Source of the DNA: a virus
Taxonomy: Duplodnaviria > Heunggongvirae > Uroviricota > Caudoviricetes
DNA: 44,555 nt
Reading direction: 5' to 3' (one strand)
Virus record (IMG/VR): IMGVR_UViG_2734482571_000013
The notes under the pieces: model-generated
Seen by the model: only the letters and a program-made list of their open reading frames with translations
Database searches by the model: none
Told to the model about the DNA's origin: nothing
Position numbers and translations under genes: made by a program
Shown: piece after piece, positions 1-44,555 of the stretch
How the letters are laid out: each line of letters starts with the position of its first letter
How positions within the stretch are numbered: position 1 is the first letter of the stretch

Positions 1-1236
1 CTACGATAACCGCGCATTCAACATGGCTACCTGTTCGTCGTTCATGTCATCAATCCACATACCGTAAATTTCATACACCATCTGCGCAGTTTCATGCCCC
101 ATCTGGCTGGCTATAAACGCCGGGTTCGCTCCTGCCGTCAACAGCCAGCAGGCAAAAGTATGCCGCGTATGGTACGGATTACGGCGGCGAATACCAGCAC
201 GTTTTACTGCTGCATTCCATCTCGCACCCAAACTGCTTACCGAGTAATAAGGTTTCTGTTTTCCGTTACACACTCTGGGCATGAAAACAAAATGCAGTTT
301 TTGCTTTTCGGTTCTGCCGTACTCCCGATGATAAAAAGTGATTTCGCTTTTGCGATGATGCCCGGTCAGTTTGTATTGCTCCTTCAGTGCTTCAAGAGCA
401 GGCTGCAGTAGTGTTACCGTCCGGATCCCCGCATTTGTTTTTGGGGGACCGAACATATCCAGTATCGTCAGGTTTCTTCTGACATTCACAACTCCCTTCT
501 CGAAATCCACATCCTCCCACGCCAGAGCAGCCAGTTCCCCGTGACGAAGCCCGGAGTATACGGCAAATTTCCACAAGTTCTGGCTCTGTCCTTTTTCACT
601 TTCCATTAATGCATTGAATTCTGTTTTAGATAACGGGTCAGGCTTTATTCTGTTTCTCTGTAATTTCTTTACTCCTTCAAATGGTTTGGTTGATATAAAT
701 CCCGACTGATACGCAAAACGTAACAACGAACAGAGCAGGGCGATATAGTTATCAACTGTGCGCACGGTTCTTCCTTTTTTGTTGGATCTTGGATTATCCA
801 GGTAAAGCGTTTCTCCATGCAGCAGTTCATTCCGGTAGTTTAAGATATCGCTATAACGAATATGCGATATCGGAGTACTCTCACAAATTATTATCCTGAG
901 TGTTTTTAATTGTGATTTCGTTTTCTTCATTGTGTTTGTTGTTAACTCTGTTTCTTTAATTTTTGTCCAGATATCACAAAGCTCCCCGAACGTTTTTATG
1001 ACCCTCGTTGTCACCATTTTTGCCCCAGTGCTGGACTGGGGAAAACGTCTTAAATACTCAAACTCACCGGAATTGATTTCATGAACTATCAACGCTCTTA
1101 AATTCCCGGCTTTTTTAATGTTACTGTTAGTAACCTCCCAGCCTTTCAATGTTTCCCGACATCGTTTTCCTCGAAACATGAACCAGATGCGAATGTATTT
1201 ACCTCGAATCTCGACACCTGTTGGTAATTTAGACAT
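1..1236 (-). CDS. intR: Tyrosine-recombinase integrase (411 aa)
   Basis: Full ORF with stop at 1-3; C-terminal catalytic region with HTRHT (His-x-x-Arg) and downstream Tyr (MVYEIYG) typical of tyrosine integrases; sits beside xis. Confidence 0.9.
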   Translation of the reverse strand: MSKLPTGVEIRGKYIRIWFMFRGKRCRETLKGWEVTNSNIKKAGNLRALIVHEINSGEFEYLRRFPQSSTGAKMVTTRVIKTFGELCDIWTKIKETELTTNTMKKTKSQLKTLRIIICESTPISHIRYSDILNYRNELLHGETLYLDNPRSNKKGRTVRTVDNYIALLCSLLRFAYQSGFISTKPFEGVKKLQRNRIKPDPLSKTEFNALMESEKGQSQNLWKFAVYSGLRHGELAALAWEDVDFEKGVVNVRRNLTILDMFGPPKTNAGIRTVTLLQPALEALKEQYKLTGHHRKSEITFYHREYGRTEKQKLHFVFMPRVCNGKQKPYYSVSSLGARWNAAVKRAGIRRRNPYHTRHTFACWLLTAGANPAFIASQMGHETAQMVYEIYGMWIDDMNDEQVAMLNARLS

Positions 1237-1237
1237 A

Positions 1238-1453
1238 TCATGAGTCTTTGATAAACTGATTTATCTTTGGATAGTTATACCAGATAATCCCTCGCTTACT
1301 GTCTGGCTTCCCTAAAGGAGATACTCGTTTGAAGTGGAAGCCTTCCACCCAACAGTTCTGGCGGTATGCTTCAATTTGTCTGGCCCCCAGACCAGTGCGA
1401 AGCATCAGGCCGTATTCAACCATCCACTCTTCATTAAAGATTACTTGTGCCAT
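1238..1453 (-). CDS. Excisionase-like protein (71 aa from MAQVIF)
   Basis: Small ORF immediately upstream of int on the same strand, 1 nt from int start; GAGGTGA Shine-Dalgarno 4 nt before the ATG at 1453; listed ORF extends in frame to 1477. Confidence 0.7.
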
Positions 1454-1552
1454 CGCATCACCTCTGGCAGGCGCCAATGTTAGACTTAAATTGACGCCCG
1501 ATGTTGATTATTAATAATCAGCTATGAAGTTTTAATTTGAATACAATGCAAT

Positions 1553-1753
1553 TCACGAGGACTGAAGTTTCTCGCAATTAAAATTTATCAGTTTTACTTT
1601 CTGCTCTCTGGAAACGCCTGCTTCTTTTTTACCTGAGAGCATTTTTTCGCATTCTGATTTCGTTAGTTTAGATTTTGAATATCTTGTCCAGTTAGTAGGA
1701 GTGCCACCTTCCTTTTCAATAGTGGCGGTAATTTTATACATGAACACCTCCAT
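1553..1753 (-). CDS. ydaC: Small hypothetical protein, Rac YdaC-like
   Basis: ORF 1553..1813; most likely start at MEVFMYK or MYK; position between xis and ralR as in Rac; start uncertain. Confidence 0.5.
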   Translation of the reverse strand: MEVFMYKITATIEKEGGTPTNWTRYSKSKLTKSECEKMLSGKKEAGVSREQKVKLINFNCEKLQSS

Positions 1754-1778
1754 TATTATTTCCAGTGGTTCGTTTATT

Positions 1779-1940
1779 TCATCGTTCGAGTGCTTCTTTT
1801 TCACTTCCACCATAACCGGTTCGGGATTCGCATCCGTTACACTTCGCTCGGTAATATCCTGAAATGGCTTTCACCGTTACTGATGGACAACCACAAAATG
1901 GACATGGTTTAACATTGTCATATCTCATAATTTTTCTCAT
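1779..1940 (-). CDS. ralR: Restriction alleviation protein Lar/RalR-like, Cys-rich (53 aa)
   Basis: Hand-translated minus-strand ORF MRKIMRYDNVKPCPFCGCPSVTVKAISGYYRAKCNGCESRTGYGGSEKEALER; CxxC...CxxC zinc-finger-like pattern; immediately downstream of recT; below the 60-aa ORF-track cutoff. Confidence 0.6.
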   Translation of the reverse strand: MRKIMRYDNVKPCPFCGCPSVTVKAISGYYRAKCNGCESRTGYGGSEKEALER

Positions 1941-1983
1941 AAAAATATTTCAAGTTGGCGGTGCATTACACCGCCAGGCTGAA

Positions 1984-2793
1984 TTATTCCTCTGAATTAT
2001 CGATTACACTGTATTCCCCGGTTAATACAGAGGAATCTGCAGGATCGATTGTCAGTGGTTCCTTTTCATCCATTGATACTGCACGCTGGATCTCAATTGA
2101 TACGGGCAGATATTTGAACAGGCGACGAATAGCCGTTTTCTTTGCCATTTCTTCCCAGTGAGTTACCCACGGCCCGTTATTACCAGCTTTACTCTGGCTG
2201 CGCACCAGCTCAATCTGTTTGCGCGTCATAACTTCAAACTGAGTACCTCCGTCTTTCAGTCTTGCGACAGCATAGACGTGGGTAACAGGGGCATCTTCGT
2301 TTTCTCCTGGGCGGTGTATTAACTTTTCATCAAGGCCAAATTCGAAATTAAACTCGTCACCTTCACGGACAACACGGGCTGACAGGCTGGCGATTTGACC
2401 TGAACGGCGAGCCAGATCAATCATGCCGCGATAGCCAATGATTAGCTGAACGTTTTTTTTACCGCTCTTTTCGTTTTTATTACCAAAAGGCAGTAAATAT
2501 GCATGACCGAGGGCGCTACCGGGCTCAAGTCCGAGCTGTGAACACTGTACGATTGCACTGACAAAACTCATAGTGTCACAGTTTCCTAACGCCGGAACTT
2601 TACGAATTTCTGTGGTGGCGATACGGATCATACGTTCAGCCGTCATATGGCGTGGAAGAGCTGCTGCCAGTTGCTCTTTCATTGATGGCTGGTTAATAAA
2701 ACTAATCACGTCGTTATTTTTAATTGCTGCTGGTGCACGGTTTCCCTGAGTTTTTTGCAGATCGGCTTTTGCGATTGGTGGTTGCTTAGTCAT
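1984..2793 (-). CDS. recT: RecT single-strand annealing protein (269 aa)
   Basis: Translation from [13 protein letters not shown] matches RecT as I recall it; start overlaps recE stop by 8 nt. Confidence 0.9.
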
Positions 2794-5386
2794 TTGCATA
2801 TTCCTTAGCCCAGCGGGGCAGTGATAACGTCTTAATAGCTGGCCATTCATCGGTATTGAGGCAGTCAGCCAGGGTTCGCAGATTGCGGTGATATTCCAGC
2901 TGACCTGCCAGTTTTGCTTCTTCGCCCATCATGAAAATTTCAACCGGATAACGTCCGCATTCAATAGTTGTGCTGGCAACCAGAAAAACGAAAGTTGGCT
3001 GCACTCCAAACTGTGCTTCATAACCGTCACTGTAGAATGCATCCTGAACGTGATAGCGGTAGTCGTAATAAGCGGTTTTGAATCGTTGAATATCCGCCGT
3101 AGTTTTCACGTCCATGATCCAGTGAAATTCAGGGATAATTTTGTCCGGACGGCACCGACACAAAATTGCTGTTTCAGGATCTTCCCAGTAAATTGATGAT
3201 TCAGCGTGTCCGGCGCTTTCAACAAGCCATTGCCCCAGCGGCAAAGCCATAACGCTCTGATACATGAGTTCAATTTTCCGGCCTTCTTCGGCAGTGATAA
3301 CCGTTTTTCCTGTGCTTGCGCATTCCCTCAGAAACGCTTTCTCTTCTTCTTTTCCGGAGTTTGTCCGGCGGTTAAATTCAGGTGCTACGATAAAGCGGTT
3401 ACTGAATTCTTCCGGCTCAAGTACCCGGCAGTGGAAAGCGGTTCCTAAATCGAGCGTTTTTGTCTTTGTGGTGTCCACGGGGGCATTTTTACGCCACAAA
3501 TACAGTGCCGGAGTATCAGCAATGTCATCGAGCTGAGACTTACTGACACCGGGACCCGCGTGGTAATTCTCATTCGAAATTCCGTAATAAATACCTGGCT
3601 CTATGTCTTCTACGATTACGGGATCTGCGACTTCGCCAGTTTCATCACTGCAATCGCGATGCGGATCGCTGCCAGCATTCTCATTGTGCGGATGTTCAGC
3701 GCCTTCCATTTCCTCCGGATCATTTTCCTTAGCTTCAACCTGACTCTCTTCATCGAATGTTTCCTGGTATGTTGCGTCGCCCATCACCGCACCACAGTCA
3801 GGGCAGTTATCCCCGCCAGTCTGGCCGCAGGCATTGCAGGCTATTTCCGGTTCCTGTTGCACTACTGGCTCAGGTTGATTCATATCCGGGCTGGTTTTTT
3901 CCGTTTCTGGCTGGTTCTGGTACACACAATCGCGAGTCTGGATCCCCTTTACCCATTTCGGATCGTTCGGGTCGCTAATTCCGTCAACAAATTCACCACG
4001 TGATGCAGCAAGCAATTTATCGGCATCGACAGGATTTTTTGATGGAATGTTTTTCCGGGCTTCATGGAGTTCTGCCCGCAGTTCCTGATATTTCGCATCA
4101 ACAGAATTTACCTGTGACTGAGCATCCAGCGGCTGCGTGTCCTGATGATGTTCAGTTGCGTCCGGTTCCATTGTTTCAGCCTCTCCCTGTTCAACTGCCG
4201 TTGTTCCAGATGGTTGCGGTTTTTCTTCATCATCCTGTTTTCCTTCTTCTGTTACTCGCTGCGGCATCGGGGCAGAGGAGCGACCGCAGGCAATATCCAC
4301 GATTTCCGGATCAGGGTTGGCATGATCGGTTTCAGTCAGTACTTTGTTCAGATATTCAGTGACGTGCGCGGGGATGACCTCGATCCCAATTGGTGCTTCT
4401 TTTACGGACGCAACCACGATGGCGCGGGAATAATCCAGCCCGCCAGGCATGGTGATGAATTTGTCGCGGAAAACAGAAAAGGGCGGTTTATTTTCAGCGA
4501 TAATTTCCTCAATGCGTTTAGCGTGTGCCGGATGAAGGTTATAGATGTCCAGATCCATTGAACGGGCCAGTACGCCAGTGGCTACGTCCCGCGCCAGTGA
4601 CGTCAGATCGTGTACGAAACCTTCGCCGCGATCGGTGAGGTTTCCGCCGCCAGCATTAGCACCGGAAGCCGTGCGAGTGATGTGTGAAACACGATTACCC
4701 TTCATCCACTCTTTTGTCAGCAGTCCTCGATCGGTGTAGTCAGCGTTCAGGTATGCTTCGAAAAAAGCAGTTATCAGTCCCAGGTTTGAATTACCAGGAT
4801 TAGGGAAAACTTTGTCAGTGTCACGAACCAGTTTGTGGAGTTCGCGAATTTCCAGCGGGTCGAGCAGGCTGGTTTTGTGGGAAACAGCCAGGGCAGTAAC
4901 AGCCGGTAGTTCTTCAGCCCGAGCAATGTGTAATGCCTGGAGTCCGTCGCGTGAAACGTGCGTTACCGGTTTTTCGCTGCCGTGTTGAGCAAGCCAACGA
5001 ATGGGCAGTTCCTGGCCAGAAATTGGGAGTAGCATATTCTCCTCAATCTCAGTCATGTCTTCGCCGTTGACGTTGGTATTGCCTTGATAGTGAGCGTTGT
5101 CTGGTGCTGCTCCCGGTTTTAGTTCCCATGTCATGGAGTCTTTGCTGAGTTGATAGCGTTCACTCCAGGTAAAATCGATCTCACCTTCAGCGGGCAGGTC
5201 ATTAACGACAGGAAAATTCGTGGCAACAGCTTTAAAATAGCTGCTCAGTTTTTTACCTGACTTAACGATCAGGTAGTCCAGAGTGGCACAGGTCGATTCA
5301 AAATCGTTGCTTGCCCACAGGACGACGTCAGGTTCACCGGATGATTTTTTCGCTTTCCGTAACAGGAAGAGTGGTTTTGTGCTCAT
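2786..5386 (-). CDS. recE: RecE exonuclease VIII (866 aa)
   Basis: 866-aa ORF, length and sequence consistent with Rac RecE; C-terminal nuclease domain; translationally coupled to recT. Confidence 0.9.
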
Positions 5387-5487
5387 TGTTTTTTAACCTC
5401 AACTCAGATTAAAATTCGTTTTGTTCAGTGAATGATCTTGCCGGATACACACTGTTCATAGCCTGCGCCATACGCAGGCTATTTCTT

Positions 5488-5763
5488 TCAGATTTCACCT
5501 TTTAATTTCATTGCAATTAGAGTTGCCAGAAATTCGGCTTTTTTTTCTGCGGGCAGATTCTTTCCGATATGCACCAGGCACATTTTTTTGACACCTTCAT
5601 CAAGTGTTTTTACGTTGCCTGATGGACCATCGATATCAACCACAGTGAATGGGGTTTCTTTATTTTCTGTTTTAATTACGTAGCCAATGCGCTTTCCTTC
5701 CAGATTCACCTCGTGAACAATGTCATCGGTAGTTACAACAGTGGCTTCATAATTGGTAATCAT
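5488..5763 (-). CDS. racC: RacC-like small protein (91 aa from MITNYEA)
   Basis: AAGGAG Shine-Dalgarno upstream of internal ATG at 5763; position upstream of recE as in Rac. Confidence 0.7.
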   Translation of the reverse strand: MITNYEATVVTTDDIVHEVNLEGKRIGYVIKTENKETPFTVVDIDGPSGNVKTLDEGVKKMCLVHIGKNLPAEKKAEFLATLIAMKLKGEI

Positions 5764-5837
5764 GTTTTTCTCCTTAATTAAGGTTGAGCGAATACCTGCC
5801 ATTTCTGGCATAAATTCAGTTTCGAATAGTCAATTAA

Positions 5838-6008
5838 TTAAAGTTCATGTGCCATCTGGTCTTTTTCGGCACAAGCTTCACTGCAATATTTTCTCGGTTC
5901 GTCTTTTGATAAAATCCCGTGCATGAAGTGAAGCATTCTTTCAATAGCTTTGCTTTCTTCAACGTCTTTTTTGCAAAGGTGGTAAGCACATTTTATTTTC
6001 TTAGTCAT
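5838..6008 (-). CDS. ydaE: YdaE-like Cys/His-rich small protein (56 aa)
   Basis: Hand-translated [56 protein letters not shown]; start codon shares a base with the kilR stop; below ORF-track cutoff. Confidence 0.7.
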   Translation of the reverse strand: MTKKIKCAYHLCKKDVEESKAIERMLHFMHGILSKDEPRKYCSEACAEKDQMAHEL

Positions 6009-6229
6009 CACCATGACTCCGCCTTTACAGGTAAACCATCACGACCGAGGAAGACTTTAATCATGCGGTCAGTAATGCATGTTTTTGTGGTCAGGTTACG
6101 AATATATAGTTTTCGCTTTTTAATATTGTTTGCCGAGGCAATATATGTCCGGCCTTCATGAAGAACATAATCGCCAGGAGTCACACACTGACGTGGTATT
6201 TCATCAGTTCCGAAGTGATGTGCAATCAT
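6008..6229 (-). CDS. kilR: KilR-like host-killing / division-inhibitor protein (73 aa from MIAHHF)
   Basis: Translation matches KilR as recalled; Rac gene order. Confidence 0.8.
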
Positions 6230-6670
6230 AATTATCTCCATTTTTACAAATGAACTTTGTTGATGCGGTGCCTGGTGCCTCCAGGTGACTGCAACCAGTT
6301 AACAATTACAGTCGGCTTTCCCACCCAAACCAATAAGGACTAACATGACTTTTAACTGTGCCACGTGCGCTTAGCCGCATTCACCGCATCACAAAATTCA
6401 CTTTAAAAAGGGCGGACATCAGCCGAACTTCAAGAAAAAAACTGATGCCGCCAGGACTACACACAGCAATGTCGTTATTTACAACCGGAGGCGCACTCCC
6501 ACCATTTAAATTTAACAGACAAGACCGACTCTTTATGGATATCGGAAATGCGCCTTCGTGTTGTGCCCGGTTTTATTTCACCACCTCCGGGCTTCGGTGG
6601 TCTCGGCTATACCCCTACAGCGAGAGCTTGTGTTAACATTTCAATACCCTTACAGTTGAGAGTTATTGAT

Positions 6671-7159
6671 ATGTTGGATGTATTTACTCCATTGTTGAAA
6701 CTTTTTGCTAACGAGCCACTCGAAATACTTATGTATACGATTATCATTTTTGGTCTCACTCTCTGGCTGATACCGAAAGAGTTTACTGTCGCATTCAATG
6801 CTTATACTGAAATACCTTGGCTCTTTCAGATTATCGTTTTTGCCTTTTCTTTCGTGGTCGCCATTTCCTTCTCAAGATTGCGAGCACATATTCAAAAGCA
6901 TTATTCATTACTACCAGAGCAACGAGTATTGCTTCGTTTATCTGAGAAAGAAATCGCTGTATTTAAAGATTTCCTTAAAACAGGAAATCTTATTATCACT
7001 TCTCCTTGCCGTAACCCGGTTATGAAAAAATTAGAACGGAAGGGCATCATTCAACATCAGAGTGATAGCGCAAACTGTTCTTATTATCTCGTCACCGAAA
7101 AATACTCCCATTTTATGAAGTTATTCTGGAACAGCAGGAGTAGACGTTTTAATCGTTAG
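6671..7159 (+). CDS. sieB: SieB superinfection exclusion protein (162 aa from MLDVFTPLL), membrane protein
   Basis: Internal start MLDVFTPLLKLF with hydrophobic N-terminal helices; the upstream in-frame extension to 6548 is probably not translated. Confidence 0.75.
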   Translation: MLDVFTPLLKLFANEPLEILMYTIIIFGLTLWLIPKEFTVAFNAYTEIPWLFQIIVFAFSFVVAISFSRLRAHIQKHYSLLPEQRVLLRLSEKEIAVFKDFLKTGNLIITSPCRNPVMKKLERKGIIQHQSDSANCSYYLVTEKYSHFMKLFWNSRSRRFNR

Positions 7160-7311
7160 CTTACTGTGTGCTTCTCCAACCATCGGCGCGCACCAGTTTC
7201 GGTTTTAAATGTTTTGCTTTTGGTATACGTCATGGCAGTGAACGTTCCATCCTGGTTGGGGAACACGCCGCACACCAGGGATTCGTTGTTGCCGAGGTCG
7301 ATTTTTTGCAT
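7156..7311 (-). CDS. ydaF: Small hypothetical protein, YdaF-like (51 aa)
   Basis: Hand-translated MQKIDLGNNESLVCGVFPNQDGTFTAMTYTKSKTFKTETGARRWLEKHTVS; stop converges with sieB stop; 10 nt downstream of ydaG. Confidence 0.5.
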   Translation of the reverse strand: MQKIDLGNNESLVCGVFPNQDGTFTAMTYTKSKTFKTETGARRWLEKHTVS

Positions 7312-7321
7312 TTTGCGAATC

Positions 7322-7456
7322 TCACATCTTGTTGCTGTGTATAGCGACTTCTGCCTGCCAGAGATCCCAGTCGTTGCTGCGTAAAGCCTGCACAGCCTGG
7401 TTGTAAGTGATACCGCAACAATCCATCAAATACTGAACTACTTCGTAATGCACCAT
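7322..7456 (-). CDS. ydaG: Small hypothetical protein, YdaG-like (44 aa from MVHYEVV)
   Basis: GGGAGAG Shine-Dalgarno before internal ATG; leftward early-operon position. Confidence 0.5.
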   Translation of the reverse strand: MVHYEVVQYLMDCCGITYNQAVQALRSNDWDLWQAEVAIHSNKM

Positions 7457-7629
7457 CTTATCTCTCCCCTTAACGCCGGGTGGCGGAACTGAAACCTGCT
7501 GCACTGCAAAATCTGAACCCTGCCGTCATGTTCATACGCCTCGGGCTGGCTACTTAACCCCTGACCACTGCCTGGTAACTCGAAGTATTGCCCTGCGTTC
7601 TGTGGGGCGGGGTGGGTTGGTAGGTATAT

Positions 7630-7680
7630 AATGTACTTTGTGTTCATTGATGTAAAGTACTATAAGTACATTTTGTGTGT
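7630..7680. promoter_or_regulatory. Putative leftward operator/promoter region (OL/PL-like) with ATGTACT / AGTACAT half-sites
   Basis: Motif ATGTACT at about 7633, AAGTACT and AGTACAT around 7660-7672; same heptamer recurs twice in the repressor-cro intergenic region; lies 3' of the repressor gene where leftward early transcription would start. Confidence 0.35.
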
Positions 7681-7746
7681 AAAAAAATGAGATGGGATAA
7701 AGTGAAGCACAAACCCGGAGGGGGACGCTACCGGATTTATGCTGGT

Positions 7747-8184
7747 TTAAGAGGCTTTTTGTTTTTTCTTTCGTGCTAGCTCTTCGTAAATTGCATTGTA
7801 CTTCTGTTTTTTCTCCTCAAGAGTTTTTAAAAGTTCATCTGTCTCACTGTCAGGGAGCTCGTCCAGAAGGTCAATGATGATTTTTTGTCTTGGATTTAAC
7901 TCCTGATAGAAACGTACCTGTCCACTTTCTTCTGTATCCTCTCCCAAAAGATAGGTTGGTGTTGTTCCAATGAGTGTTGCTAATTCCCTTAATTTCTCTC
8001 GGCGAGGAATTGTTTCGCCATTAAACCATTTGCTAACCGCTTTTGGTGTTAATTTCATTCGACGGGCAATTTCTGCCTGCCTTCCATGTTGTTCATAACC
8101 AGCGTTTTCACAGGCTAGCGCAAGCCTACTGGCGAACTCTTTACGCGCTTTATCTTCATGAACCATAAGTTCAATGATATTCAC
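7747..8184 (-). CDS. Prophage repressor, XRE-family helix-turn-helix (CI/RacR-like, 145 aa)
   Basis: HTH segment QAEIARRMKLTPKAVSKWFNGETIPRREKLRELATLIG; divergent from a Cro-like gene across a 61-bp operator-containing spacer. Confidence 0.7.
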   Translation of the reverse strand: MNIIELMVHEDKARKEFASRLALACENAGYEQHGRQAEIARRMKLTPKAVSKWFNGETIPRREKLRELATLIGTTPTYLLGEDTEESGQVRFYQELNPRQKIIIDLLDELPDSETDELLKTLEEKKQKYNAIYEELARKKKQKAS

Positions 8185-8186
8185 TC

Positions 8187-8221
8187 TTGAATGTACTGTC
8201 AGTTCTGTTATAGCATGTACT
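8187..8221 (+). promoter_or_regulatory. Putative rightward promoter PR with two ATGTACT operator half-sites
   Basis: TTGAAT (8187-8192) then about 16-17 nt then TATAGC; ATGTACT at 8191-8197 and 8215-8221 overlapping the -35 and start region; upstream of Cro-like ATG 8246 with GAGGGTGA Shine-Dalgarno. Confidence 0.4.
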
Positions 8222-8245
8222 CAAAGTTCACATTGTGAGGGTGAT

Positions 8246-8500
8246 ATGAACCAGAAAACACTTGAAGATGTAATCAAAACTGTTCGCGTTTCTGTTGTGG
8301 CCGACGTTTGTGGTGTCAGCCAAAGAGCAATCTACAAATGGATGGATAACGGAAAATTGCCTCGCACAGAATATACCGGCGAAACAAATTACGCTGAAAA
8401 AATCGCTCATGCATCAAACGGATTATTTTCTGCTGATGTAATTTTAACTATTGGCAGAAATAAAACTACTACGAAAAAGCTGATGGGAGTTGATTCATGA
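8246..8500 (+). CDS. ydaS: Cro-like / YdaS-like small DNA-binding protein (84 aa from MNQKTLEDV)
   Basis: Divergent from repressor; HTH-like VADVCGVSQRAIYKWMDNGKLP; ATGA overlap with ydaT start. Confidence 0.7.
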   Translation: MNQKTLEDVIKTVRVSVVADVCGVSQRAIYKWMDNGKLPRTEYTGETNYAEKIAHASNGLFSADVILTIGRNKTTTKKLMGVDS

Positions 8501-8919
8501 AAATCAAGCATGAGCACATCGAGTCAGTGTTGTTAGCCCTGGCAGCCGAAAAAGGGCAGGCATGGGTAGCCAATGCCATTACTGAAGAATATCTGCGCCA
8601 GGGGGGCGGCGAATTGCCCCTGGTACCAGGCAAGGACTGGAATAATCAGCAGAATATCTATCACCGTTGGTTGAAAGGTGAAACGAAAACGCAAAGAGAA
8701 AAAATTCAGAAGCTGATCCCAGCAATTCTGGCAATCCTTCCGCGCGAGCTGCGTCACCGACTCTGCATCTTCGATACCCTGGAACGCCGTGCATTACTGG
8801 CGGCGCAGGAAGCGTTAAGTACGGCAATTGATGCGCATGATGATGCAGTCCAAGCCGTTTACCGGAAAGCGCATTTCAGCGGCGGCGGGTCTTCCGACGA
8901 TTCTGTCATTGTTCATTAA
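8497..8919 (+). CDS. ydaT: YdaT protein (140 aa)
   Basis: Length and sequence match Rac YdaT as recalled; translationally coupled to ydaS. Confidence 0.8.
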   Translation: MKIKHEHIESVLLALAAEKGQAWVANAITEEYLRQGGGELPLVPGKDWNNQQNIYHRWLKGETKTQREKIQKLIPAILAILPRELRHRLCIFDTLERRALLAAQEALSTAIDAHDDAVQAVYRKAHFSGGGSSDDSVIVH

Positions 8920-8931
8920 GCAAAAGTTTCC

Positions 8932-9789
8932 ATGCTGTTTGTGCTTATTCTAAGCCACCGGGCAGCATCATACGGGGCAATTATGGCCGCATTACCATAC
9001 ATGCAACTGTACATAGCTGATTACCTGGCTGACACCATGCATTTGTCAGCAGAGGAGCATGGTGCGTATTTGTTGCTGATGTTCAATTACTGGCAAACAG
9101 GAAAGCCAATACCTAAAAACAGGCTGGCAAAAATTGCCCGTCTGACTAACGAGCGATGGGCTGATGTTGAACCATCCTTGCAGGAGTTTTTTTGCGATAA
9201 CGGCGAGGAATGGGTGCATCTTCGGATTGAGGAAGATCTGGCATCAGTCAGGGAAAAATTAACCAAAAAATCAGCCGCAGGAAAAGCATCTGTTCAGGCC
9301 AGAAGAAGCAGAAAGGAAGCAGATGTTCAAACAAAACAAGAGAGAAATTTAACAGGTGTTCAAACAGATGTTGAAGTGGTGTTTGAACATGATGTCAACA
9401 CAAAGGCAACTAATAAAGATACAGATAAAGATCTAAAAACAGATCCCCCCCTAAATCCCCCCCGGGGGAATCGAGGTGTCAAAAAGTTTGACCCTCTGGA
9501 TATTGCTTTGCCGAACTGGATTTCTGTCTCGCTTTGGCGTGAGTGGGTTGAATTTCGCCAGGCATTGCGAAAACCGATTCGAACGGAGCAGGGCGCTAAC
9601 GGGGCGATACGGGAGCTGGAAAAATTCCGCCAGCAGGGTTTTTCACCTGAGCAGGTGATTCGACACAGCATCGCCAATGAATACCAGGGCTTGTTCGCGC
9701 CGAAAGGTGTTCGACCTGAGACGTTACTCCGACAGGTTAACACCGTCTCGTTACCGGATAGTGCGATCCCGCCAGGCTTCAGGGGGTAA
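8932..9789 (+). CDS. ydaU: YdaU-like replication protein (DUF1376 family, 285 aa)
   Basis: Position before a DnaC-like gene; sequence consistent with Rac YdaU; alternative start MAALPYM at 8983. Confidence 0.8.
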   Translation: MLFVLILSHRAASYGAIMAALPYMQLYIADYLADTMHLSAEEHGAYLLLMFNYWQTGKPIPKNRLAKIARLTNERWADVEPSLQEFFCDNGEEWVHLRIEEDLASVREKLTKKSAAGKASVQARRSRKEADVQTKQERNLTGVQTDVEVVFEHDVNTKATNKDTDKDLKTDPPLNPPRGNRGVKKFDPLDIALPNWISVSLWREWVEFRQALRKPIRTEQGANGAIRELEKFRQQGFSPEQVIRHSIANEYQGLFAPKGVRPETLLRQVNTVSLPDSAIPPGFRG

Positions 9790-9795
9790 CTGACC

Positions 9796-10542
9796 ATGAA
9801 AAATATTGCGACAGGCGACGTTCTTGAACGTATCCGCAGACTGGCCCCGTCACATGTAACCGCGCCATTCAAGACGGTAGCGGAGTGGCGCGAGTGGCAA
9901 CTTTCCGAAGGCCAGAAACGTTGTGAGGAGATCAACCGTCAGAATCGTCAGTTGCGGGTGGAAAAAATTCTGAATCGCTCTGGCATCCAGCCATTGCACC
10001 GCAAATGCTCGTTTTCGAATTACCAGGTGCAGAACGAAGCGCAGCGATACGCGTTGAGTCAGGCGAAATCCATCGCTGATGAACTGATGACCGGGTGTAC
10101 AAATTTTGCGTTCAGCGGAAAACCTGGTACCGGGAAGAACCACTTAGCGGCAGCTATCGGGAATCGCCTGCTGAAAGACGGTCAGACAGTGATTGTGGTT
10201 ACCGTGGCTGATGTTATGAGTGCCCTGCACGCCAGCTATGACGATGGGCAGTCAGGCGAAAAATTTTTGCGGGAACTATGCGAAGTGGATCTGCTGGTTC
10301 TTGATGAAATTGGCATTCAGCGCGAGACGAAAAACGAGCAGGTGGTGCTGCACCAGATTGTTGATCGCCGGACAGCGTCGATGCGCAGCGTGGGGATGCT
10401 GACAAACCTGAACTATGAGGCCATGAAAACATTGCTCGGCGAGCGGATTATGGATCGCATGACCATGAACGGCGGGCGATGGGTGAATTTTAACTGGGAG
10501 AGCTGGCGTCCGAATGTCGTCCAGCCAGGAATTGAGAAGTAA
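9796..10542 (+). CDS. ydaV: DnaC/IstB-like AAA+ replication helicase loader (248 aa)
   Basis: Walker [16 protein letters not shown] and Walker B LLVLDEIG motifs. Confidence 0.85.
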
Positions 10543-10564
10543 TTTTTACCGGGAGGAAATTTTT

Positions 10565-11326
10565 ATGGAGACTGTTTTTGACGCACTGAAAGCAATGGGA
10601 AAAGCCACATCCATAGAACTTGCTGCGCGACTTGATATCAGTCGTGAAGAAGTGCTGAACGAACTATGGGAACTGAAAAAAGCTGGTTTCGTTGATAAAA
10701 GCGCGTACACCTGGCGTGTGGCTGATAACAACGTTCAGCAGGAACAGCCAATGCAGGCAGAACTGCCGGAAGAAACCACCACGGCAACTGTAGTGAAAAT
10801 CTCAGAGTGCGATTTAACCGCGACGATTGAACAACGCGGACCACAAACGGCGGATGAACTGGCTACGCTGTTCGGTACAACATCCCGCAAAGTTGCTTCA
10901 ACGCTGGCAATGGCAATCAGCAAAGGACGCCTGATTCGCGTAAACCAGAACAGTAAATTTCGTTACTGCATGCCGGGCGATAATTTACCAGCAGAGCCGA
11001 AAGCTGCATCGGTAGCGGAAACTGATGGTAAAGCCTTTCCTCAGCCAGCCGGTGTTGCGTTACCAGTACAGGAAGCGGCAACACAGGAAGATATTAAAAC
11101 AGAAACTGTGGCGGACATTGTGCAGTCGCTGCCATCGTTTACTGAAACGCAAGCGGATGACCTAGTTTTACCATCGCTGCATATGGCAAACCGCGAACTG
11201 CGTCGGGCGAAAAATCATGTCCAGAAGTGGGAGCGAGTCTGCGCCGCGCTGCGGGAGCTGAACAAGCACCGGGATATTGTCCGACAGATTGTCGATTCCT
11301 CCAGTCGTATTGTGTCGGAAAAGTGA
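10565..11326 (+). CDS. Hypothetical protein, YdaW-like (DUF1627-like), acidic C-terminal half
   Basis: GGGAGGA Shine-Dalgarno before ATG 10565; listed ORF extends in frame to 10514 overlapping ydaV. Confidence 0.6.
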
Positions 11327-11341
11327 TTGCCGGAGGCGCTT

Positions 11342-11758
11342 ATGGCAAAAGTTTTTACACAGGAAGAGCGTGAAAAAATTAAGGAGCAGGTTGTTGAGTT
11401 GGTACGCCAGAGTGGGCGCGAGACGTTAAGGCAACTGGAGGCCAAGACAGGTGCGACAAGATATCTGATGAGCATTCTTGCCAGAGAGTTGGTTGCCAGT
11501 GGCGATGTATACAACTCTGGCTATGGGTTATTCCCGTCTGAACAGGCTCGTAAGGATTGGAAAAACGCCCGCAAAAAACTATCCAGGGCAAAGGTGAAAA
11601 AAACGGTTGTGGTTGATCCTGACCTTATCTGGTCATTACCAGACGGAGAAATACGCCGCTATGACAGGCGTCAGAACATAATCTGTCGCGAGTGCCGGAA
11701 GAGTGAAGTTATGAAACGTGTACTGGCATTTTATCAAGGAAATCTTCGGTATTTATAG
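11342..11758 (+). CDS. Hypothetical protein (138 aa)
   Basis: GGAGG Shine-Dalgarno 6 nt before ATG 11342; CxxC near C-terminus (ICRECRK). Confidence 0.5.
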   Translation: MAKVFTQEEREKIKEQVVELVRQSGRETLRQLEAKTGATRYLMSILARELVASGDVYNSGYGLFPSEQARKDWKNARKKLSRAKVKKTVVVDPDLIWSLPDGEIRRYDRRQNIICRECRKSEVMKRVLAFYQGNLRYL

Positions 11759-11896
11759 ACGTTACTAGATCAAAGAGCATTAGTTCATATGTAAATTGAC
11801 ATTTTTCTGGCACAGGGGAGAGCTAGCGTGGTTGTCCGCTTTGTGCCAATAGCGGACATTGCTGGCTCATGGTATGTTAGTTTAAGGAGGCAGGTT

Positions 11897-12919
11897 ATGC
11901 CCTGTATTTCGCTGTGGTATAATAGTTGCGCAATTGATACAAGGGAGCGTTACATCGTGAAAATTGTTTTCGAGGTTAATGGAAAGAAAGTTCCACTAAA
12001 ATCTTTAAAATACATAAGCAAAAAAGATCAACTCGAAGTAATGAAAAACTGGTTCTTTGAAAACTTTGAAGATCCGGCAAATGCTTGTCCGTATGAAAGT
12101 AGAGAAGGTGGCTATGCTTACATATATGGCGGGCCGTATGATGCGAGCGAAGAACTACAATCCATCTTCGGTCAATATGTTAAATCTGAGTATATTGAGG
12201 AATTAGTAGATGAATTACAAACACAATGTTTTGACTGGTCTGGAAACTCAAATAATATAGATGATTGGTACGATGATGATATCTACGACGCTGTAACGTC
12301 TTCCGGTAATCCGTATTTAAAATTCATTGATAATATCGATAAAATAAAAAAACTTGCAAAAGATAAAACTGAACAACAGCAAAAAAACCACTTGCTTAGT
12401 TTGCTCTACACGAATGTTATTACAGCTTTGGAAACGCTTTATGTTGAGCTATTCATTAATTCTATAGAGAAAGATGATGTCTACATAGCCAATTGTATAG
12501 AAAAAGGTAAGACTGAATTTAAAGTAAGCAAAGATATTGCTGCGTTGCCTTTCAAGGGTGAACCCATCGAGAAAATTAGGGGAGAGCTAATCAGGTCAAT
12601 CAAGGAACACTTGATCAGTGCAAGCTGGCATAGCACTAAAAAGGTAATCGACCGCTATGAAGCTACATTCGATATAAAAGTACAAAAAGACTGTCCGATA
12701 GAAGCTATTGAATTGGCAACCCTCAATCGAAATCACTTAGTGCATCGTGGTGGAAAGGATAAAGAAGGGAACCTCGTAGTGATTACAGACCAGGATCTTG
12801 AAACGCTGATTGAAAATGCATCGAACCTGGCAATTATGCTCTACAACAGTTTAAATGTAGCAACGAATAAAACCACCATTTTGCAACCAGATGACAAACC
12901 GTTCATTCATGAATTTTAA
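11897..12919 (+). CDS. Island gene A: uncharacterised protein with C-terminal RNxxxH (HEPN-like) motif, candidate abortive-infection/defence effector (340 aa)
   Basis: AAGGAGG Shine-Dalgarno 6 nt before ATG 11897; alternative starts GTG 11828 and GTG 11957; AT-rich codon usage; motif LATLNRNHLVHRGG near C-terminus; no similarity to phage structural or replication proteins that I recognise. Confidence 0.6.
   Translation: MPCISLWYNSCAIDTRERYIVKIVFEVNGKKVPLKSLKYISKKDQLEVMKNWFFENFEDPANACPYESREGGYAYIYGGPYDASEELQSIFGQYVKSEYIEELVDELQTQCFDWSGNSNNIDDWYDDDIYDAVTSSGNPYLKFIDNIDKIKKLAKDKTEQQQKNHLLSLLYTNVITALETLYVELFINSIEKDDVYIANCIEKGKTEFKVSKDIAALPFKGEPIEKIRGELIRSIKEHLISASWHSTKKVIDRYEATFDIKVQKDCPIEAIELATLNRNHLVHRGGKDKEGNLVVITDQDLETLIENASNLAIMLYNSLNVATNKTTILQPDDKPFIHEF
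11915..11923 (+). promoter_or_regulatory. Extended -10 element TGgTATAAT (possible promoter if island gene A starts at GTG 11957)
   Basis: Exact TGnTATAAT match; AGGGAG at 11943-11948 and in-frame GTG at 11957 lie downstream; conflicts with the alternative start at 11897. Confidence 0.25.
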
Positions 12920-12934
12920 TAGCGCAGGTCATAC

Positions 12935-13936
12935 ATGGATATTCGCACACGAAAGACAAAATTTTTAGAGTCGTTAGATTCAACTGAAGTGATACGCAAA
13001 GCAGTAAGTCTCGCTATAGATTGCATTATTGATAATCATAATAGTAATGAAGATACCCCCTTAGTTATTACCAGCTATGATGATCTCTGTAGAATCCAGG
13101 TGCTAAATTATGTACAGGAGTTTTGCGAAGCTGCATTCCCTGATATGGATGAATATTACTTTAGTCCTAACATACTTCGCATCAACGGCAAGACTAGTGA
13201 AGAAGCTTGTATTAACTTAATTAAACTCTTAAGAAGTACAAAAGGCATGCTATTCTGGTCCGATGCCCCATCGTGGTTCGCTAGCCTCCCCGACGGATTA
13301 TTCCATGTTGTTAACATTGATCAAAAAATCGTTACTCGCGGCCTTAATAAGAAAAACTCTAAGCCGACAATAATCAATAAAGATTACAGTGTAGATACAC
13401 TACTATCAGAGCTATTTTTGAATGGCGCACACATGGAGCAACCCAACGTACACAACGTTTCTGAGGGAAACATGAAGTTCTATGATGAATGCCATGCTGG
13501 ATTAATCAGACCAATACCCGCTCCAATAGGCGCGTCATACGATGAAGAGATCACAATTAATTCTCCAGATTGGCAAAAGCTCGCGTGTGTAGCTTTACGC
13601 CGCTATCAGTCGAAGGAATGTCATGACGGAATGCAATGGGATACAACCGATCATGGTTGGACTGATGTAATCGCGTATCCATTCGTCGAAGAAATACAAT
13701 CAATGGATAATAGTGGTTATCGACAATGTTTAGTTGGGCTGGTCACAATAAACAATTCAAATGCAAATTCTCCGTACCTATCTACCGTTTGGATACATCC
13801 ATTTTATCGCAGGAGAGGGTTATTAAGTAAGTTATGGCCAAAATTACAAGAGTTATATGGAAGTAACTTCGAAATTGAGCGACCTAATGAAAATATGAAA
13901 GCATTTCTGAAAAGTGCGAAACACGCAGATTACTAA
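12935..13936 (+). CDS. Island gene B: uncharacterised protein with GNAT-like C-terminal region (333 aa)
   Basis: Starts 15 nt after gene A stop; C-terminal segment CLVGLVTINN...WIHPFYRRRGLLSKLWPKLQELYG...NMKAFLKSA resembles GNAT acetyl-CoA-binding motifs A/B, but the match is imperfect. Confidence 0.6.
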   Translation: MDIRTRKTKFLESLDSTEVIRKAVSLAIDCIIDNHNSNEDTPLVITSYDDLCRIQVLNYVQEFCEAAFPDMDEYYFSPNILRINGKTSEEACINLIKLLRSTKGMLFWSDAPSWFASLPDGLFHVVNIDQKIVTRGLNKKNSKPTIINKDYSVDTLLSELFLNGAHMEQPNVHNVSEGNMKFYDECHAGLIRPIPAPIGASYDEEITINSPDWQKLACVALRRYQSKECHDGMQWDTTDHGWTDVIAYPFVEEIQSMDNSGYRQCLVGLVTINNSNANSPYLSTVWIHPFYRRRGLLSKLWPKLQELYGSNFEIERPNENMKAFLKSAKHADY

Positions 13937-14119
13937 TTTATGAATCAGTCTGTGGAGTTAGGGTTGGTGTGAACAAGTAGGGTAAGAGCCTCAACGTGAT
14001 GCTATGCCGACCTGCTCCCTGAGAATTCACACAGAAGGCTGCTAGCAATGTCTGCAGATCGCTCAAAGCGGACTAAAATGTTGGCTTGTTTCTGACTTAG
14101 AGCATTTAAGGAAGTGCTG

Positions 14120-14338
14120 GTGGTGACTGGTTGTTGTGTTCCATTTCTACAGAATAAAATCACAGAAACTATACCCAATAGTTGTATTGAATCACTGACG
14201 AGACAGCCTCATATTTATCAGGACTGGTGTGCGTCTAATACAGGGGGTTGTCGTGCTGGTTCTCAAATGTGCGCTGGCTATTGCGGCTGTAATGGCAATT
14301 TATTGTCTTGCTGTTGTTCTTATGGAGCGGCTTTCTGA
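14120..14338 (+). CDS. Possible small Cys-rich peptide (about 72 aa, 14 Cys)
   Basis: ORF with TAAGGAAG upstream of GTG 14120; C-terminal CAGYCGCNGNLLSCCCSYGAAF; could be non-coding TG-rich sequence. Confidence 0.2.
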   Translation: MVTGCCVPFLQNKITETIPNSCIESLTRQPHIYQDWCASNTGGCRAGSQMCAGYCGCNGNLLSCCCSYGAAF

Positions 14339-14497
14339 TTGATTACATACTGGCTAGAAAAAAGGTGTTACCTTGGTTTATCTTTGTCCGGCAAGGTGCG
14401 CTCATTAATCTTAAGTAAATTTATTGCTCAAGTATTCAGATTACTTCTTATGGTTGAAGTCTCCTGTCAATGTAGAACCAATATATTTACAAAAATG

Positions 14498-14527
14498 AGA
14501 CCCGTCGGGGATAGCCCTGCCGGGTCT
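14498..14527. terminator. Stem-loop between convergent genes (possible bidirectional terminator)
   Basis: AGACCCG..CGGGTCT outer arms plus inner CGGGG/CCCTG pairing, A-run upstream and T-rich downstream; sits between plus-strand ORFs and minus-strand YeaR-like gene. Confidence 0.4.
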
Positions 14528-14556
14528 GACTGTTAAAGCATTTTTAATATGATCAT

Positions 14557-14895
14557 CTATTTTTTGGTGCTATAGACTTTTTCGCCCGAAAAGTCTGGAG
14601 CGACCCAAAAGTTAATATTAAACTGAGCATCATCGCTTAGTTCAACACGGTGCCAGTATTGTGGTGGGCTTGTTGCAAAAGCGCCAGCATTAATGACTAC
14701 TTTTATCTCCGGTTCAGTAGCATTCTCATCAGTAAAACCATAATATGTTACAGTGCCTTCCATTACGCACAACTGCCCAAAAACACCTGCTGCTGTATTA
14801 TGATGTGTTAATAACGCTGAAGGTACGTTCTCTTTTGTGAAGAACGGAGTTGAGCGTTTGATTACCCAATCTTTAGGAATTCTCTTGTGTGTCAT
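14557..14895 (-). CDS. DUF1971 protein, YeaR / TehB-N-terminal-like (112 aa)
   Basis: Pattern RSTPFF...VMEGTVTYYGF...AGAFATSPPQYWH...FNINFWVAP parallels E. coli YeaR as I recall it; GGAGGAGG Shine-Dalgarno 5 nt before ATG 14895. Confidence 0.65.
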   Translation of the reverse strand: MTHKRIPKDWVIKRSTPFFTKENVPSALLTHHNTAAGVFGQLCVMEGTVTYYGFTDENATEPEIKVVINAGAFATSPPQYWHRVELSDDAQFNINFWVAPDFSGEKVYSTKK

Positions 14896-15708
14896 AACCA
14901 CCTCCTCCAAAACATGCATTAAAAATGCATCTTTTGGAGGGTTATGTCAAGCTGTTATGAAACACATAATTGATATGTTGATTAGAGGAGAAGATAGAAT
15001 AAATATGGTTGTTTTTCGTATAACTATTTGTTTTACTTTTAGTTTATGCATTCTGTGTGTTAGGAATAAGTTATTAAAGTTTAATCAAAAAATCTCGATG
15101 TAGTCCACATAGATTACTGTTACTGAACCTTATTGTGTGTATTAGTTGTGTTCTGAAATTTCAGCTTAATTATTTATGATGTATTTTTTAACGATAAATA
15201 TTTTCCCAGGATACCTTTACTGTGTATATAAATAAATTATATACGCATAAATAATGTAAAGGCGTCCTTTTAGATATATCTTATCAAATGTTAATGACTT
15301 GAGTGGGAAATATGATTCCAGCAACTTATCATGTGGCTACTTTATAAAAATAATGCCCATATAAAACAACAAGCGAAAAGGATTACGGATAAAAAAGGAG
15401 CGAGATGTGCGAACTTGTTATTTTCCATGTTTAACCACCTTAAATAATTGATGATGACGGGATGATTGCATCTGTAATGCTTTTATTGAAATGTTATGAT
15501 AAAAAAGAACTTTTGCATAACATTAAAATGTAATTTATCTAATCGTTTTTAATAATAAGTGTCGTATTTCTATCCTTGTACCAGCTATTTGATATGTAGT
15601 GTTTGTTCATGCTATGTGGGGCTTTACACCATAGCCAGTTTATTTATACTTTATTCGTCAGCCTGAACAACTGGCATCTGCTGCGCTGCGCCATCGAGAG
15701 ATTGAGAA

Positions 15709-16308
15709 ATGGCGCATATACAACTGGTCAAACAAACCTCTTCTGGTTTACTTCTCCCGGCGACGCCGGAGAGTTGCGATTTTCTGCATCAAATCAAAAT
15801 AGGTGAGTGGATACACGCAGACTTTAAGCGTGTGCGTAACTACGCATTCCACAAGCGTTTTTTCAAACTCCTGCAACTGGGATTCGATTACTGGACTCCG
15901 GTCGGTGGGGCGATCACGCCTCGCGAACGAGAACTGCTGTCTGGTTTCGTTGATTACCTGTGCGAATCAGTTGGTCGGGAACACACGCCAGCCCTGAGTG
16001 ATGCCGCAGAGCAATACCTTAACACCGTTGCGACTCGTAGAACCCGGGATACGGCGTTGCTAAAGTCGTTTGAGGCTTTCCGCGAGTGGGTAACCATTCA
16101 GGCCGGATTTTACACCGAGCATATTTATCCGGACGGTAGCCGTGGGCGTCGGGCAAAATCCATCGCTTTTGCGAATATGGACGAAGTCGAGTTTCAGCAG
16201 GTTTATAAATCTGTACTGAATGTGCTGTGGAACTGGATTCTGTTCCGTAAATTCTCCTCTCAGGAGGAAGTTGAAAATGTGGCCGCACAACTACTGGAGT
16301 TTGCGTAA
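15709..16308 (+). CDS. DUF1367-family phage protein (nin-region type, 199 aa)
   Basis: Position upstream of ybcO-like and Q genes; TAATG coupling to next gene. Confidence 0.6.
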   Translation: MAHIQLVKQTSSGLLLPATPESCDFLHQIKIGEWIHADFKRVRNYAFHKRFFKLLQLGFDYWTPVGGAITPRERELLSGFVDYLCESVGREHTPALSDAAEQYLNTVATRRTRDTALLKSFEAFREWVTIQAGFYTEHIYPDGSRGRRAKSIAFANMDEVEFQQVYKSVLNVLWNWILFRKFSSQEEVENVAAQLLEFA

Positions 16309-16598
16309 TGGTGAATTTACGTAAAGCGGCTAAAGGCCAGATGTGCCAGATCAGAATCCCTGGCTACTGCAATCACAATCCCGAAACCTCTGTGCTGGCG
16401 CATTACAGGCTGGCGGGGACGTGCGGAACAGCGACAAAACCACATGATATGCAGGCGGCGATAGCCTGTAGCTCATGCCACGATCTAATCGACGGGCGGG
16501 TAAAAACCAGCGATTACACCAAAGAAGAATTGCGCCTGATGCATGCTGAAGGGGTTTTTCGCACACAAGAAATCTGGAGAAAGAAAGGTCATTTATGA
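16308..16598 (+). CDS. YbcO-like Cys-rich putative nuclease (DUF1364, 96 aa)
   Basis: Conserved Cys/His pattern CQIRIPGYCNH...CSSCHDLID; nin-region position before Q. Confidence 0.65.
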   Translation: MVNLRKAAKGQMCQIRIPGYCNHNPETSVLAHYRLAGTCGTATKPHDMQAAIACSSCHDLIDGRVKTSDYTKEELRLMHAEGVFRTQEIWRKKGHL

Positions 16599-17137
16599 TT
16601 TACCCAACGAATACAGGAAAAAGCGGAGAACACCTTCGCCTCACCACGCTGGAAAGTGTCTGGATTCAGGGAAAACTACGTATGTGGGGGCGCTGGTCGT
16701 ATATTGGCGGTGGCAGGTCAGGGAATATGTTCAATCAGTTGTTGGCATCCAAAAAACTGACGAAAACAGCCATTAATGAAGCCCTGCGCAGAATGAAAAA
16801 AGCGGGAATAGAGAAAGCTGAGCTGGAAGCGTTTTTGCGAGAGATGATCAACGGCAAGCAAAAGAGCTGGCTGGCGCATTGTACTGATGCAGAGGCGTTA
16901 TGTATTGATCGAGTCATAAGTGAGGTGCTGGCAGAGCATCCAGGATTGATTTGCATTCTCCGGCAACGCTATGAAGGGCGGGGGATGACTAAGCGCAAAA
17001 TGGCTGAATTGCTAAATGATGCACACCCAGAGTGGTGTTTTAGCACATGCGAAAAACGGATTGCTAATTGGTTAGCTGTTGCTGAGTATGCCCTATATAT
17101 TCCCATGCGTGAATCATTTGCTGAGAAAATGGCTTGA
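16595..17137 (+). CDS. Late-gene antiterminator Q-like protein (180 aa)
   Basis: N-terminal WIQGKLRMWGRWSYIGG resembles the conserved N-terminal motif of lambdoid Q-family antiterminators; followed by intrinsic terminators and the lysis cassette. Confidence 0.65.
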   Translation: MIYPTNTGKSGEHLRLTTLESVWIQGKLRMWGRWSYIGGGRSGNMFNQLLASKKLTKTAINEALRRMKKAGIEKAELEAFLREMINGKQKSWLAHCTDAEALCIDRVISEVLAEHPGLICILRQRYEGRGMTKRKMAELLNDAHPEWCFSTCEKRIANWLAVAEYALYIPMRESFAEKMA

Positions 17138-17216
17138 TTTCTTACGTATAAACTGCTTCAATTTTGCTATGCTTCGCAAAGCTGTATCGCGAGGCGGATT
17201 GCAGACATGGACATCG

Positions 17217-17243
17217 TAAAAAAACCGCTTAATGCGGTTTTTT
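17217..17243 (+). terminator. Intrinsic terminator downstream of Q (A-run, ACCGC/GCGGT stem, T7 run)
   Basis: aaaaaaaccgcttaatgcggttttttt; symmetric A/T flanks suggest bidirectional function; candidate tR'. Confidence 0.6.
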
Positions 17244-17564
17244 TACGTCAGGAAAGCAGGGGAGAATGCTGCTAGTTGGGCAACTGGTCTTTCTGCTCCA
17301 AATTATAACAGAGACCAGTTATAGTTTCGGTGCTGTGTTTTTTTTACAATATTGTGATAACACATTGCTGGCGGGAGTTTTGATATTTCTTGGCAGGGGC
17401 TGATGATGCGTTATCCTGATGTCGTCAACTCATATAAAATGAGATGAGAGATCATTGCAGGGTGGTTTGTAATTCGCTGTTTAGCGGGACAATATGTTGT
17501 CTGATACAAGACACCCGACGCCTCAGATTACTATAATAAAGACGAAGCATCCTTTGTATTGACC

Positions 17565-17590
17565 AACCGCCTGTTTAGGCGGTTCTTTTT
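17565..17590 (+). terminator. Intrinsic terminator (AACCGCC/GGCGGTT stem, T5 run)
   Basis: aaccgcctgtttaggcggttcttttt in AT-rich non-coding region between Q and lipoprotein genes. Confidence 0.55.
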
Positions 17591-18122
17591 GGGCTGGTTT
17601 ATTGTATGCCAAATGATTATTAAAAAGGTTGTGTTAATAACAAGATCCGAAATAATATGCCTGCATATTTTTATCTTGCTTATATTCTGCATATTGTGCA
17701 TAGCAGGCTCATCCCTGCAATCAAAACTGTATGATGAGTATTTTTTGTTTTCCTTTTTTCCAGTCATCTGATGATGACCTGCTTCTTTTTAATCCGGATC
17801 GACATCAGTTTTTTAAGATAATTCCTGCGAGTTATATGCATAAATGCCACAAACTCCGCATTTTATGTGGTTGGGAGTTGCCGGGCGCGCAGTGAGTTTG
17901 CTAAGAAAACTCCTGCATGGTGAATCCCCCTGTGCGGTGGGGTGATACCATTAACCTTTTCTGTCGCCGACAGGTATCACGAACATTTTGTTCACCGGGA
18001 GGCACCCGGCACCATGCACTTCAATAGATTCTCTCCACATTATGGATATTCTTTCAGAATATCCCACGCAGACTTTGTGTAAATGTTAACAAATGTGCGT
18101 TTTATTTGATCTGATTCGCTGT

Positions 18123-18152
18123 TTGAGCGTCCAAAACAACGGTATATATAAT
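18123..18152 (+). promoter_or_regulatory. Putative sigma70 promoter for lipoprotein moron
   Basis: TTGAGC (18123-18128), 18-nt spacer, TATAAT (18147-18152); GAGGA Shine-Dalgarno then ATG 18182. Confidence 0.4.
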
Positions 18153-18181
18153 CCTTTACTATATGACATATGTGAGGAAAA

Positions 18182-18610
18182 ATGGGTTTTCGTAGCGCAT
18201 CAATTCTTACGTTGATTATTAGTGGGATTATTATCGGGTGCACTGATGCTGTATCGACAAATTATCATGACCGTACATCATATTACTCCGATAAAGCAAT
18301 AGAGACACAGTATGTGAGTTCATCTGAACGTACTTCTGATGTTAGTGAGGATATCCGTCTGTATGCCCATCAAATCAAGAGCGCCATCGAAAAACAGTTC
18401 GGGGATGCGAGTAAGTATTCAGGAAAAGAGTGTACACTGAGAATGCATATGGCCCCGAATGGCCTTCTACTGGAGGTTAAAAGAGAAAGTGGAGACCTCG
18501 ATTTATGTCGTGAAGCGATGAATGCGATAAAGAATGCTGATATACCTGCCCCCCCTTCGCCGGAAGTATATAAAGTATTTCAAAATGGGGTGCTGGATTT
18601 TAAACCCTGA
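18182..18610 (+). CDS. Lipoprotein with TolA domain-III-like C-terminus (142 aa)
   Basis: Signal peptide with lipobox IIGC; C-terminal HQIKSAIEKQFGDASKYSGKECTLRMHMAPNGLLLEV...PPSPEVYKVFQNGVLDFKP closely parallels the TolA C-terminal domain as I recall it (…IKSAIE…CTLRI…LDFKP). Confidence 0.75.
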   Translation: MGFRSASILTLIISGIIIGCTDAVSTNYHDRTSYYSDKAIETQYVSSSERTSDVSEDIRLYAHQIKSAIEKQFGDASKYSGKECTLRMHMAPNGLLLEVKRESGDLDLCREAMNAIKNADIPAPPSPEVYKVFQNGVLDFKP

Positions 18611-18760
18611 TATTTATTGTTTTGTAATAAACGGTTTCGGCTTAGGTTTGTTCTGACACAGCTACGGCACTGAGCTAAATTTAGCGGATAGTCAGCTCTG
18701 AGCCAGTGGCGGACGTAACAACTACTATTGCTGAGATTTTAATGGATTGAGGAGCAAGAA

Positions 18761-19156
18761 GTGGGATTAAAGAAAATCGTTATGTTGACTTTTTGGGTCG
18801 GTTTTGTTGCGGGATGCACACCTTTACACCCTTCAGATTGCCACAAAACTACTGCTACAGGTAGTTGCAGTTCAGGACGCTGGGATGATCAGGATGAATG
18901 GGGGGCGCAAGCGCGGGGAATCAGAGCTGCAATTAATGCCAAACTTGATGAGCCGCATAACTGGAAAGGGAAAAAATGCAGGTTGCATATGGAATTCTCT
19001 CAGGATGGCACGGCGTTAAAAATATCTACCAGTAACGGTGATAAAGCCTATTGCGAAGCGATAAAGTCCGCAGCTCATAAAGCCAAATTTCCGGCCTTCA
19101 ACAATCCGGAAGTCTACAGAGATTTTCAGAAATCTGGCTTTGACATGCGAGGTTAG
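18761..19156 (+). CDS. Second lipoprotein with TolA domain-III-like C-terminus (paralogue, 131 aa)
   Basis: GTG start with GAGGAG Shine-Dalgarno; lipobox VAGC; C-terminal KKCRLHMEFSQDGTALKIS...NNPEVYRDFQKSGFDMRG aligns with the upstream paralogue. Confidence 0.7.
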   Translation: MGLKKIVMLTFWVGFVAGCTPLHPSDCHKTTATGSCSSGRWDDQDEWGAQARGIRAAINAKLDEPHNWKGKKCRLHMEFSQDGTALKISTSNGDKAYCEAIKSAAHKAKFPAFNNPEVYRDFQKSGFDMRG

Positions 19157-19407
19157 CTCTTCAATTACTATATCTCATTCATAGCAAACTGACAGATTTG
19201 ATGATGTTCTATATACGAAACCTGTGATGTCAAGTCTGAGCTAATACAAATAAACATAATATCAGAGAAATACATTTTATTAGCTCGCTACGGCGAGCTT
19301 TTTATATTGCATCGTCTCCAGCATATATATCAATTAAGGCTCTGATTGATGTGTCTGAAAGCCTACACATAATAACTATGCCATCCGTTCCGTGCGGAGG
19401 TGAGGCT

Positions 19408-19623
19408 ATGAAATCCATGGACAAAATTTCAACAGGCATTGCCTACGGCACCTCCGCAGGCAGTGCTGGCTACTGGTTTTTACAGTTGCTCGATAGAGTA
19501 ACTCCGTCACAGTGGGCTGCAATCGGTGTGCTGGGTAGTCTGGTATTTGGCCTGCTGACGTACCTGACAAACCTTTATTTCAAGATTAAAGAAGATAAGC
19601 GCAAGGCTGCGAGAGGTGAATAA
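19408..19623 (+). CDS. Class II holin, S21-type pinholin (71 aa) with dual start MKSM
   Basis: GGAGGTGAGG Shine-Dalgarno; [26 protein letters not shown] two-TMD architecture; TAATG overlap with endolysin. Confidence 0.8.
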
Positions 19624-20120
19624 TGCCTCCATCATTACGAAAAGTCGTTGCTGCTGCTATTGGTGGCGGAGCAATTGCTATAGCATCAGTGTTAATCACT
19701 GGCCCAAGTGGTAACGATGGTCTGGAAGGTGTCAGCTACATACCATACAAAGATATTGTTGGTGTATGGACTGTATGTCACGGGCATACAGGAAAAGACA
19801 TCATGCTCGGTAAAACGTATACCAAAGCAGAATGCAAAACACTCTTGAATAAAGACCTTGCCACTGTCGCCAGACAAATTAACCCGTACATCAAAGTCGA
19901 TATACCGGAAACAACGCGCGGCGCTCTTTACTCGTTCGTTTACAACGTGGGTGCTGGTAATTTCAGAACATCGACGCTTCTTCGCAAAATAAACCAGGGC
20001 GATATCAAAGGCGCATGTGATCAGCTACGTCGCTGGACATATGCTGGCGGTAAGCAATGGAAAGGTCTCATGACTCGTCGTGAGATTGAGCGTGAAGTCT
20101 GTTTGTGGGGTCAACAATGA
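19623..20120 (+). CDS. SAR endolysin (R21-like lysozyme, 165 aa)
   Basis: N-terminal Gly/Ala-rich weakly hydrophobic SAR segment [20 protein letters not shown] followed by lysozyme domain; downstream of pinholin. Confidence 0.85.
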
Positions 20121-20574
20121 GCAGGGTAACCGCGATTATCTCCGCTCTGGTTATNNNNNNNNNNNNNNNNNNNNNNNNNNNNNNNNNNNNNNNNNNNNNN
20201 NNNNNNNNNNNNNNNNNNNNNNNNNNNNNNNNNNNNNNNNNNNNNNNNNNNNNNNNNNNNNNNNNNNNNNNNNNNNNNNNNNNNNNNNNNTTAATGCACT
20301 CGATGCTAAATACACGAAGGAGTTAGCTGATGCGAAAGCTGAAAATGATGCTCTGCGTGATGATGTTGCCGCTGGTCGTCGTCGGTTGCACATCAAAGCA
20401 GTCTGTCAGTCAGTGCGTGAAGCCACCACCGCCTCCGGCGTGGATAATGCAGCCTCCCCCCGACTGGCAGACACCGCTGAACGGGATTATTTCACCCTCC
20501 GGGAACGACTGGTAATGATGCAGGCCCAACTTGAAGGTGCTCAGCAATACATAACCGAGCAGTGTTTAAAGTAA
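20117..20574 (+). CDS. Rz i-spanin (interrupted by assembly gap; frame differs across gap)
   Basis: N-terminus [12 protein letters not shown] before gap; after gap ...[40 protein letters not shown]...; ATGA overlap with endolysin stop. Confidence 0.7.
20155..20290. other. Assembly gap (136 N) inside Rz
   Basis: Run of N. Confidence 1.
20330..20515 (+). CDS. Rz1 o-spanin lipoprotein embedded in +1 frame of Rz (61 aa)
   Basis: Signal peptide with lipobox VVGC, proline-rich mature region [15 protein letters not shown]. Confidence 0.75.
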   Translation: MRKLKMMLCVMMLPLVVVGCTSKQSVSQCVKPPPPPAWIMQPPPDWQTPLNGIISPSGNDW

Positions 20575-20711
20575 AATCTTAACTACAATATGATTCATTT
20601 TGATGATTGTTTCATAAGGAACAGTGAAGTAAGATCTAAGAGGAGTTAAATTTTATACAGTATAATCATAATATTGCAGCAAGGTGGTTATAATTGAAAG
20701 AATATTTAGAT

Positions 20712-22169
20712 ATGAATACATCTCATGTAAGAGTTGTTACTCATATGTGTGGGTTCCTGGTTTGGCTCTATAGTCTTTCAATGTTGCCACCAATGGTTGT
20801 AGCATTGTTTTATAAAGAAAAAAGCCTGTTCGTTTTCTTTATAACTTTCGTTATATTTTTTTGCATTGGTGGCGGAGCGTGGTATACAACTAAGAAATCT
20901 GGCATTCAATTACGTACCCGTGATGGGTTTATTATAATTGTAATGTTTTGGATTTTGTTTTCTGTTATTAGTGCATTCCCTTTATGGATTGACTCAGAAC
21001 TTAATTTAACGTTCATTGATGCTCTGTTTGAAGGGGTTTCTGGAATAACAACAACAGGAGCAACTGTAATTGATGATGTTAGTTCATTACCTCGGGCATA
21101 TTTGTACTATCGGTCACAGTTAAATTTTATAGGTGGTTTAGGAGTTATTGTTCTGGCGGTTGCAGTATTGCCATTATTGGGTATTGGTGGTGCAAAGCTT
21201 TATCAGTCAGAAATGCCGGGGCCATTTAAGGATGACAAACTCACTCCCCGCCTGGCCGATACGTCACGGACACTGTGGATAACTTATTCTTTATTAGGTA
21301 TTGCTTGTATTGTCTGTTATAGACTTGCAGGAATGCCTTTGTTTGATGCTATTTGTCACGGGATTTCCACAGTTTCGCTTGGTGGTTTCTCAACTCATAG
21401 CGAGAGTATCGGATATTTTAATAACTATTTGGTTGAGCTGGTGGCTGGTTCTTTTTCCCTGCTATCGGCTTTCAACTTCACTCTTTGGTATATTGTTATT
21501 AGCAGAAAAACGATAAAACCTTTAATCAGAGATATTGAACTTCGTTTCTTTCTGTTAATAGCCTTAGGGGTGATCATTGTTACCTCTTTCCAGGTCTGGC
21601 ATATAGGTATGTATGACTTGCATGGAAGTTTTATTCATTCGTTTTTTCTTGCCAGCTCCATGCTCACTGATAATGGTTTAGCTACGCAGGATTATGCAAA
21701 CTGGCCCACGCACACGATAGTGTTTTTGCTGTTGTCAAGTTTCTTTGGGGGATGTATAGGTTCAACCTGTGGTGGAATTAAGTCACTTCGATTTCTTATA
21801 CTTTTCAAACAAAGCAAACACGAGATAAATCAGCTTTCTCATCCCAGAGCGTTGTTGAGTGTAAATGTAGGAGGGAAGATAGTTACAGATCGTGTAATGA
21901 GGTCTGTATGGAGTTTCTTTTTTCTTTATACTCTCTTCACGGTGTTTTTTATACTGGTGTTAAATGGTATGGGATATGATTTTCTTACATCATTTGCAAC
22001 AGTGGCTGCATGTATTAATAATATGGGATTAGGTTTTGGGGCTACTGCATCGTCATTCGGAGTGCTTAATGACATTGCAAAATATTTAATGTGCATAGCT
22101 ATGATTCTTGGTCGCCTTGAAATTTATCCTGTTATTATATTGTTTTCAGGTTTTTTTTGGCGCTCCTAA
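20712..22169 (+). CDS. trkG: TrkG potassium uptake transporter (Trk family, 485 aa from MNTSHVRV)
   Basis: Polytopic membrane protein; translation matches Rac TrkG as recalled; AT-rich relative to flanking phage genes. Confidence 0.85.
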   Translation: MNTSHVRVVTHMCGFLVWLYSLSMLPPMVVALFYKEKSLFVFFITFVIFFCIGGGAWYTTKKSGIQLRTRDGFIIIVMFWILFSVISAFPLWIDSELNLTFIDALFEGVSGITTTGATVIDDVSSLPRAYLYYRSQLNFIGGLGVIVLAVAVLPLLGIGGAKLYQSEMPGPFKDDKLTPRLADTSRTLWITYSLLGIACIVCYRLAGMPLFDAICHGISTVSLGGFSTHSESIGYFNNYLVELVAGSFSLLSAFNFTLWYIVISRKTIKPLIRDIELRFFLLIALGVIIVTSFQVWHIGMYDLHGSFIHSFFLASSMLTDNGLATQDYANWPTHTIVFLLLSSFFGGCIGSTCGGIKSLRFLILFKQSKHEINQLSHPRALLSVNVGGKIVTDRVMRSVWSFFFLYTLFTVFFILVLNGMGYDFLTSFATVAACINNMGLGFGATASSFGVLNDIAKYLMCIAMILGRLEIYPVIILFSGFFWRS

Positions 22170-22306
22170 TATATGGCTGATTTATAATTGTGAGTTTAAT
22201 ATTATGTTGACTCACTCATTGATCCAATACCTAACTTTACCAGCAACACCTCCGCCCCCAGTAGCACTGGCTGCTGGGGTGCGTTTTATTCATAAAGCAA
22301 GGCTGT

Positions 22307-23095
22307 ATGAGCGAGAAATTAAAGATAGTCTATCGCCCATTACAAGAATTGTCACCGTATGCGCACAACGCCAGGACGCACAGTACTGAGCAGGTGGCAC
22401 AACTGGTAGAAAGTATTAAGCAATTCGGCTGGACTAATCCGGTGCTGATTGACGAAAAGGGCGAAATTATTGCGGGTCACGGTCGTGTTATGGCGGCTGA
22501 AATGCTCAAAATGGATTCTGTTCCGGTCATTGTTCTGTCTGGCCTGACGGATGAGCAGAAAAAGGCGTACCGCCTGGCAGATAATCGCCTGCCGATGAAT
22601 GCTGGCTGGGATGAAGATCTGTTGCGGATGGAGCTGTCGGACCTAATCAATGCTGATTTTGATGTCTCCCTGACAGGCTTCATCCCGGCAGAAATTGATG
22701 AACTGTTGACGGATGTTTTGCCCGGTACAGGAAATGAGGAGGAGCCGTATACGACGAAAATTGATACGCCTGTTTATGAGCCGTCAGGCGGTAAACCGGA
22801 TATCAGTGAACTGTACGACGATACGAAAACTCAGGAGCTGATCAGCCGGATACGTTCGGCGTCCCTTGATCCTGATATTGAGAAATTCCTCCTGTGTGCA
22901 GCAGAACGTCACACGGTGTTTAATTTCAGCAGAATTGCGGACTATTACGCTCATGCCCCCGCTGAAATTCAGTGCCTTTTCGAGGAGTCGGCGCTGGTGA
23001 TCATTGATTATCAGCAGGCTATTGAAAATGGATTTGTCCGAATGACGCAGCGCATGGTGGAGATCATGCATGGCGGGGAGGAGGAATATGCGTGA
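22307..23095 (+). CDS. ynaK: ParB N-terminal (ParB/Srx nuclease-like) domain protein (262 aa)
   Basis: N-terminal YRPLQELSPYAHNARTHS...IIAGHGRVMAA resembles ParB-like domain; I recall K-12 ynaK as a shorter version of this gene. Confidence 0.65.
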   Translation: MSEKLKIVYRPLQELSPYAHNARTHSTEQVAQLVESIKQFGWTNPVLIDEKGEIIAGHGRVMAAEMLKMDSVPVIVLSGLTDEQKKAYRLADNRLPMNAGWDEDLLRMELSDLINADFDVSLTGFIPAEIDELLTDVLPGTGNEEEPYTTKIDTPVYEPSGGKPDISELYDDTKTQELISRIRSASLDPDIEKFLLCAAERHTVFNFSRIADYYAHAPAEIQCLFEESALVIIDYQQAIENGFVRMTQRMVEIMHGGEEEYA

Positions 23096-24020
23096 TGATT
23101 TTTGCGCCTTTATTCTGACTCACGGGCGACCGGACAAAGTTCTGACTTACCGGACGTTGCGTCGTGCTGGCTATACCGGGAAAATTTTTATCGTTGTTGA
23201 TGATGAAGATAAGACACGGCATCAGTACATGGCTGAATTTGGTGAACAGGTGCTGGTATTTTCCAAAGCCGATATTGCTAGTCGTTTTGACGAAGCCGAT
23301 AATTTTAGTGACCGCCGCTCAATTTTTTACGCCCGTAATGCCTGTTTCGACCAGGCAAAACTGGTCGGGTGTAAATACTTCATTCAGCTCGATGATGATT
23401 ATCACGAGTTCCAGTTTCGGGTGGATCGCAACTATGACCAGGCCTATTTCCCGATAAGGAAACTGGATGAGATCCTTTCTGAAATGCTTGCGTACTACGA
23501 ATCAATACCTGCTCTTTCCATCGCTATGTCGCAGGGCGGGGATTTTCTTGGTGACAATGGCGGCCATGCTTCGTGGGTGAAACGCAAGGCAATGAACAGC
23601 TTTATCTGTTCGGTTGATCGACCGTTCTCATTCATGGGGCGCATTAACGAGGATGTGAATACGTACACGAATCTCGGTCGCTGTGGTGAATTGTTTATGA
23701 CGATCGGTGCTGTCCAGTTAGGGCAGAAACAGACGCAGAAAAACAGCGGCGGAATGACCGAGCTGTATCTGGATTCCGGAACCTACGTTAAAAGTTTTTA
23801 CTCCGTCATGTATGCGCCGTCGTGCGTAAAAATCTCACTTATGGGTGCCAGTCATAAACGCATTCACCATCAGGTCACCTGGAACAACGCTGCAGTAAAA
23901 ATCCTTCACGAAAAATACAGGAAGAAGACACCCTGCATATCAATGGGGGTGACAAATGATTCCGTATTCGAAAGTCGAGTCTCTGGCAGCGTGCCGGATG
24001 ACTGCACAACAAATCGCTGA
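23088..24020 (+). CDS. Uncharacterised protein with glycosyltransferase-A-like features (310 aa)
   Basis: GGAGGAGG Shine-Dalgarno before ATG 23088, overlapping ParB-like stop by 8 nt; IFIVVDDED and QLDDDYHEF acidic motifs after predicted beta strands, as in GT-A DxD sites; fold assignment is inference. Confidence 0.5.
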   Translation: MRDDFCAFILTHGRPDKVLTYRTLRRAGYTGKIFIVVDDEDKTRHQYMAEFGEQVLVFSKADIASRFDEADNFSDRRSIFYARNACFDQAKLVGCKYFIQLDDDYHEFQFRVDRNYDQAYFPIRKLDEILSEMLAYYESIPALSIAMSQGGDFLGDNGGHASWVKRKAMNSFICSVDRPFSFMGRINEDVNTYTNLGRCGELFMTIGAVQLGQKQTQKNSGGMTELYLDSGTYVKSFYSVMYAPSCVKISLMGASHKRIHHQVTWNNAAVKILHEKYRKKTPCISMGVTNDSVFESRVSGSVPDDCTTNR

Positions 24021-24207
24021 CGTTCTGGATGTTGATCTGAACCGACTGAAAGAAAATCGGGAAGCAATGACAGATTTTTATGCGGCCATCCGTAAGGGCA
24101 GAGCGAAAGGTGAAGCCGAGTTACGAGCGGCATTGTTTAAGCTTGCCAGAAAAGGGGATGCCTTTGCTCTGCGCGAACTACTCAGGGTGGATAAAAATCA
24201 GGACTAA
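23956..24207 (+). CDS. Small hypothetical protein (83 aa), possibly DNA-binding
   Basis: GGGGGTGA Shine-Dalgarno before ATG 23956; overlaps 3' end of upstream gene; immediately before terminase small subunit. Confidence 0.4.
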   Translation: MIPYSKVESLAACRMTAQQIADVLDVDLNRLKENREAMTDFYAAIRKGRAKGEAELRAALFKLARKGDAFALRELLRVDKNQD

Positions 24208-24210
24208 CTG

Positions 24211-25305
24211 ATGAGCAGACCGGACTGGGGGGCGTTGCAGCAGGAGTATATTGCTGAATACACCCGCTCCGGTATATCTCCGGTGGCATGGTGTGAAGCA
24301 AGGGGACTGAATTACGCAACAGCCCGTCGTTACATCAAAAAAACTCCGAAAAATGCGCAGACAGAAATGTGCAAAACTGCGCAAAAAAGTGCGCAGAAAA
24401 AATCTGCGCAGACTGCACAAAAGCGGAACGAAAAATCTCAGGAAAAAAAGCCAGTATTCGATGCGGGCCTGAATGAGGGCGACGCGGAGGAATTTTCGTT
24501 CTGTCCCGATGAATTCGGCATTTCTGACCAGCAGGCTAAGTTTGCGATGCTTGTTGCTCAGGGTAAAAAGCCGACAGAGGCGTACCGACTAGCCGGTTAT
24601 GAGGGGCAAGGTGCGACAGCTAACAGCAACGCCAGTCGTATGCTTAGAAATGCCAGGGTTTTTCGCGCTATCAGCTACTTCCGCAATCAGTACCAGAAAC
24701 GCTATACCGCAGACCTGGATTTACTAGTGAGTCAGTTGATGGCTATTGTCCTGGCCGACCCCAATCAGCTTGCACAATTTCGCCGTGTTAACTGCCGTTA
24801 TTGCTGGGGCGAGAATCATCTCTACCAGTGGCGCGATATAGCAGAATTCGACAAGGCAGCGGCGCAGGCTTCCAGAGATGGCAAACCCGAACCGGAATAT
24901 GGAGGCCTCGGCTTTGTTGATAACGCCATACCCAATCCGGACTGCCCGAAGTGCTGCGGTGAGGGAACGGGACAGCTTTATATGGCTGATACCACTCTGC
25001 TTGATGGGGATGCGCGGCAATTATATGCAGGGGCAAAATTCGGAAAATTCGGCGTTGAGATCCTGCTGGAGGATAAGGCTGCCGCCCGGCGTGAATTGTT
25101 GCGTTTGTTTTCTGCTGGCGGGGCTTTATGTGCAGATAAGCGGCTACGGGAACTGGAAATTGAACGGCGCAGAATGGAAAACCAGAAGCTGCGCAAAGAG
25201 ATCGAAACGGTGGAAGATAATGAACATCCCCAGCCTGTGGCGATCAATATTAATGTGGTTGATGCCAGAGTAAGGAGTGATGAAGATGATCTCTCCGACG
25301 CTTAA
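24211..25305 (+). CDS. Terminase small subunit (364 aa)
   Basis: N-terminal HTH-like region, immediately upstream of and overlapping the large terminase; Cys cluster CRYCWGE...CPKCCGEG. Confidence 0.7.
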   Translation: MSRPDWGALQQEYIAEYTRSGISPVAWCEARGLNYATARRYIKKTPKNAQTEMCKTAQKSAQKKSAQTAQKRNEKSQEKKPVFDAGLNEGDAEEFSFCPDEFGISDQQAKFAMLVAQGKKPTEAYRLAGYEGQGATANSNASRMLRNARVFRAISYFRNQYQKRYTADLDLLVSQLMAIVLADPNQLAQFRRVNCRYCWGENHLYQWRDIAEFDKAAAQASRDGKPEPEYGGLGFVDNAIPNPDCPKCCGEGTGQLYMADTTLLDGDARQLYAGAKFGKFGVEILLEDKAAARRELLRLFSAGGALCADKRLRELEIERRRMENQKLRKEIETVEDNEHPQPVAININVVDARVRSDEDDLSDA

Positions 25306-26587
25306 TGTGCCTCAGGCGCGATTTCTTTCAATGCCCCATAAATTTAAAGCCTATATTGCTGGTTTTGGCTCGGGCAAAACATGGGTTGGGTGTGGCGGCA
25401 TATGCAAGGGGATTTGGGAGCATCCAGGTATAAATCAGGGATATTTTGCGCCAACGTATCCCCAAATTCGCGATATTTTTTACCCTACAGTGGAAGAAGT
25501 TGCTGCTGACTGGGGATTGAACGTAAAAATTAATGAGGGAAATAAAGAGGTTCACTTTTATTACGGACGCCAGTATCGGGGAACCACTATCTGCAGATCG
25601 ATGGAGAAGCCACAAACGATCGTCGGTTTCAAAATTGGTAATGCGTTGGTGGATGAACTGGACATTTTGCCGAAGGAAAAAGCCAGAACGGCGTGGCGCA
25701 AGATAATTGCACGTATGCGTTATAAGATTGATGGACTTCGCAACGGTATTGACGTTACAACCACGCCGGAAGGATTCAAATTTGTCTACGAGCAGTTTGT
25801 TAAAGCCGTGCGTGAAAAAACAGAGCTGGCCTCACTGTATGGTCTGGTGCAGGCATCTACTTTCGATAATGAAAAGAACCTGCCAGCAGATTACATTCCT
25901 TCGCTTCTTGAATCATACCCTCCAGAGCTGATTAAAGCCTATCTTCGAGGACAGTTTACTAACCTGACAAGTGGTACTGTTTACCATCAGTTTGACCGGA
26001 AACTGAATAATTGCGAAGAAGTGGAGCAGCCAGGGGAGCCGATTTATATTGGGATGGATTTTAACGTTGGAAAGATGGCGGGAATCGTCCATGTGCTGCG
26101 TTTGGGGCTTCCATGTGCGGTAACTGAAATCATCAATGCCTACGATACGCCGGATATGATCCGCATCATTAAAGAACGCTTCTGGCTGTATGATGGGAAT
26201 GATTACCGGAAAGTGAGGGAAATTTATATTTATCCAGATGCTTCCGGGGATTCCAGAAAATCAAGTAACGCAAGTACGACGGATATAGCCCAGCTTAAGC
26301 AGGCTGGTTTTAACGTTGTGGTGAACAGCTCGAACCCGCCAGTAAAAGATCGCGTTAACTCAATGAATGCAATGTTCTGCAATGCCAATGGTGAGCGTCG
26401 CTATAAAGTTAATGTGAAGCGTTGCCCGTTATATGCCGAATCTCTGGAGCAACAGGTCTGGGATGAGAAGGGGGAGCCTGATAAAAAATCTGGCAATGAT
26501 CACCCGAATGATGCCGGAGGTTATTTCATCGTTAAGCAATTCCCTATTGTCAAACCGACCGGAAGAGTCACATCACTTCGGATTTAA
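25277..26587 (+). CDS. Terminase large subunit (436 aa)
   Basis: Walker A-like AGFGSGKT near N-terminus; position before portal. Confidence 0.85.
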   Translation: MMKMISPTLNVPQARFLSMPHKFKAYIAGFGSGKTWVGCGGICKGIWEHPGINQGYFAPTYPQIRDIFYPTVEEVAADWGLNVKINEGNKEVHFYYGRQYRGTTICRSMEKPQTIVGFKIGNALVDELDILPKEKARTAWRKIIARMRYKIDGLRNGIDVTTTPEGFKFVYEQFVKAVREKTELASLYGLVQASTFDNEKNLPADYIPSLLESYPPELIKAYLRGQFTNLTSGTVYHQFDRKLNNCEEVEQPGEPIYIGMDFNVGKMAGIVHVLRLGLPCAVTEIINAYDTPDMIRIIKERFWLYDGNDYRKVREIYIYPDASGDSRKSSNASTTDIAQLKQAGFNVVVNSSNPPVKDRVNSMNAMFCNANGERRYKVNVKRCPLYAESLEQQVWDEKGEPDKKSGNDHPNDAGGYFIVKQFPIVKPTGRVTSLRI

Positions 26588-26589
26588 TT

Positions 26590-27996
26590 ATGGCTGATAT
26601 ATCAACACCCAACCTCGACTATAACGATATGCTGGAGGCGTGGGATATTAACGACGCACTGATGGGCGGTACGCTTGAAATGCGCAGGCAGGGGGAAAAT
26701 TATCTCCCAAAATGGCCTAACGAAGATGAAGACGCTTATAAAAAACGCCTGTCTGTGGCTACGCTACTTCCTGTGTATGAAGAAAGCATCAAGCAAAATA
26801 TTGGGCGCATATTTGCAGAGCCGACAGTATTGAGTGAGGAAACGCCGGCAAAAATCAGGGAATATGCAGAAAATATCGACATGGAGGGGAGCCGACTGGA
26901 TGTGTGGGCGCAGCAATTTTTCAGCCTCGCATTTCAGTATGGTGTGGCACATGCGCTGGTGGACTATCCACGAACGGATATGAAAGAGATTCGGACAAAA
27001 GCCGATGAAAACGCGACCGGTGGTCGTCCGTACGTTACGATGCTGAATCCACGCCAGGTTATTGGATGGAAATCGAAAGTTGAAAAAGGGAAAGTTGTTC
27101 TCACTGATTTGCGTATAAAAGAGGTCATCATTATTGATGGTGATGATTTCGGGCAGAAGAAGGTGGAGCAGATCCGCCATATTATGCCCCGTCGAGTTGA
27201 AATTTATCGACGTAGCGAAGGCACTAATGGCGAATCTGTCTGGACGCTTCATGAGTCATGGAATACCAGCCGTGATGATATTCCTCTGGTAACACTGTAC
27301 ACGAAGAAAACAGGATTTATGCGTGGTACACCGCCATTGCTTAATCTTGGCTTGCTGAATATCAAGCACTGGCAAAGCCAGAGCGAGCAGGACAATATTC
27401 TTCATGTTGCCCGCGTTCCATTGCTGGTGGCCTACGGGCTGGACAGGAATGAAGAACTGACGGTTGGTGCATCCACCGCTACGATTTTTGAGGACAGAAC
27501 AAAAAATGGCCTCGAATATGTTGAACATAGTGGCGCAGCGATAGAATCTGGCGAAACATCACTTGAGAAGCTGGAAAATCAGATGCGTCATGCCGGCGCT
27601 AAACTTCTGCGTGCTGAAAATACATCCACCAAATCTGTTGATCAGACTAATGAAGAGCGAATGCAGGAAAACTCGCCGCTTTATACAATGGCGAACTCCC
27701 TCGAAGATGCCCTCGATAATATTCTCCAGATAATGGCGGAATGGATCGGAGAGAGTTGCGGTGGCAATGTGGATGTGCGCACTGAACTGGATGTATCTGC
27801 CCAGGTGTTTGACTCATCCTCCGCGCTGGCTGTTCAGTCATTGCGTCAGGGCGGTGATATACGTCAGATTGATGCGGTTCGGGTGTTGCAGGCGTTGAAA
27901 TTTATCGATCAGGATTCCCGTCCAGAGGAAGTGATCGATGAATTAAAAAATCAGAGTGTAATGCTGATGGAAATCAATGATGCAAACCGTGAATGA
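26590..27996 (+). CDS. Portal protein (468 aa)
   Basis: Size and position immediately after large terminase. Confidence 0.7.
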   Translation: MADISTPNLDYNDMLEAWDINDALMGGTLEMRRQGENYLPKWPNEDEDAYKKRLSVATLLPVYEESIKQNIGRIFAEPTVLSEETPAKIREYAENIDMEGSRLDVWAQQFFSLAFQYGVAHALVDYPRTDMKEIRTKADENATGGRPYVTMLNPRQVIGWKSKVEKGKVVLTDLRIKEVIIIDGDDFGQKKVEQIRHIMPRRVEIYRRSEGTNGESVWTLHESWNTSRDDIPLVTLYTKKTGFMRGTPPLLNLGLLNIKHWQSQSEQDNILHVARVPLLVAYGLDRNEELTVGASTATIFEDRTKNGLEYVEHSGAAIESGETSLEKLENQMRHAGAKLLRAENTSTKSVDQTNEERMQENSPLYTMANSLEDALDNILQIMAEWIGESCGGNVDVRTELDVSAQVFDSSSALAVQSLRQGGDIRQIDAVRVLQALKFIDQDSRPEEVIDELKNQSVMLMEINDANRE

Positions 27997-29092
27997 ACGG
28001 CTGCGTGATGAATCAATTGCTCATGCAGTCTGGATATCCCGCTATAGCACTGGCGTGGCTGCCAGAATGGTGAAAATACTGAATGACAGCGATGCGGAAC
28101 TTACTGCTCGCCTGCTGATAGCACTGGACAGCCTCGATCCAGGTAGTTTTACCGTTAAGCGCCTGGAGTCACTTCTGGCGAGCGTCAGAGAGGTTAACCG
28201 CACTGCTATTAACAGCATGTTTACCAGTCTCTCCGGAGAGCTGAACGAGCTGGCAATTTATGAGGCTGGTTATCAGTTAAGTCTGTTTGATTCTATGCTA
28301 CCTGATTTTGTTGCTGATGTTCACCCTCTGGTTGGTATCTCTCCTGATGCACTTTATGCCGCTGCAATGGCGCGACCATTCCAGGGACGACTGCTCAGTG
28401 AGTGGGCCTCAGATCTTGAGGCGGATCGGCTCAGACGCATAACAAATACAGTGCGTCAGGGTTTTTTGCTGGGGGATACCAATGAGCAGATCGCAAGAAA
28501 AATTCGGGGACATGTCAGTAAGGGATTTCAGGATGGTGCATTGCAGATGAGCCGGGCTAATGCGGCCAGCATTGCAAAAACAGCGGTTGGACATCTTGCT
28601 GCTACTGCCCGTGAGAGTTTTGCCAGCGCGAATAATGATTTGATTAAGGGTAAGCAATGGTTATCAACGCTTGATAATCGTACTACGCCACAATGTCGAA
28701 TCAGGGATCGCCTCAAATATACGCTGAATAATAAACCTGTAGGTCACAGCGTGCCTTATTTGCAGGGGCCGGGAAAAATTCATTTCTGCTGCCGCTCAAC
28801 GGAAACGTTCATTCTGAAATCAGCGAAGGAACTGGGTATTGATGTTCGCGATATTTCCCCGGCTGAGCGGGCCAGCATGGATGGCGTGGTGGCCGGAGAT
28901 ACAACCTACAGGGAATGGTTTTTGCGTCAGCCTTACACCAGACAAAAACAGATTGTGGGGGAAAGCCGAGCAAAGCTGATTCGGGATGGTGGTATGTCGC
29001 CAGATGAATTTTACACCGATAAAGGCGAATGGCTGACGCTGAAGCAGCTCCGTGAGCGTGATGCACAGGTATTCAGAAAAGCAGGGATTTAA
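27977..29092 (+). CDS. Head morphogenesis / minor head protein (Mu F-like or SPP1 gp7-like family, putative)
   Basis: Position after portal, 371 aa; family assignment from position and size only. Confidence 0.5.
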   Translation: MMQTVNERLRDESIAHAVWISRYSTGVAARMVKILNDSDAELTARLLIALDSLDPGSFTVKRLESLLASVREVNRTAINSMFTSLSGELNELAIYEAGYQLSLFDSMLPDFVADVHPLVGISPDALYAAAMARPFQGRLLSEWASDLEADRLRRITNTVRQGFLLGDTNEQIARKIRGHVSKGFQDGALQMSRANAASIAKTAVGHLAATARESFASANNDLIKGKQWLSTLDNRTTPQCRIRDRLKYTLNNKPVGHSVPYLQGPGKIHFCCRSTETFILKSAKELGIDVRDISPAERASMDGVVAGDTTYREWFLRQPYTRQKQIVGESRAKLIRDGGMSPDEFYTDKGEWLTLKQLRERDAQVFRKAGI

Positions 29093-29112
29093 ATAAATCA
29101 TTTATTACAACA

Positions 29113-29139
29113 GGCTACCTTCGGGTGGCCTTTTTTATT
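29113..29139 (+). terminator. Intrinsic terminator with UUCG tetraloop
   Basis: GGCTACC-TTCG-GGTGGCC followed by TTTTTTATT. Confidence 0.6.
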
Positions 29140-29196
29140 GCTGCGATCCGGATGGTGAGCAGCGTAACTGTCGGAAGACTTAAACCAGGTACTAAT

Positions 29197-29961
29197 ATGA
29201 AACTGAAAACGGTCGAGATTAACGGAAAACAATACGCAGAAATTGATACTGCTGGCCTGCCAGTTTATGTGCACGACGATGGTAAAGAAATTGGCTTCGA
29301 TGCACCGCTGGCGACAAAAAAAATTACAGAGCTTAATGGCGAGGCAAAAAATCATCGCCTGGCTAAAGAAGCTGCAGAGGAAAAACTGGCTAAGTTTGCC
29401 GCTATCGAAGACCCGAAGAAGGCGATCGAGGCACTGGAAATGCTGTCAAAAATCGACCAGAAAAAGCTGCTCGATGCGGGACAGGTTGACCAGGTTAAGG
29501 CAGAAATTACGAAAAATTTTCAGCAGCAATTAGATGAAGAAAAGCAACGCTCTCAGATGCTGGAGAAGCAGCTTTACGATTCTATGATTGGCGGTAGTTT
29601 TGCGGGTTCAAAATATATTGCCGATAAAATTGCGATTCCGGCAGATTTATTACAAGCCCGCTTCGGGCAGGCATTCAAAGTGGAAGAAGGGAGGATCGTT
29701 GCTTATGACGCTTCCGGCAACAAAATTTATTCCCGCGCGAAGCCTGGCGAACTGGCGCAGTTTGATGAGGCGCTGGAGTTCCTTGTCGAAAATTACCCTC
29801 AGAAAGACTACATCCTGAAAGCCAGTGGCAACAATGGCGGCGGCTCCCGTCCGACACAGCATGATATTGGTCAGAAAACGATGAAACGCTCTGCTTTTGA
29901 TGCACTGGATGTTGCAGGTAAGCAAAACGCATTGAAAGACGGTATCACAATCGTTGATTAA
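29197..29961 (+). CDS. Putative scaffolding protein
   Basis: Charged, coiled-coil-like sequence (EEKLAKFAAIEDPKKAIEALEMLSKIDQKKLLD...) directly upstream of major capsid gene; listed ORF extends to 29125 through the terminator, so internal ATG 29197 preferred. Confidence 0.55.
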   Translation: MKLKTVEINGKQYAEIDTAGLPVYVHDDGKEIGFDAPLATKKITELNGEAKNHRLAKEAAEEKLAKFAAIEDPKKAIEALEMLSKIDQKKLLDAGQVDQVKAEITKNFQQQLDEEKQRSQMLEKQLYDSMIGGSFAGSKYIADKIAIPADLLQARFGQAFKVEEGRIVAYDASGNKIYSRAKPGELAQFDEALEFLVENYPQKDYILKASGNNGGGSRPTQHDIGQKTMKRSAFDALDVAGKQNALKDGITIVD

Positions 29962-30059
29962 CACATTTGTCAGCTTCCGGATGGGAGCTGGTGTCAGGGC
30001 TGGATAGCTCATTACTCCATCTATTCACAATTACGCAAATTTTTAAGGAATATTTAATT

Positions 30060-31199
30060 ATGGCTGGAAATACCCTGACCGGGTTGATCCCGACTATTTA
30101 TACCGCCCTGGATGTTGTATCCCGTGAGCAGGTAGGTTTTATCCCTGCGGTAGCAAAAAACGCAAAAGCTGACGCCGCAGCAAAAGATCAGACGGTAACC
30201 GCGCCAGTTGCGCCTGAGGCGAAAACCGAAGATATCGTACCGGGGCCGTCAGCTCCGAATACCGGTGATCAAAATATTGGCACTGTTGATGTAAAAATTA
30301 CTAAATCCAAAATGGCACCGGTTAAATGGAATGGTGAAGAACAACTGGCTCTTGGCCCTTCAGGGACTTACAACACCATTCTGGCTGATCAGTTCAAGCA
30401 GGCTTTTCGCGCCCTTGCAAACGAGGTTGAGGCTGATCTTGGTGCGTTGTATTTCGGTGCTTCCCGCGCCGTGGGAACCGCAGGGACAACGCCGTTTGGT
30501 GTTAAAGATGATCTTTCTGATGCTGCTCTGGCTCGTCAGGTTCTGGAGGATAACGGCGCACCGACAACCGATCTGCAGATGGTGCTTGGCTCCACTGCCA
30601 TTGCTAATTTGCGCGGAAAACAGTCTGTATTGTTTAAAGTGAATGAATCCGGCACTGAACAGCTACTGCGTGAGGGCGTGTTGGGGCGTCTGGAGGGATT
30701 CAATATTCACAGTTCGGCAGGTGTGAAACGAGCGCCAAAGGTTGCTGCAACTGGTTATCTCGTGAATGGAGAGAAAAAAGAAGGCGATGTTCTTATTTCC
30801 ATTGATACTGGTTCGGGGAGTATTTCTGCAGGTCAGATTGTTACGTTCGCTGGTGATCCGAATCAGTATGTTGTGGCAGCAGCGACCAGCAATCTGATTA
30901 CTCTTGCAGCGCCCGGACTGCGTCAGGATCTGGCCGATGATACTGCCATCACAGTTGTTGGGGCCTTTACTGCAAATATGGCGTTTGATCGCAACGCGTT
31001 TCTGCTGGCATCCCGTACTCCGGCAATGCCGGAAGGTGGCGATAATGCTGATGATGTAATGAATGTTACGGACCCGATTTCAGGGATTACGTTCCAGATT
31101 GCACTGTATCGTCAGTATCGCCAGGTGCGCTATGAAGTTGGACTGGCATGGGGTGTTTCATCAGTGAAGCCGGCACATGGTTGTCTGATTCTTGGTTAA
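30060..31199 (+). CDS. Major capsid protein (379 aa from MAGNTLTGL)
   Basis: AAGGAA Shine-Dalgarno before ATG 30060; size, position after scaffold, followed by strong hairpin. Confidence 0.75.
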   Translation: MAGNTLTGLIPTIYTALDVVSREQVGFIPAVAKNAKADAAAKDQTVTAPVAPEAKTEDIVPGPSAPNTGDQNIGTVDVKITKSKMAPVKWNGEEQLALGPSGTYNTILADQFKQAFRALANEVEADLGALYFGASRAVGTAGTTPFGVKDDLSDAALARQVLEDNGAPTTDLQMVLGSTAIANLRGKQSVLFKVNESGTEQLLREGVLGRLEGFNIHSSAGVKRAPKVAATGYLVNGEKKEGDVLISIDTGSGSISAGQIVTFAGDPNQYVVAAATSNLITLAAPGLRQDLADDTAITVVGAFTANMAFDRNAFLLASRTPAMPEGGDNADDVMNVTDPISGITFQIALYRQYRQVRYEVGLAWGVSSVKPAHGCLILG

Positions 31200-31210
31200 A
31201 CATTCAAACG

Positions 31211-31230
31211 GGGCTTCGGCCCCATTTTTA
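31211..31230 (+). terminator. GC hairpin with UUCG tetraloop plus T-run after capsid gene (terminator/attenuator)
   Basis: GGGC-TTCG-GCCC followed by CATTTTTA. Confidence 0.5.
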
Positions 31231-31241
31231 ATGGGGGGCAT

Positions 31242-31418
31242 ATGGCCGGATTAACTAAAGAGCAAAGAGCACAGCGTGAAGCCGCACAAAAAACGCAAAT
31301 TGAGTTAGTGGTTATGGTGACCGATTATCAGATGTTTCCCGGCGCACCAACTATCGCTAATGTTCATCCTGATGAAGTTGACAACTGGAAGGCTATGGGC
31401 TGGAAAACTCAGGAGTAA
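31242..31418 (+). CDS. Possible small head-associated protein (58 aa)
   Basis: Hand-translated MAGLTKEQRAQREAAQKTQIELVVMVTDYQMFPGAPTIANVHPDEVDNWKAMGWKTQE; fills the gap between capsid and next gene; below ORF-track cutoff. Confidence 0.4.
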   Translation: MAGLTKEQRAQREAAQKTQIELVVMVTDYQMFPGAPTIANVHPDEVDNWKAMGWKTQE

Positions 31419-31421
31419 CAC

Positions 31422-31817
31422 ATGATCACTTACGTGACCTGTGATGACGTTGATAATGCGTTTGGGAACGCCTGGACGAGTGAGAACGCTAAAAATAAAG
31501 CTGTTTTAATGGCTAATGCCTGGCTTAATGGCTTCAACCTGAAAATTAACCCATCCCGTATTCCGGAAGAGGTAAAACTTGCGGGAGCATATGCAGCCAG
31601 AATTGCCTCATTCGGTAAGTTGTTTCAGCAGAAAAATGATTCTGGCGTTGTTATCAGTAAAGCCGTGTCGGCTGACGGGGTCAGTGTATCGAAATCATTT
31701 TCTGAGTTGCCAGCAAACAGCACTGCATTGCTTGAACCCGATTTACAGCTTGCGATAGCACTGCTGAAACCGTACGGACTTAGTCGCTCACAAGTCAGGG
31801 TTGTGAGGGGGGGATAA
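31422..31817 (+). CDS. Head-tail connector / head completion protein (putative)
   Basis: Tightly packed small genes between capsid and major tail protein, stop-start coupled. Confidence 0.5.
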   Translation: MITYVTCDDVDNAFGNAWTSENAKNKAVLMANAWLNGFNLKINPSRIPEEVKLAGAYAARIASFGKLFQQKNDSGVVISKAVSADGVSVSKSFSELPANSTALLEPDLQLAIALLKPYGLSRSQVRVVRGG

Positions 31818-32200
31818 TGGGGCTTCGTGAAGAGATTCAGTCAGAGGTTGCCGCTGCTTTTGATGAGGATTTAGCGGACGCCGTGAGTGATTTTTCTGGT
31901 TCTTACGTTACGCACCGGCACTGGGATCCTGTGACGGAAACTGGCGGCGAATCAACCGCAATCTATACCGGGCGAGGCGTGTTGACACGTTATAAGCTGG
32001 GCAGAATTGATGGGATTAATATTTTGCATGGTGACCTTAAATTAACCGCTCTGGTATGCGAGGTTACGGATAAACCAGCTGTCGACCATATTATTGAGAT
32101 TTATGATCCTGTATCAAGGCAGTTACAACGATACGAGGTAATTACAGCAAGTGTAGATCCTTCCGCATCAGTTTACTCTATCCAGTTAAGGAGAGCGTAA
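31817..32200 (+). CDS. Head-tail joining protein (putative)
   Basis: Stop-start overlap with neighbours; position. Confidence 0.5.
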   Translation: MGLREEIQSEVAAAFDEDLADAVSDFSGSYVTHRHWDPVTETGGESTAIYTGRGVLTRYKLGRIDGINILHGDLKLTALVCEVTDKPAVDHIIEIYDPVSRQLQRYEVITASVDPSASVYSIQLRRA

Positions 32201-32581
32201 ATGGCAAAGGCATGGGATATAGAACCGTCAATATTTGCCGGGATGATTGAGGAAGATGTAGGGCTGAAGATTCGCTACATCGCTATGCAGATTCTTACTG
32301 CTATTGATATTGCTGCTCCGGTTGATACCGGACGTTTCAGAAATAACAACCTGGTGTCGTTACAGCATCCCGATTTTGGTATATCTGATAACGTGGATCC
32401 GAACGGTACGATTGCTGTTCAGCGTGGGATCGGGGTTATTTCGAAAGCTGCAAATTACGGGGTTATTTATATCCAGAATAACCTTCCTTATGCAGAGGCT
32501 CTTGAAAACGGTCATTCACAACAAGCGCCAACTGGCGTGTATGCCAACGCTTTTCATGGTGTTTTACAGGCTTACAAATGA
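32201..32581 (+). CDS. Head/tail completion protein (putative)
   Basis: Position; coupled to neighbours. Confidence 0.5.
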   Translation: MAKAWDIEPSIFAGMIEEDVGLKIRYIAMQILTAIDIAAPVDTGRFRNNNLVSLQHPDFGISDNVDPNGTIAVQRGIGVISKAANYGVIYIQNNLPYAEALENGHSQQAPTGVYANAFHGVLQAYK

Positions 32582-32970
32582 AGTTTACTGAAATCAGAAA
32601 TACGGTTATTTCCAGAATGACGGCACAGACGATTATTGATGGAAAAGACGTATTGTATCCGAACGGGCCAACGTTCGATCCTTCCGGTAAGTTAATCTGG
32701 GCGCGGTTAAGTAATATTCCCGGGCAGGCTGGAGTTAATGAAATTGGCGCGGGGCCGGTTGTTTATCGCACGGGGATAATCATTATTCAGTTATTTGTCC
32801 CCGCAGGTTCTGGTTCAAAACTCATTACTGAGACAGCCGATAAATTGCGGGAACTGTTTGAGTTTCAGGATGACGATCGTCTCAGTTACCAGGCTGTTTC
32901 CTCAATAGCCGTTGGCGAAAAGAATGGCTGGTTCCAGCTTAATCTTCAAATTCCATATCGCGCGCTCTAG
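32578..32970 (+). CDS. Tail completion / tail terminator protein (putative)
   Basis: Position immediately before major tail protein. Confidence 0.5.
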   Translation: MKFTEIRNTVISRMTAQTIIDGKDVLYPNGPTFDPSGKLIWARLSNIPGQAGVNEIGAGPVVYRTGIIIIQLFVPAGSGSKLITETADKLRELFEFQDDDRLSYQAVSSIAVGEKNGWFQLNLQIPYRAL

Positions 32971-32996
32971 CGCAATTAATGACATAGGAGGCTCCT

Positions 32997-33959
32997 GTGA
33001 GTTCAGGTGCAAAGGTTATCTCGGCATTTATCCGGGAGACGGTTGCAGGCACTACGCCAGCAAGTGGTGACTGGAGTTTATTAAAACGCACAAGCTGGGG
33101 AGTAAAACCCACCCAGAATAAAGGCGAAAATAATGAGATTGGTGGCTCCCGGATGGCTCAGGGGGCGACGCCTGGCACTGTGGATGTCGGCGGTGATGTT
33201 GGTACCAAATTTCGCTGGGGTCAACATGATGATTTTCTTGCATCCTGTTTCGGCGCGGAATGGTCAGGCGATTCTCTGACAATGGGGAATGAGCGAATAA
33301 CATTTTCTCTGGCGACCTATGCGTCCGATGTCGGAATTGCCTCTGTCGTCAGAGGAGCGCAGGTTGGCTCATGGAAAATGCAGATCCCTAACGACGGCGA
33401 TATTACAGCGACCGTAACCTTTGCCGGACTGGACTGGGAATCAAAGGCCGATGATACGAATTTTATCAAAGGCGAACCTGTGGATAGTGCAGGAAAGCTA
33501 CGTTATTCGTTTAAGGAGGTTTCAGCAGTAAGCCTGAATGGTGTTGCCGGAGGTAACGGTTTTTGTATCGACAGTTTTGATATTCAGTTCGATAACAAAC
33601 TCCAGACACAGCGTTGTATCGGGACTGGCTCGCCTTATGCAGGAGCAAATATTCCGACTACTTTTACACCGTCCGGTACGGTGACGCTTTCATGGTCTAA
33701 AGCCGCGTGGGAAATCTGGAGTAAAACACTGACTGGAGAAACAGTTCCGTTCAGCTTCACGCTTTCGAATGGAGAGGGGGCATACACTTTCAGTTTCCCG
33801 AAGGTTCAGGTGTCAGGTGAATGGCCTGATGGGGGTAATAGCGACATTATCCAGGTTCAATTGAGCATTACCGCAGCAGATGAAGCACCTACGATAACCA
33901 GAAAAAAAAATTCCCCGGCTGCCGTGATCGCAAAAGCCAGTGCTGAGGCGATTAGTTGA
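32997..33959 (+). CDS. Major tail (tube) protein (320 aa)
   Basis: GTG start with TAGGAGG Shine-Dalgarno; position before tail assembly chaperone genes. Confidence 0.65.
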   Translation: MSSGAKVISAFIRETVAGTTPASGDWSLLKRTSWGVKPTQNKGENNEIGGSRMAQGATPGTVDVGGDVGTKFRWGQHDDFLASCFGAEWSGDSLTMGNERITFSLATYASDVGIASVVRGAQVGSWKMQIPNDGDITATVTFAGLDWESKADDTNFIKGEPVDSAGKLRYSFKEVSAVSLNGVAGGNGFCIDSFDIQFDNKLQTQRCIGTGSPYAGANIPTTFTPSGTVTLSWSKAAWEIWSKTLTGETVPFSFTLSNGEGAYTFSFPKVQVSGEWPDGGNSDIIQVQLSITAADEAPTITRKKNSPAAVIAKASAEAIS

Positions 33960-34007
33960 TTTTCCGTTATTCCTCCTGTGGTACTGCCCTACAGGGGGAC
34001 GCATTGA

Positions 34008-34469
34008 ATGAGGTTATGGATGTTTATTCTTAATCAGAAAATTATCATTGGTGGAGAACGCTGGTTTACGCCAATGAAGGACTTAAAACCTGTAGACGGG
34101 TTAAAACTGTTGGTGGCAAGCAGCGATAACGATCAGTATCGCTCCCGTAATGCATTAATCCGTCGCCACATTGAGAAAATGGATGCCAGTTTGCACGTCG
34201 GAACGAAGGAGTTTGATATTTCAAAGGTTTCCGAGGTGGATTCTGTTGATGATTTACTCATTGATAATGCCGCTCGTTATCTGCTGAAAGACTGGAAAGG
34301 GGTTGGTGAACTGGTTAATGGTGTTGAGGTTGCACTGGAATATACGGCAGAACGAGGGATCGCGCTGCTTAAGCAGAATCCAGAGTTGTACTGGCAGATC
34401 CTTGCAGAAGCAGCCAGCATCGCCCAGGGTAAAGAGCAGCAGAAGCAGGATACGATAAAAAAGCCATAG
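34008..34469 (+). CDS. G: Tail assembly chaperone, G-like
   Basis: Position before tape measure; ends with slippery heptamer; acidic protein; start uncertain (34008 or 34020). Confidence 0.7.
   Translation: MRLWMFILNQKIIIGGERWFTPMKDLKPVDGLKLLVASSDNDQYRSRNALIRRHIEKMDASLHVGTKEFDISKVSEVDSVDDLLIDNAARYLLKDWKGVGELVNGVEVALEYTAERGIALLKQNPELYWQILAEAASIAQGKEQQKQDTIKKP
34457..34463 (+). promoter_or_regulatory. Programmed -1 ribosomal frameshift slippery site A_AAA_AAG
   Basis: Heptamer in G frame 5 codons before G stop; the -1 frame stays open to 34777. Confidence 0.7.
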
Positions 34470-34777
34470 CTGCCCAGCGGTGGTTATCGGAGTTCGGGGG
34501 AGAAAGGGGGGAAAAGGCAAGATGGAAGCGAGAAAAACTCAGGTTGCCACCGATACCGGAACCAGAAATAGACCCGGTGCTTAAGGAGTTGTTGTACGCC
34601 TATTCGGTAATATCCCGTGCCCGACGTTATGCTGGAATGGCTGGGGTGCCTTTGCCTTTATCTCTGACAGAGATAAATGAATATTTAGCCACTCATCCGG
34701 TATTGATTGAGCGCGATGAATTTGAAGCAGTGATCTTTGCACTGGATGACCAGTATTTTCAGGAGCAGTGTGTGTAG
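34457..34777 (+). CDS. T: T-like extension of tail assembly chaperone (G-T fusion via -1 frameshift)
   Basis: -1 frame ORF open from the slippery site to stop at 34775-34777; conserved G/T arrangement upstream of tape measure in long-tailed phages. Confidence 0.65.
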   Translation, partial: KKAIAAQRWLSEFGGERGEKARWKREKLRLPPIPEPEIDPVLKELLYAYSVISRARRYAGMAGVPLPLSLTEINEYLATHPVLIERDEFEAVIFALDDQYFQEQCV

Positions 34778-34897
34778 TTGTTAATTACGTACACTCTGTT
34801 ACAGAGATGTGATGGTGTCTTTAATTAAATCGATGATGCTCCTGGAGAAAAGCATTGCGTGGCCTCGTAATCGCTATATCTACTATTATGTCGCCTG

Positions 34898-34922
34898 AAA
34901 CCCACTTCGCGGTGGGTTTTTT
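34898..34922 (+). terminator. Hairpin plus T-run between T and tape measure gene (attenuator-like)
   Basis: ACCCAC-TTCGCG-GTGGGT followed by TTTTTT. Confidence 0.45.
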
Positions 34923-34942
34923 GTTGTCAGGAGTTTTAATAA

Positions 34943-37900
34943 ATGGCAGAGCAAACCTCGCGTCTCGCAATAATTATTGATAGCACTGGAGCGAAAAATA
35001 ATGCTGACAATCTGACCTCCTCATTAGTCAAAATGACGCAGGCTGGGGAAACTGCTGCAAATAGCGCAGGGAAAGTGACTAAGGCAACAGAAGATGAGAA
35101 GAACGCGCTCGCAAAATTAAAAGCAGCTATTGATCCAGTTGGTGCCGCAATTGATACTGTCGGTCGACGCTATTCTGAATTAAAGAAATTTTTCGATAAA
35201 GGGCTTATTGATAAAGAAGAATATGAATTTCTTGTCCGTAAACTTAATGAAACCACAGAGGAATTGAGCGGGGTTGCGCAAGCGCAGAGAGAAGCCGAGA
35301 AGGCCGGAAAACTTGCTGCCGCCCAGCAGGAAGCGCAGGCTCAGGCCTTTCAAAGAATGCTGGACAAGATCGACCCTCTGGCTGCGGCGCTAAGAAATCT
35401 TGAACAACAGCATGATGAACTTAATGCTGCGTTTGCATCCGGGAAAATAAATGGTTCTCAGTTTGAGAATTATAGCCGAAAAATACAGGAAACACGGCGA
35501 GAGCTTACCGGAGAGGCTCAGGCAGAGCGAGAAGCAGCAAAAGCGCATGATGAACAGGTTGTTGCTTTGCAACGTCTGATTGCTCAACTTGATCCTGTCG
35601 GAACTGCTTTTAATCGTCTGGTAGAACAACAGAAACAGCTCAATGAAGCAAAAGCTAAGGGGATGCTTTCTCCTGAAATGTATGAGGAGCTTTCTGGAAA
35701 ACTTCGTGCTATGCGGAGTGAGCTTGAGGTTACTCAATCACAATTAAGCAAAACCGGAATGTCGGCAAAACAAACGGCTTTTGCTATGCGCATGTTGCCT
35801 GTACAAATGACGGATATTGTTGTTGGGTTGTCCACTGGTCAGTCGCCATTTATGGTGTTAATGCAGCAGGGCGGCCAGCTAAAAGATATGTTCGGTGGGA
35901 TTGGCCCGGCGATCAAAGGTGTAGGTTCTTATGTGCTGGGATTAATTAATCCTTTTACCCTGGCCGCAGCAGCCGTTGGGGTCTTAGGACTGGCTTACTA
36001 TAAAGGCTCTCAGGAGCAGGACGAATTTAATAAATCTCTTATTCTTACCGGAAATCAGTTGGGGACAACCAGCGGGCAATTGGGCGATATAGCTCAACGT
36101 GCCGGGAATGCGGCTGATTCGACAACTGGTGCTGCGGCGGCAGTATTAAATCAGCTTGTGCGTTCGGGAAAGGTAGCGAGCAGTTCGCTGGAGCAAGTGA
36201 CGACAGCGATAGTAAAAACGAGCGAAGTAACAGGAATATCAACCGAACAACTGGTTAATGACTTCAATGAAATTGCAAAGGATCCTGTCAGTGCCATATC
36301 AAAACTTAATGATCAGTACCATTTTCTGACACTTGCGACTTATAACCAGATTAAGGCGCTACAGGATGAAGGGAACCAGCAGGAGGCCGCCCGCATTGCG
36401 ACAGAAGAATACTCATCCTCAATGATCCAGCGCACCAACCAGATTAAAGAAAATCTTGGTTATCTTGAGACTGCATGGAAAGCTGTCGCAGACTCCGCAA
36501 AATGGGCATGGGATTCCATGCTGGATATTGGCCGTGAGGCCTCCCTTGATCAAAAAATCTCAGATGTTCTCCGTCAAATTGATGAAATAGAAAAAAATAC
36601 CCGACCCGGAGTTTTCGGGTTAGGTGGCATTGGAGATGGCGGAGCTCAAAATAAAAGGCTGGCACGATTAAAGCAGCAATTGGGCGTACTTCAAGCAGAA
36701 AAAATTGCTCAGGACGTACTAAATTCATCAATAAACGATTACAACAAGCGACAACAGGAAGGAATTGAACTCAGACAGAGAGCAGATGCCTTTTCAAAAC
36801 AATATCAGACCCGGGAGCAGCAGAGAGCTAGTGAACTTGCAAAACTGGAAAAGCTAAAGAATCAGTATTCAAAGGAAGAATATAATAATCTTATCGCTCA
36901 AATAAATGAGCGTTATAAAGATCCAAAGCAACCAAAGGCGAAAGGTTATTCTGATGATGCAGCCCAACGAATGATTGATCATCTGAATCAACAGAATGCG
37001 TTACTAAGTTCACAAGCTGAGTTGACCGTTAAATTAAGTTCCTCTGAACAGGAACTGGTTAAGTGGCGTCAGCGGATTGCCGACCTAGAGTCACGACCAT
37101 CATCGAAATTAACCCAGGATCAGAAATCGCTTCTCTTACACCGGGAAGAAATAACCACGTTGATGGAGAAAAATGTTGCGATTGAAAAAAATAACAGGCT
37201 AATCAAGGAATCCGCCGAAATAACAGCATGGCGTGATTCATTGCAGGCTTCGATTGATAATCGTCAGCAGGGGTATGATATTCAGATTGCTGGTTATGGG
37301 GTTGGCGATAAAAATCAGCAACGCCAGCAGGAATTACTGCGGATTGAACATGGATATAACAATCAGCGTCTGCAACTTGAACGTGACTATGCAGATAAAT
37401 CCCGTGGAATGTCAGATCATGTTTTTCAAGAGAAAATGCAGGCTCTGAATGATGCTCTGGAACGGGAAAAAGAAATTGTCAGACAGAAAAACGAGCAGCT
37501 CGATATTCAGGCAGGAGACTGGGTTAGTGGTGCCTCCCAGGGATTCAATAACTGGCTGGATGACACTAAGGATATCAGTGAGCAGATAAAATCAACCACG
37601 ACTCAGATGTTTGATGGGATGACCGATGCGCTGGGTGATTTTGTCACGACAGGCAAGGCAAATTTTCGTTCTTTCGCTACTTCCGTGATTTCGGATCTTA
37701 GTCGAATAGCATTAAAGGCTTCAATTACTGGGATTTTCGACAGCATTAGTAACAGTTCTTCTGGGGGGATTTTAGGAACTATCGGGAGTGCTATTAGTAA
37801 ATTTATTCCGAATGCAAAGGGCGGTGTTTATGAGTCTCCGTCATTGAGCACGTATTCGAACGGTATTTATGATTCCCCGCAATTTTTTGCTTTTGCAAAA

Positions 37901-38176
37901 GGGGCTGGTGTTTTTGGTGAGGCTGGACCGGAAGCCATTATGCCATTAACACGAACTTCCGATGGTTCTCTTGGTGTCAGAGCTATTAATAGTAAAAGTG
38001 GTAATGGAGGCGGAGATATTACCTATGCCCCTGTATACCAAATCACTATTCAAAATGACGGCCAGAATGGAGAGATTGGCCCTCAGGCAATAAAAGCACT
38101 TATGGGGATGGTTGATCAGCGGGTGCAGGGCAATCTGTTAAATATGCGACGTGATGGGGGAATGTTAAGTGGCTAA
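34943..38176 (+). CDS. H: Tail tape measure protein (1077 aa)
   Basis: Length, coiled-coil-rich N-terminal half, Gly-rich hydrophobic segment, position after G/T. Confidence 0.85.
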
Positions 38177-38507
38177 TACGGAAGAATTTCACTGGTTACC
38201 AGAGGATGGAATGAAAACAGAAAATAAACCATCGATAAAAACTGTAAGATTTGGTGATGGTTATGAGCAACGAAGTCCAAATGGACTTAATCATTCTCTG
38301 CGCGTTTTCACCTGTGATTTCAAAGTTGAGGCGAATGAACGTGATTCATTTGAAAAATTTTTAGCCCGGCATGAAGGCTATAAATCTTTTTTTTGGCGCC
38401 CGCCGGGTATTAACAGAAAAATCAGAGTGGTGTGTCGAACGTGGTCAGCGACAGAACATATCACCTATACCGATTTTTCGTGTCAGTTTGACGAAGTGGT
38501 GATCTGA
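38169..38507 (+). CDS. M: Minor tail protein M-like (112 aa)
   Basis: Similar to lambda gpM as recalled ([10 protein letters not shown]...KSFFW); position. Confidence 0.8.
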
Positions 38508-39205
38508 TGCAGGACATACAACAGGAAACGCTGAATGAATGCATTCGTGCGGAGCAGTCGGCCAGCGTGGTGCTCTGGGAAATCGACCTGACCGAGGTAG
38601 GCGGGGATCGCTACTTTTTCTGCAATGAGCAGAACGAGAAAGGAGAGTCTGTCACCTGGCAGAGTCGGCAGTATCAGGCCTATCCCATTCAGGGGAGTGG
38701 ATTTGAGATGAACGGCAAAGGTGCCAGTGCAAGGCCAACGCTGAAAGTCTCTAATCTGCACGGCATGGTCACCGGGATGGCGGAAGACCTGCAGAGTCTG
38801 GTCGGCGGAACGGTGGTCAGGCGTAAGGTTTACGCCCGTTTTCTGGATGCGGTGAACTTCGTCAACGGAAACAGTGACGCCGATCCGGAGCAGGAGGTGA
38901 TCAGCCGCTGGCGTATTGAGCAGTGCAGCGAACTGAGCGCGGTCAGTGCCTCCTTTGTACTGTCCACGCCGACGGAAACGGACGGCGCTGTTTTTCCGGG
39001 GCGCATCATGCTTGCTAATACCTGCACCTGGACCTATCGCGGTGATGAGTGCGGTTATCACGGTCCGGCTGTCGCGGATGAATATGACCAGCCAACGTCC
39101 GATATCACGAAGGATAAATGCAGCAAATGCCTGAGCGGTTGTAAGTTCCGCAATAACGTCGGCAACTTTGGCGGCTTCCTTTCCATTAACAAACTTTCGC
39201 AGTAA
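38507..39205 (+). CDS. L: Minor tail protein L-like (232 aa)
   Basis: Length and C-terminal Cys cluster as in lambda gpL; position. Confidence 0.8.
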   Translation: MQDIQQETLNECIRAEQSASVVLWEIDLTEVGGDRYFFCNEQNEKGESVTWQSRQYQAYPIQGSGFEMNGKGASARPTLKVSNLHGMVTGMAEDLQSLVGGTVVRRKVYARFLDAVNFVNGNSDADPEQEVISRWRIEQCSELSAVSASFVLSTPTETDGAVFPGRIMLANTCTWTYRGDECGYHGPAVADEYDQPTSDITKDKCSKCLSGCKFRNNVGNFGGFLSINKLSQ

Positions 39206-39210
39206 ATCCC

Positions 39211-39954
39211 ATGACACAGACAGAATCAGCGATTCTGGCGCACGCCCGGCGATGTGCGCCAGCGGAGTCGTGCGGCTTCGTGGTGAGAACACCGGAGGGG
39301 GAAAGATATTTTCCCTGCGTGAATATTTCCGGTGAGCCGGAGGAGTATTTCCGGATGGCTCCGGAGGACTGGCTGCAGGCAGAGATGCAGGGTGAGATTG
39401 TGGCGCTGGTCCACAGCCACCCCGGTGGTCTGCCCTGGCTGAGTGAGGCCGACCGGCGGCTGCAGGTGCAGAGTGATTTGCCGTGGTGGCTGGTCTGCCG
39501 GGGGGCGATTCATAAGTTCCGCTGTGTGCCGCATCTCACCGGGCGGCGCTTTGAGCACGGGGTGACGGACTGTTACACGCTGTTCCGGGACGCTTACCAT
39601 CTGGCGGGGATTGAGATGCCGGACTTTTATCGTGAGGATGACTGGTGGCGTAACGGCCAGAATCTCTATCTTGATAATCTGGAGGCCACAGGGCTGTATC
39701 AGGTGCCGTTGTCAGCGGCGCAGCCGGGCGATGTGCTGCTGTGCTGTTTTGGTTCATCGGTGCCGAATCATGCCGCCATTTACTGTGGTGACGGCGAGCT
39801 GCTGCACCATATTCCTGAACAACTGAGCAAACGAGAGAGGTACACCGACAAATGGCAGCGACGCACACACTCCCTCTGGCGTCACCGGGCATGGCACGCA
39901 TCTGCCTTTACGGGGATTTGCAGCGATTTGGCCGCCGCATCGACCTTCGTGTGA
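39211..39954 (+). CDS. K: Tail assembly protein K-like (JAB/MPN plus NlpC/P60-type)
   Basis: HSHP metalloprotease motif (VALVHSHPGG); overlaps the I gene. Confidence 0.8.
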   Translation: MTQTESAILAHARRCAPAESCGFVVRTPEGERYFPCVNISGEPEEYFRMAPEDWLQAEMQGEIVALVHSHPGGLPWLSEADRRLQVQSDLPWWLVCRGAIHKFRCVPHLTGRRFEHGVTDCYTLFRDAYHLAGIEMPDFYREDDWWRNGQNLYLDNLEATGLYQVPLSAAQPGDVLLCCFGSSVPNHAAIYCGDGELLHHIPEQLSKRERYTDKWQRRTHSLWRHRAWHASAFTGICSDLAAASTFV

Positions 39955-40499
39955 AAACGGGGGCCGAAGCCATCCGGGCACTGGCCACACAGCTCCCGGC
40001 ATTTCGTCAGAAACTGAGCGACGGCTGGTATCAGGTGCGCATTGCCGGGCGTGATGCAGGCGAAAATGAATTATCTGCCCGTCTTAATGAACCGCTGGCA
40101 AATGGTGCCGTGATCCACATCGTTCCGCGTCTGGCGGGTGCCAAAAGTGGCGGTGTGTTTCAGGCGGTGCTGGGTGCGGCGCTGATTGCGGTGGCATGGT
40201 GGAACCCTGTGGGCTGGCTGGGGGCCGCGGCTGTATCGGGTATGTATGCAGCAGGGGCCAGTATGATCCTGGGTGGTGTGGCGCAGATGCTGGCACCGAA
40301 AGCCAGGACGCCCACGGCAGCCAGTACAGATAACGGCAAACAGAACACGTATTTCTCGTCACTGGATAACATGGTTGCCCAGGGTAATGTTCTGCCTGTT
40401 CTGTACGGGGAAATGCGCGTGGGGTCACGTGTGGTTTCTCAGGAGATCAGCACGGCAGACGAAGGGGATGGTGGTCAGGTTGTGGTGATTGGTCGCTGA
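39852..40499 (+). CDS. I: Tail assembly protein I-like (215 aa)
   Basis: Translation MAATHTLPLASPGMARICLYGDLQRFG... matches lambda gpI as recalled. Confidence 0.8.
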   Translation: MAATHTLPLASPGMARICLYGDLQRFGRRIDLRVKTGAEAIRALATQLPAFRQKLSDGWYQVRIAGRDAGENELSARLNEPLANGAVIHIVPRLAGAKSGGVFQAVLGAALIAVAWWNPVGWLGAAAVSGMYAAGASMILGGVAQMLAPKARTPTAASTDNGKQNTYFSSLDNMVAQGNVLPVLYGEMRVGSRVVSQEISTADEGDGGQVVVIGR

Positions 40500-40517
40500 T
40501 GCAAAATGTTTTATGAG

Positions 40518-40537
40518 AAACCGCCTGCGGGCGGTTT
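40518..40537 (+). other. Stem-loop between I and J
   Basis: AAACCGCC-TGCG-GGCGGTTT followed by TGTCGTTT. Confidence 0.35.
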
Positions 40538-40559
40538 TGTCGTTTATGGAGCGTGAGGA

Positions 40560-43500
40560 ATGGGTAAAGGCAGCAGTAAGGGGCATACCCCGCGCGAAGC
40601 GAAGGACAACCTGAAGTCCACGCAGCTGCTGAGTGTGATCGATGCCATCAGTGAAGGGCCGGTTGAAGGTCCGGTGGATGGATTAAAAAGCGTGCTGCTG
40701 AACAGTACGCCGGTGCTGGACAATGAGGGGAATACCAACATCTCCGGCGTCACGGTGGTGTTCCGGGCAGGTGAGCAGNNNNNNNNNNNNNNNNNNNNNN
40801 NNNNNNNNNNNNNNNNNNNNNNNNNNNNNNNNNNNNNNNNNNNNNNNNNNNNNNNNNNNNNNNNNNNNNNNNNNNNNNNNNNNNNNNNNNNNNNNNNNNN
40901 NNNNNNNNNNNNNTGCTGAACAGTACGCCGGTGCTGGACAGTGAGGGGAATACCAACATCTCCGGCGTCACGGTGGTGTTCCGGGCAGGTGAGCAGGAGC
41001 AGTCACCGCCGGAGGGATTTGAATCCTCCGGCTCCGAGACGGTGCTGGGTACGGAAGTGAAATATGACACGCCGATCACCCGGACCATCACGTCGGCAAA
41101 CATCGACCGTCTGCGCTTTACCTTCGGTGTACAGGCACTGGTGGAAACCACCTCAAAGGGAGACAGGAATCCGTCNNNNNNNNNNNNNNNNNNNNNNNNN
41201 NNNNNNNNNNNNNNNNNNNNNNNNNNNNNNNNNNNNNNNNNNNNNNNNNNNNNNNNNNNNNNNNNNNNNNNNNNNNNNNNNNNNNNNNNNNNNNNNNNNN
41301 NNNNNNNNNNNNNNNNNNNNNNNNNNNNNNNNNNNNNNNNNNNNNNNNNNNNNNNNNNNNNNNNNNNNNNNNNNNNNNNNNNNNNNTCATCGATGTGAAA
41401 CAGTGCTACCCGAACACTGCACTGGTCGGCGTACAGGTGGACTCGGAGCAGTTCGGCAGCCAGCAGGTGAGTCGTAATTATCATCTTCGCGGGCGCATTC
41501 TGCAGGTGCCGTCGAACTATAACCCGCAGACGCGACAATACAGCGGTATCTGGGACGGAACGTTAAAACCAGCATACAGCAANNNNNNNNNNNNNNNNNN
41601 NNNNNNNNNNNNNNNNNNNNNNNNNNNNNNNNNNNNNNNNNNNNNNNNNNNNNNNNNNNNNNNNNNNNNNNNNNNNNNNNNNNNNNNNNNNNNNNNNNNN
41701 NNNNNNNNNNNNNNNNNNNNNNNNNNNNNNNNNNNNNNNNNNNNNNNNNNNNNNNNNNNNNNNNNNNNNNNNNNNNNNNNNNNNNNNNNNNNNNNNNNNN
41801 NNNNNNNNNNNNNNNNNNNNNNNNNNNNNNNNTCATCGATGTGAAACAGTGCTACCCGAACACGGCACTGGTCGGCGTACAGGTGGATTCGGAGCAGTTC
41901 GGCAGCCAGCAGGTGAGCCGTAATTATCATCTTCGCGGGCGCATTCTGCAGGTGCCGTCGAACTATAATCCGCAGACGCGGCAATACAGCGGTATCTGGG
42001 ACGGAACGTTAAAACCGGCATACAGCAACAACATGGCCTGGTGTCTGTGGGATATGCTGACCCATCCGCGCTATGGCATGGGGAAACGTCTTGGTGCGGC
42101 AGATGTGGATAAATGGGCGCTGTATGTCATCGGCCAGTACTGTGACCAGTCGGTGCCGGACGGCTTTGGCAGCACGGAGCCGCGCATCACCTGTAATGCC
42201 TGGCTGACCACACAGCGCAAGGCGTGGGATGTGCTCAGTGATTTCTGCTCGGCGATGCGCTGTATGCCGGTATGGAACGGGCAGACGCTGACATTCGTGC
42301 AGGACCGACAGTCGGATAAGGTGTGGGCCTATAACCGCAGTAATGTGGTGATGCCGGATGATGGCGCGCCGTTCCGCTACAGTTTCAGCGCCCTGAAAGA
42401 CCGCCATAATGCCGTTGAGGTGAACTGGATTGACCCGGATAACGGCTGGGAGACGGCGACAGAGCTTGTGGAGGATACGCAGGCCATTGTCCGTTACGGT
42501 CGTAACGTCACGAAGATGGATGCCTTTGGCTGTACCAGCCGGGGGCAGGCACACCGCGCCGGGCTGTGGCTGATTAAAACGGAACTGCTGGAGACGCAGA
42601 CCGTGGATTTCAGCGTGGGTGCTGAAGGGCTTCGTCATGTACCGGGCGATGTCATTGAAATCTGCGATGATGACTATGCCGGTATCCGCACCGGCGGGCG
42701 CGTGCTGGCGGTGAACAGCCAGACCCGGACGCTGACGCTCGACCGTGAAATCACGCTGCCATCCTCCGGCACCACGCTGATAAGCCTGGTTGACGGTGAG
42801 GGTAATCCGGTCAGCGTGGAGGTCCAGTCCGTCACCGACGGCGTGAAGGTAAAAGTGAGCCGTGTTCCTGACGGTGTTGCTGAATACAGCGTGTGGGGGC
42901 TGAAGCTGCCGACGCTGCACCAGCGATTGTTCCGCTGCGTGAGTATCCGTGAGAACGACGACGGCACGTATGCCATCACCGCCGTGCAGCATGTGCCGGA
43001 AAAAGAAGCCATCGTGGATAACGGGGCGCACTTTGACGGCGACCAGAGCGGCACGGTGAATGGTGTCACGCCGCCAGCGGTGCAGCACCTGACTGCCGAA
43101 GTCACCGCAGACAGCGGGGAATATCAGGTGCTGGCGCGCTGGGACACGCCGAAGGTGGTGAAGGGCGTGAGCTTCCTGCTCCGTCTGACCGTAACAGCGG
43201 ATGACGGCAGTGAGCGGCTGGTCAGCACGGCCCGGACGACGGAAACCACTTACCGCTTCACACAACTGGCGCTGGGGAACTACAGGCTGACAGTCCGGGC
43301 AGTAAATGCGTGGGGGCAGCAGGGCGATCCGGCGTCGGTATCGTTCCGGATTGCCGCACCGGCAGCGCTGTCGCGGATTGAGCTGACGCCGGGCTATTTT
43401 CAGATAACCGCCACGCCGCATCTTGCGGTTTATGATCCGACGGTACAGTTTGAGTTCTGGTTCTCGGAAAAGCGGATTGCGGATATCAGGCAGGTTGAAA

Positions 43501-44555
43501 CCACAGCACGCTATCTTGGCACGGCGCTGTACTGGATAGCCGCCAGTATCAATATCAAACCGGGCCATGATTATTACTTTTATATCCGCAGTGTGAACAC
43601 CGTTGGCAAATCGGCATTCGTGGAGGCTGTTGGTCAGCCGAGTGATGATGCATCCGGTTATCTGGATTTTTTCAAAGGCGAGATAGGGAAAACCCATCTG
43701 GCTCAGGAGCTGTGGACGCAGATTGATAACGGTCAGCTTGCGCCTGACCTGGCTGAAATCAGGACGTCCATTACGGATGTCAGCAATGAAATCACGCAGA
43801 CCGTCAATAAGAAACTGGAAGACCAGAGTGCGGCAATTCAGCAGATACAGAAGGTTCAGGTTGATACAAATAATAACCTGAACAGCATGTGGGCTGTGAA
43901 GCTGCAGCAGATGCAGGACGGACGCCTTTATATCGCGGGTATTGGTGCCGGTATTGAGAACACCCCTGACGGCATGCAGAGTCAGGTGCTGCTGGCGGCG
44001 GACAGGATTGCGATGGTTAATCCTGCGAATGGCAACACAAAACCGATGTTTGTTGGTCAGGGCGATCAGATATTCATGAACGACGTGTTCCTGAAACGCC
44101 TGACGGCCCCCACCATTACCAGCGGTGGAAATCCATCGGCATTTTCCCTGACTCCGGACGGAAAGCTGACCGCTAAAAATGCGGATATCAGTGGCAGTGT
44201 GAATGCGAACGCCGGGACGCTCAACAATGTCACGGTAAATGAAAACTGTACGATTAAGGGCATGCTGGAGGCGACTCAGGTCAGAGGTGACTTCGTTAAA
44301 GCTGTATCCAAATCATTTCCGAAACAGGCTGGTACGTGGGGTAACACGGAAACACCAAACGGGACGGTTACAGTCACCATAAGCGATGATCATAACTTTG
44401 ACCGCCAGATTATTATTCCGCCCATTATTTTTAACGGTATAGCGTATGACGATCCGGGGAGCGGAAATAACCCAGGAGGCACGCGATACACGGGTTATGG
44501 TTTTGAAGTTCGCAAAAACGGCGTATTAATCGCATCCAGAGAAACTAAAGGTGCC
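40560..44555 (+). CDS. J: Tail tip / host specificity protein J (partial at 3' end; three assembly gaps with duplicated flanks)
   Basis: N-terminus [24 protein letters not shown] matches lambda J as recalled; frame open to the window end after the last gap; GTGAGGA Shine-Dalgarno. Confidence 0.8.
40779..40913. other. Assembly gap (135 N) in J
   Basis: Run of N; sequence 40696-40778 repeats at 40914-40996 with one mismatch. Confidence 1.
41176..41386. other. Assembly gap (211 N) in J
   Basis: Run of N. Confidence 1.
41583..41832. other. Assembly gap (250 N) in J
   Basis: Run of N; sequence 41387-41582 repeats at 41833-42028 with about 6 substitutions. Confidence 1.

Follow-up and report, generated by a model that had tools for sequence, protein, structure and literature searches.

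Relationship of the window to the Rac prophage of K-12

[quoted passage not shown] In E. coli, the Rac family integrates at ttcA. Our analysis indicates that the window very probably holds most of a full-length, Rac-family lambdoid prophage of E. coli with the standard temperate-phage layout (Table 1). All visible prophage genes are intact, which makes a phage that still functions, or did until recently, the probable reading; the window alone is no proof of that. It starts at the intR stop codon and therefore does not include attL, and it ends inside the tail gene J, so that attL, attR, the 3' end of J, lom, stf (side tail fibre) and tfa (its assembly gene) lie outside.

Alignment of K-12 Rac DNA to the window yielded four colinear blocks, in the same order and at 98.3 to 99.9% identity: the 7.6-kb left arm (1-7622), ydaTUV-ydaW (8491-11014), Rz-trkG-ynaK (20295-22560) and ydaY-ynaA (34118-35877). 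The left arm had been recognized from its genes (int, xis, ydaC, ralR, recT, recE, racC, ydaE, kilR, sieB, ydaF and ydaG), and the whole-window alignment proposed as a check confirmed it, with no extensive divergence across 1-7622. IntR, XisR, RcbA (YdaC), RalR, RecT, RecE, RacC, YdaE, KilR, SieB, YdaF, YdaG, YdaT, YdaU, YdaV and TrkG all match their K-12 counterparts over the full length at 97.7 to 100% amino acid identity. The expectation that no core gene is truncated held insofar as no visible core gene is disrupted, but ralR and rcbA are shortened relative to K-12.

Comparison of K-12 with a full-length relative in the finished genome NCTC10444 revealed three clean deletions in K-12 Rac, each with a 2-nt overlap at the junction. 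The window sequence outside the K-12 blocks corresponds to these deletions and to a swapped immunity region. Several K-12 genes can be matched to longer forms in the window: ydaW is a truncated form of the DUF1627 gene, the full-length form of ynaK is the ParB-like gene, and ynaA represents the first 311 codons of the tape measure gene (99.7% identity to YnaA). Similarly, ydaY is tail gene G, with YdaY residues 4 to 119 being 100% identical. Cryptic K-12 Rac is the remnant of such an element: it has undergone three deletions, carries an inserted IS5 and differs in its immunity cassette.

Table 1. Features of the window, with strand and supporting evidence
Feature	Position	Strand	Size and evidence
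intR	1-1236	-	411 aa; 98.8% aa identity to K-12 IntR, full length; same annotation in NCTC10444
xisR	1238-1453	-	71 aa; 100% aa identity to K-12 XisR, full length; same annotation in NCTC10444
rcbA/ydaC	1553-1741	-	62 aa; R63 of K-12 is a stop (translation comparison)
RalA antitoxin sRNA	1557-1735	+	Rfam, 225 bits (gathering score 170)
ralR toxin	1779-1928	-	49 aa; W50 of K-12 is a stop (translation comparison)
recT, recE, racC, ydaE, kilR	1984-6229	-	RecE 866 aa, full length; 98.5-100% aa to K-12, full length
sieB	6671-7159	+	97.7-100% aa to K-12 (joint range with ydaF, ydaG)
ydaF	7156-7311	-	joint range, as sieB
ydaG	7322-7456	-	joint range, as sieB
DicA-like HTH repressor	7747-8166	-	139 aa; lacks a peptidase domain; Pfam HTH_3 and PHROG repressor families (joint evidence with the Cro-like gene)
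Cro-like HTH protein	8246-8500	+	84 aa; joint evidence, as repressor
ydaT (CII-like), ydaU (initiator/primosomal-like), ydaV (DnaC-like loader)	within 8497-11758	+	99.2-99.6% aa to K-12
DUF1627, DUF977 (Ren-like)	within 8497-11758	+	DUF1627 253 aa, full-length; Pfam, PHROG
HEPN-domain protein	11957-12919	+	320 aa; homologues carry PF18870 and PF18735
GNAT-like protein	12935-13936	+	333 aa; weak GNAT match
DUF1971 (TehB N-terminal-like)	14557-14895	-	Pfam E 2.3e-26; NCBIfam TehB partial match
DUF1367 (NinB/Orf-like), YbcO nuclease, Q-like antiterminator (DUF1133)	15709-17137	+	Q-like 180 aa; Pfam; phrog_319, phrog_131, phrog_753
Promoter-like site, putative late control region	17508-17537	+	consensus scan only
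Intrinsic-terminator-like hairpin and T run, putative late control region	17565-17584	+	consensus scan only
STnc100-family RNA, putative late control region	17885-18071	+	Rfam, 86.6 bits (gathering score 47)
TolA C-terminal domain ORF 1	18182-18610	+	Pfam TolA E 2.4e-23; lipobox-like N-terminus IIGC
TolA C-terminal domain ORF 2	18782-19156	+	Pfam TolA E 1.1e-14; lipobox-like N-terminus VAGC
Holin essD	19408-19623	+	NCTC10444 annotation (99.9% identical)
Lysozyme rrrD	19623-20120	+	NCTC10444 annotation (99.9% identical)
Rz	20117-20574	+	93% aa to lambda Rz; ~50 codons under N run 20155-20290
Rz1	20330-20515	+	61 aa; lipobox; intact
trkG potassium transporter	20712-22169	+	485 aa; 99.6% aa to K-12 TrkG; GC 36-39%
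ParB-like protein	22307-23095	+	262 aa; phrog_620 matched full length
TAGT-family glycosyltransferase	23088-24020	+	310 aa; Pfam TAGT, 118.8 bits
Small ORF	within 23998-26587	+	69 aa; TerS-like fragment family
terS	24211-25305	+	364 aa; Pfam, PHROG
terL	25286-26587	+	433 aa; T4-type Terminase_6N/6C
Portal (DUF4055)	within 26590-31199	+	468 aa; 69% aa to HK639; PHROG profile covered end to end
MuF-like head morphogenesis	within 26590-31199	+	370 aa; 50% aa to HK639; first 365 of 679 PHROG profile positions only
Scaffold (DUF6651)	within 26590-31199	+	254 aa; 65% aa to HK639; PHROG profile covered end to end
Major capsid, P22-coat family	within 26590-31199	+	379 aa; 75% aa to HK639; PHROG profile covered end to end
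58-aa protein, adaptor Ad1, head closure Hc1, tail completion, tail terminator	31242-33959 (with tube)	+	PHROG, Pfam
Tail tube (Phage_tube_2)	within 31242-33959	+	320 aa; PHROG, Pfam
Chaperones G and G-T	34110-34777	+	phrog_313 tail assembly chaperone; Pfam Phage_TAC_18 weak
Tape measure	34943-38176	+	1077 aa; Pfam TMP_2, TMP_4, Tape_meas_lam_C; 28% to lambda H
M, L, K, I	38169-40499	+	112, 232, 247, 215 aa; lambda aa identity 42, 94, 86-98, 79%
J (tail tip/host-range)	40560-44555	+	split by three N runs, cut by window end; alignments to MB51, NCTC10444, lambda

Immunity region and regulatory layout

No K-12 DNA alignment was obtained over 7623-8490. Where K-12 Rac has racR/ydaS, the window instead carries a DicA-like repressor gene and a divergent Cro-like gene, separated by a control region of 79 bp. 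The repressor scored 56.8 bits against the NCBIfam DicA subfamily, under the cutoff of 101. RacR and YdaS of K-12 gave no tblastn match in the window, and direct BLASTP produced a match of HTH size only. The predicted series ydaS-T-U-V plus trkG was borne out for ydaT, ydaU, ydaV and trkG, but ydaS is absent. In addition, the window yielded no LexA box, and the repressor has no autocleavage domain.

From this arrangement, we infer a regulatory logic in which the leftward operon of the left arm would provide IntR/XisR for integration and excision, followed by RecE/RecT recombination, KilR and SieB. The centre would comprise a divergent repressor/Cro switch, DicA-like rather than of the RacR/YdaS type, together with the CII-like YdaT and YdaU/YdaV replication. 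A Q-type antiterminator is expected to turn on one long late transcript, which would span the genes for holin, lysozyme, spanins and TerS/TerL, the HK639-type head genes, the non-lambda tail shaft genes with the frameshifted G/G-T chaperone, and the genes of the lambda-type tip complex (M, L, K, I and J).

Late control, lysis and cargo genes

The content predicted beyond the left arm (Q-like protein, holin, lysozyme, Rz/Rz1, terminase, portal and capsid) was present as open frames. The DUF1367, YbcO and Q-like genes lie where lambda has its nin region and Q; the lambda nin genes and lambda Q themselves have no sequence match in the window. The Rz translations on either side of the sequence gap match NCTC10444 Rz.

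Module boundaries hold cargo, namely, the HEPN/GNAT-like pair, the DUF1971 gene, two TolA-domain lipoproteins and trkG. The HEPN/GNAT-like cassette (11957-13936) has a GC content of 36 to 40%, and R258-x4-H263 is invariant in an alignment of 21 sequences; a role of the cassette as a toxin or defence module is a candidate function. The DUF1971 gene, on the opposite strand, is probably cargo as well, and trkG forms low-GC cargo between the lysis and packaging modules.

The ParB-like and TAGT genes overlap at the module boundary upstream of the terminase, and the evidence for the pair includes 41% identity, across the whole length, to phage c5 ORF1 and HHTV-2 gp21. Such a pair upstream of the terminase recurs elsewhere, including in Lactobacillus and archaeal viruses.

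A mosaic virion module

As judged by sequence comparison, the virion module is a mosaic: its terminase is T4-type, its head HK639-type, its tail shaft non-lambda and its tip lambda-like. The lambda and HK639 terminases have no match to the window terminase. Its T4 type suggests headful packaging, which is probably the mode used by this prophage. The head module (26590-31199) has no lambda match. Among virion genes, HK639 matches comprise the portal, MuF, scaffold and capsid proteins, the 58-aa protein and the tail completion protein (38%); the match to HK639 is distant for H, M, L, K and I and weak for a few early proteins. The portal, scaffold, capsid, terminator, Q and ParB-like proteins cover all or most of their PHROG profiles.

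The connectors, tail terminator and tube have no lambda match at E<1e-3, and neither do the chaperones. The only matches to lambda are sieB (26%), 20 residues within DUF977, Rz, H, M, L, K, I and J. From position 38485 onward, the DNA is ~90% identical to lambda, GC content rises to 56 to 60% in the M-L-K-I region, and the tip proteins (L, K, I and J) are 79 to 97% identical. Direct alignment thus supports the predicted modularity, a non-lambda head with a lambda-like distal tail. The "full lambda-like tail" was an overstatement: only L, K, I and J are close to lambda, M (42%) and the tape measure (28%) are distant, the shaft is non-lambda and J is cut at the window end. In other genomes, an I protein of identical sequence is joined to four different head/shaft types. 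Frame analysis of the chaperone genes placed a -1 slippery heptamer (AAAAAAG, 34457-34463) immediately ahead of the stop codon of G at 34467-34469 and showed the T frame to be open over 34433-34777.

Intactness of the prophage

All annotated genes are complete open reading frames within the window, except that J ends beyond it, ~166 nt short at the right end by comparison with strain MB51. The "apparently intact" reading stands for the visible core genes, which are open and keep the G/G-T frameshift signal, but goes beyond the window for the att sites, the J end, lom, stf, tfa and the parts of Rz and J under the gaps. Completeness and inducibility are beyond what the window alone can show.

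The element could also be a defective prophage that merely looks intact, with lesions hidden or outside the window, a genome too large for a headful capsid, or a lost induction pathway, a reading that we consider possible but rather doubtful. Neither att site falls within the window, nor do the J end and the tail-fibre genes, and N runs interrupt Rz and J. The att-bounded element of NCTC10444, the nearest finished relative, measures 52.5 kb, whereas HK639, a viable phage with a related head, has 49.6 kb, and the cargo may push the genome toward or past headful capacity. The repressor is not cleavable and the window has no LexA box, K-12 shows how readily elements at the Rac locus decay by deletion, and induction was weak in KingRac, the one Rac-like prophage tested (PMC6731689). 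On the other hand, the 50-odd visible genes are all open, the programmed frameshift site is conserved, and the head type is shared with the viable HK639. The module also occurs at 98 to 99.9% identity in hundreds of genomes of unrelated origin, and in at least four sampled loci it is accompanied by a sitABCD right end and not the K-12 one. This wide spread, together with the varying right ends, argues for recent mobility. Among 5,426 complete genomes, at least 80% of window 1-12000 was covered in 1,084, of 11000-25000 in 108 and of 20000-44555 in 677.

Sequence gaps and assembly

The window contains four N runs (20155-20290, 40779-40913, 41176-41386 and 41583-41832), which hide ~50 Rz codons and ~215 nt of J. 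It is improbable, in our assessment, that several lambdoid prophages of one draft genome were stitched together and that completeness is a scaffolding artefact. The gaps in J do represent scaffold joins with duplicated flanks: segment 40914-40996 repeats 40696-40778 (83 bp, 98.8% identical), and 41387-41582 repeats 41833-42028 (196 bp, 96.9% identical), adding ~650 bp of artefactual length. The small J contigs are 95 to 96% identical to J of the closest references, with one stop-free frame per fragment. Lambdoid tail-tip genes are multicopy in E. coli, and the right arm has four matching places in the median complete genome; the redundant contigs probably derive from other lambdoid prophages of the same genome. 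However, 1-40778 is interrupted by the Rz gap alone, and both sides are colinear with a single locus of the finished genome NCTC10444 (99.93% over 1-20154 and 99.83% over 20295-40778). The spacing across the Rz gap is as expected (147 nt in the reference versus 140 in the window), and the long J fragment (41833-44555) continues J in frame. Single-locus colinearity up to 40778 and the in-frame J fragment limit chimerism to ~1 kb inside J.

An unrelated lambdoid phage that gained Rac-like modules by recombination and lies elsewhere in the chromosome is highly improbable: the immunity region, late region and J do show exchange with other phages and the integration site is outside the window, but IntR (98.8%) and XisR (100%) match the K-12 proteins, the four K-12 blocks keep their order, the junctions of the K-12 deletions fit the window architecture cleanly, and the near-identical NCTC10444 copy adjoins ttcA, with the 26-bp Rac att core at either end.

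Comparison with known Rac-like prophages

A full-length Rac-family prophage thus remains the preferred reading, and it has close counterparts. In the NCTC10444 element, PGAP flagged only ynaK and a tolA fragment as pseudogenes. The "phage" entries in GenBank that carry this module stem from PHASTER predictions rather than from isolated virions. Full-sized Rac-like prophages have already been published, for example, Rac-SA53 (PMC5917428). Overall, the element is of an already described, ordinary kind: full-sized and functional Rac-like prophages have been published, and copies at 99.8 to 99.9% identity exist in finished genomes. Among these known systems, the Rac-like prophage KingRac (46.8 kb, located at ttcA) produces particles and takes the place of K-12 Rac in the mouse gut (PMC6731689).

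Relationship of the window to K-12 Rac

[quoted passage not shown] As seen in the table below, four colinear blocks were obtained; DNA identity of the common parts is 98.3 to 99.9%, and no extensive divergence was found in the left arm, whose first 7,622 bases form one block. The left arm (int-xis-rcbA-ralR-recT-recE-racC-ydaE-kilR-sieB-ydaF-ydaG) has the same order and orientation in both elements, which also share ydaT-U-V, the 5′ part of ydaW, the 3′ part of Rz, trkG, the 5′ part of ynaK, ydaY, and ynaA. At the protein level, K-12 IntR, XisR, RcbA, RalR, RecT, RecE, RacC, YdaE, KilR, SieB, YdaF, YdaG, YdaT, YdaU, YdaV, TrkG, YdaY, and YnaA are all matched within 97.7 to 100% identity over their full or nearly full length. 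The colinear recET-racC-ydaE-kilR-sieB-ydaF-ydaG arm spans this whole range, and YdaT, YdaU, YdaV, and TrkG are 99.2 to 99.6% identical over their full length. Full-length identities of 98.8% for IntR and 100% for XisR indicate an orthologous integration module, and YdaW (95%) and YnaK (99%) correspond to N-terminal parts of longer window genes. With four colinear blocks and the left-arm proteins matched, the assignment to the Rac type made in the original prediction holds; the Rac-family finding is real, rightly identified in outline, and ordinary.

By aligning K-12 to the finished relative NCTC10444, the differences in gene content were mapped to three clean deletions in K-12, whose junctions each show a 2-nt overlap. 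The K-12 genes ydaW, ynaK, ydaY-ynaA, and rzpR are the stumps of these deletions: ynaK is the truncated N-terminal part of a gene for a ParB-like protein, and ynaA corresponds to codons 1 to 311 of the gene for the tape measure protein. An IS5 copy inserted in lom is found in K-12 only. The low-GC trkG gene lies between Rz and the packaging region and is a cargo gene of the complete element, so that it already occupied a place between the lysis and packaging modules in the full phage.

Features of the window, with blocks colinear to K-12 Rac (BLASTN against BW25113) and K-12 deletions
Feature	Window position	Strand	Size or match	Remark
intR ORF	1-1236	-		stop codon at the left edge
K-12-colinear block 1	1-7622		98.7%
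ralR/rcbA region	1553-1928	-		shortened alleles
RalA antitoxin sRNA	1557-1735	+		intact
Immunity region	7623-8490			no alignment to K-12 Rac
K-12-colinear block 2	8491-11014		98.3%
K-12 deletion 1	11015-20137		9.1 kb	DUF1627 gene interior to just inside Rz; stumps ydaW, rzpR
HEPN/GNAT-like cassette	11957-13936	+		low GC
HEPN protein gene	11957-12919	+	320 aa
Unannotated sequence	13937-14556
DUF1971 gene	14557-14895	-		TehB N-terminal-like
Unannotated sequence	14896-15708
Promoter-like site	17508-17537	+		consensus match
Terminator-like hairpin	17565-17584	+		consensus match
STnc100-family RNA	17885-18071	+	86.6 bits	Rfam
TolA-domain ORF	18182-18610	+		IIGC
TolA-domain ORF	18782-19156	+		VAGC
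Rz start	20117
N run in Rz	20155-20290
K-12-colinear block 3	20295-22560		99.5%
Rz1	20330-20515			intact, with lipobox
trkG	20712-22169
ParB-like/TAGT pair	22307-24020	+	262 and 310 aa	upstream of terS
TAGT-family gene	23088-24020	+	310 aa
K-12 deletion 2	22561-34117		11.6 kb	ParB-like gene interior to tail chaperone gene interior; ynaK-ydaY fusion
K-12-colinear block 4	34118-35877		99.9%
T frame	34433-34777			open
Slippery heptamer	34457-34463		AAAAAAG	directly 5′ of the G stop codon
K-12 deletion 3	35878 to inside lom		8.4 kb in NCTC10444	leaves ynaA
Lambda-like DNA	38485-43716		90-96%	against lambda
J duplications	40696-42028
N run in J	40779-40913
J-gap piece	40914-41175			redundant contig
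N run in J	41176-41386
J-gap piece	41387-41582		196 bp	redundant contig
N run in J	41583-41832
J, last fragment	41833-44555		907 codons	open

Immunity region and late regulation

The segment between the first two blocks encodes a 139-aa DicA-type HTH repressor and an 84-aa Cro-like protein, whereas K-12 Rac has RacR/YdaS at this place. No tblastn match to RacR or YdaS was obtained in the window, and a direct BLASTP comparison of these proteins with the window immunity proteins gave a 33-residue HTH match only. In a published survey, racR-ydaS was reported as a variable part among Rac prophages (PMC5700373), and RacR/YdaS therefore marks the K-12 immunity type, not the Rac family. As in the window, the immunity region of the prophage Rac-SA53 is annotated as DicA/DicC. 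The ydaS-T-U-V cluster that had been predicted for this element was thus recovered in part, with ydaT, ydaU, and ydaV present and ydaS, which belongs to the other immunity pair, without a match. The window repressor is devoid of a peptidase domain. No LexA box (CTGT-N8-ACAG) was found in the window, and hence no SOS-controlled gene is proposed.

Downstream of the Q-like gene, consensus matches place a promoter-like site and, after it, a terminator-like hairpin. This is the classical layout of Q-dependent late transcription and would fit a Q-controlled late leader. An STnc100-family RNA was also matched downstream of these sites; when positions 13900 to 19450 were searched with Rfam at a permissive threshold, it was the sole match, and no hok/sok-type element, such as Rac-SA53 carries at the corresponding place, was found there.

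Gene integrity and the sequence gaps

The window is 44,555 bases long, with a GC content of about 46% and four runs of N, and no tRNA genes were found in it. Guided by the annotation of NCTC10444, we observed that every annotated gene is a complete ORF in the visible sequence, which agrees with the earlier reading that no core gene is visibly disrupted. Pfam and PHROG profiles are covered mostly or wholly by the portal, scaffold, capsid, tail terminator, Q-like, and other proteins; the MuF-like protein matches just the N-terminal half of its PHROG profile. The tail chaperone genes carry a canonical −1 slippery heptamer, and the T frame is open. Two left-arm genes that are full length in K-12 are shortened by stop codons, namely ralR (W50 to stop, 49 aa versus 64 in K-12) and rcbA (R63 to stop, 62 aa versus 69); the same shortened alleles are annotated in NCTC10444.

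One N run falls in Rz and hides about 50 codons (approximately 13 to 62), while the first 12 and the last approximately 92 residues match Rz of NCTC10444. The flanks of this gap are colinear with the reference, their spacing being 140 nt in the window versus 147 nt in the reference, and the gap is compatible with a deliberate mask as well as with an assembly gap. For the N runs in J, masking was considered and rejected, since their flanks are duplicated instead of colinear. After the first J gap, the sequence restarts 83 bp upstream of the pre-gap end, the two copies being 98.8% identical. The 196-bp piece that follows the second gap shares its reference coordinates with 41833 to 42028 (96.9% identity), and the small pieces are just 95 to 96% identical to J of the closest references. 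The two J-gap pieces are short redundant contigs placed into the scaffold, most likely derived from paralogous J genes in other lambdoid prophages of the same genome, of which they are probably collapsed or variant copies. They lengthen the window by about 650 bp relative to the true locus. Each J fragment has one stop-free frame. About 215 nt of J lie under N runs and, by comparison with strain MB51, the last approximately 166 nt lie beyond the window edge.

Mosaic origin of the virion modules

All window proteins were compared with phage lambda by tblastn. Close matches were obtained for L (94%), K (86 to 98%), I (79%), the J N terminus (97%), and Rz (93%), and distant ones for M (42%), the tape measure protein H (28%), and SieB (26%); DUF977 gave a 20-residue stretch, and there were no further matches. 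The DNA of the lambda-like segment rises in GC from about 45% to 56 to 60%. The window and lambda agree in their general lambdoid gene order and in using a G/G-T −1 frameshift, and they share L, K, I, the N-terminal and central parts of J, and Rz at 79 to 97% protein identity. No match was found to lambda terminase, portal, protease/scaffold, D, E, FI, FII, Z, U, V, G, T, CI, Cro, O, P, the nin genes, Q, S, or R. For the shaft proteins Z, U, and V and the chaperones G and T, this holds at an E value below 1e-3, and the Pfam families of the window shaft are Phage_tube_2 and Phage_tail_terminator_5, as against Phage_TTP_12 and Phage_tail_U in lambda-type loci. These shaft and chaperone proteins are analogous in function to those of lambda. 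The full lambda-like tail proposed originally is therefore lambda-like in its tip (L, K, I, and J, with M at 42%) and not in its shaft.

The element encodes a major capsid protein of the P22-coat family; its closest non-prophage-derived match among the records listed is in the viable lambdoid phage HK639 of Escherichia (NC_016158). The nearly full-length matches to HK639 comprise portal (69%), MuF-like protein (50%), scaffold (65%), and capsid (75%), and the small protein 3′ of the capsid gene is also HK639-like within the range of 50 to 75%. In contrast, the HK639 terminase and tail shaft have no match, the connectors match in part, and matches to the early genes are weak or absent. With these identities and no match to the lambda head, the head genes were correctly judged not to be lambda-like. 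The window large terminase is of the T4 type (Terminase_6N/6C), unlike the GpA-type terminase of lambda, suggesting headful rather than cos packaging.

In an exact-sequence look-up, the identical 215-aa I protein, with matching L and K, was observed joined to four unrelated head/shaft modules in E. coli (loci L008 to L017, which carry this protein), i.e., Gifsy-2-like, lambda-like, and HK97-like modules and that of the window. Because the same protein is joined to four head/shaft types, the modular reading of the genome, with an HK639-type head and a lambda-like tip, is right, and it is a clear example of a tail-tip cassette exchanged as a unit.

Cargo genes between the early and lysis regions

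A low-GC cassette of two genes encodes the HEPN protein followed by a 333-aa GNAT-like protein. Precomputed domain assignments show HEPN/RES-NTD1 and RiboL-PSP-HEPN domains (PF18870 and PF18735) in homologues of the first protein; on PF18870, the window protein reaches 22.2 bits, short of the 27.4 cutoff. Its C-terminal helical domain contains an Rx4H motif whose R258 and H263 do not vary among 21 sequences with identities as low as 26%. In the second protein, the GNAT signature is weak. The pair, with the same spacing, occurs in an Aeromonas mobilisable element adjoining SIR2/cREC genes. A homologue of the HEPN protein is found alone at the edge of an Aeromonas prophage and, in another genome, beside Druantia genes; distant homologues of the GNAT-like gene stand alone, beside Abi_2. 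Considering these domains and neighbors, a toxin or defence role for the cassette would be plausible. Sequence searches of the PDB gave no match for the HEPN protein and two chance-level matches only (E about 0.4 to 0.7) for the GNAT-like protein, and PADLOC returned no meaningful match for the HEPN, GNAT-like, TAGT, TolA-domain, DUF1971, and SieB proteins.

Two small ORFs between Q and the holin gene have lipobox-like N termini and a fold signature of the TolA C-terminal domain (domain III). In NCTC10444, PGAP calls the first of them a tolA fragment pseudogene; in the window, this 142-aa ORF, with its lipobox-like N terminus and complete TolA C-terminal domain, looks like a real gene. The TolA-domain ORFs may act in the periplasm as TolA decoys, countering colicins or filamentous phages. 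On the opposite strand, a DUF1971 gene lies in a stretch of 36 to 41% GC, flanked on each side by about 600 to 800 bp of unannotated sequence.

A ParB-like/TAGT gene pair beside the terminase

Just upstream of terS, a gene for a ParB-like protein overlaps by 8 nt the gene for a TAGT-family glycosyltransferase. The latter protein scores 118.8 bits on PF20691 (cutoff, 27.5) over profile positions 4 to 205 of 205, is also matched by phrog_842 (E of 8e-104), and had no PDB match by sequence search; homologues of TAGT fall in more than 7,700 clusters. The ParB-like ORF is 41% identical over its whole length to ORF1 of Lactobacillus phage c5 and to gp21 of the halovirus HHTV-2. A PGAP call of ynaK as a pseudogene in NCTC10444 looks wrong in view of this whole-length alignment, and the identification of the ParB-like protein as MTase_II was also rejected, since the strong PADLOC match covers the ParB domain of the model only.

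In phage c5 (L029, 90 to 1713), the overlapping pair is located at the left end, right after cos and before the terminase, and in the archaeal halovirus HHTV-2 (L028, 2696 to 4358) it is found about 3 kb upstream of terL. All three sampled distant homologue loci (L030 to L032; metagenomic or genomic) have the pair at approximately 3150 to 4890, in two of them directly upstream of other terminase types. Overall, identity of the pair is about 40 to 46% across the E. coli prophage, Lactobacillus phages, and the archaeal halovirus, and it lies near three unrelated terminase types. This gene pair beside the terminase is conserved across bacterial and archaeal viruses.

Pfam, PHROG, and NCBIfam scans of the window proteins revealed no TET/JBP dioxygenase or hydroxymethylase gene; the conserved neighbor of TAGT is the ParB-like protein, not TET/JBP. 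In the papers searched, no link between ParB and TAGT and no function for ynaK were found. It could be hypothesized, as a rather improbable reading, that the pair is a self-contained, packaging-linked module that glycosylates phage DNA or a component of the packaging machinery. If the pair modifies DNA, some lambdoid coliphages would carry sugar on otherwise canonical DNA by an unknown route. Both this pair and the HEPN/GNAT-like cassette, the latter found elsewhere among defence genes, could merit a small follow-up.

Attachment sites, prevalence, and comparison with known Rac-like prophages

When 5,426 complete E. coli genomes were searched by megablast, identities reached 100% for the left 12 kb and 98.9% for the right 24.5 kb, and the matches always lay in a prophage adjoining ttcA. 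Coverage of at least 80% was reached in 1,084 of these genomes for the left third of the window, 108 for the middle, and 677 for the right; most of the element is carried by hundreds of complete genomes. The NCTC10444 prophage (NZ_LR134092.1) is 99.93% identical over window positions 1 to 20154 and 99.83% over 20295 to 40778, with an identical gene set throughout, and similar finished genomes are JP538, EC2, and SW0716xx. The Rac-site prophage of NCTC10444 and the window are essentially the same prophage. The J gene of NCTC10444 diverges from that of the window, identity dropping from 95% to 86% toward the 3′ end, and J of MB51 is nearer (97.6%).

The left edge of the window is exactly the intR stop codon, and the right edge lies inside J; neither att site, nor lom, the side tail fibre gene, or the fibre assembly gene, is inside the window. 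In NCTC10444, ttcA flanks intR, and two copies of the 26-bp Rac att core (TTGTTCAGGTTGTATTGTTCTTTCTT), one at each end, are separated by 52.5 kb. In the closest finished relatives, the sitABCD iron/manganese transporter genes lie between tfaR and attR, replacing pinR-ynaE-ynaM (NCTC10444 loci L022, 4393 to 8227, and L002, 47386 to 47411; also L011, L013, L014, and L016). In NCTC10444 they are within the att-bounded element, which owes its 52.5 kb to this right end. The HK639 genome, whose head is related, is 49.6 kb; since 52.5 kb exceeds this, headful capacity could be a problem. The GenBank phage records named vB_EcoS-xxx were rejected as evidence of viability, being PHASTER predictions from draft genomes and not isolated virions. 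The prophage had been called apparently intact; from the window, this is unproven and cannot be asserted.

The element is of a kind already known, as full-length Rac-family prophages have been published and nearly identical sequences are present in finished, annotated genomes. Its main value is as a reference, relating recET, kilR, ralR, trkG, ynaK, ydaY, ynaA, ydaW, and rzpR of K-12 to a complete phage. Current understanding is unchanged, as full-sized Rac-like prophages and one functional example had been published.

The functional example is KingRac, a Rac-like prophage of 46.8 kb at ttcA; it produces particles, shows weak induction by mitomycin C, and displaced K-12 Rac in mice, in the gut (Frazao et al. 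2019; PMC6731689). Full-sized Rac-like prophages with LT-II toxins were described by Jobling (PMC5917428), including Rac-SA53 (KU052037; Jobling 2016). Like the family of the window, KingRac and Rac-SA53 are full-sized lambdoid prophages that occupy ttcA and have an int/recET arm of the Rac type. KingRac is smaller than the nearest relative of the window (46.8 versus about 52.5 kb). Rac-SA53 shares the int-ralR region with the window at 96% identity, and parts of recE, racC-kilR, ydaT-U, ydaW-DUF977, the Q region, and terS at 83 to 95%. It differs in its virion module and lysis genes and in carrying LT-IIa and pertussis-like toxin genes, and its annotation, examined over the first 40 kb of the record, lists no trkG.

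Follow-up and report, generated by a model that had tools for sequence, protein, structure and literature searches.

The two-gene system DS-33 (working name “GNAT”) was reported in the DefensePredictor paper (Science 2026, PMC13092281) and consists of WP_014639476.1 and WP_000354965.1. In the supplementary tables of that paper it is flagged as defensive and replicated. In the main text DS-33 is not discussed and no mechanism is given, the system appearing in tables and figures only. Accession and keyword searches of main texts likewise gave no match, and DS-33 was found only in supplementary tables.

Several further systems are related to parts of the locus described here. aRES is a validated stand-alone defence which causes growth arrest on T7 infection; its family comprises proteins matching both PF18870 and a Pfam model of the RES domain, printed as PF00808 (Osterman et al., bioRxiv 10.64898/2026.01.28.702374). 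It resembles our gene A in being a stand-alone two-domain defence protein which protects against T7, and the N-terminal domain of A is probably of the PF18870 type as well; it differs in its effector, which is a RES NAD+ phosphorylase and not a HEPN RNase. PD-T4-2 subunit B, PD-T4-5, PD-T7-3 and ApeA have the RiboL-PSP-HEPN (PF18735) subfamily in common with homologues of gene A, but differ from it in N-terminal domain and gene context. In the HHblits results of PMC13092281, PD-T4-2_B is the best remote match of A (probability 96.1, 55% of A). HepS (prophage Gifsy-1) and Tha (S. aureus prophages) are prophage-encoded single HEPN defence proteins, both activated by phage tail proteins, and only the HEPN core is common to them and A. 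In HepT/MntA type VII toxin-antitoxin (TA) systems the partner is an MNT nucleotidyltransferase, whereas at the present locus it is a GNAT-fold protein which is not needed for cell viability. The GNAT toxins TacT, AtaT and ItaT, similar to gene B in having the GNAT fold, are small (~160-180 AA), consist of one domain and are encoded next to an RHH-type antitoxin.

The DNA analyzed here (the window) is a stretch of 44,555 nucleotides (IMG/VR record IMGVR_UViG_2734482571_000013), to which all positions refer. A first-pass annotation from the bare sequence had proposed that two linked genes, A and B, form an undescribed HEPN-plus-GNAT defence system. With a probability of roughly 80%, the locus is a DS-33 cargo cassette of a Rac-like prophage, in which gene A is the working part that protects the lysogen and gene B is most likely an accessory. 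The features are listed in Table 1.

Table 1. Features of the DS-33 cassette in the window.
Feature	Position	Strand	Basis or remark
Mobile two-gene cassette (own promoter region, gene A, gene B)	11897..13965	+	DNA conservation, low G+C
Promoter-like extended -10 element TGGTATAAT	11915..11923	+	Read from sequence; TGATACAAT in Aeromonas
Shine-Dalgarno AAGGGAG (11941-11947), 9-nt spacer, probable GTG start 11957	11941..11959	+	Homologue N-termini, RefSeq
Gene A, DS-33A (WP_014639476.1, 320 AA), stand-alone HEPN defence effector	11957..12919	+	Identity with tested DS-33A
N-terminal alpha+beta domain of A (AA 1 to ~115), HEPN/RES N-terminal domain 1 (PF18870)	11957..12301	+	Pfam, homologues; presumed sensor or regulator
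HEPN domain of A (AA ~119-308), RiboL-PSP-HEPN type	12311..12880	+	
Catalytic R-x4-H motif R258-N-H-L-V-H263	12728..12745	+	R258 12728-12730, H263 12743-12745
Gene B, DS-33B homologue (WP_000354966.1, 333 AA)	12935..13936	+	N-terminal alpha/beta domain and C-terminal GNAT fold
N-terminal alpha/beta domain of B (AA 1 to ~200), no known family	12935..13534	+	No Pfam, NCBIfam or PADLOC match
GNAT-fold domain of B (AA ~205-333)	13547..13933	+	
P289 codon (13799-13801) and R292-R-R-G295 loop (13808-13819)	13799..13819	+	Equivalent of the acetyl-CoA pyrophosphate loop

Genomic context and identity of the locus

The window corresponds to a Rac-like lambdoid prophage from E. coli, whose gene order begins with intR, xisR, ralR/RalA, recET, kilR, sieB and the immunity genes and continues with ydaSTUV, DUF1627 and DUF977, after which genes A and B are reached. 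On the 3' side of gene B, a reverse-strand DUF1971 gene, the nin/Q-like genes DUF1367/1364/1133, lysis genes, trkG and terminase genes follow. Genes A and B are two ORFs on the same strand with a spacer of 15 nt (12920-12934), as the first-pass annotation had placed them; the longest ORF of gene A comprises 11828-12919. The AT-richness claimed relative to the replication genes is borne out, since the G+C content is 0.361 in gene A and 0.391 in gene B versus 0.498 in the replication genes (8932-11758) and 0.459 in the whole window.

The cassette boundaries were derived from DNA conservation in other genera. Two Aeromonas loci (L013 and L014) are conserved with the window from ~11897 to ~13965, and a Serratia locus (L018) from ~11833 on the left to ~14070 on the right. 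The cassette as delimited in Table 1 has a G+C content of 0.379, which is among the lowest 2% of equal-sized segments of the window. It is common to Rac-like prophages of E. coli, to Serratia grimesii and to a mobilisable island of Aeromonas caviae. The slot after the DUF977 gene is variable and is occupied in other lambdoid prophages by QueH with HokD, or by other hypothetical genes. Based on low G+C, the variable slot and the conservation across genera including the promoter region, A and B are interpreted as a cargo (moron) cassette between the replication and the nin/Q genes, which agrees with the horizontal acquisition proposed earlier. Of 5426 complete E. coli genomes, 205 contain the cassette, both genes being labelled hypothetical there; it was absent from the deposited phage collection which was searched.

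Gene A is identical to DS-33A in 320/320 residues, and gene B to DS-33B in 332/333, the sole difference being P289 in the window versus L289 in the tested clone. Gene order and the 15-nt spacing correspond as well (contig coordinates 6922-7884 and 7900-8901 in the paper). The pair is, hence, already described and tested as DS-33, and the designation “undescribed” has to be withdrawn.

Probable start and expression signals of gene A

Translation of gene A had been assumed to start at AAGGAGG-N6-ATG (11884-11899). Both AAGGAGG (11884-11890) and ATG 11897 are present in the sequence, but this start is probably wrong and GTG 11957 is probably the correct one. All homologues compared (63/63) start at the position of GTG 11957, and the RefSeq annotation of the gene A product (WP_014639476.1) has 320 AA from 11957. 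When the upstream DNA of the Aeromonas cassette copy was aligned, neither ATG 11897 nor AAGGAGG was conserved, but the promoter-like element TGGTATAAT (there TGATACAAT) and the Shine-Dalgarno sequence AAGGGAG 5' of GTG 11957 were kept. Therefore, ATG 11897 probably belongs to the promoter region of the cassette, outside the coding sequence. Judged from its sequence, the extended -10 element may act as the promoter of gene A. A consensus scan for promoters and terminators (11600-15800) gave sites no more frequently than in shuffled sequence; it missed the conserved extended -10 element because the -35 region is weak.

Domain composition of gene A

The N-terminal domain of A, considered unassigned in the first-pass annotation, probably is HEPN_RES_NTD1 (PF18870), a named Pfam domain which also serves to define aRES. 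The window protein matches PF18870 at AA 26-92 with 21.8-22.2 bits (E 2e-4), which is below the Pfam gathering score of 27.4 bits. Among 64 homologues of gene A, 43 have a PF18870 match at E<1e-3, and P0117 reaches 28.7 bits. For PF18735 (RiboL-PSP-HEPN), the window protein has no match at E≤1 in the Pfam scan, and 27 of the 64 homologues match at E<1e-3; the gathering score of 28.4 bits is passed by P0101 (36.1 bits) and P0061 (28.5 bits). Because the window protein itself stays under the Pfam cut-offs, the domain names of gene A rest on its homologues and on the predicted fold.

The AF2 model of gene A has a pLDDT of 89. Most 10-residue blocks of the N-terminal domain have values of 83-97, with dips to 67-78 at residues 41-60 and 101-110. 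The HEPN domain is predicted as an all-alpha up-and-down helical bundle. Foldseek with this model against the PDB gave no match, nor did PDB sequence searches with profiles of the A and B families. NCBIfam had no match for either protein, and PADLOC no meaningful match for proteins A and B or for both families. In PHROGs, only full-length families of unknown function were found (phrog_17908 and phrog_16994).

The segment LNRNHLVHRGG had been read as a HEPN R-x4-H signature, and the HEPN call was right. The motif is present, and R258 and H263, together with R264, are invariant in 64 aligned gene A sequences down to 26% identity. W224-H225 and E159 are also invariant in this alignment, and the N-terminal motif WF..NFEDP...PYESREGGY.YIYGGPY is nearly invariant in the homologues.

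Assignment of gene A to described families was considered. It is not an aRES protein, since A has no RES domain and its C-terminal domain is HEPN. An assignment to PD-T4-2, PD-T4-5, PD-T7-3 or ApeA was rejected, since neither A nor the 64 family members gave a relevant PADLOC match. Both domains of A occur in other combinations. N-terminal domains of the PF18870 type are also fused to a PIN domain (P0117) and are found in proteins with hydrophobic-tail ends, of which 3/4 scanned had a PF18870 match. RiboL-PSP HEPN domains also follow other N-terminal domains, e.g. HEPN_Toprim_N.

Domain composition of gene B

No match to Pfam, NCBIfam or PADLOC was obtained for the N-terminal domain of B. A phmmer search with this domain against 1.84 billion representatives retrieved 21 proteins, none of recognisably different architecture; these are full-length family members (329-346 AA), short fragments and a single protein of 570 AA. 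The latter (P0196) has ten short repeated matches to the N-terminal domain of B.

For the C-terminal region, the proposed similarity to GNAT proteins was correct. Gene B is predicted to have the GNAT alpha/beta fold. Its homologues pass the Pfam cut-off of PF00583 of 20.7 bits (27.0, 26.2 and 22.0 bits), and the window protein is just under it with 19.9 bits. The sequence HPFYRRRG is present at 13796-13819. In 44 gene B sequences, H288, P289, R292 and Y308-G309 are invariant. At the position of motif A (Q/R-x-x-G-x-G/A) the window has R292-R-R-G-L-L, in which R292 alone is invariant, G295 being variable. A catalytic tyrosine would be consistent with the invariant Y308-G309, which, as far as sequence conservation can tell, suggests a catalytically competent GNAT. 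Classification of gene B as the GNAT toxin of a TA system was rejected, since the protein has 333 AA including a 200-AA N-terminal domain and no conserved small partner.

Published plaque data

The values given in Table S7 of PMC13092281 for DS-33 are compiled in Table 2. The pair reduces plating of T7, T3, Bas67 and Bas26 by 2-6 logs, so the defence role suggested for the locus is real. Phage lambda is absent from the DS-33 rows in parts 1, 6 and 7 of Table S7. According to the same tables, deletion of the HEPN gene or the exchange R258A abolishes the protection, but after deletion of the GNAT gene it is intact or stronger. Therefore, the HEPN gene, with its catalytic arginine, is necessary and sufficient for the measured defence. 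Gene B, which was tested as the L289 allele, is not needed for it.

Table 2. Protection by DS-33 and its mutants, given as -log10 EOP from spot assays (Table S7 of PMC13092281). In wild-type triplets, the first value is that of the primary screen; T5 has no row for DS-33 in this screen.
Construct	T7	T3	Bas67	Bas26	T5
Wild type	3.0/3.8/2.6	3.5/3.3/2.4	2.3/4.0/2.0	4.7/5.0/5.9	0.8/0.1
HEPN gene deleted	~0	~0	~0	0.3-0.5	0.5/0.1
R258A	0.5-0.8	-0.3 to 0.3	0-0.5	0.4-0.7	0.4/0.3
GNAT gene deleted	4.8/4.3	3.3/3.3	4.0/3.3	5.0/4.9	1.7/0.5

Distribution and separability of A and B

Adjacency of A and B was compared in 100 loci. The genes are adjacent only where A is ≥86% identical to the window copy, i.e. 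in E. coli, in Serratia grimesii and in the Aeromonas caviae mobilisable island, in the last case beside SIR2/cREC genes. In ~25 loci, A occurs at ≤74% identity and no B is found within 6-8 kb. These loci include Dickeya (beside ParE/HTH and an integrase), an Aeromonas prophage end, an ICE and many viral contigs. In 12 further loci, B occurs at ≤86% identity and no A is found within 6-8 kb, among them Rahnella with B at 86% identity. Neighbours of such solitary B genes include RadC/antirestriction and CbeA, an ICE DUF4400 gene, HigBA and an Abi_2 gene. At one of the B-only loci, a gene for a SIR2_2 protein is located directly 3' of B. HMM searches of the A-only and B-only neighbourhoods revealed no cryptic partner. 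A and B are separable, and in most lineages each occurs without the other.

These data bear on the first-pass proposal of an obligate two-component system in which both the HEPN and the GNAT protein are required. Part of this proposal stands: the genes are tightly linked and apparently co-transcribed, both folds were recognized correctly, and both genes were cloned and named as one system in PMC13092281. The requirement for both proteins does not agree with full or better defence after GNAT deletion, with the loss of defence upon HEPN deletion or R258A, and with the 25 A-only and 12 B-only loci. We regard an obligate pair as very improbable.

Equally improbable is a TA or addiction module which would stabilise the prophage by means of a HEPN toxin and a GNAT antitoxin, with phage defence as a side effect. 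MG1655 tolerates a plasmid with A but no GNAT gene and is still defended (PMC13092281). In addition, homologues of A as a rule stand alone and lack a conserved small gene next to them, and B does not resemble known antitoxins. For the same reasons, i.e. a pairing which is absent in the A-only and B-only loci and a GNAT-deleted strain which is viable and defends, the locus was not classified as HepT/MntA-type or another HEPN TA system.

The allele of gene B

The window allele of B (P289) was detected on at least 1000 contigs compared with 31 for L289, and P289 was found in all 44 aligned sequences and in 41/41 loci compared. The sole B allele in the published assays is, thus, a rare one, in which P289L alters an invariant position adjoining the CoA loop. 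A different role of gene B was therefore weighed, in which B modulates gene A: the intact P289 GNAT might be a brake or tuner, e.g. through acetylation of A or of the RNA or protein which A targets, or it might widen the phage range. This is drawn by analogy with MntA, which modifies the HEPN toxin HepT. The same 15-nt spacing of A and B is kept in E. coli, Serratia and Aeromonas, and a unit conserved in this manner in three genera argues for some shared selection. After GNAT deletion, the protection against T7 was stronger in both replicates (by 1.0 and 1.7 logs), and that against T3 and Bas67 in one replicate (PMC13092281). The invariant Y308-G309 would also fit an active enzyme. However, these EOP differences are small and were read from spot assays, and the deletion could have caused them by altering expression. 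Most A and most B homologues are without the partner, including the Rahnella B, and the viability of the GNAT-deleted strain indicates that A needs no antitoxin. DefensePredictor log-odds are 1.08 for B versus 9.45 for A (PMC13092281).

We consider it unlikely that the common P289 allele is a functional partner which restrains or tunes the HEPN effector or adds a second activity, with the published dispensability reflecting a crippled minority allele. A modulatory role of the intact GNAT would nevertheless fit the L289 state of the tested allele and the slightly raised protection after GNAT deletion. If it were true, a HEPN nuclease would be under the control of an acyltransferase, a pairing which is not known from defence systems.

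Proposed mode of action

In the favoured explanation, gene A of the DS-33 cassette would encode a single-polypeptide defence protein in which the HEPN/RES N-terminal domain 1 is followed by a HEPN ribonuclease domain of the RiboL-PSP type. Gene A would be transcribed from its own promoter in the lysogen, and protein A may be kept dormant until T7-like and some other phages infect the cell. The N-terminal domain is a candidate for sensing the infection signal or passing it on. RNA would then be cleaved and translation halted by the HEPN domain, which probably acts as a dimer with a composite R-x4-H site. We infer from this sequence of events that the phage would be left without progeny and that the outcome would be growth arrest or abortive infection. 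The loss of defence with R258A is indirect evidence for the endoribonuclease activity expected of a HEPN protein. Within this lineage gene B accompanies A, and it would most likely be separable accessory cargo. The supplementary data of PMC13092281 are the source for the defence phenotype, for the need of gene A and R258 and for defence without the tested B allele.

Reading of the raw sequence had picked out a real anti-phage locus, which had already been found, cloned and mutated as DS-33 in 2026. The present analysis adds a probable corrected gene start with a putative promoter, support for the stand-alone gene A as the working unit, and the finding that the published GNAT assays used a rare allele alone. 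In other proteins the N-terminal domain of A is combined with RES, PIN or hydrophobic-tail C-termini, which makes it a candidate for a shared infection sensor.

Residue 289 of the GNAT-fold protein

At residue 289 of gene B, which is located near the CoA loop, proline was invariant across an alignment of 44 homologues and was present in 41 of 41 loci. In contrast, the DS-33B allele tested in the publication on DefensePredictor (PMC13092281) encodes leucine at this position. Contig counts were at least 1000 for the gene B allele of the window and 31 for the tested L289 allele. Because the tested leucine replaces an invariant proline and the two alleles differ in this way in frequency, the dispensability of the GNAT gene, as given in that publication, may rest on a defective allele.

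Sequence features of the window

Features located in the window
Feature	Position	Strand	Description
RalA antitoxin sRNA (RalR/RalA type I toxin-antitoxin pair)	1557-1735		Rfam, 225 bits, above gathering score
P289 codon of gene B	13799-13801	+	Pro in window allele
Stretch without annotated gene	13937-14556		620 bp, directly after gene B
Stretch without annotated gene	14920-15708		790 bp, G+C 30.5%
sRNA STnc100	17885-18071		downstream of Q-like gene; Rfam, 86.6 bits, above gathering score

The first ~130 bp of the gap following gene B are conserved with the cassette copy of Serratia, but not with that of Aeromonas. The second stretch without annotated gene is flanked by a reverse-strand DUF1971 gene (14557-14919) on one side and a DUF1367 nin-like gene on the other; its G+C content was 0.27-0.31 in 400-bp windows, and no Rfam family matched it. 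The block of second lowest G+C content in the window (0.36, ~20050-22200) spans the prophage-borne potassium transporter gene trkG.

Gene neighbourhoods and domain architectures of homologues

Distant homologues of gene A (~27-29% identity) were observed in five viral contigs (L063, L067, L069, L071 and L085), where a conserved series of large ORFs on the plus strand, ~527, 420 and 187 AA in length, lies ahead of them. A conserved ORF of ~322-328 AA follows the homologue in all five loci and a conserved 131-AA ORF in four of them, neither of which is related to gene B. A different pairing of the GNAT-fold protein is found in a Psychrosphaera MAG (L027:10-2473). Here, ~15 nt separate the gene B homologue from a downstream gene encoding a 504-AA protein with a SIR2_2 domain, a NADase domain of the defence type.

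Concerning the domains of gene A, the ORF L084:5431-6591 encodes a HEPN/Toprim N-terminal domain 1 (PF18871, 93.5 bits) fused to a RiboL-PSP-HEPN domain, thus this HEPN subfamily combines with alternative N-terminal modules. IMG/VR viral contigs (L072-L081) encode proteins of ~260-440 AA in which a region similar to the A N-terminal domain continues into an acidic linker and then a conserved G-H-N-x-P-P motif; their C-terminal tail is hydrophobic and terminates in W or F. The HEPN domain is absent from these proteins, with the sole exception of L080 (ORF with RNHIVHRNG), and PF18870 was matched by three of the four HEPN-less proteins scanned. The hydrophobic-tail proteins may represent a membrane-acting variant of the presumed sensor architecture of gene A.

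Follow-up and report, generated by a model that had tools for sequence, protein, structure and literature searches.

Why would a tailed phage carry, between its Q-like antiterminator gene and its lysis genes, two small genes for a domain of a host envelope protein? The window, that is, the whole stretch of DNA analyzed here (44,555 nucleotides from a member of the class Caudoviricetes, IMG/VR record IMGVR_UViG_2734482571_000013), holds two such genes on the plus strand, gene A at 18182..18610 and gene B at 18761..19156, which encode lipoproteins of 142 and 131 aa, respectively. The answer that we prefer, tentatively and at a likelihood that we would put a little short of even, is that both products are decoys made of domain III of TolA (TolA-III), tethered to the outer membrane, which would catch group A colicins and the g3p protein of filamentous phages.

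The cargo slot and its signals

Genes A and B are variable cargo between a Q-like late antiterminator and the lysis cassette, and the position between Q and the lysis genes that was given in the preliminary description is borne out on both sides. The left border of the slot is an ORF at 16595..17137 (+) that matches phrog_753 ("anti-termination protein Q-like," E 2e-79) and whose counterpart in the matching RefSeq locus (98-99% identical) is annotated as belonging to the DUF1133 family. The right border is the lysis cassette at 19408..20574 (+), composed of genes for a holin, an endolysin with a SAR-like N-terminus, and spanins. Here, the PHROG matches for holin and endolysin fall on the ORFs 19351/19408-19623 and 19623-20120, the lysis genes are labeled essD, rrrD, and "lysis protein" in the RefSeq locus, and the spanin region includes an N-masked stretch (20155-20290). 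Comparison with related phages reveals the extent of the slot. Homology between the window and phage vB_EcoS-683R6 stops at ~17199 and restarts at 19397, with the Q gene matching at 89%, the holin gene at 95%, and genes for tRNA-Thr and tRNA-Gly in between, and phage mEp460_ev081 possesses the A-B module behind a different Q. Base composition does not distinguish the two genes from their neighbors, the difference being small: the window as a whole has a GC content of 46.7% and the Q and holin genes have 47%, while the value is 42.4% in gene A and 46.0% in gene B. Lambdoid phages use this same variable slot for their Q-S cargo (stx, nanS-p, lpxR, the porin genes nmpC and lc, and tRNA genes), but whereas that cargo is a toxin, enzyme, porin, or tRNA, A and B encode mimics of a host envelope protein.

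Directly 5' of gene A lies an STnc100-family prophage sRNA, or late-leader element, at 17885..18071 (+; it scores 86.6 bits with Rfam RF02076, for which the gathering score is 47; E 3.5e-18). Members of this family are prophage encoded, related to PasD, and located downstream of Q (bioRxiv 10.64898/2026.05.13.724894). The element also precedes A-B in mEp460_ev081 (114 bits), and the mosaic joint between that phage and the window falls within it, at ~17990. It accompanies TolA-III genes at these two loci only, being absent from the plasmid, chromosomal, and A-variant loci. A double hairpin at 18044..18107 (+) that is followed by UUUUAUUU (RNA fold of -18.8 kcal/mol, z -3.83; none of 200 shuffles folded equally well) is, judging by its sequence, likely to be an intrinsic terminator for transcripts arriving from upstream.

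Next comes a sigma-70 promoter-like site at 18123..18152 (+), in which TTGAGC and TATAAT are separated by an 18-nt spacer (10 of 12 consensus positions); it precedes the start codon of gene A by ~30 nt, and mEp460_ev081 has the identical site. The preliminary description credited gene A with its own promoter of this type. Such a site does stand just upstream, but it is a consensus match only, and the count of these sites in the region is not above that in shuffled controls (11 vs 7.3 +/- 2.9). The same description begins at 18123, the first base of the site, and ends at 19156, in the stop codon of gene B. RNA folding found no comparable structure between A and B (z 0.33). On the 3' side of gene B, before the holin gene, there is an intrinsic-terminator-like hairpin with a T-run at 19282..19305 (+), which reads AGCTCGCTACGGCGAGCT followed by TTTTAT (RNA fold of -13 kcal/mol, z -4.2). 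A hairpin with a U-run, a promoter-like site, two genes without an internal terminator, and then a terminator would make up, by their sequence signals, a moron architecture.

This architecture and the tRNA genes in the same slot of a related phage argue for a decoy function, with A and B as lysogenic-conversion ("moron") genes that are probably expressed at a low level in lysogens. The promoter evidence argues the other way, as it consists of a consensus match of a kind that is not enriched over shuffled sequence. A and B are also part of the Q-dependent late operon, so that they may be expressed most strongly during lytic growth, at which point protection of the cell would be pointless.

The same location suggests the main alternative, one that we consider unlikely but take seriously: A and B may inhibit Tol-Pal at a late stage of infection, when the action of Q has switched on their transcription together with that of the lysis genes. 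At the outer membrane, they would out-compete TolA for the N-terminus of TolB (or for Pal), block the mobilization of Pal, and weaken the outer membrane, and the outcome would be faster or fuller lysis, periplasmic release, or more outer-membrane vesicles at burst. It is consistent with such a role that A and B are the first genes after the late-leader element and immediately upstream of the holin gene, and that A variants are found in the stx slot of Stx-like prophages, exactly at the place of stx and upstream of nanS-p, where the cargo is released at lysis. However, the lysis cassette (holin, SAR-like endolysin, and spanin genes) is complete by itself, and the bracket of promoter-like site and terminator suggests expression independent of Q.

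TolA domain III behind a lipoprotein signal

The proposal that both products join a lipoprotein signal to a domain resembling TolA-III stands, with Pfam PF06519 and PDB matches for each of them; the resemblance is far above chance and is not one of low complexity. Gene A is preceded by the Shine-Dalgarno sequence GAGGA (18174-18178), and its product can be sub-divided into a signal peptide (residues 1-20), a poorly conserved linker (21-53), and the TolA-III domain (~54-142). It scores 82.6 bits against PF06519 (E 2.4e-23; the cut-off is 25 bits), and its residues 55-142 align without gaps to residues 334-421 of Escherichia coli TolA (phmmer against PDB, E 5e-28), with 52 of the 88 residues in the domain being identical (59%). 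Gene B uses a GTG start preceded by GAGGAG (18749-18754); an in-frame TAA lies upstream, and plasmid homologs have ATG at the same position, whereas RefSeq places the start later, at 18782 (WP_001348108.1). Its product comprises a signal peptide (1-19), a conserved Cys-containing linker (20-43), and the TolA-III domain (44-131). Here, the match to PF06519 has 54.6 bits (E 1.3e-14; the same cut-off of 25 bits), residues 51-129 align to TolA 341-419 (phmmer against PDB, E 5e-9), and 27 of 88 residues are common to the domain and E. coli TolA-III (31%).

The AlphaFold2 models of A and B have the same order of elements (helix, strand, strand, helix, helix, strand), and are confident within the domain, with mean pLDDT values of 80-97 for its ten-residue blocks and of 82-95 for the domain blocks of A. 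The B model superposes on the TolA-III structure 3qdp with an rmsd of 1.0 A over 86 columns and a target-normalized TM-score of 0.92, and also matches 2x9a_B, 1tol, 4g7x_B, and 6s3w. The cysteines of the TolA disulfide, C363 and C388, are conserved as C84/C109 in A and C73/C98 in B, and are invariant across both families. A complete domain with its cysteines and fold in both proteins supports a decoy function.

The N-termini were compared with the lipobox pattern [LVI][ASTVI][GAS]C, preceded by a positive start and a hydrophobic core, and both fit. Read by this rule, the A product starts with MGFRSASILTLIISGIIIG-C20 (R4, core ILTLIISGII, lipobox IIGC), the codon for the lipid cysteine being at 18239-18241, and the B product with (GTG)MGLKKIVMLTFWVGFVAG-C19 (K4 and K5, core IVMLTFWVGF, lipobox VAGC), with the cysteine codon at 18815-18817. 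The Gly-Cys of the lipobox is at least 90% conserved across the A and B families. Lipoproteins without an aspartate directly after the lipid cysteine are sorted to the outer membrane. This +2 residue is Thr in A and in the B protein of the window, and Ala in the plasmid and other B homologs; with Thr and not Asp at this place, sorting of A and B to the outer membrane is predicted.

It is useful to set the two proteins beside TolA itself. With domain III of the TolA of the Tol-Pal system (~314-421; PF06519; 1s62, 3qdp, 1tol, and 2x9a), they have in common the fold, the disulfide cysteines, and the C-terminal beta-3 edge. TolA, however, also possesses domain I, which is coupled to TolQR, a long domain II, and a place in the tol-pal operon, and A and B are without all three. 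The domain I anchor, and with it the TolQ-TolR coupling, is absent and a lipoprotein signal of 19-20 residues stands in its place; the Ala/Lys/Glu-rich helical domain II is absent from both, with a short linker of 24-33 residues instead of ~265; and the genes are part of the late region of a prophage rather than of the operon setting ybgC-tolQRA-tolB-pal (strain K-12 was used for the comparison). In contrast to TolA, they are encoded on a mobile element and carry a lipoprotein signal, which predicts an outer-membrane protein uncoupled from the proton-motive force. The replacement of domains I and II by a lipoprotein signal with Thr at +2 is another argument for a decoy. This layout is shared by 51 of the 72 short relatives that an exhaustive search returned. 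A and B belong to a broad class of short lipoproteins with TolA-III as their only domain, which are named in the sources by that domain only.

Readers who consult the RefSeq annotation should keep in mind that its labels conceal the lipoprotein signals, A being recorded as a pseudogene and B with a late start. PGAP calls A "tolA" ("incomplete; missing N-terminus"), probably because A exceeds the cut-off of TIGR02794 (75.6 bits against 59.45) through its C-terminal domain alone (the last 98 profile positions). Against NF007065, A remains under the cut-off (107.8 against 213 bits), and B is under the cut-off of both (47.2 and 53.7 bits, respectively). Both equivalog profiles are matched in their last ~80-100 positions only; A covers 293-386 of 387 and 265-362 of 362, and B a narrower part.

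Taken literally, the PGAP call and the TIGR02794 score would make A a fragment of host tolA taken up by the prophage and B a decaying relative, both of them non-functional debris. We regard this as highly improbable. Both genes are intact ORFs with a Shine-Dalgarno sequence, start codon, signal peptide, and lipobox; the lipobox is kept in divergent homologs, the same layout recurs in the short relatives, and dN/dS is well below 1 in both families. The split between A and tolA must be old, because A and E. coli tolA have a nucleotide identity of 58.7%, falling to 40% at third codon positions. A recent capture or a pseudogene of host tolA was rejected on account of these identities, the intact ORF, and the dN/dS values. 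Also set aside was the idea that GRWDDQDEWG in the B linker is a colicin TolB box, as W47 aligns with Y340 in helix 1 of TolA and the core DG[ST]GW is absent.

Two lineages on phages, plasmids, and chromosomes

The pair had been described as tandem paralogs, a duplication with divergence that would suggest two specificities. A local tandem duplication was rejected: the A and B domains are identical at 25 of 88 residues (28%), which leaves A nearer to TolA (59%) than to B, and the two families differ in taxonomic range and occur separately, each being also found alone elsewhere, without lysis genes. On the sequence evidence, A and B are two lineages placed side by side. The argument from duplication to two specificities falls with it, since A and B are not local duplicates; a difference in specificity is nevertheless plausible from the residues themselves, given that A keeps most of the face that binds colicin A and B is without its cation-pi lysines.

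The A-B pair occurs in 771 of 5426 complete E. coli genomes. Homologs of B are present on ~600 plasmids of the I-complex and pO157 types; on the conjugative plasmids of the I-complex, they directly follow nikB, the gene for the relaxase. Chromosomal homologs of B, which are found across Enterobacterales, stand singly, and in 30 species-representative genomes their sites are unrelated. No conserved gene partner of B was found in these 30 genomes, where 118 flanking ORFs match 108 different Pfam families; the Serratia homolog adjoins GmrSD and HEPN genes. Both families are under purifying selection (domain dN/dS of 0.06-0.25), and B, which is highly conserved across genera, has values of 0.06-0.15 for the domain and 0.01-0.10 for the linker, in which extra cysteines are present. 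Purifying selection and presence in so many complete E. coli genomes indicate that A and B are maintained, which supports a decoy function, as does the occurrence of each gene without lysis genes on plasmids or at chromosomal sites. The lone B homologs also speak against inhibition of Tol-Pal during lysis, for they are kept by purifying selection with no lysis genes nearby, and a membrane-weakening product would be a cost for their carriers.

The conservation of B can be read in other ways. A decoy engaged in an arms race should perhaps diversify, whereas B has remained very similar from genus to genus, and the conserved linker with its extra cysteines hints at a function beyond tethering, which a decoy leaves unexplained. 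These features would suit envelope-modifying conversion factors unrelated to the entry of colicins or phages, with the TolA-III fold as only a scaffold, for example, an extra outer-membrane tether, a modulator of Tol-Pal in division, or a host-interaction or serum-resistance lipoprotein resembling Bor/Iss or TraT. The genes bor/iss and traT are distributed over prophage late regions and large virulence or conjugative plasmids, and the A and B families likewise occur in a prophage late region and on pO157-like virulence and conjugative plasmids. We nonetheless think such a role improbable, as the sequences give no hint of an activity that is exposed at the surface or directed at the host, what A and B have kept of TolA-III is its core together with the edges that bind ligands, and there is no conserved gene partner.

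Neither A nor B matches a defense model in PADLOC-DB (E up to 0.1), and PHROG 5772, which takes in both, is listed as "unknown function"; A and B were accordingly set aside as a known defense system, and the two results also count against a decoy. No TolA-III folds were found among the catalogued viral proteins in BFVD (E up to 0.001), and B is in only one INPHARED record. A full-text literature search turned up no study on the function of any TolA-III lipoprotein encoded by a phage or plasmid; the sole mention that it returned is a passing remark on a "TolA" in a Cronobacter sakazakii prophage (PMC2833190). A remark on EDL933_2012 as "TolA" (PMC11125564) was discarded, as that gene is listed as a tail fiber protein.

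Binding edges and a possible capture mechanism

How might a lone TolA-III domain protect its carrier? A decoy that excludes colicins and phages, an idea raised in the preliminary description, is plausible. TolA-III is the hub to which g3p-N1 of filamentous phages and group A colicins (A, E1, K, and N), the latter with their translocation domains, attach through beta-strand addition, whereby the invaders become coupled to the energized TolQRA motor. In the mechanism that we propose, the A and B lipoproteins would sit on the inner face of the outer membrane, their linkers of 25-35 residues holding a free TolA-III in the periplasm. On the wrong membrane, without domains I and II and with no link to the motor, they would capture these ligands and leave them stalled under the outer membrane. 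A moderate amount of decoy could block invaders with Tol-Pal still running, because TolA-III binds parasitic ligands at ~1 uM and the N-terminus of TolB at ~40 uM (PMC4339652). The weakness of this TolA-TolB affinity is a further point against A and B as inhibitors of Tol-Pal.

Two binding edges were compared with those of TolA. The first is beta-3 of TolA (A415-K420), the site of beta-addition for g3p-N1, colicin N, and the N-terminus of TolB, where binding depends on backbone hydrogen bonds, and sequence changes are tolerated but proline is not (PMC4339652). The residues of A and B that correspond to D418 and K420 are not prolines; A ends in GVLDFKP, where TolA has APLDFKP, and is thus exact from L417 to P421, and the corresponding segment of B is SGFDMRG. 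The second is the face for colicin A, consisting of L375-P380, K368, K379, K396, and L392 (PMC3365938). On this face, A keeps L96, L97, K100, and K117, with conservative changes at E98, V99, and M113, whereas in B the three cation-pi lysines are all gone. A is a close mimic of E. coli TolA-III at both edges, and B an older, widely mobile lineage that has kept the beta-3 edge and differs at beta-2 and the colicin A face. That these edges are kept (beta-3 in both proteins, the colicin A face mostly in A) supports a decoy, and A and B probably cover different ligand sets; from its sequence, B may not bind colicin A at all, which counts against the proposal for that ligand. The beta-3 edge, exact in A, can equally be cited for the inhibition of Tol-Pal, since it is the TolB site, and mutants that block it have a full tol phenotype with leakage (PMC4339652).

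The nearest functional analog of A and B is an engineered periplasmic TolA-III fragment, likewise a lone exported domain, although that fragment is soluble and overproduced, whereas A and B are natural, lipid-anchored, and diverged in sequence. Levengood-Freyermuth, Click, and Webster reportedly found in 1993 that free TolA-III in the periplasm protected wild-type E. coli from killing by colicins E1, E2, E3, and A (colicin tolerance), a precedent that supports a decoy function; the outer membrane is said to have become leaky as well. The leakiness weighs against the proposal, as a decoy would have a cost. In favor of the Tol-Pal inhibitor, overproduction of TolA-III in the periplasm is a practical means of making E. 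coli release periplasmic proteins, and co-expression of TolAIII is still in use for this purpose (PMC6195910, which cites Wan and Baneyx 1998).

A decoy function can also be compared with known immunity systems of phages. Cor (phi80, N15, and mEp167) and Llp (T5) are small phage outer-membrane lipoproteins that protect against phages and colicins sharing an import route, and both inactivate the outer-membrane receptor FhuA. Unlike them, A and B would bind the invader itself, as imitations of a co-receptor in the periplasm. In sequence, A and B were not found to be related to Cor or Llp; they match a separate PHROG family, phrog_5772, and no PADLOC model. In the superinfection immunity of filamentous phages, Boeke, Model, and Zinder are said to have shown in 1982 that g3p in infected cells leads to phage resistance and colicin tolerance. 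The interaction between g3p and TolA-III that is targeted there is the one proposed for A and B, but with the roles exchanged: the phage ligand occupies host TolA, whereas A and B, as copies of TolA-III, would occupy the ligand.

The idea can be extended, and we advance this as a possibility that falls well short of an even chance: short TolA-III lipoproteins may constitute a widespread, single-gene form of immunity by co-receptor decoy on mobile elements. The carriers would be prophages, plasmids of the I-complex and pO157 types, and, across Enterobacterales, small islets in the chromosome, and Tol-dependent bacteriocins and pilus-specific filamentous phages would be neutralized in the periplasm through mimicry of the hub. 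For conjugative plasmids, the decoy would offset the phage susceptibility caused by their own pilus. Phage If1 uses I pili as its receptor, and its g3p has been solved in complex with TolA-III (PDB 2x9a). Where A and B occur together, the ligand range would be widened. The hosts of the chromosomal and prophage copies, on the other hand, usually lack the pili that filamentous phages require, which counts against a decoy in those settings.

If A and B are indeed decoys, they would represent a defense principle not yet described for invaders that cross the envelope, in which no surface receptor is removed or masked and a mobile element instead supplies a soluble-domain copy of a co-receptor of the periplasm. 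This would help to explain differences in sensitivity to colicins and filamentous phages among natural E. coli, would have a bearing on therapeutics in which bacteriocins or phages enter by the Tol route, and would provide natural TolA-III variants for dissecting how TolA discriminates between TolB and parasitic ligands. If A and B instead inhibit Tol-Pal, they would be phage-encoded inhibitors of that system, also undescribed, and would be relevant to the release of vesicles and toxin from Stx-like prophages, in which A variants occupy the stx slot.

Gene calls and lipoprotein signals

A complete Rac-like lambdoid prophage makes up the window, whose interval 18123-19156 holds two forward-strand ORFs: gene A (18182-18610; 142 aa), whose ATG start follows GAGGA at 18174-18178, and gene B (18761-19156; 131 aa), whose GTG start follows GAGGAG at 18749-18754. 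The start of gene B is set by an in-frame TAA eleven codons 5' of it; the equivalent position is ATG in plasmid homologues. Both N-terminal signals are charged, then hydrophobic, and close with a lipobox (IIG-C20 in A, VAG-C19 in B) whose Gly-Cys is nearly invariant across the homologues of each gene. The RefSeq annotation (PGAP) records gene A as an incomplete 'tolA' pseudogene (18350-18610; RefSeq locus L001 6451-6711) and begins gene B at Met8 (18782-19156; L001 6883-7257), so that both lipoprotein signals are removed or truncated; the labelling probably arises because the C-terminal domain by itself scores above the TIGR02794 cut-off.

Both proteins are without TolA domains I and II, and since Thr follows the lipid Cys in each, they are predicted to sort to the outer membrane. 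A and B should thus present an uncoupled TolA domain III (TolA-III) just beneath that membrane.

TolA-III resemblance, origin, and binding edges

The likeness to the TolA C-terminal domain claimed in the preliminary description is real. In a Pfam profile search, A scores 82.6 bits and B 54.6 bits against PF06519 (TolA C-terminal; cut-off 25 bits). Residues 55-142 of A give an ungapped alignment with E. coli TolA 334-421 for several solved structures (E about 5e-28), residues 51-129 of B align to TolA 341-419 (E about 5e-9), and both disulfide cysteines of TolA-III are retained in the two proteins. AlphaFold2 models are confident for the domains, with signal and linker disordered; the B model fits TolA-III 3qdp at 1.0 Å over 86 columns and further matches TolA-III chains solved with the g3p of If1 (2x9a) or M13 (1tol), CTXphi pIII (4g7x), and a TolB peptide (6s3w).

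The two genes had also been described as duplicated tandem paralogues, a claim that does not hold. Identities over TolA 334-421 are 52/88 for A-TolA, 27/88 for B-TolA, and 25/88 for A-B, and pairwise searches place A beside TolA and short TolA-like proteins and apart from B; tandem duplication is therefore rejected. So is a tolA pseudogene as the origin of gene A, which shares 58.7% DNA identity with E. coli tolA (40% at third codon positions) and is under purifying selection when compared with a 66%-identical variant (dN/dS 0.25 in the domain, 0.57 in the linker). For B, dN/dS is 0.06-0.15 in the domain and 0.01-0.10 in the Cys-containing linker. This linker (18818-18889; B residues 20-43), PLHPSxCHKTTAxGSCSSGRWDDQDEWG in the family, carries two extra cysteines and a GRWDDQDEWG motif, and is under very strong purifying selection yet modelled with low AlphaFold2 confidence.

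Strand beta-3 of TolA-III (A415-K420) is the beta-strand addition site for g3p-N1, colicin N, and the TolB N-terminus; binding rests on backbone hydrogen bonds, is abolished by proline at D418 or K420, and has an affinity of about 1 uM for invaders versus about 40 uM for TolB (PMC4339652). Colicin A uses the opposite edge, L375-P380, together with cation-pi lysines K368, K379, and K396 (PMC3365938). Mapped onto TolA, A keeps the LDFKP tail unchanged and largely retains the colicin A face (L96, L97, K100, K117; conservative E98, V99, M113). The beta-forming tail in B is FDMRG, and E78, S89, and H106 replace the three lysines.

Cargo slot and distribution

The pair does lie between Q and the lysis genes, as first described: NinB-like, HNH-like, and Q-like antiterminator genes stand 5', and genes for a holin, an endolysin with a SAR-like N-terminus, and spanins stand 3', together with trkG. 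Phage vB_EcoS-683R6 shares Q (89%) and the holin gene (95%) with the window and has two tRNA genes between them, which marks about 17200-19396 as a variable cargo slot; its alternative cargo (L015 1397-1547) is tRNA-Thr(TGT) and tRNA-Gly(TCC). In phage mEp460_ev081 the A-B module follows a different Q, and the DNA shared with the window starts inside an STnc100-family sRNA element (17885-18071, +; Rfam 86.6 bits) just 5' of gene A, with a recombination joint at about 17990. STnc100 is described as prophage-encoded, PasD-related, and located downstream of Q (2026 preprint, bioRxiv 10.64898/2026.05.13.724894). In the window's copy, GGATATTC...GAATATCC, which has no U-run, takes the place of the terminator hairpin usual in the family, and a second hairpin with UUUUAUUU follows; the region extends to 18107 (+).

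A double hairpin with a U-run (18044-18107, +; z -3.8) overlaps the 3' end of the sRNA element, followed by a promoter-like site, A, B, a clean terminator (19282-19299, +; z -4.2), and the holin gene, with no terminator between A and B. As read from sequence, this is a textbook moron layout, in which the sigma70-like promoter claimed for gene A, TTGAGC-18-TATAAT at 18123-18152 (+), is a consensus match only.

Further downstream (19408-20120, +), the holin sequence opens with MKSMDK, which may be a dual start, and the hydrophobic N-terminus of the endolysin is like a signal-anchor-release (SAR) sequence; judged by eye, they look like a phage-21-type pinholin/SAR-endolysin pair. The spanin genes (Rz/Rz1-like) are interrupted by a masked N run (20155-20290); others lie at 40779-40913, 41176-41386, and 41583-41832. 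The potassium-transporter gene trkG (20694-22169, +; GC 37.7%, low), a second cargo gene of the late region, directly follows the lysis cassette, as it does in the K-12 Rac prophage.

The A-B region is found at 99% identity or above in 771 of the 5426 complete E. coli genomes; among deposited phage genomes, one carries it. Homologues of A are confined to E. coli and Shigella, and the 66%-identical variant occupies the stx slot of Stx-like prophages by itself, in the order Q, tRNA genes, A, nanS-p, holin. Its neighbours place it in the position of stx: in L012-L014 (2636-5429), it is preceded by Q, genes for a TfpB-like protein and an AraC-family regulator, and two tRNA genes, and followed by nanS-p, DUF1378, DUF826, and the holin gene.

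Homologues of B (65-89% identical) occur in Citrobacter, Enterobacter, Klebsiella, Raoultella, Leclercia, Serratia, Pantoea, and other genera as lone genes at unrelated chromosomal sites, where 118 flanking ORFs match 108 different Pfam families. In Serratia marcescens (L009, L010, 5001-7736) the gene lies between nrdD/nrdG and a GmrSD-type (PF03235) and HEPN gene pair, surroundings that resemble a defence island. I-complex conjugative plasmids carry an 88%-identical B gene directly 3' of the nikB relaxase gene, and pO157-type plasmids carry a B homologue joined to a 3' remnant of I-complex nikB; the junction is found on 593 plasmids in all. The pO157-type junction (L003 3216-6426; L004 5995-6426; NC_017907.1 at 52762-54188) is 99.5% identical to that of I-complex plasmids. 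About 264 other plasmids, with nikB about 85% identical, match the probe just in its nikB portion.

When 1.84 billion cluster representatives were searched exhaustively without a profile, 130 relatives came back, 72 of them 100-170 aa long, and 51 of these 72 have a lipobox-like motif; many share the TolA ending ...FKNAPLDFKP. Members sampled from Klebsiella, Enterobacter, Erwinia, and Dryocola carry domain-based names only. Distribution and short relatives together place A and B in a broad class of predicted TolA-III-only lipoproteins.

Proposed roles: decoy or Tol-Pal inhibitor

Free periplasmic TolA-III is said to confer tolerance to colicins E1, E2, E3, and A, and also to make cells leaky (Levengood-Freyermuth and colleagues, in 1993). 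This leakiness still finds use in releasing periplasmic proteins (PMC6195910). The copies might inhibit Tol-Pal, loosening the outer membrane in late lysis or serving a vesicle role; we consider this rather unlikely, and it keeps its weight because of the late-operon position of A-B and the A variants in the stx slot.

Tentatively, and short of even odds, we favour a decoy: an uncoupled TolA-III under the outer membrane would capture group A colicins and filamentous-phage g3p and leave Tol-Pal working. The genes are kept under purifying selection where lysis genes are absent, and the affinity gap would permit blocking of invaders without disabling Tol-Pal. Plasmid carriage argues in the same direction, since I pili are the receptor of phage If1, whose g3p has a solved structure in complex with TolA-III (2x9a).

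A 2010 paper mentions a prophage 'TolA' in Cronobacter (PMC2833190). We found no functional work on TolA-III-only lipoproteins in the literature and no match of A or B to PADLOC models, and the BFVD set of viral structures yielded no TolA-III fold. The genes carry domain-level annotation, and the domain family is already known; what is new is the known TolA-III domain in a new architecture and genetic setting. An exclusion role for A and B is plausible and would be readily testable.

Follow-up and report, generated by a model that had tools for sequence, protein, structure and literature searches.

What is achieved by two overlapping genes, one for a ParB-like protein and one for a candidate glycosyltransferase, that a temperate phage carries directly ahead of its packaging genes? 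The question is of interest because TAGT enzymes perform the last step of phage DNA hypermodification, shaping resistance to restriction, CRISPR and type IV systems. We have analysed such a pair in a stretch of 44,555 nucleotides, referred to here as the window, which comes from a Rac-like E. coli prophage in which both genes are intact. An initial annotation had read the pair as a ParB-like DNA-binding or nuclease protein and a possible DxD glycosyltransferase that could together glycosylate or otherwise modify phage DNA, and we therefore considered the two proteins, their relatives in other phages and the acceptors that might be available to them.

Organisation of the locus

The pair and its surroundings are laid out as follows.

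22256-22279, + strand: terminator-like hairpin (10 bp stem, then a T-run) in the gap that separates the trkG moron from the partner gene, from a pattern scan only
22307-23095, + strand: partner gene ('ynaK', intact form, 262 aa), matching phrog_620 over its full length (1.7e-90)
23079-23095, + strand: coupling junction, with AGGAGG at 23079-23084, the glycosyltransferase ATG at 23088 and the partner TGA at 23093-23095; found in the sequence, overlap conserved in relatives
23088-24020, + strand: predicted TAGT-family GT-A glycosyltransferase gene (310 aa), matching Pfam PF20691 and phrog_842
23998-24207, + strand: small conserved ORF between the glycosyltransferase gene and terS, of 69 aa (ATG 23998) or 83 aa (ATG 23956), matching phrog_309 (8e-23)
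24211-26587, + strand: packaging genes directly downstream, terS (24211-25305) and terL (25277-26587), from profile matches and annotation

The first gene begins with an ATG and encodes a ParB/Srx N-terminal domain, a conserved linker motif and a C-terminal domain that we call the TAGT-partner domain. The program-made ORF list opens the second gene at ATG 23070, but an alignment of 30 sequences moves the start to ATG 23088, where the conserved N-terminus MRDDFCAFILTHGRP begins, and this start yields a protein of 310 aa and an overlap of 8 nt (23088-23095, ATGCGTGA) with the partner gene's TGA. The intact, overlapping ORFs of the initial annotation are therefore present as described, and the overlap is not a chance feature, since stop and start overlap in 80 of the 83 non-redundant related loci having a partner gene (modes -11 and -8 nt). 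The location ahead of the packaging genes was also described correctly: the small ORF, which resembles part of a small-terminase family, is followed by terS, terL and the portal gene. A pattern scan found no consensus promoter belonging to the pair itself, which is presumably read from the antiterminated late transcript, a link to late transcription that we infer. No ParA gene is annotated in an identical prophage, and, as regards parS sites, no notable repeats were found around the two genes.

The Rac counterparts in K-12 had been described as truncated, which is accurate for one gene and an understatement for the other. Homology between MG1655 and the window ends at 22560 and resumes at 34118, so that ynaK is cut to 87 aa and the glycosyltransferase gene has been deleted outright, lost together with the genes from terminase to head. 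The K-12 gene named 'ydaY' is a tail-region gene.

A glycosyltransferase of the TAGT family

The second protein matches PF20691 over residues 8-222 with 118.9 bits (cut-off 27.5; E=3.7e-34), a family also carried by the homologues found for it, and matches phrog_842 (7.5e-104), which PHROG labels as a T2/T6-type beta-glucosyl-HMC alpha-glucosyltransferase. The two acidic stretches to which the initial annotation had drawn attention, IFIVVDDED (residues 33-41) and QLDDDYHEF (residues 100-108), contain residues that are invariant in the alignment (D38 and D41; D102-D104 and Y105). The AF2 model, in which residues 1-180 have pLDDT mostly >90, places them where strands beta2 and beta4 end, the location expected in a GT-A fold, so that their likeness in position to the motifs of DxD glycosyltransferases holds up.

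23391-23399, + strand: codons for D102-D103-D104, the DxD motif for metal and nucleotide-sugar, from the alignment and the R...DDD...ED pattern of phage GT-A DNA glycosyltransferases

R14, D102-D104 and E188-D189 are invariant in the alignment, and R...DDD...ED is given in a preprint as the pattern of proven phage DNA GT-A enzymes and of JGT (bioRxiv 10.1101/2023.12.21.572611). Fold searches, which the initial annotation had called for, gave no assignment outside the transferases. All top Foldseek matches in the PDB are GT-A glycosyltransferases (TM 0.3-0.4), including glycogenin, ThuS/SunS and COLGALT1, which glycosylate peptides or proteins, and the top matches in BFVD are TAGT proteins (TM 0.70-0.78), among them a T-even beta-glucosyl-HMC alpha-glucosyltransferase. 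No membrane segment is predicted in either protein of the pair. By sequence and model the product of the second gene is, in all of these respects, a predicted soluble member of the TAGT family, a GT-A glycosyltransferase of the DxD type that uses nucleotide-sugars. This TET-less, partner-dependent form of the enzyme has a match in 1607 of 5426 complete E. coli genomes, near full length in 889.

The T2/T6 DNA glucosyltransferase and its base-J counterpart belong to the TAGT family, as does the catalytic domain of GREB1, and the characterised microbial members of the family glycosylate DNA bases (PMC13216743, PMC13390438). PGAP names the window protein 'GREB1-related protein' (WP_001614535.1), and the two do have homologous TAGT catalytic domains, but GREB1 is an animal protein of 1949 aa with Zn-binding and helicase-like domains that O-GlcNAcylates ER-alpha (PMC7968844). 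The name is uninformative on what the phage enzyme does; GREB1 does show that a protein acceptor is possible for a TAGT domain.

The partner protein

Three parts can be distinguished in the product of the first gene.

22307-22717, + strand: ParB/Srx N-terminal domain, residues 1 to ~137, with invariant G57-x-G59-R60 (GHGR)
22742-22786, + strand: invariant linear motif PYTTKIDTPVYEPS (Y148, T149, K151, P155, Y157, P159), from the alignment; pLDDT <50
22799-23056, + strand: helical C-terminal TAGT-partner domain, residues ~165-250, with conserved R201-H202, D212, Y214, E226 and D234, from the alignment and from profile and fold searches

The N-terminal domain belongs to the ParB/Srx superfamily (PF02195) by sequence and fold match, with the conserved Gly-x-x-Arg P-motif present. 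Its closest counterparts are the N-domains that phages fuse to DNA methyltransferases, and it is matched by phrog_498 over residues 3-141 and by PADLOC MTase_II over residues 10-144 (6e-51 and 1.5e-38, respectively). It is the N-domain alone that matches these fusions, and Pfam detected no DNA methyltransferase catalytic domain in the partner. Against TIGR00180 (ParB/RepB/Spo0J) the score is 38.1 bits (cut-off 58.45) and covers residues 11-94 only; the HTH and C-terminal dimerisation domains of partition ParB proteins are absent, and a linker and a helical domain lie beyond residue 137 instead. Of the earlier description as a ParB-like nuclease, the ParB/Srx domain stands; the nuclease role is unsupported, no nuclease family having matched the partner in profile searches, and 'ParB-like nuclease' is an annotation name only. 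The protein is strongly acidic (pI 4.5, net charge -24) and, given this acidity and its lack of an HTH, it is not an obvious DNA binder. Some sources name it a 'transcriptional regulator'; a literature search on ynaK turned up nothing functional, and no papers linking Ld25A with ParB were found. NTP specificity is known to differ among ParB_N domains (PMC12704722).

The remainder of the protein is conserved in a manner of its own. In the linker motif, Y, P and Y are invariant across 31 diverse partners. The segment is predicted to be disordered in the monomer model and might serve as a docking peptide or accept a glycosyl group. The TAGT-partner domain that follows this Y-T-x-K-x-x-x-P-x-Y-x-P peptide is ~115 aa in length, and we found for it neither a Pfam family nor a solved homologue.

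Pairing of the two genes across phages

A new observation is that this C-terminal domain, with or without ParB_N, is encoded directly upstream of the TAGT gene in ~98% of ~140 non-redundant phage loci. The arrangement was seen in 83 of 83 loci in one sample, in all 72 assessable loci of a second and in 63 of 72 in a third, which holds one real exception. The hosts are Proteobacteria, Firmicutes, Actinobacteria and Bacteroidota, and one pair comes from a haloarchaeal virus. Stand-alone C-domain proteins of 127-136 aa adjoin TAGT genes as well; the conserved functional partner is the C-terminal domain rather than the ParB domain, a point overlooked in the initial annotation. From these sequence comparisons, the product of the first gene is best described as a predicted dedicated partner of the TAGT enzyme, co-inherited and translationally coupled with it in phages of no fewer than four bacterial phyla and in a haloarchaeal virus.

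The surroundings of the pair are those of DNA replication or packaging. It adjoins terminase genes in E. coli, in Lactobacillus phages c5 and phi jlb1, in Nocardia phage NTR1, in Porphyromonas and in HHTV-2, and TerL was the most recurrent neighbour family in a Pfam census of 17 diverse contigs. Partners without ParB lie in replication modules, either with DNA polymerase on one side and the clamp on the other or surrounded by genes for primase, polymerase and helicase, and the pair occurs in the replication modules of lytic phages. Among long TAGT homologues we found no ParB-TAGT fusion; those fusions that do occur join TAGT to SAM-methyltransferase, sulfotransferase or P-loop kinase-like domains or to a second TAGT. 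Together with the tandem TAGT paralogues and neighbouring sugar-nucleotide genes of related loci, these are features expected of glycan building. Apparent 840-nt 'insertions' in the TAGT genes of three loci (L182, L183, L224) were rejected as such, being tandem paralogues, and a P-loop-TAGT fusion used as query against viral contigs recovered unfused TAGTs only.

These data bear on a reading in which neither protein acts on phage macromolecules, the ParB-like protein being a packaging, partition or regulatory factor and the glycosyltransferase a lysogenic-conversion or metabolic enzyme for envelope glycans or small molecules. Prophages often carry O-antigen-conversion glycosyltransferases, and the 'transcriptional regulator' label would suit such a view of the partner. 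The preprint also sets aside ~65% of phage glycosyltransferase contigs as not obviously DNA-hypermodifying, having no base-modification neighbours, and their enzymes may have other acceptors (bioRxiv 10.1101/2023.12.21.572611). However, both proteins of our pair are predicted to be soluble, neither a Gtr-type flippase nor a membrane partner accompanies them, the glycosyltransferase gene lies in the late operon and is not a lysogeny-expressed moron, and a strictly coupled pairing that spans phyla and enters lytic replication modules is a poor fit to host-envelope conversion. We give this reading very little credence.

Search for an acceptor pathway

Tet_JBP, thymidylate-synthase-like (dNMP hydroxymethylase) and C5-methyltransferase families were looked for in the window and none was found. 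None of these enzymes is annotated in the complete Lactobacillus phage c5, whose larger hypothetical ORFs have no Pfam match, and none is found in the complete phage phi jlb1, where every unassigned early-region ORF is too short for such an enzyme. They are likewise absent from the 25 most frequent neighbour families, out of 67 in the census of 17 contigs, a list that a single TET could escape. The known TAGT acceptors 5hmC, 5hmU and glucosyl-5hmC are consequently not provided, and as the pair works without a phage TET, 5mYOX or hydroxymethylase, its acceptor would not be phage-made 5hmC or 5hmU. What persists of the proposed DNA-glycosylating module is thus the TAGT enzyme and the conserved, coupled arrangement of the genes; the DNA acceptor is the part for which no TET/5mYOX, dNMP hydroxymethylase or C5-methyltransferase speaks.

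Classical TAGT chemistry would still be feasible if 5hmC or 5hmU, or a sugar on them, were supplied in trans, whether by the host, by another prophage or by a phage enzyme that has escaped recognition. E. coli is not known to have a 5mC oxidase or dNMP hydroxymethylase, and the lack of the gene families just listed counts against such a supply from the phages themselves. The family membership and full set of catalytic motifs are nonetheless those of a classical enzyme, many neighbouring ORFs have no family match, and one contig (L096) has a C5-methyltransferase ~1 kb downstream of its TAGT gene. The literature also ties ParB genes to 5mYOX clusters (bioRxiv 10.1101/2023.12.21.572611; PMC8256090). 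On balance a supply in trans seems very improbable.

Phage phiJL001 offers a point of comparison, as its TAGT gene, gp22, lies two genes from a dUMP-hydroxymethylase-like gene and has no partner gene. Since a TAGT with a hydroxymethylase does without the partner, the partner may replace an acceptor pathway rather than target DNA. The 9g paper reports that phiJL001 DNA is cut normally and says that the phage has no base-synthesis genes. We considered phiJL001 as evidence against DNA modification and rejected it, given that it encodes the dUMP-hydroxymethylase-like gene and that its TAGT falls in another clade, one without partners. Restriction mapping of phages of the phi adh and c5 types has proceeded normally, and this would count against hypermodification of the bulk of their DNA.

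A protein acceptor also needs to be weighed. The TAGT enzyme may glycosylate, as the likeliest protein target, its own partner at the invariant Tyr or Thr of the disordered Y-T-x-K...P-x-Y-x-P segment in the manner of glycogenin or GREB1, or else a packaging or replication protein, and the glycosylated acidic partner would then act as a regulator, by mimicking DNA or as a factor in the virion or in packaging. Strict one-to-one pairing and coupling with a small protein suit an enzyme and its dedicated substrate, the partner is acidic with no DNA-binding domain, and a hydroxymethyl-base pathway is lacking here, while the TAGT that has one lacks the partner. The O-GlcNAc transfer by GREB1 and the peptide- and protein-glycosylating structural neighbours point the same way, although matches at TM 0.3-0.4 are generic to the GT-A fold. 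Against this, the conserved polar residues of the helical domain (R-H, D, Y, E, D) suggest a role beyond presenting a peptide, the pair's neighbours invariably serve DNA replication or packaging, its ParB_N is the kind of domain known from DNA methyltransferases and all characterised microbial TAGTs act on DNA. We consider a protein acceptor rather unlikely, yet a serious alternative.

Comparison with known systems

The T2/T6 beta-glucosyl-HMC alpha-glucosyltransferase has PF20691, the GT-A fold and the DxD and R...DDD...ED motifs in common with the window enzyme, but the T-even enzymes add a second glucose to glucosyl-5hmC made by dCMP hydroxymethylase and an alpha-glucosyltransferase (PMC13216743, PMC13390438), and neither of these genes is in the window. 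TAGTs of the T-even and phiJL001 types are distant (~22% identity to an Aeromonas phage homologue; an HMM of the clade misses phiJL001 gp22), and the phiJL001 locus, the sole one of these examined, has no partner gene. The 5mYOX clusters have the same GT-A motif pattern with ParB-like and terminase neighbours (Burke et al. 2021, PMC8256090; bioRxiv 10.1101/2023.12.21.572611), but they supply 5mC and then 5hmC as acceptor, whereas the window has neither the methyltransferase nor the dioxygenase. An obligate C-terminal partner domain is not mentioned in the passages of these two sources that we consulted. Kinetoplastid JGT, also a GT-A enzyme of TAGT type, shares the active-site motifs and acts on DNA after replication; it requires 5hmU from the JBP1/2 hydroxylases, for which the window has no counterpart, and no partner subunit has been reported for it.

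ParB_N-DNA methyltransferase fusions (phrog_498, PADLOC MTase_II) have the same kind of N-domain as the partner and often adjoin terminase genes. The partner differs from them in carrying a TAGT-partner domain in place of the methyltransferase, with the glycosyltransferase as a separate, coupled gene. Such fusions are enriched in prophages (PMC12704722).

A model for the coupled pair

Our preferred reading, which we hold tentatively as the likeliest of those considered, is that the two gene products are the subunits of one conserved glycosylation module of phages, whose substrate would be phage DNA or a DNA-associated target. The two proteins would be made from the late transcript along with terminase, the partner would bind the transferase and bring it to phage DNA or to the packaging or replication machinery, and the transferase would then use a host nucleotide-sugar to glycosylate, after replication, either phage DNA or an acceptor associated with it. 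The resulting glycosylation might serve as an anti-restriction or packaging-related mark. The match of the ParB_N domain to methyltransferase-fusion N-domains was counted in favour of a DNA context, and a ParB role in directing DNA-modification enzymes during packaging is proposed in a published study (PMC8256090). Several observations stand against this reading, namely that there is no hydroxymethyl-pyrimidine pathway, that the partner is acidic and HTH-less, that no ParB-TAGT fusion was found and that GREB1 has a protein acceptor.

While TAGT is a known family, its partner-linked form is an uncharacterised variant. A bolder proposal, which we regard as rather doubtful, is that the partner-linked clade is a new glycosylation system off the hydroxymethyl-pyrimidine route, which would act directly on a canonical DNA constituent or a DNA end, or would build a glycan, sometimes methylated or sulfated, on the acidic partner. 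We know of no GT-A enzyme that glycosylates canonical DNA.

Whichever acceptor applies, TET-less, partner-dependent TAGT enzymes are widespread, occurring in E. coli prophages, in phages of dairy Lactobacillus and oral Porphyromonas and in a haloarchaeal virus. The intact copy in the E. coli prophage is tractable, as the module has just two genes, the lysogen is inducible and K-12 is at hand as a strain without the module. Were the target a protein, bacterial viruses would have in this pair a compact equivalent of GREB1-type glycosylation, and a glycan built on the partner would make this a virus-encoded cytoplasmic glycoprotein at the replication or packaging machinery. If DNA is modified, the pair would place an unrecognised epigenetic mark in many temperate phages, with effects on restriction, on sensing by defence systems and on sequencing, and if that DNA is canonical, or the target is a DNA end, this would be a new DNA-modification chemistry present in roughly every third E. 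coli genome, in phages from several phyla and in an archaeal virus.

Results

The gene pair lies in a Rac-like lambdoid prophage of E. coli, where it is preceded by recT/recE, kilR, sieB, ydaS/T-like, replication, Q-like and lysis genes and trkG, and followed by terS, terL, portal and then head and tail genes. Its elements are as follows.

22256-22279: strong terminator-like hairpin, between the trkG moron and the pair
22307-23095, plus strand: partner gene, ORF of 262 aa
23088-24020, plus strand: glycosyltransferase (GT) gene, 310 aa, start ATG 23088 set by homologue alignment

The 8-nt overlap described in the initial annotation is borne out with this start, the GT ATG meeting the partner TGA in ATGCGTGA, and AGGAGG stands 3 nt upstream of the ATG. 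A mechanical ORF list had placed the start at ATG 23070, which was rejected because the conserved N-terminus MRDDFCAFILTHGRP begins at ATG 23088 in an alignment of 30 homologues (60-98% identity). A pattern scan found no consensus promoter ahead of the pair, so that its expression probably depends on the antiterminated late transcript.

Several features of the surrounding sequence were also recorded. The GT product is ~22 aa longer than most homologues, and the 3' end of its gene is overlapped by a small ORF in the GT-terS gap (23956-24207; 83 aa, or 69 aa from ATG 23998), which is kept in all enterobacterial relatives and aligns to the middle of the small-terminase family phrog_309. In three close prophage relatives (L038, at 12258-13261, L039 and L040) an insert of ~1 kb, which could be an intron, intein or homing-endonuclease insertion, interrupts the terL match after codon ~32. 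Two early-region ORFs, 11828-12919 (363 aa) and 12935-13936 (333 aa; frameshifted in strain EC2), have only weak, sub-threshold Pfam matches, to a HEPN/RES N-terminal domain and a GNAT acetyltransferase, and could form a defence or toxin-type moron. Four masked runs of N total 732 bases; that at 20155-20290 breaks an Rz-like lysis ORF (20080-20574), and those at 40779-40913, 41176-41386 and 41583-41832 fall in the tail-fibre/host-specificity region.

The second protein is a catalytically intact GT-A enzyme of the TET-associated glycosyltransferase (TAGT) family. It matches Pfam PF20691 (E=3.7e-34; 118.9 bits against a cut-off of 27.5) and phrog_842 (7.5e-104), and PGAP names it a 'GREB1-related protein', so that this assignment is already known to all three resources. 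Both acidic motifs from which a DxD-type transferase had been proposed exist, and they hold residues that are invariant in the 30-homologue alignment (D38 and D41; D102-D104 and Y105). Structure prediction and fold searching agree with the proposal: the AF2 model, confident for residues 1-180, has the GT-A strand order, with beta2 and beta4 ending in the motifs, and Foldseek against the PDB returned GT-A glycosyltransferases only (COLGALT1, LH3, glycogenin, ThuS/SunS, LARGE1 and SpsA), at probability 1.0 but with TM-scores kept down to 0.3-0.4 by the poor modelling of the C-terminal third. Among predicted viral structures the best matches were TAGT-domain proteins (TM 0.70-0.78), and a T-even-type beta-glucosyl-HMC alpha-glucosyltransferase was also matched. 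The protein is soluble and mildly basic.

The first protein matches phrog_620 over its full length (1.7e-90). Residues 1 to ~137 form a ParB/Srx N-domain (ParB_N) scoring barely over the PF02195 cut-off and closest to the N-domains of phage DNA methyltransferase fusions (phrog_498, 6e-51; PADLOC MTase_II, 1.5e-38). A partition ParB identity was ruled out, given a TIGR00180 score under its cut-off and the lack of an HTH/dimerisation domain and of a ParA gene. ParB_N is followed by an invariant peptide, PYTTKIDTPVYEPS, predicted to be disordered, and then by a helical domain of ~90 residues in which an R-H pair and single D, Y, E and D residues are conserved and which has neither a Pfam family nor a solved homologue. 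The whole protein is strongly acidic (pI 4.5, net charge -24). On sequence identical to the window, PGAP restricts its ynaK call to the first 258 nt (20108-20365 of L001) and marks it as a pseudogene, 'missing C-terminus'. The ORF is intact over 262 aa and its full length is conserved across genera, and the call looks like an annotation artefact, perhaps originating from the truncated 87-aa K-12 YnaK protein.

It is this C-terminal domain, not the ParB domain, that is the constant companion of this TAGT clade. A ParB-like gene lies directly upstream of the TAGT gene at 83/83 related loci, and among 75 further-diverged viral contigs (~40-46% identity to their seed) the C-domain is upstream in 72, with one intervening gene in three of these; the remaining three contigs start inside or at the TAGT gene. 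In a non-redundant set the partner is present at 83 of 85 loci; stop and start codons overlap in 80 of the 83 pairs (-4 to -35 nt, modes -11 and -8), and ParB_N is carried by 62 and absent from 13 despite available upstream sequence. Stand-alone partners, 127-136 aa long, are frequent, and each adjoins a TAGT. Of 72 loci in a third sample, 63 had the pair; five ran into a contig edge, two held TAGT fragments, in one the partner was flanked by TAGTs on both sides, and L238 was the single true exception. In this high-GC phage (9947-12431) the TAGT, which has a short N-terminal extension, stands directly before terS and terL without a recognisable upstream partner domain, the sole clear departure from the pairing rule.

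The context of the pair divides with its architecture. ParB_N-bearing pairs precede terminase genes in the window, Lactobacillus phages (cos site, ParB, TAGT, terL in c5; likewise before terminase in phi jlb1), Nocardia phage NTR1, a Porphyromonas phage at a mere 27% identity and Haloarcula virus HHTV-2 (~3 kb upstream of terL), and the large terminase was the most recurrent neighbour family in a Pfam census of 17 diverse contigs. Pairs lacking ParB_N belong to replication modules. In L091 the pair separates the DNA polymerase and clamp genes and adjoins a sugar-nucleotidyltransferase; in L096 it comes after primase and polymerase, and in Vibrio phage pv27 it lies between primase and helicase. 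The module is a conserved, translationally coupled pair, a dedicated acidic partner with its transferase, set in operons for packaging or replicating DNA. A function that does not involve phage macromolecules seems very unlikely.

Discussion

The initial annotation suggested a possible DNA modification module. With the family in databases, and the ParB-GT-terminase neighbourhood mentioned for TET clusters in PMC8256090 and bioRxiv 10.1101/2023.12.21.572611, this is a reasonable view of a known family, supported in part: the TAGT assignment stands, and no acceptor-base pathway was found. TET/JBP dioxygenase, thymidylate-synthase-like hydroxymethylase and C5-methyltransferase were not found in the window (by Pfam scans and in what PGAP annotates on an identical prophage) or among the 25 commonest neighbour families of the 17 contigs. 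Nor was any of the three found in the complete genomes of c5 (31.8 kb; larger hypothetical ORFs without Pfam match) and phi jlb1 (38.3 kb; no early-region unassigned ORF big enough). The T2/T6 TAGT, by comparison, adds a second glucose onto glucosyl-5hmC (PMC13216743, PMC13390438), and other characterised members are the base-J glucosyltransferase of kinetoplastids and phage GT-A enzymes glycosylating 5hmC (bioRxiv 10.1101/2023.12.21.572611). That survey of phage GTs noted, and left unexplained, the ~65% of GT contigs without 5mYOX or ThyS neighbours. Phage phiJL001 has a TAGT-like gene, too distant for a clade HMM match, next to a dUMP-hydroxymethylase-like gene and without the partner. Classical 5hmC/5hmU glycosylation would require the acceptor to be supplied in trans, and we regard it as very improbable.

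Glycosylation of a protein is the main rival, the simplest target being the partner's own invariant Tyr/Thr-Pro peptide. It would account for the partner occurring exactly where the hydroxymethylase is absent, and has a precedent in GREB1, whose TAGT domain O-GlcNAcylates ER-alpha (PMC7968844); we consider it rather unlikely. The genomic context, precedent within the family and a ParB_N of methyltransferase type argue for a target that is DNA or DNA-proximal; the lack of a known acceptor base and the partner's acidity argue against it. We hold this reading tentatively, at somewhat short of even chances.

Some related TAGTs carry a fused domain of SAM-methyltransferase, sulfotransferase or P-loop kinase-like type, others occur in tandem, and NDP-sugar genes lie at some related loci, a pattern expected for building a tailored glycan. 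Fused or adjacent cases (homologous proteins P0248, P0252, P0281, P0290, P0270, P0304 and P0315; L091 8246-8650; L096 8394-9212) cover these three domain types and a heptose-1-P adenylyltransferase-like domain, all of them enzymes of glycan tailoring or sugar-donor synthesis. Two tandem TAGT paralogues after one partner gene (L182, L183 and L224, 10001-11690; L230, 8185-10846) and TAGT-TAGT fusions (P0266, P0268) suggest stepwise addition of more than one sugar. One metagenomic phage has, in the 1-2 kb after a 134-aa ParB_N-less partner and its TAGT (L076, 11669-12768), a QueD/PTPS gene together with an ORF of 245 aa that seems to resemble DpdA; if it does, a 7-deazaguanine DNA-modification pathway would lie beside the glycosyltransferase.

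In the literature covered, which lies outside the founding TAGT paper, we found no description of an obligate partner domain that can occur free of ParB, of the near-invariable coupling of this domain with the TAGT clade in phages of different bacterial phyla and in an archaeal virus, of a division into packaging and replication contexts, or of the consistent lack of an acceptor-making pathway. Returning to a DNA or DNA-proximal target, the partner and GT may associate as a complex in which the partner recruits or completes the transferase, moving a host nucleotide-sugar onto an acceptor that is phage DNA or is associated with DNA. The ParB_N-bearing form would work at packaging, on the model of ParB_N-methyltransferase fusions and of a proposal cited in PMC8256090.

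The K-12 Rac counterparts had been thought truncated, which holds for ynaK, cut to 87 aa, but the GT gene has been deleted outright. A clean deletion of ~11.6 kb in MG1655 Rac, equivalent to 22561-34117 of the window, leaves ynaK joined at codon ~85 to ydaY, a tail-region gene, and takes out the GT gene, terS, terL, portal and head genes. Sequence matches to the module occur in 1607 of 5426 complete E. coli genomes and are near full length in 889. As the K-12 module was destroyed by this deletion, intact copies such as that in the window are the informative ones.
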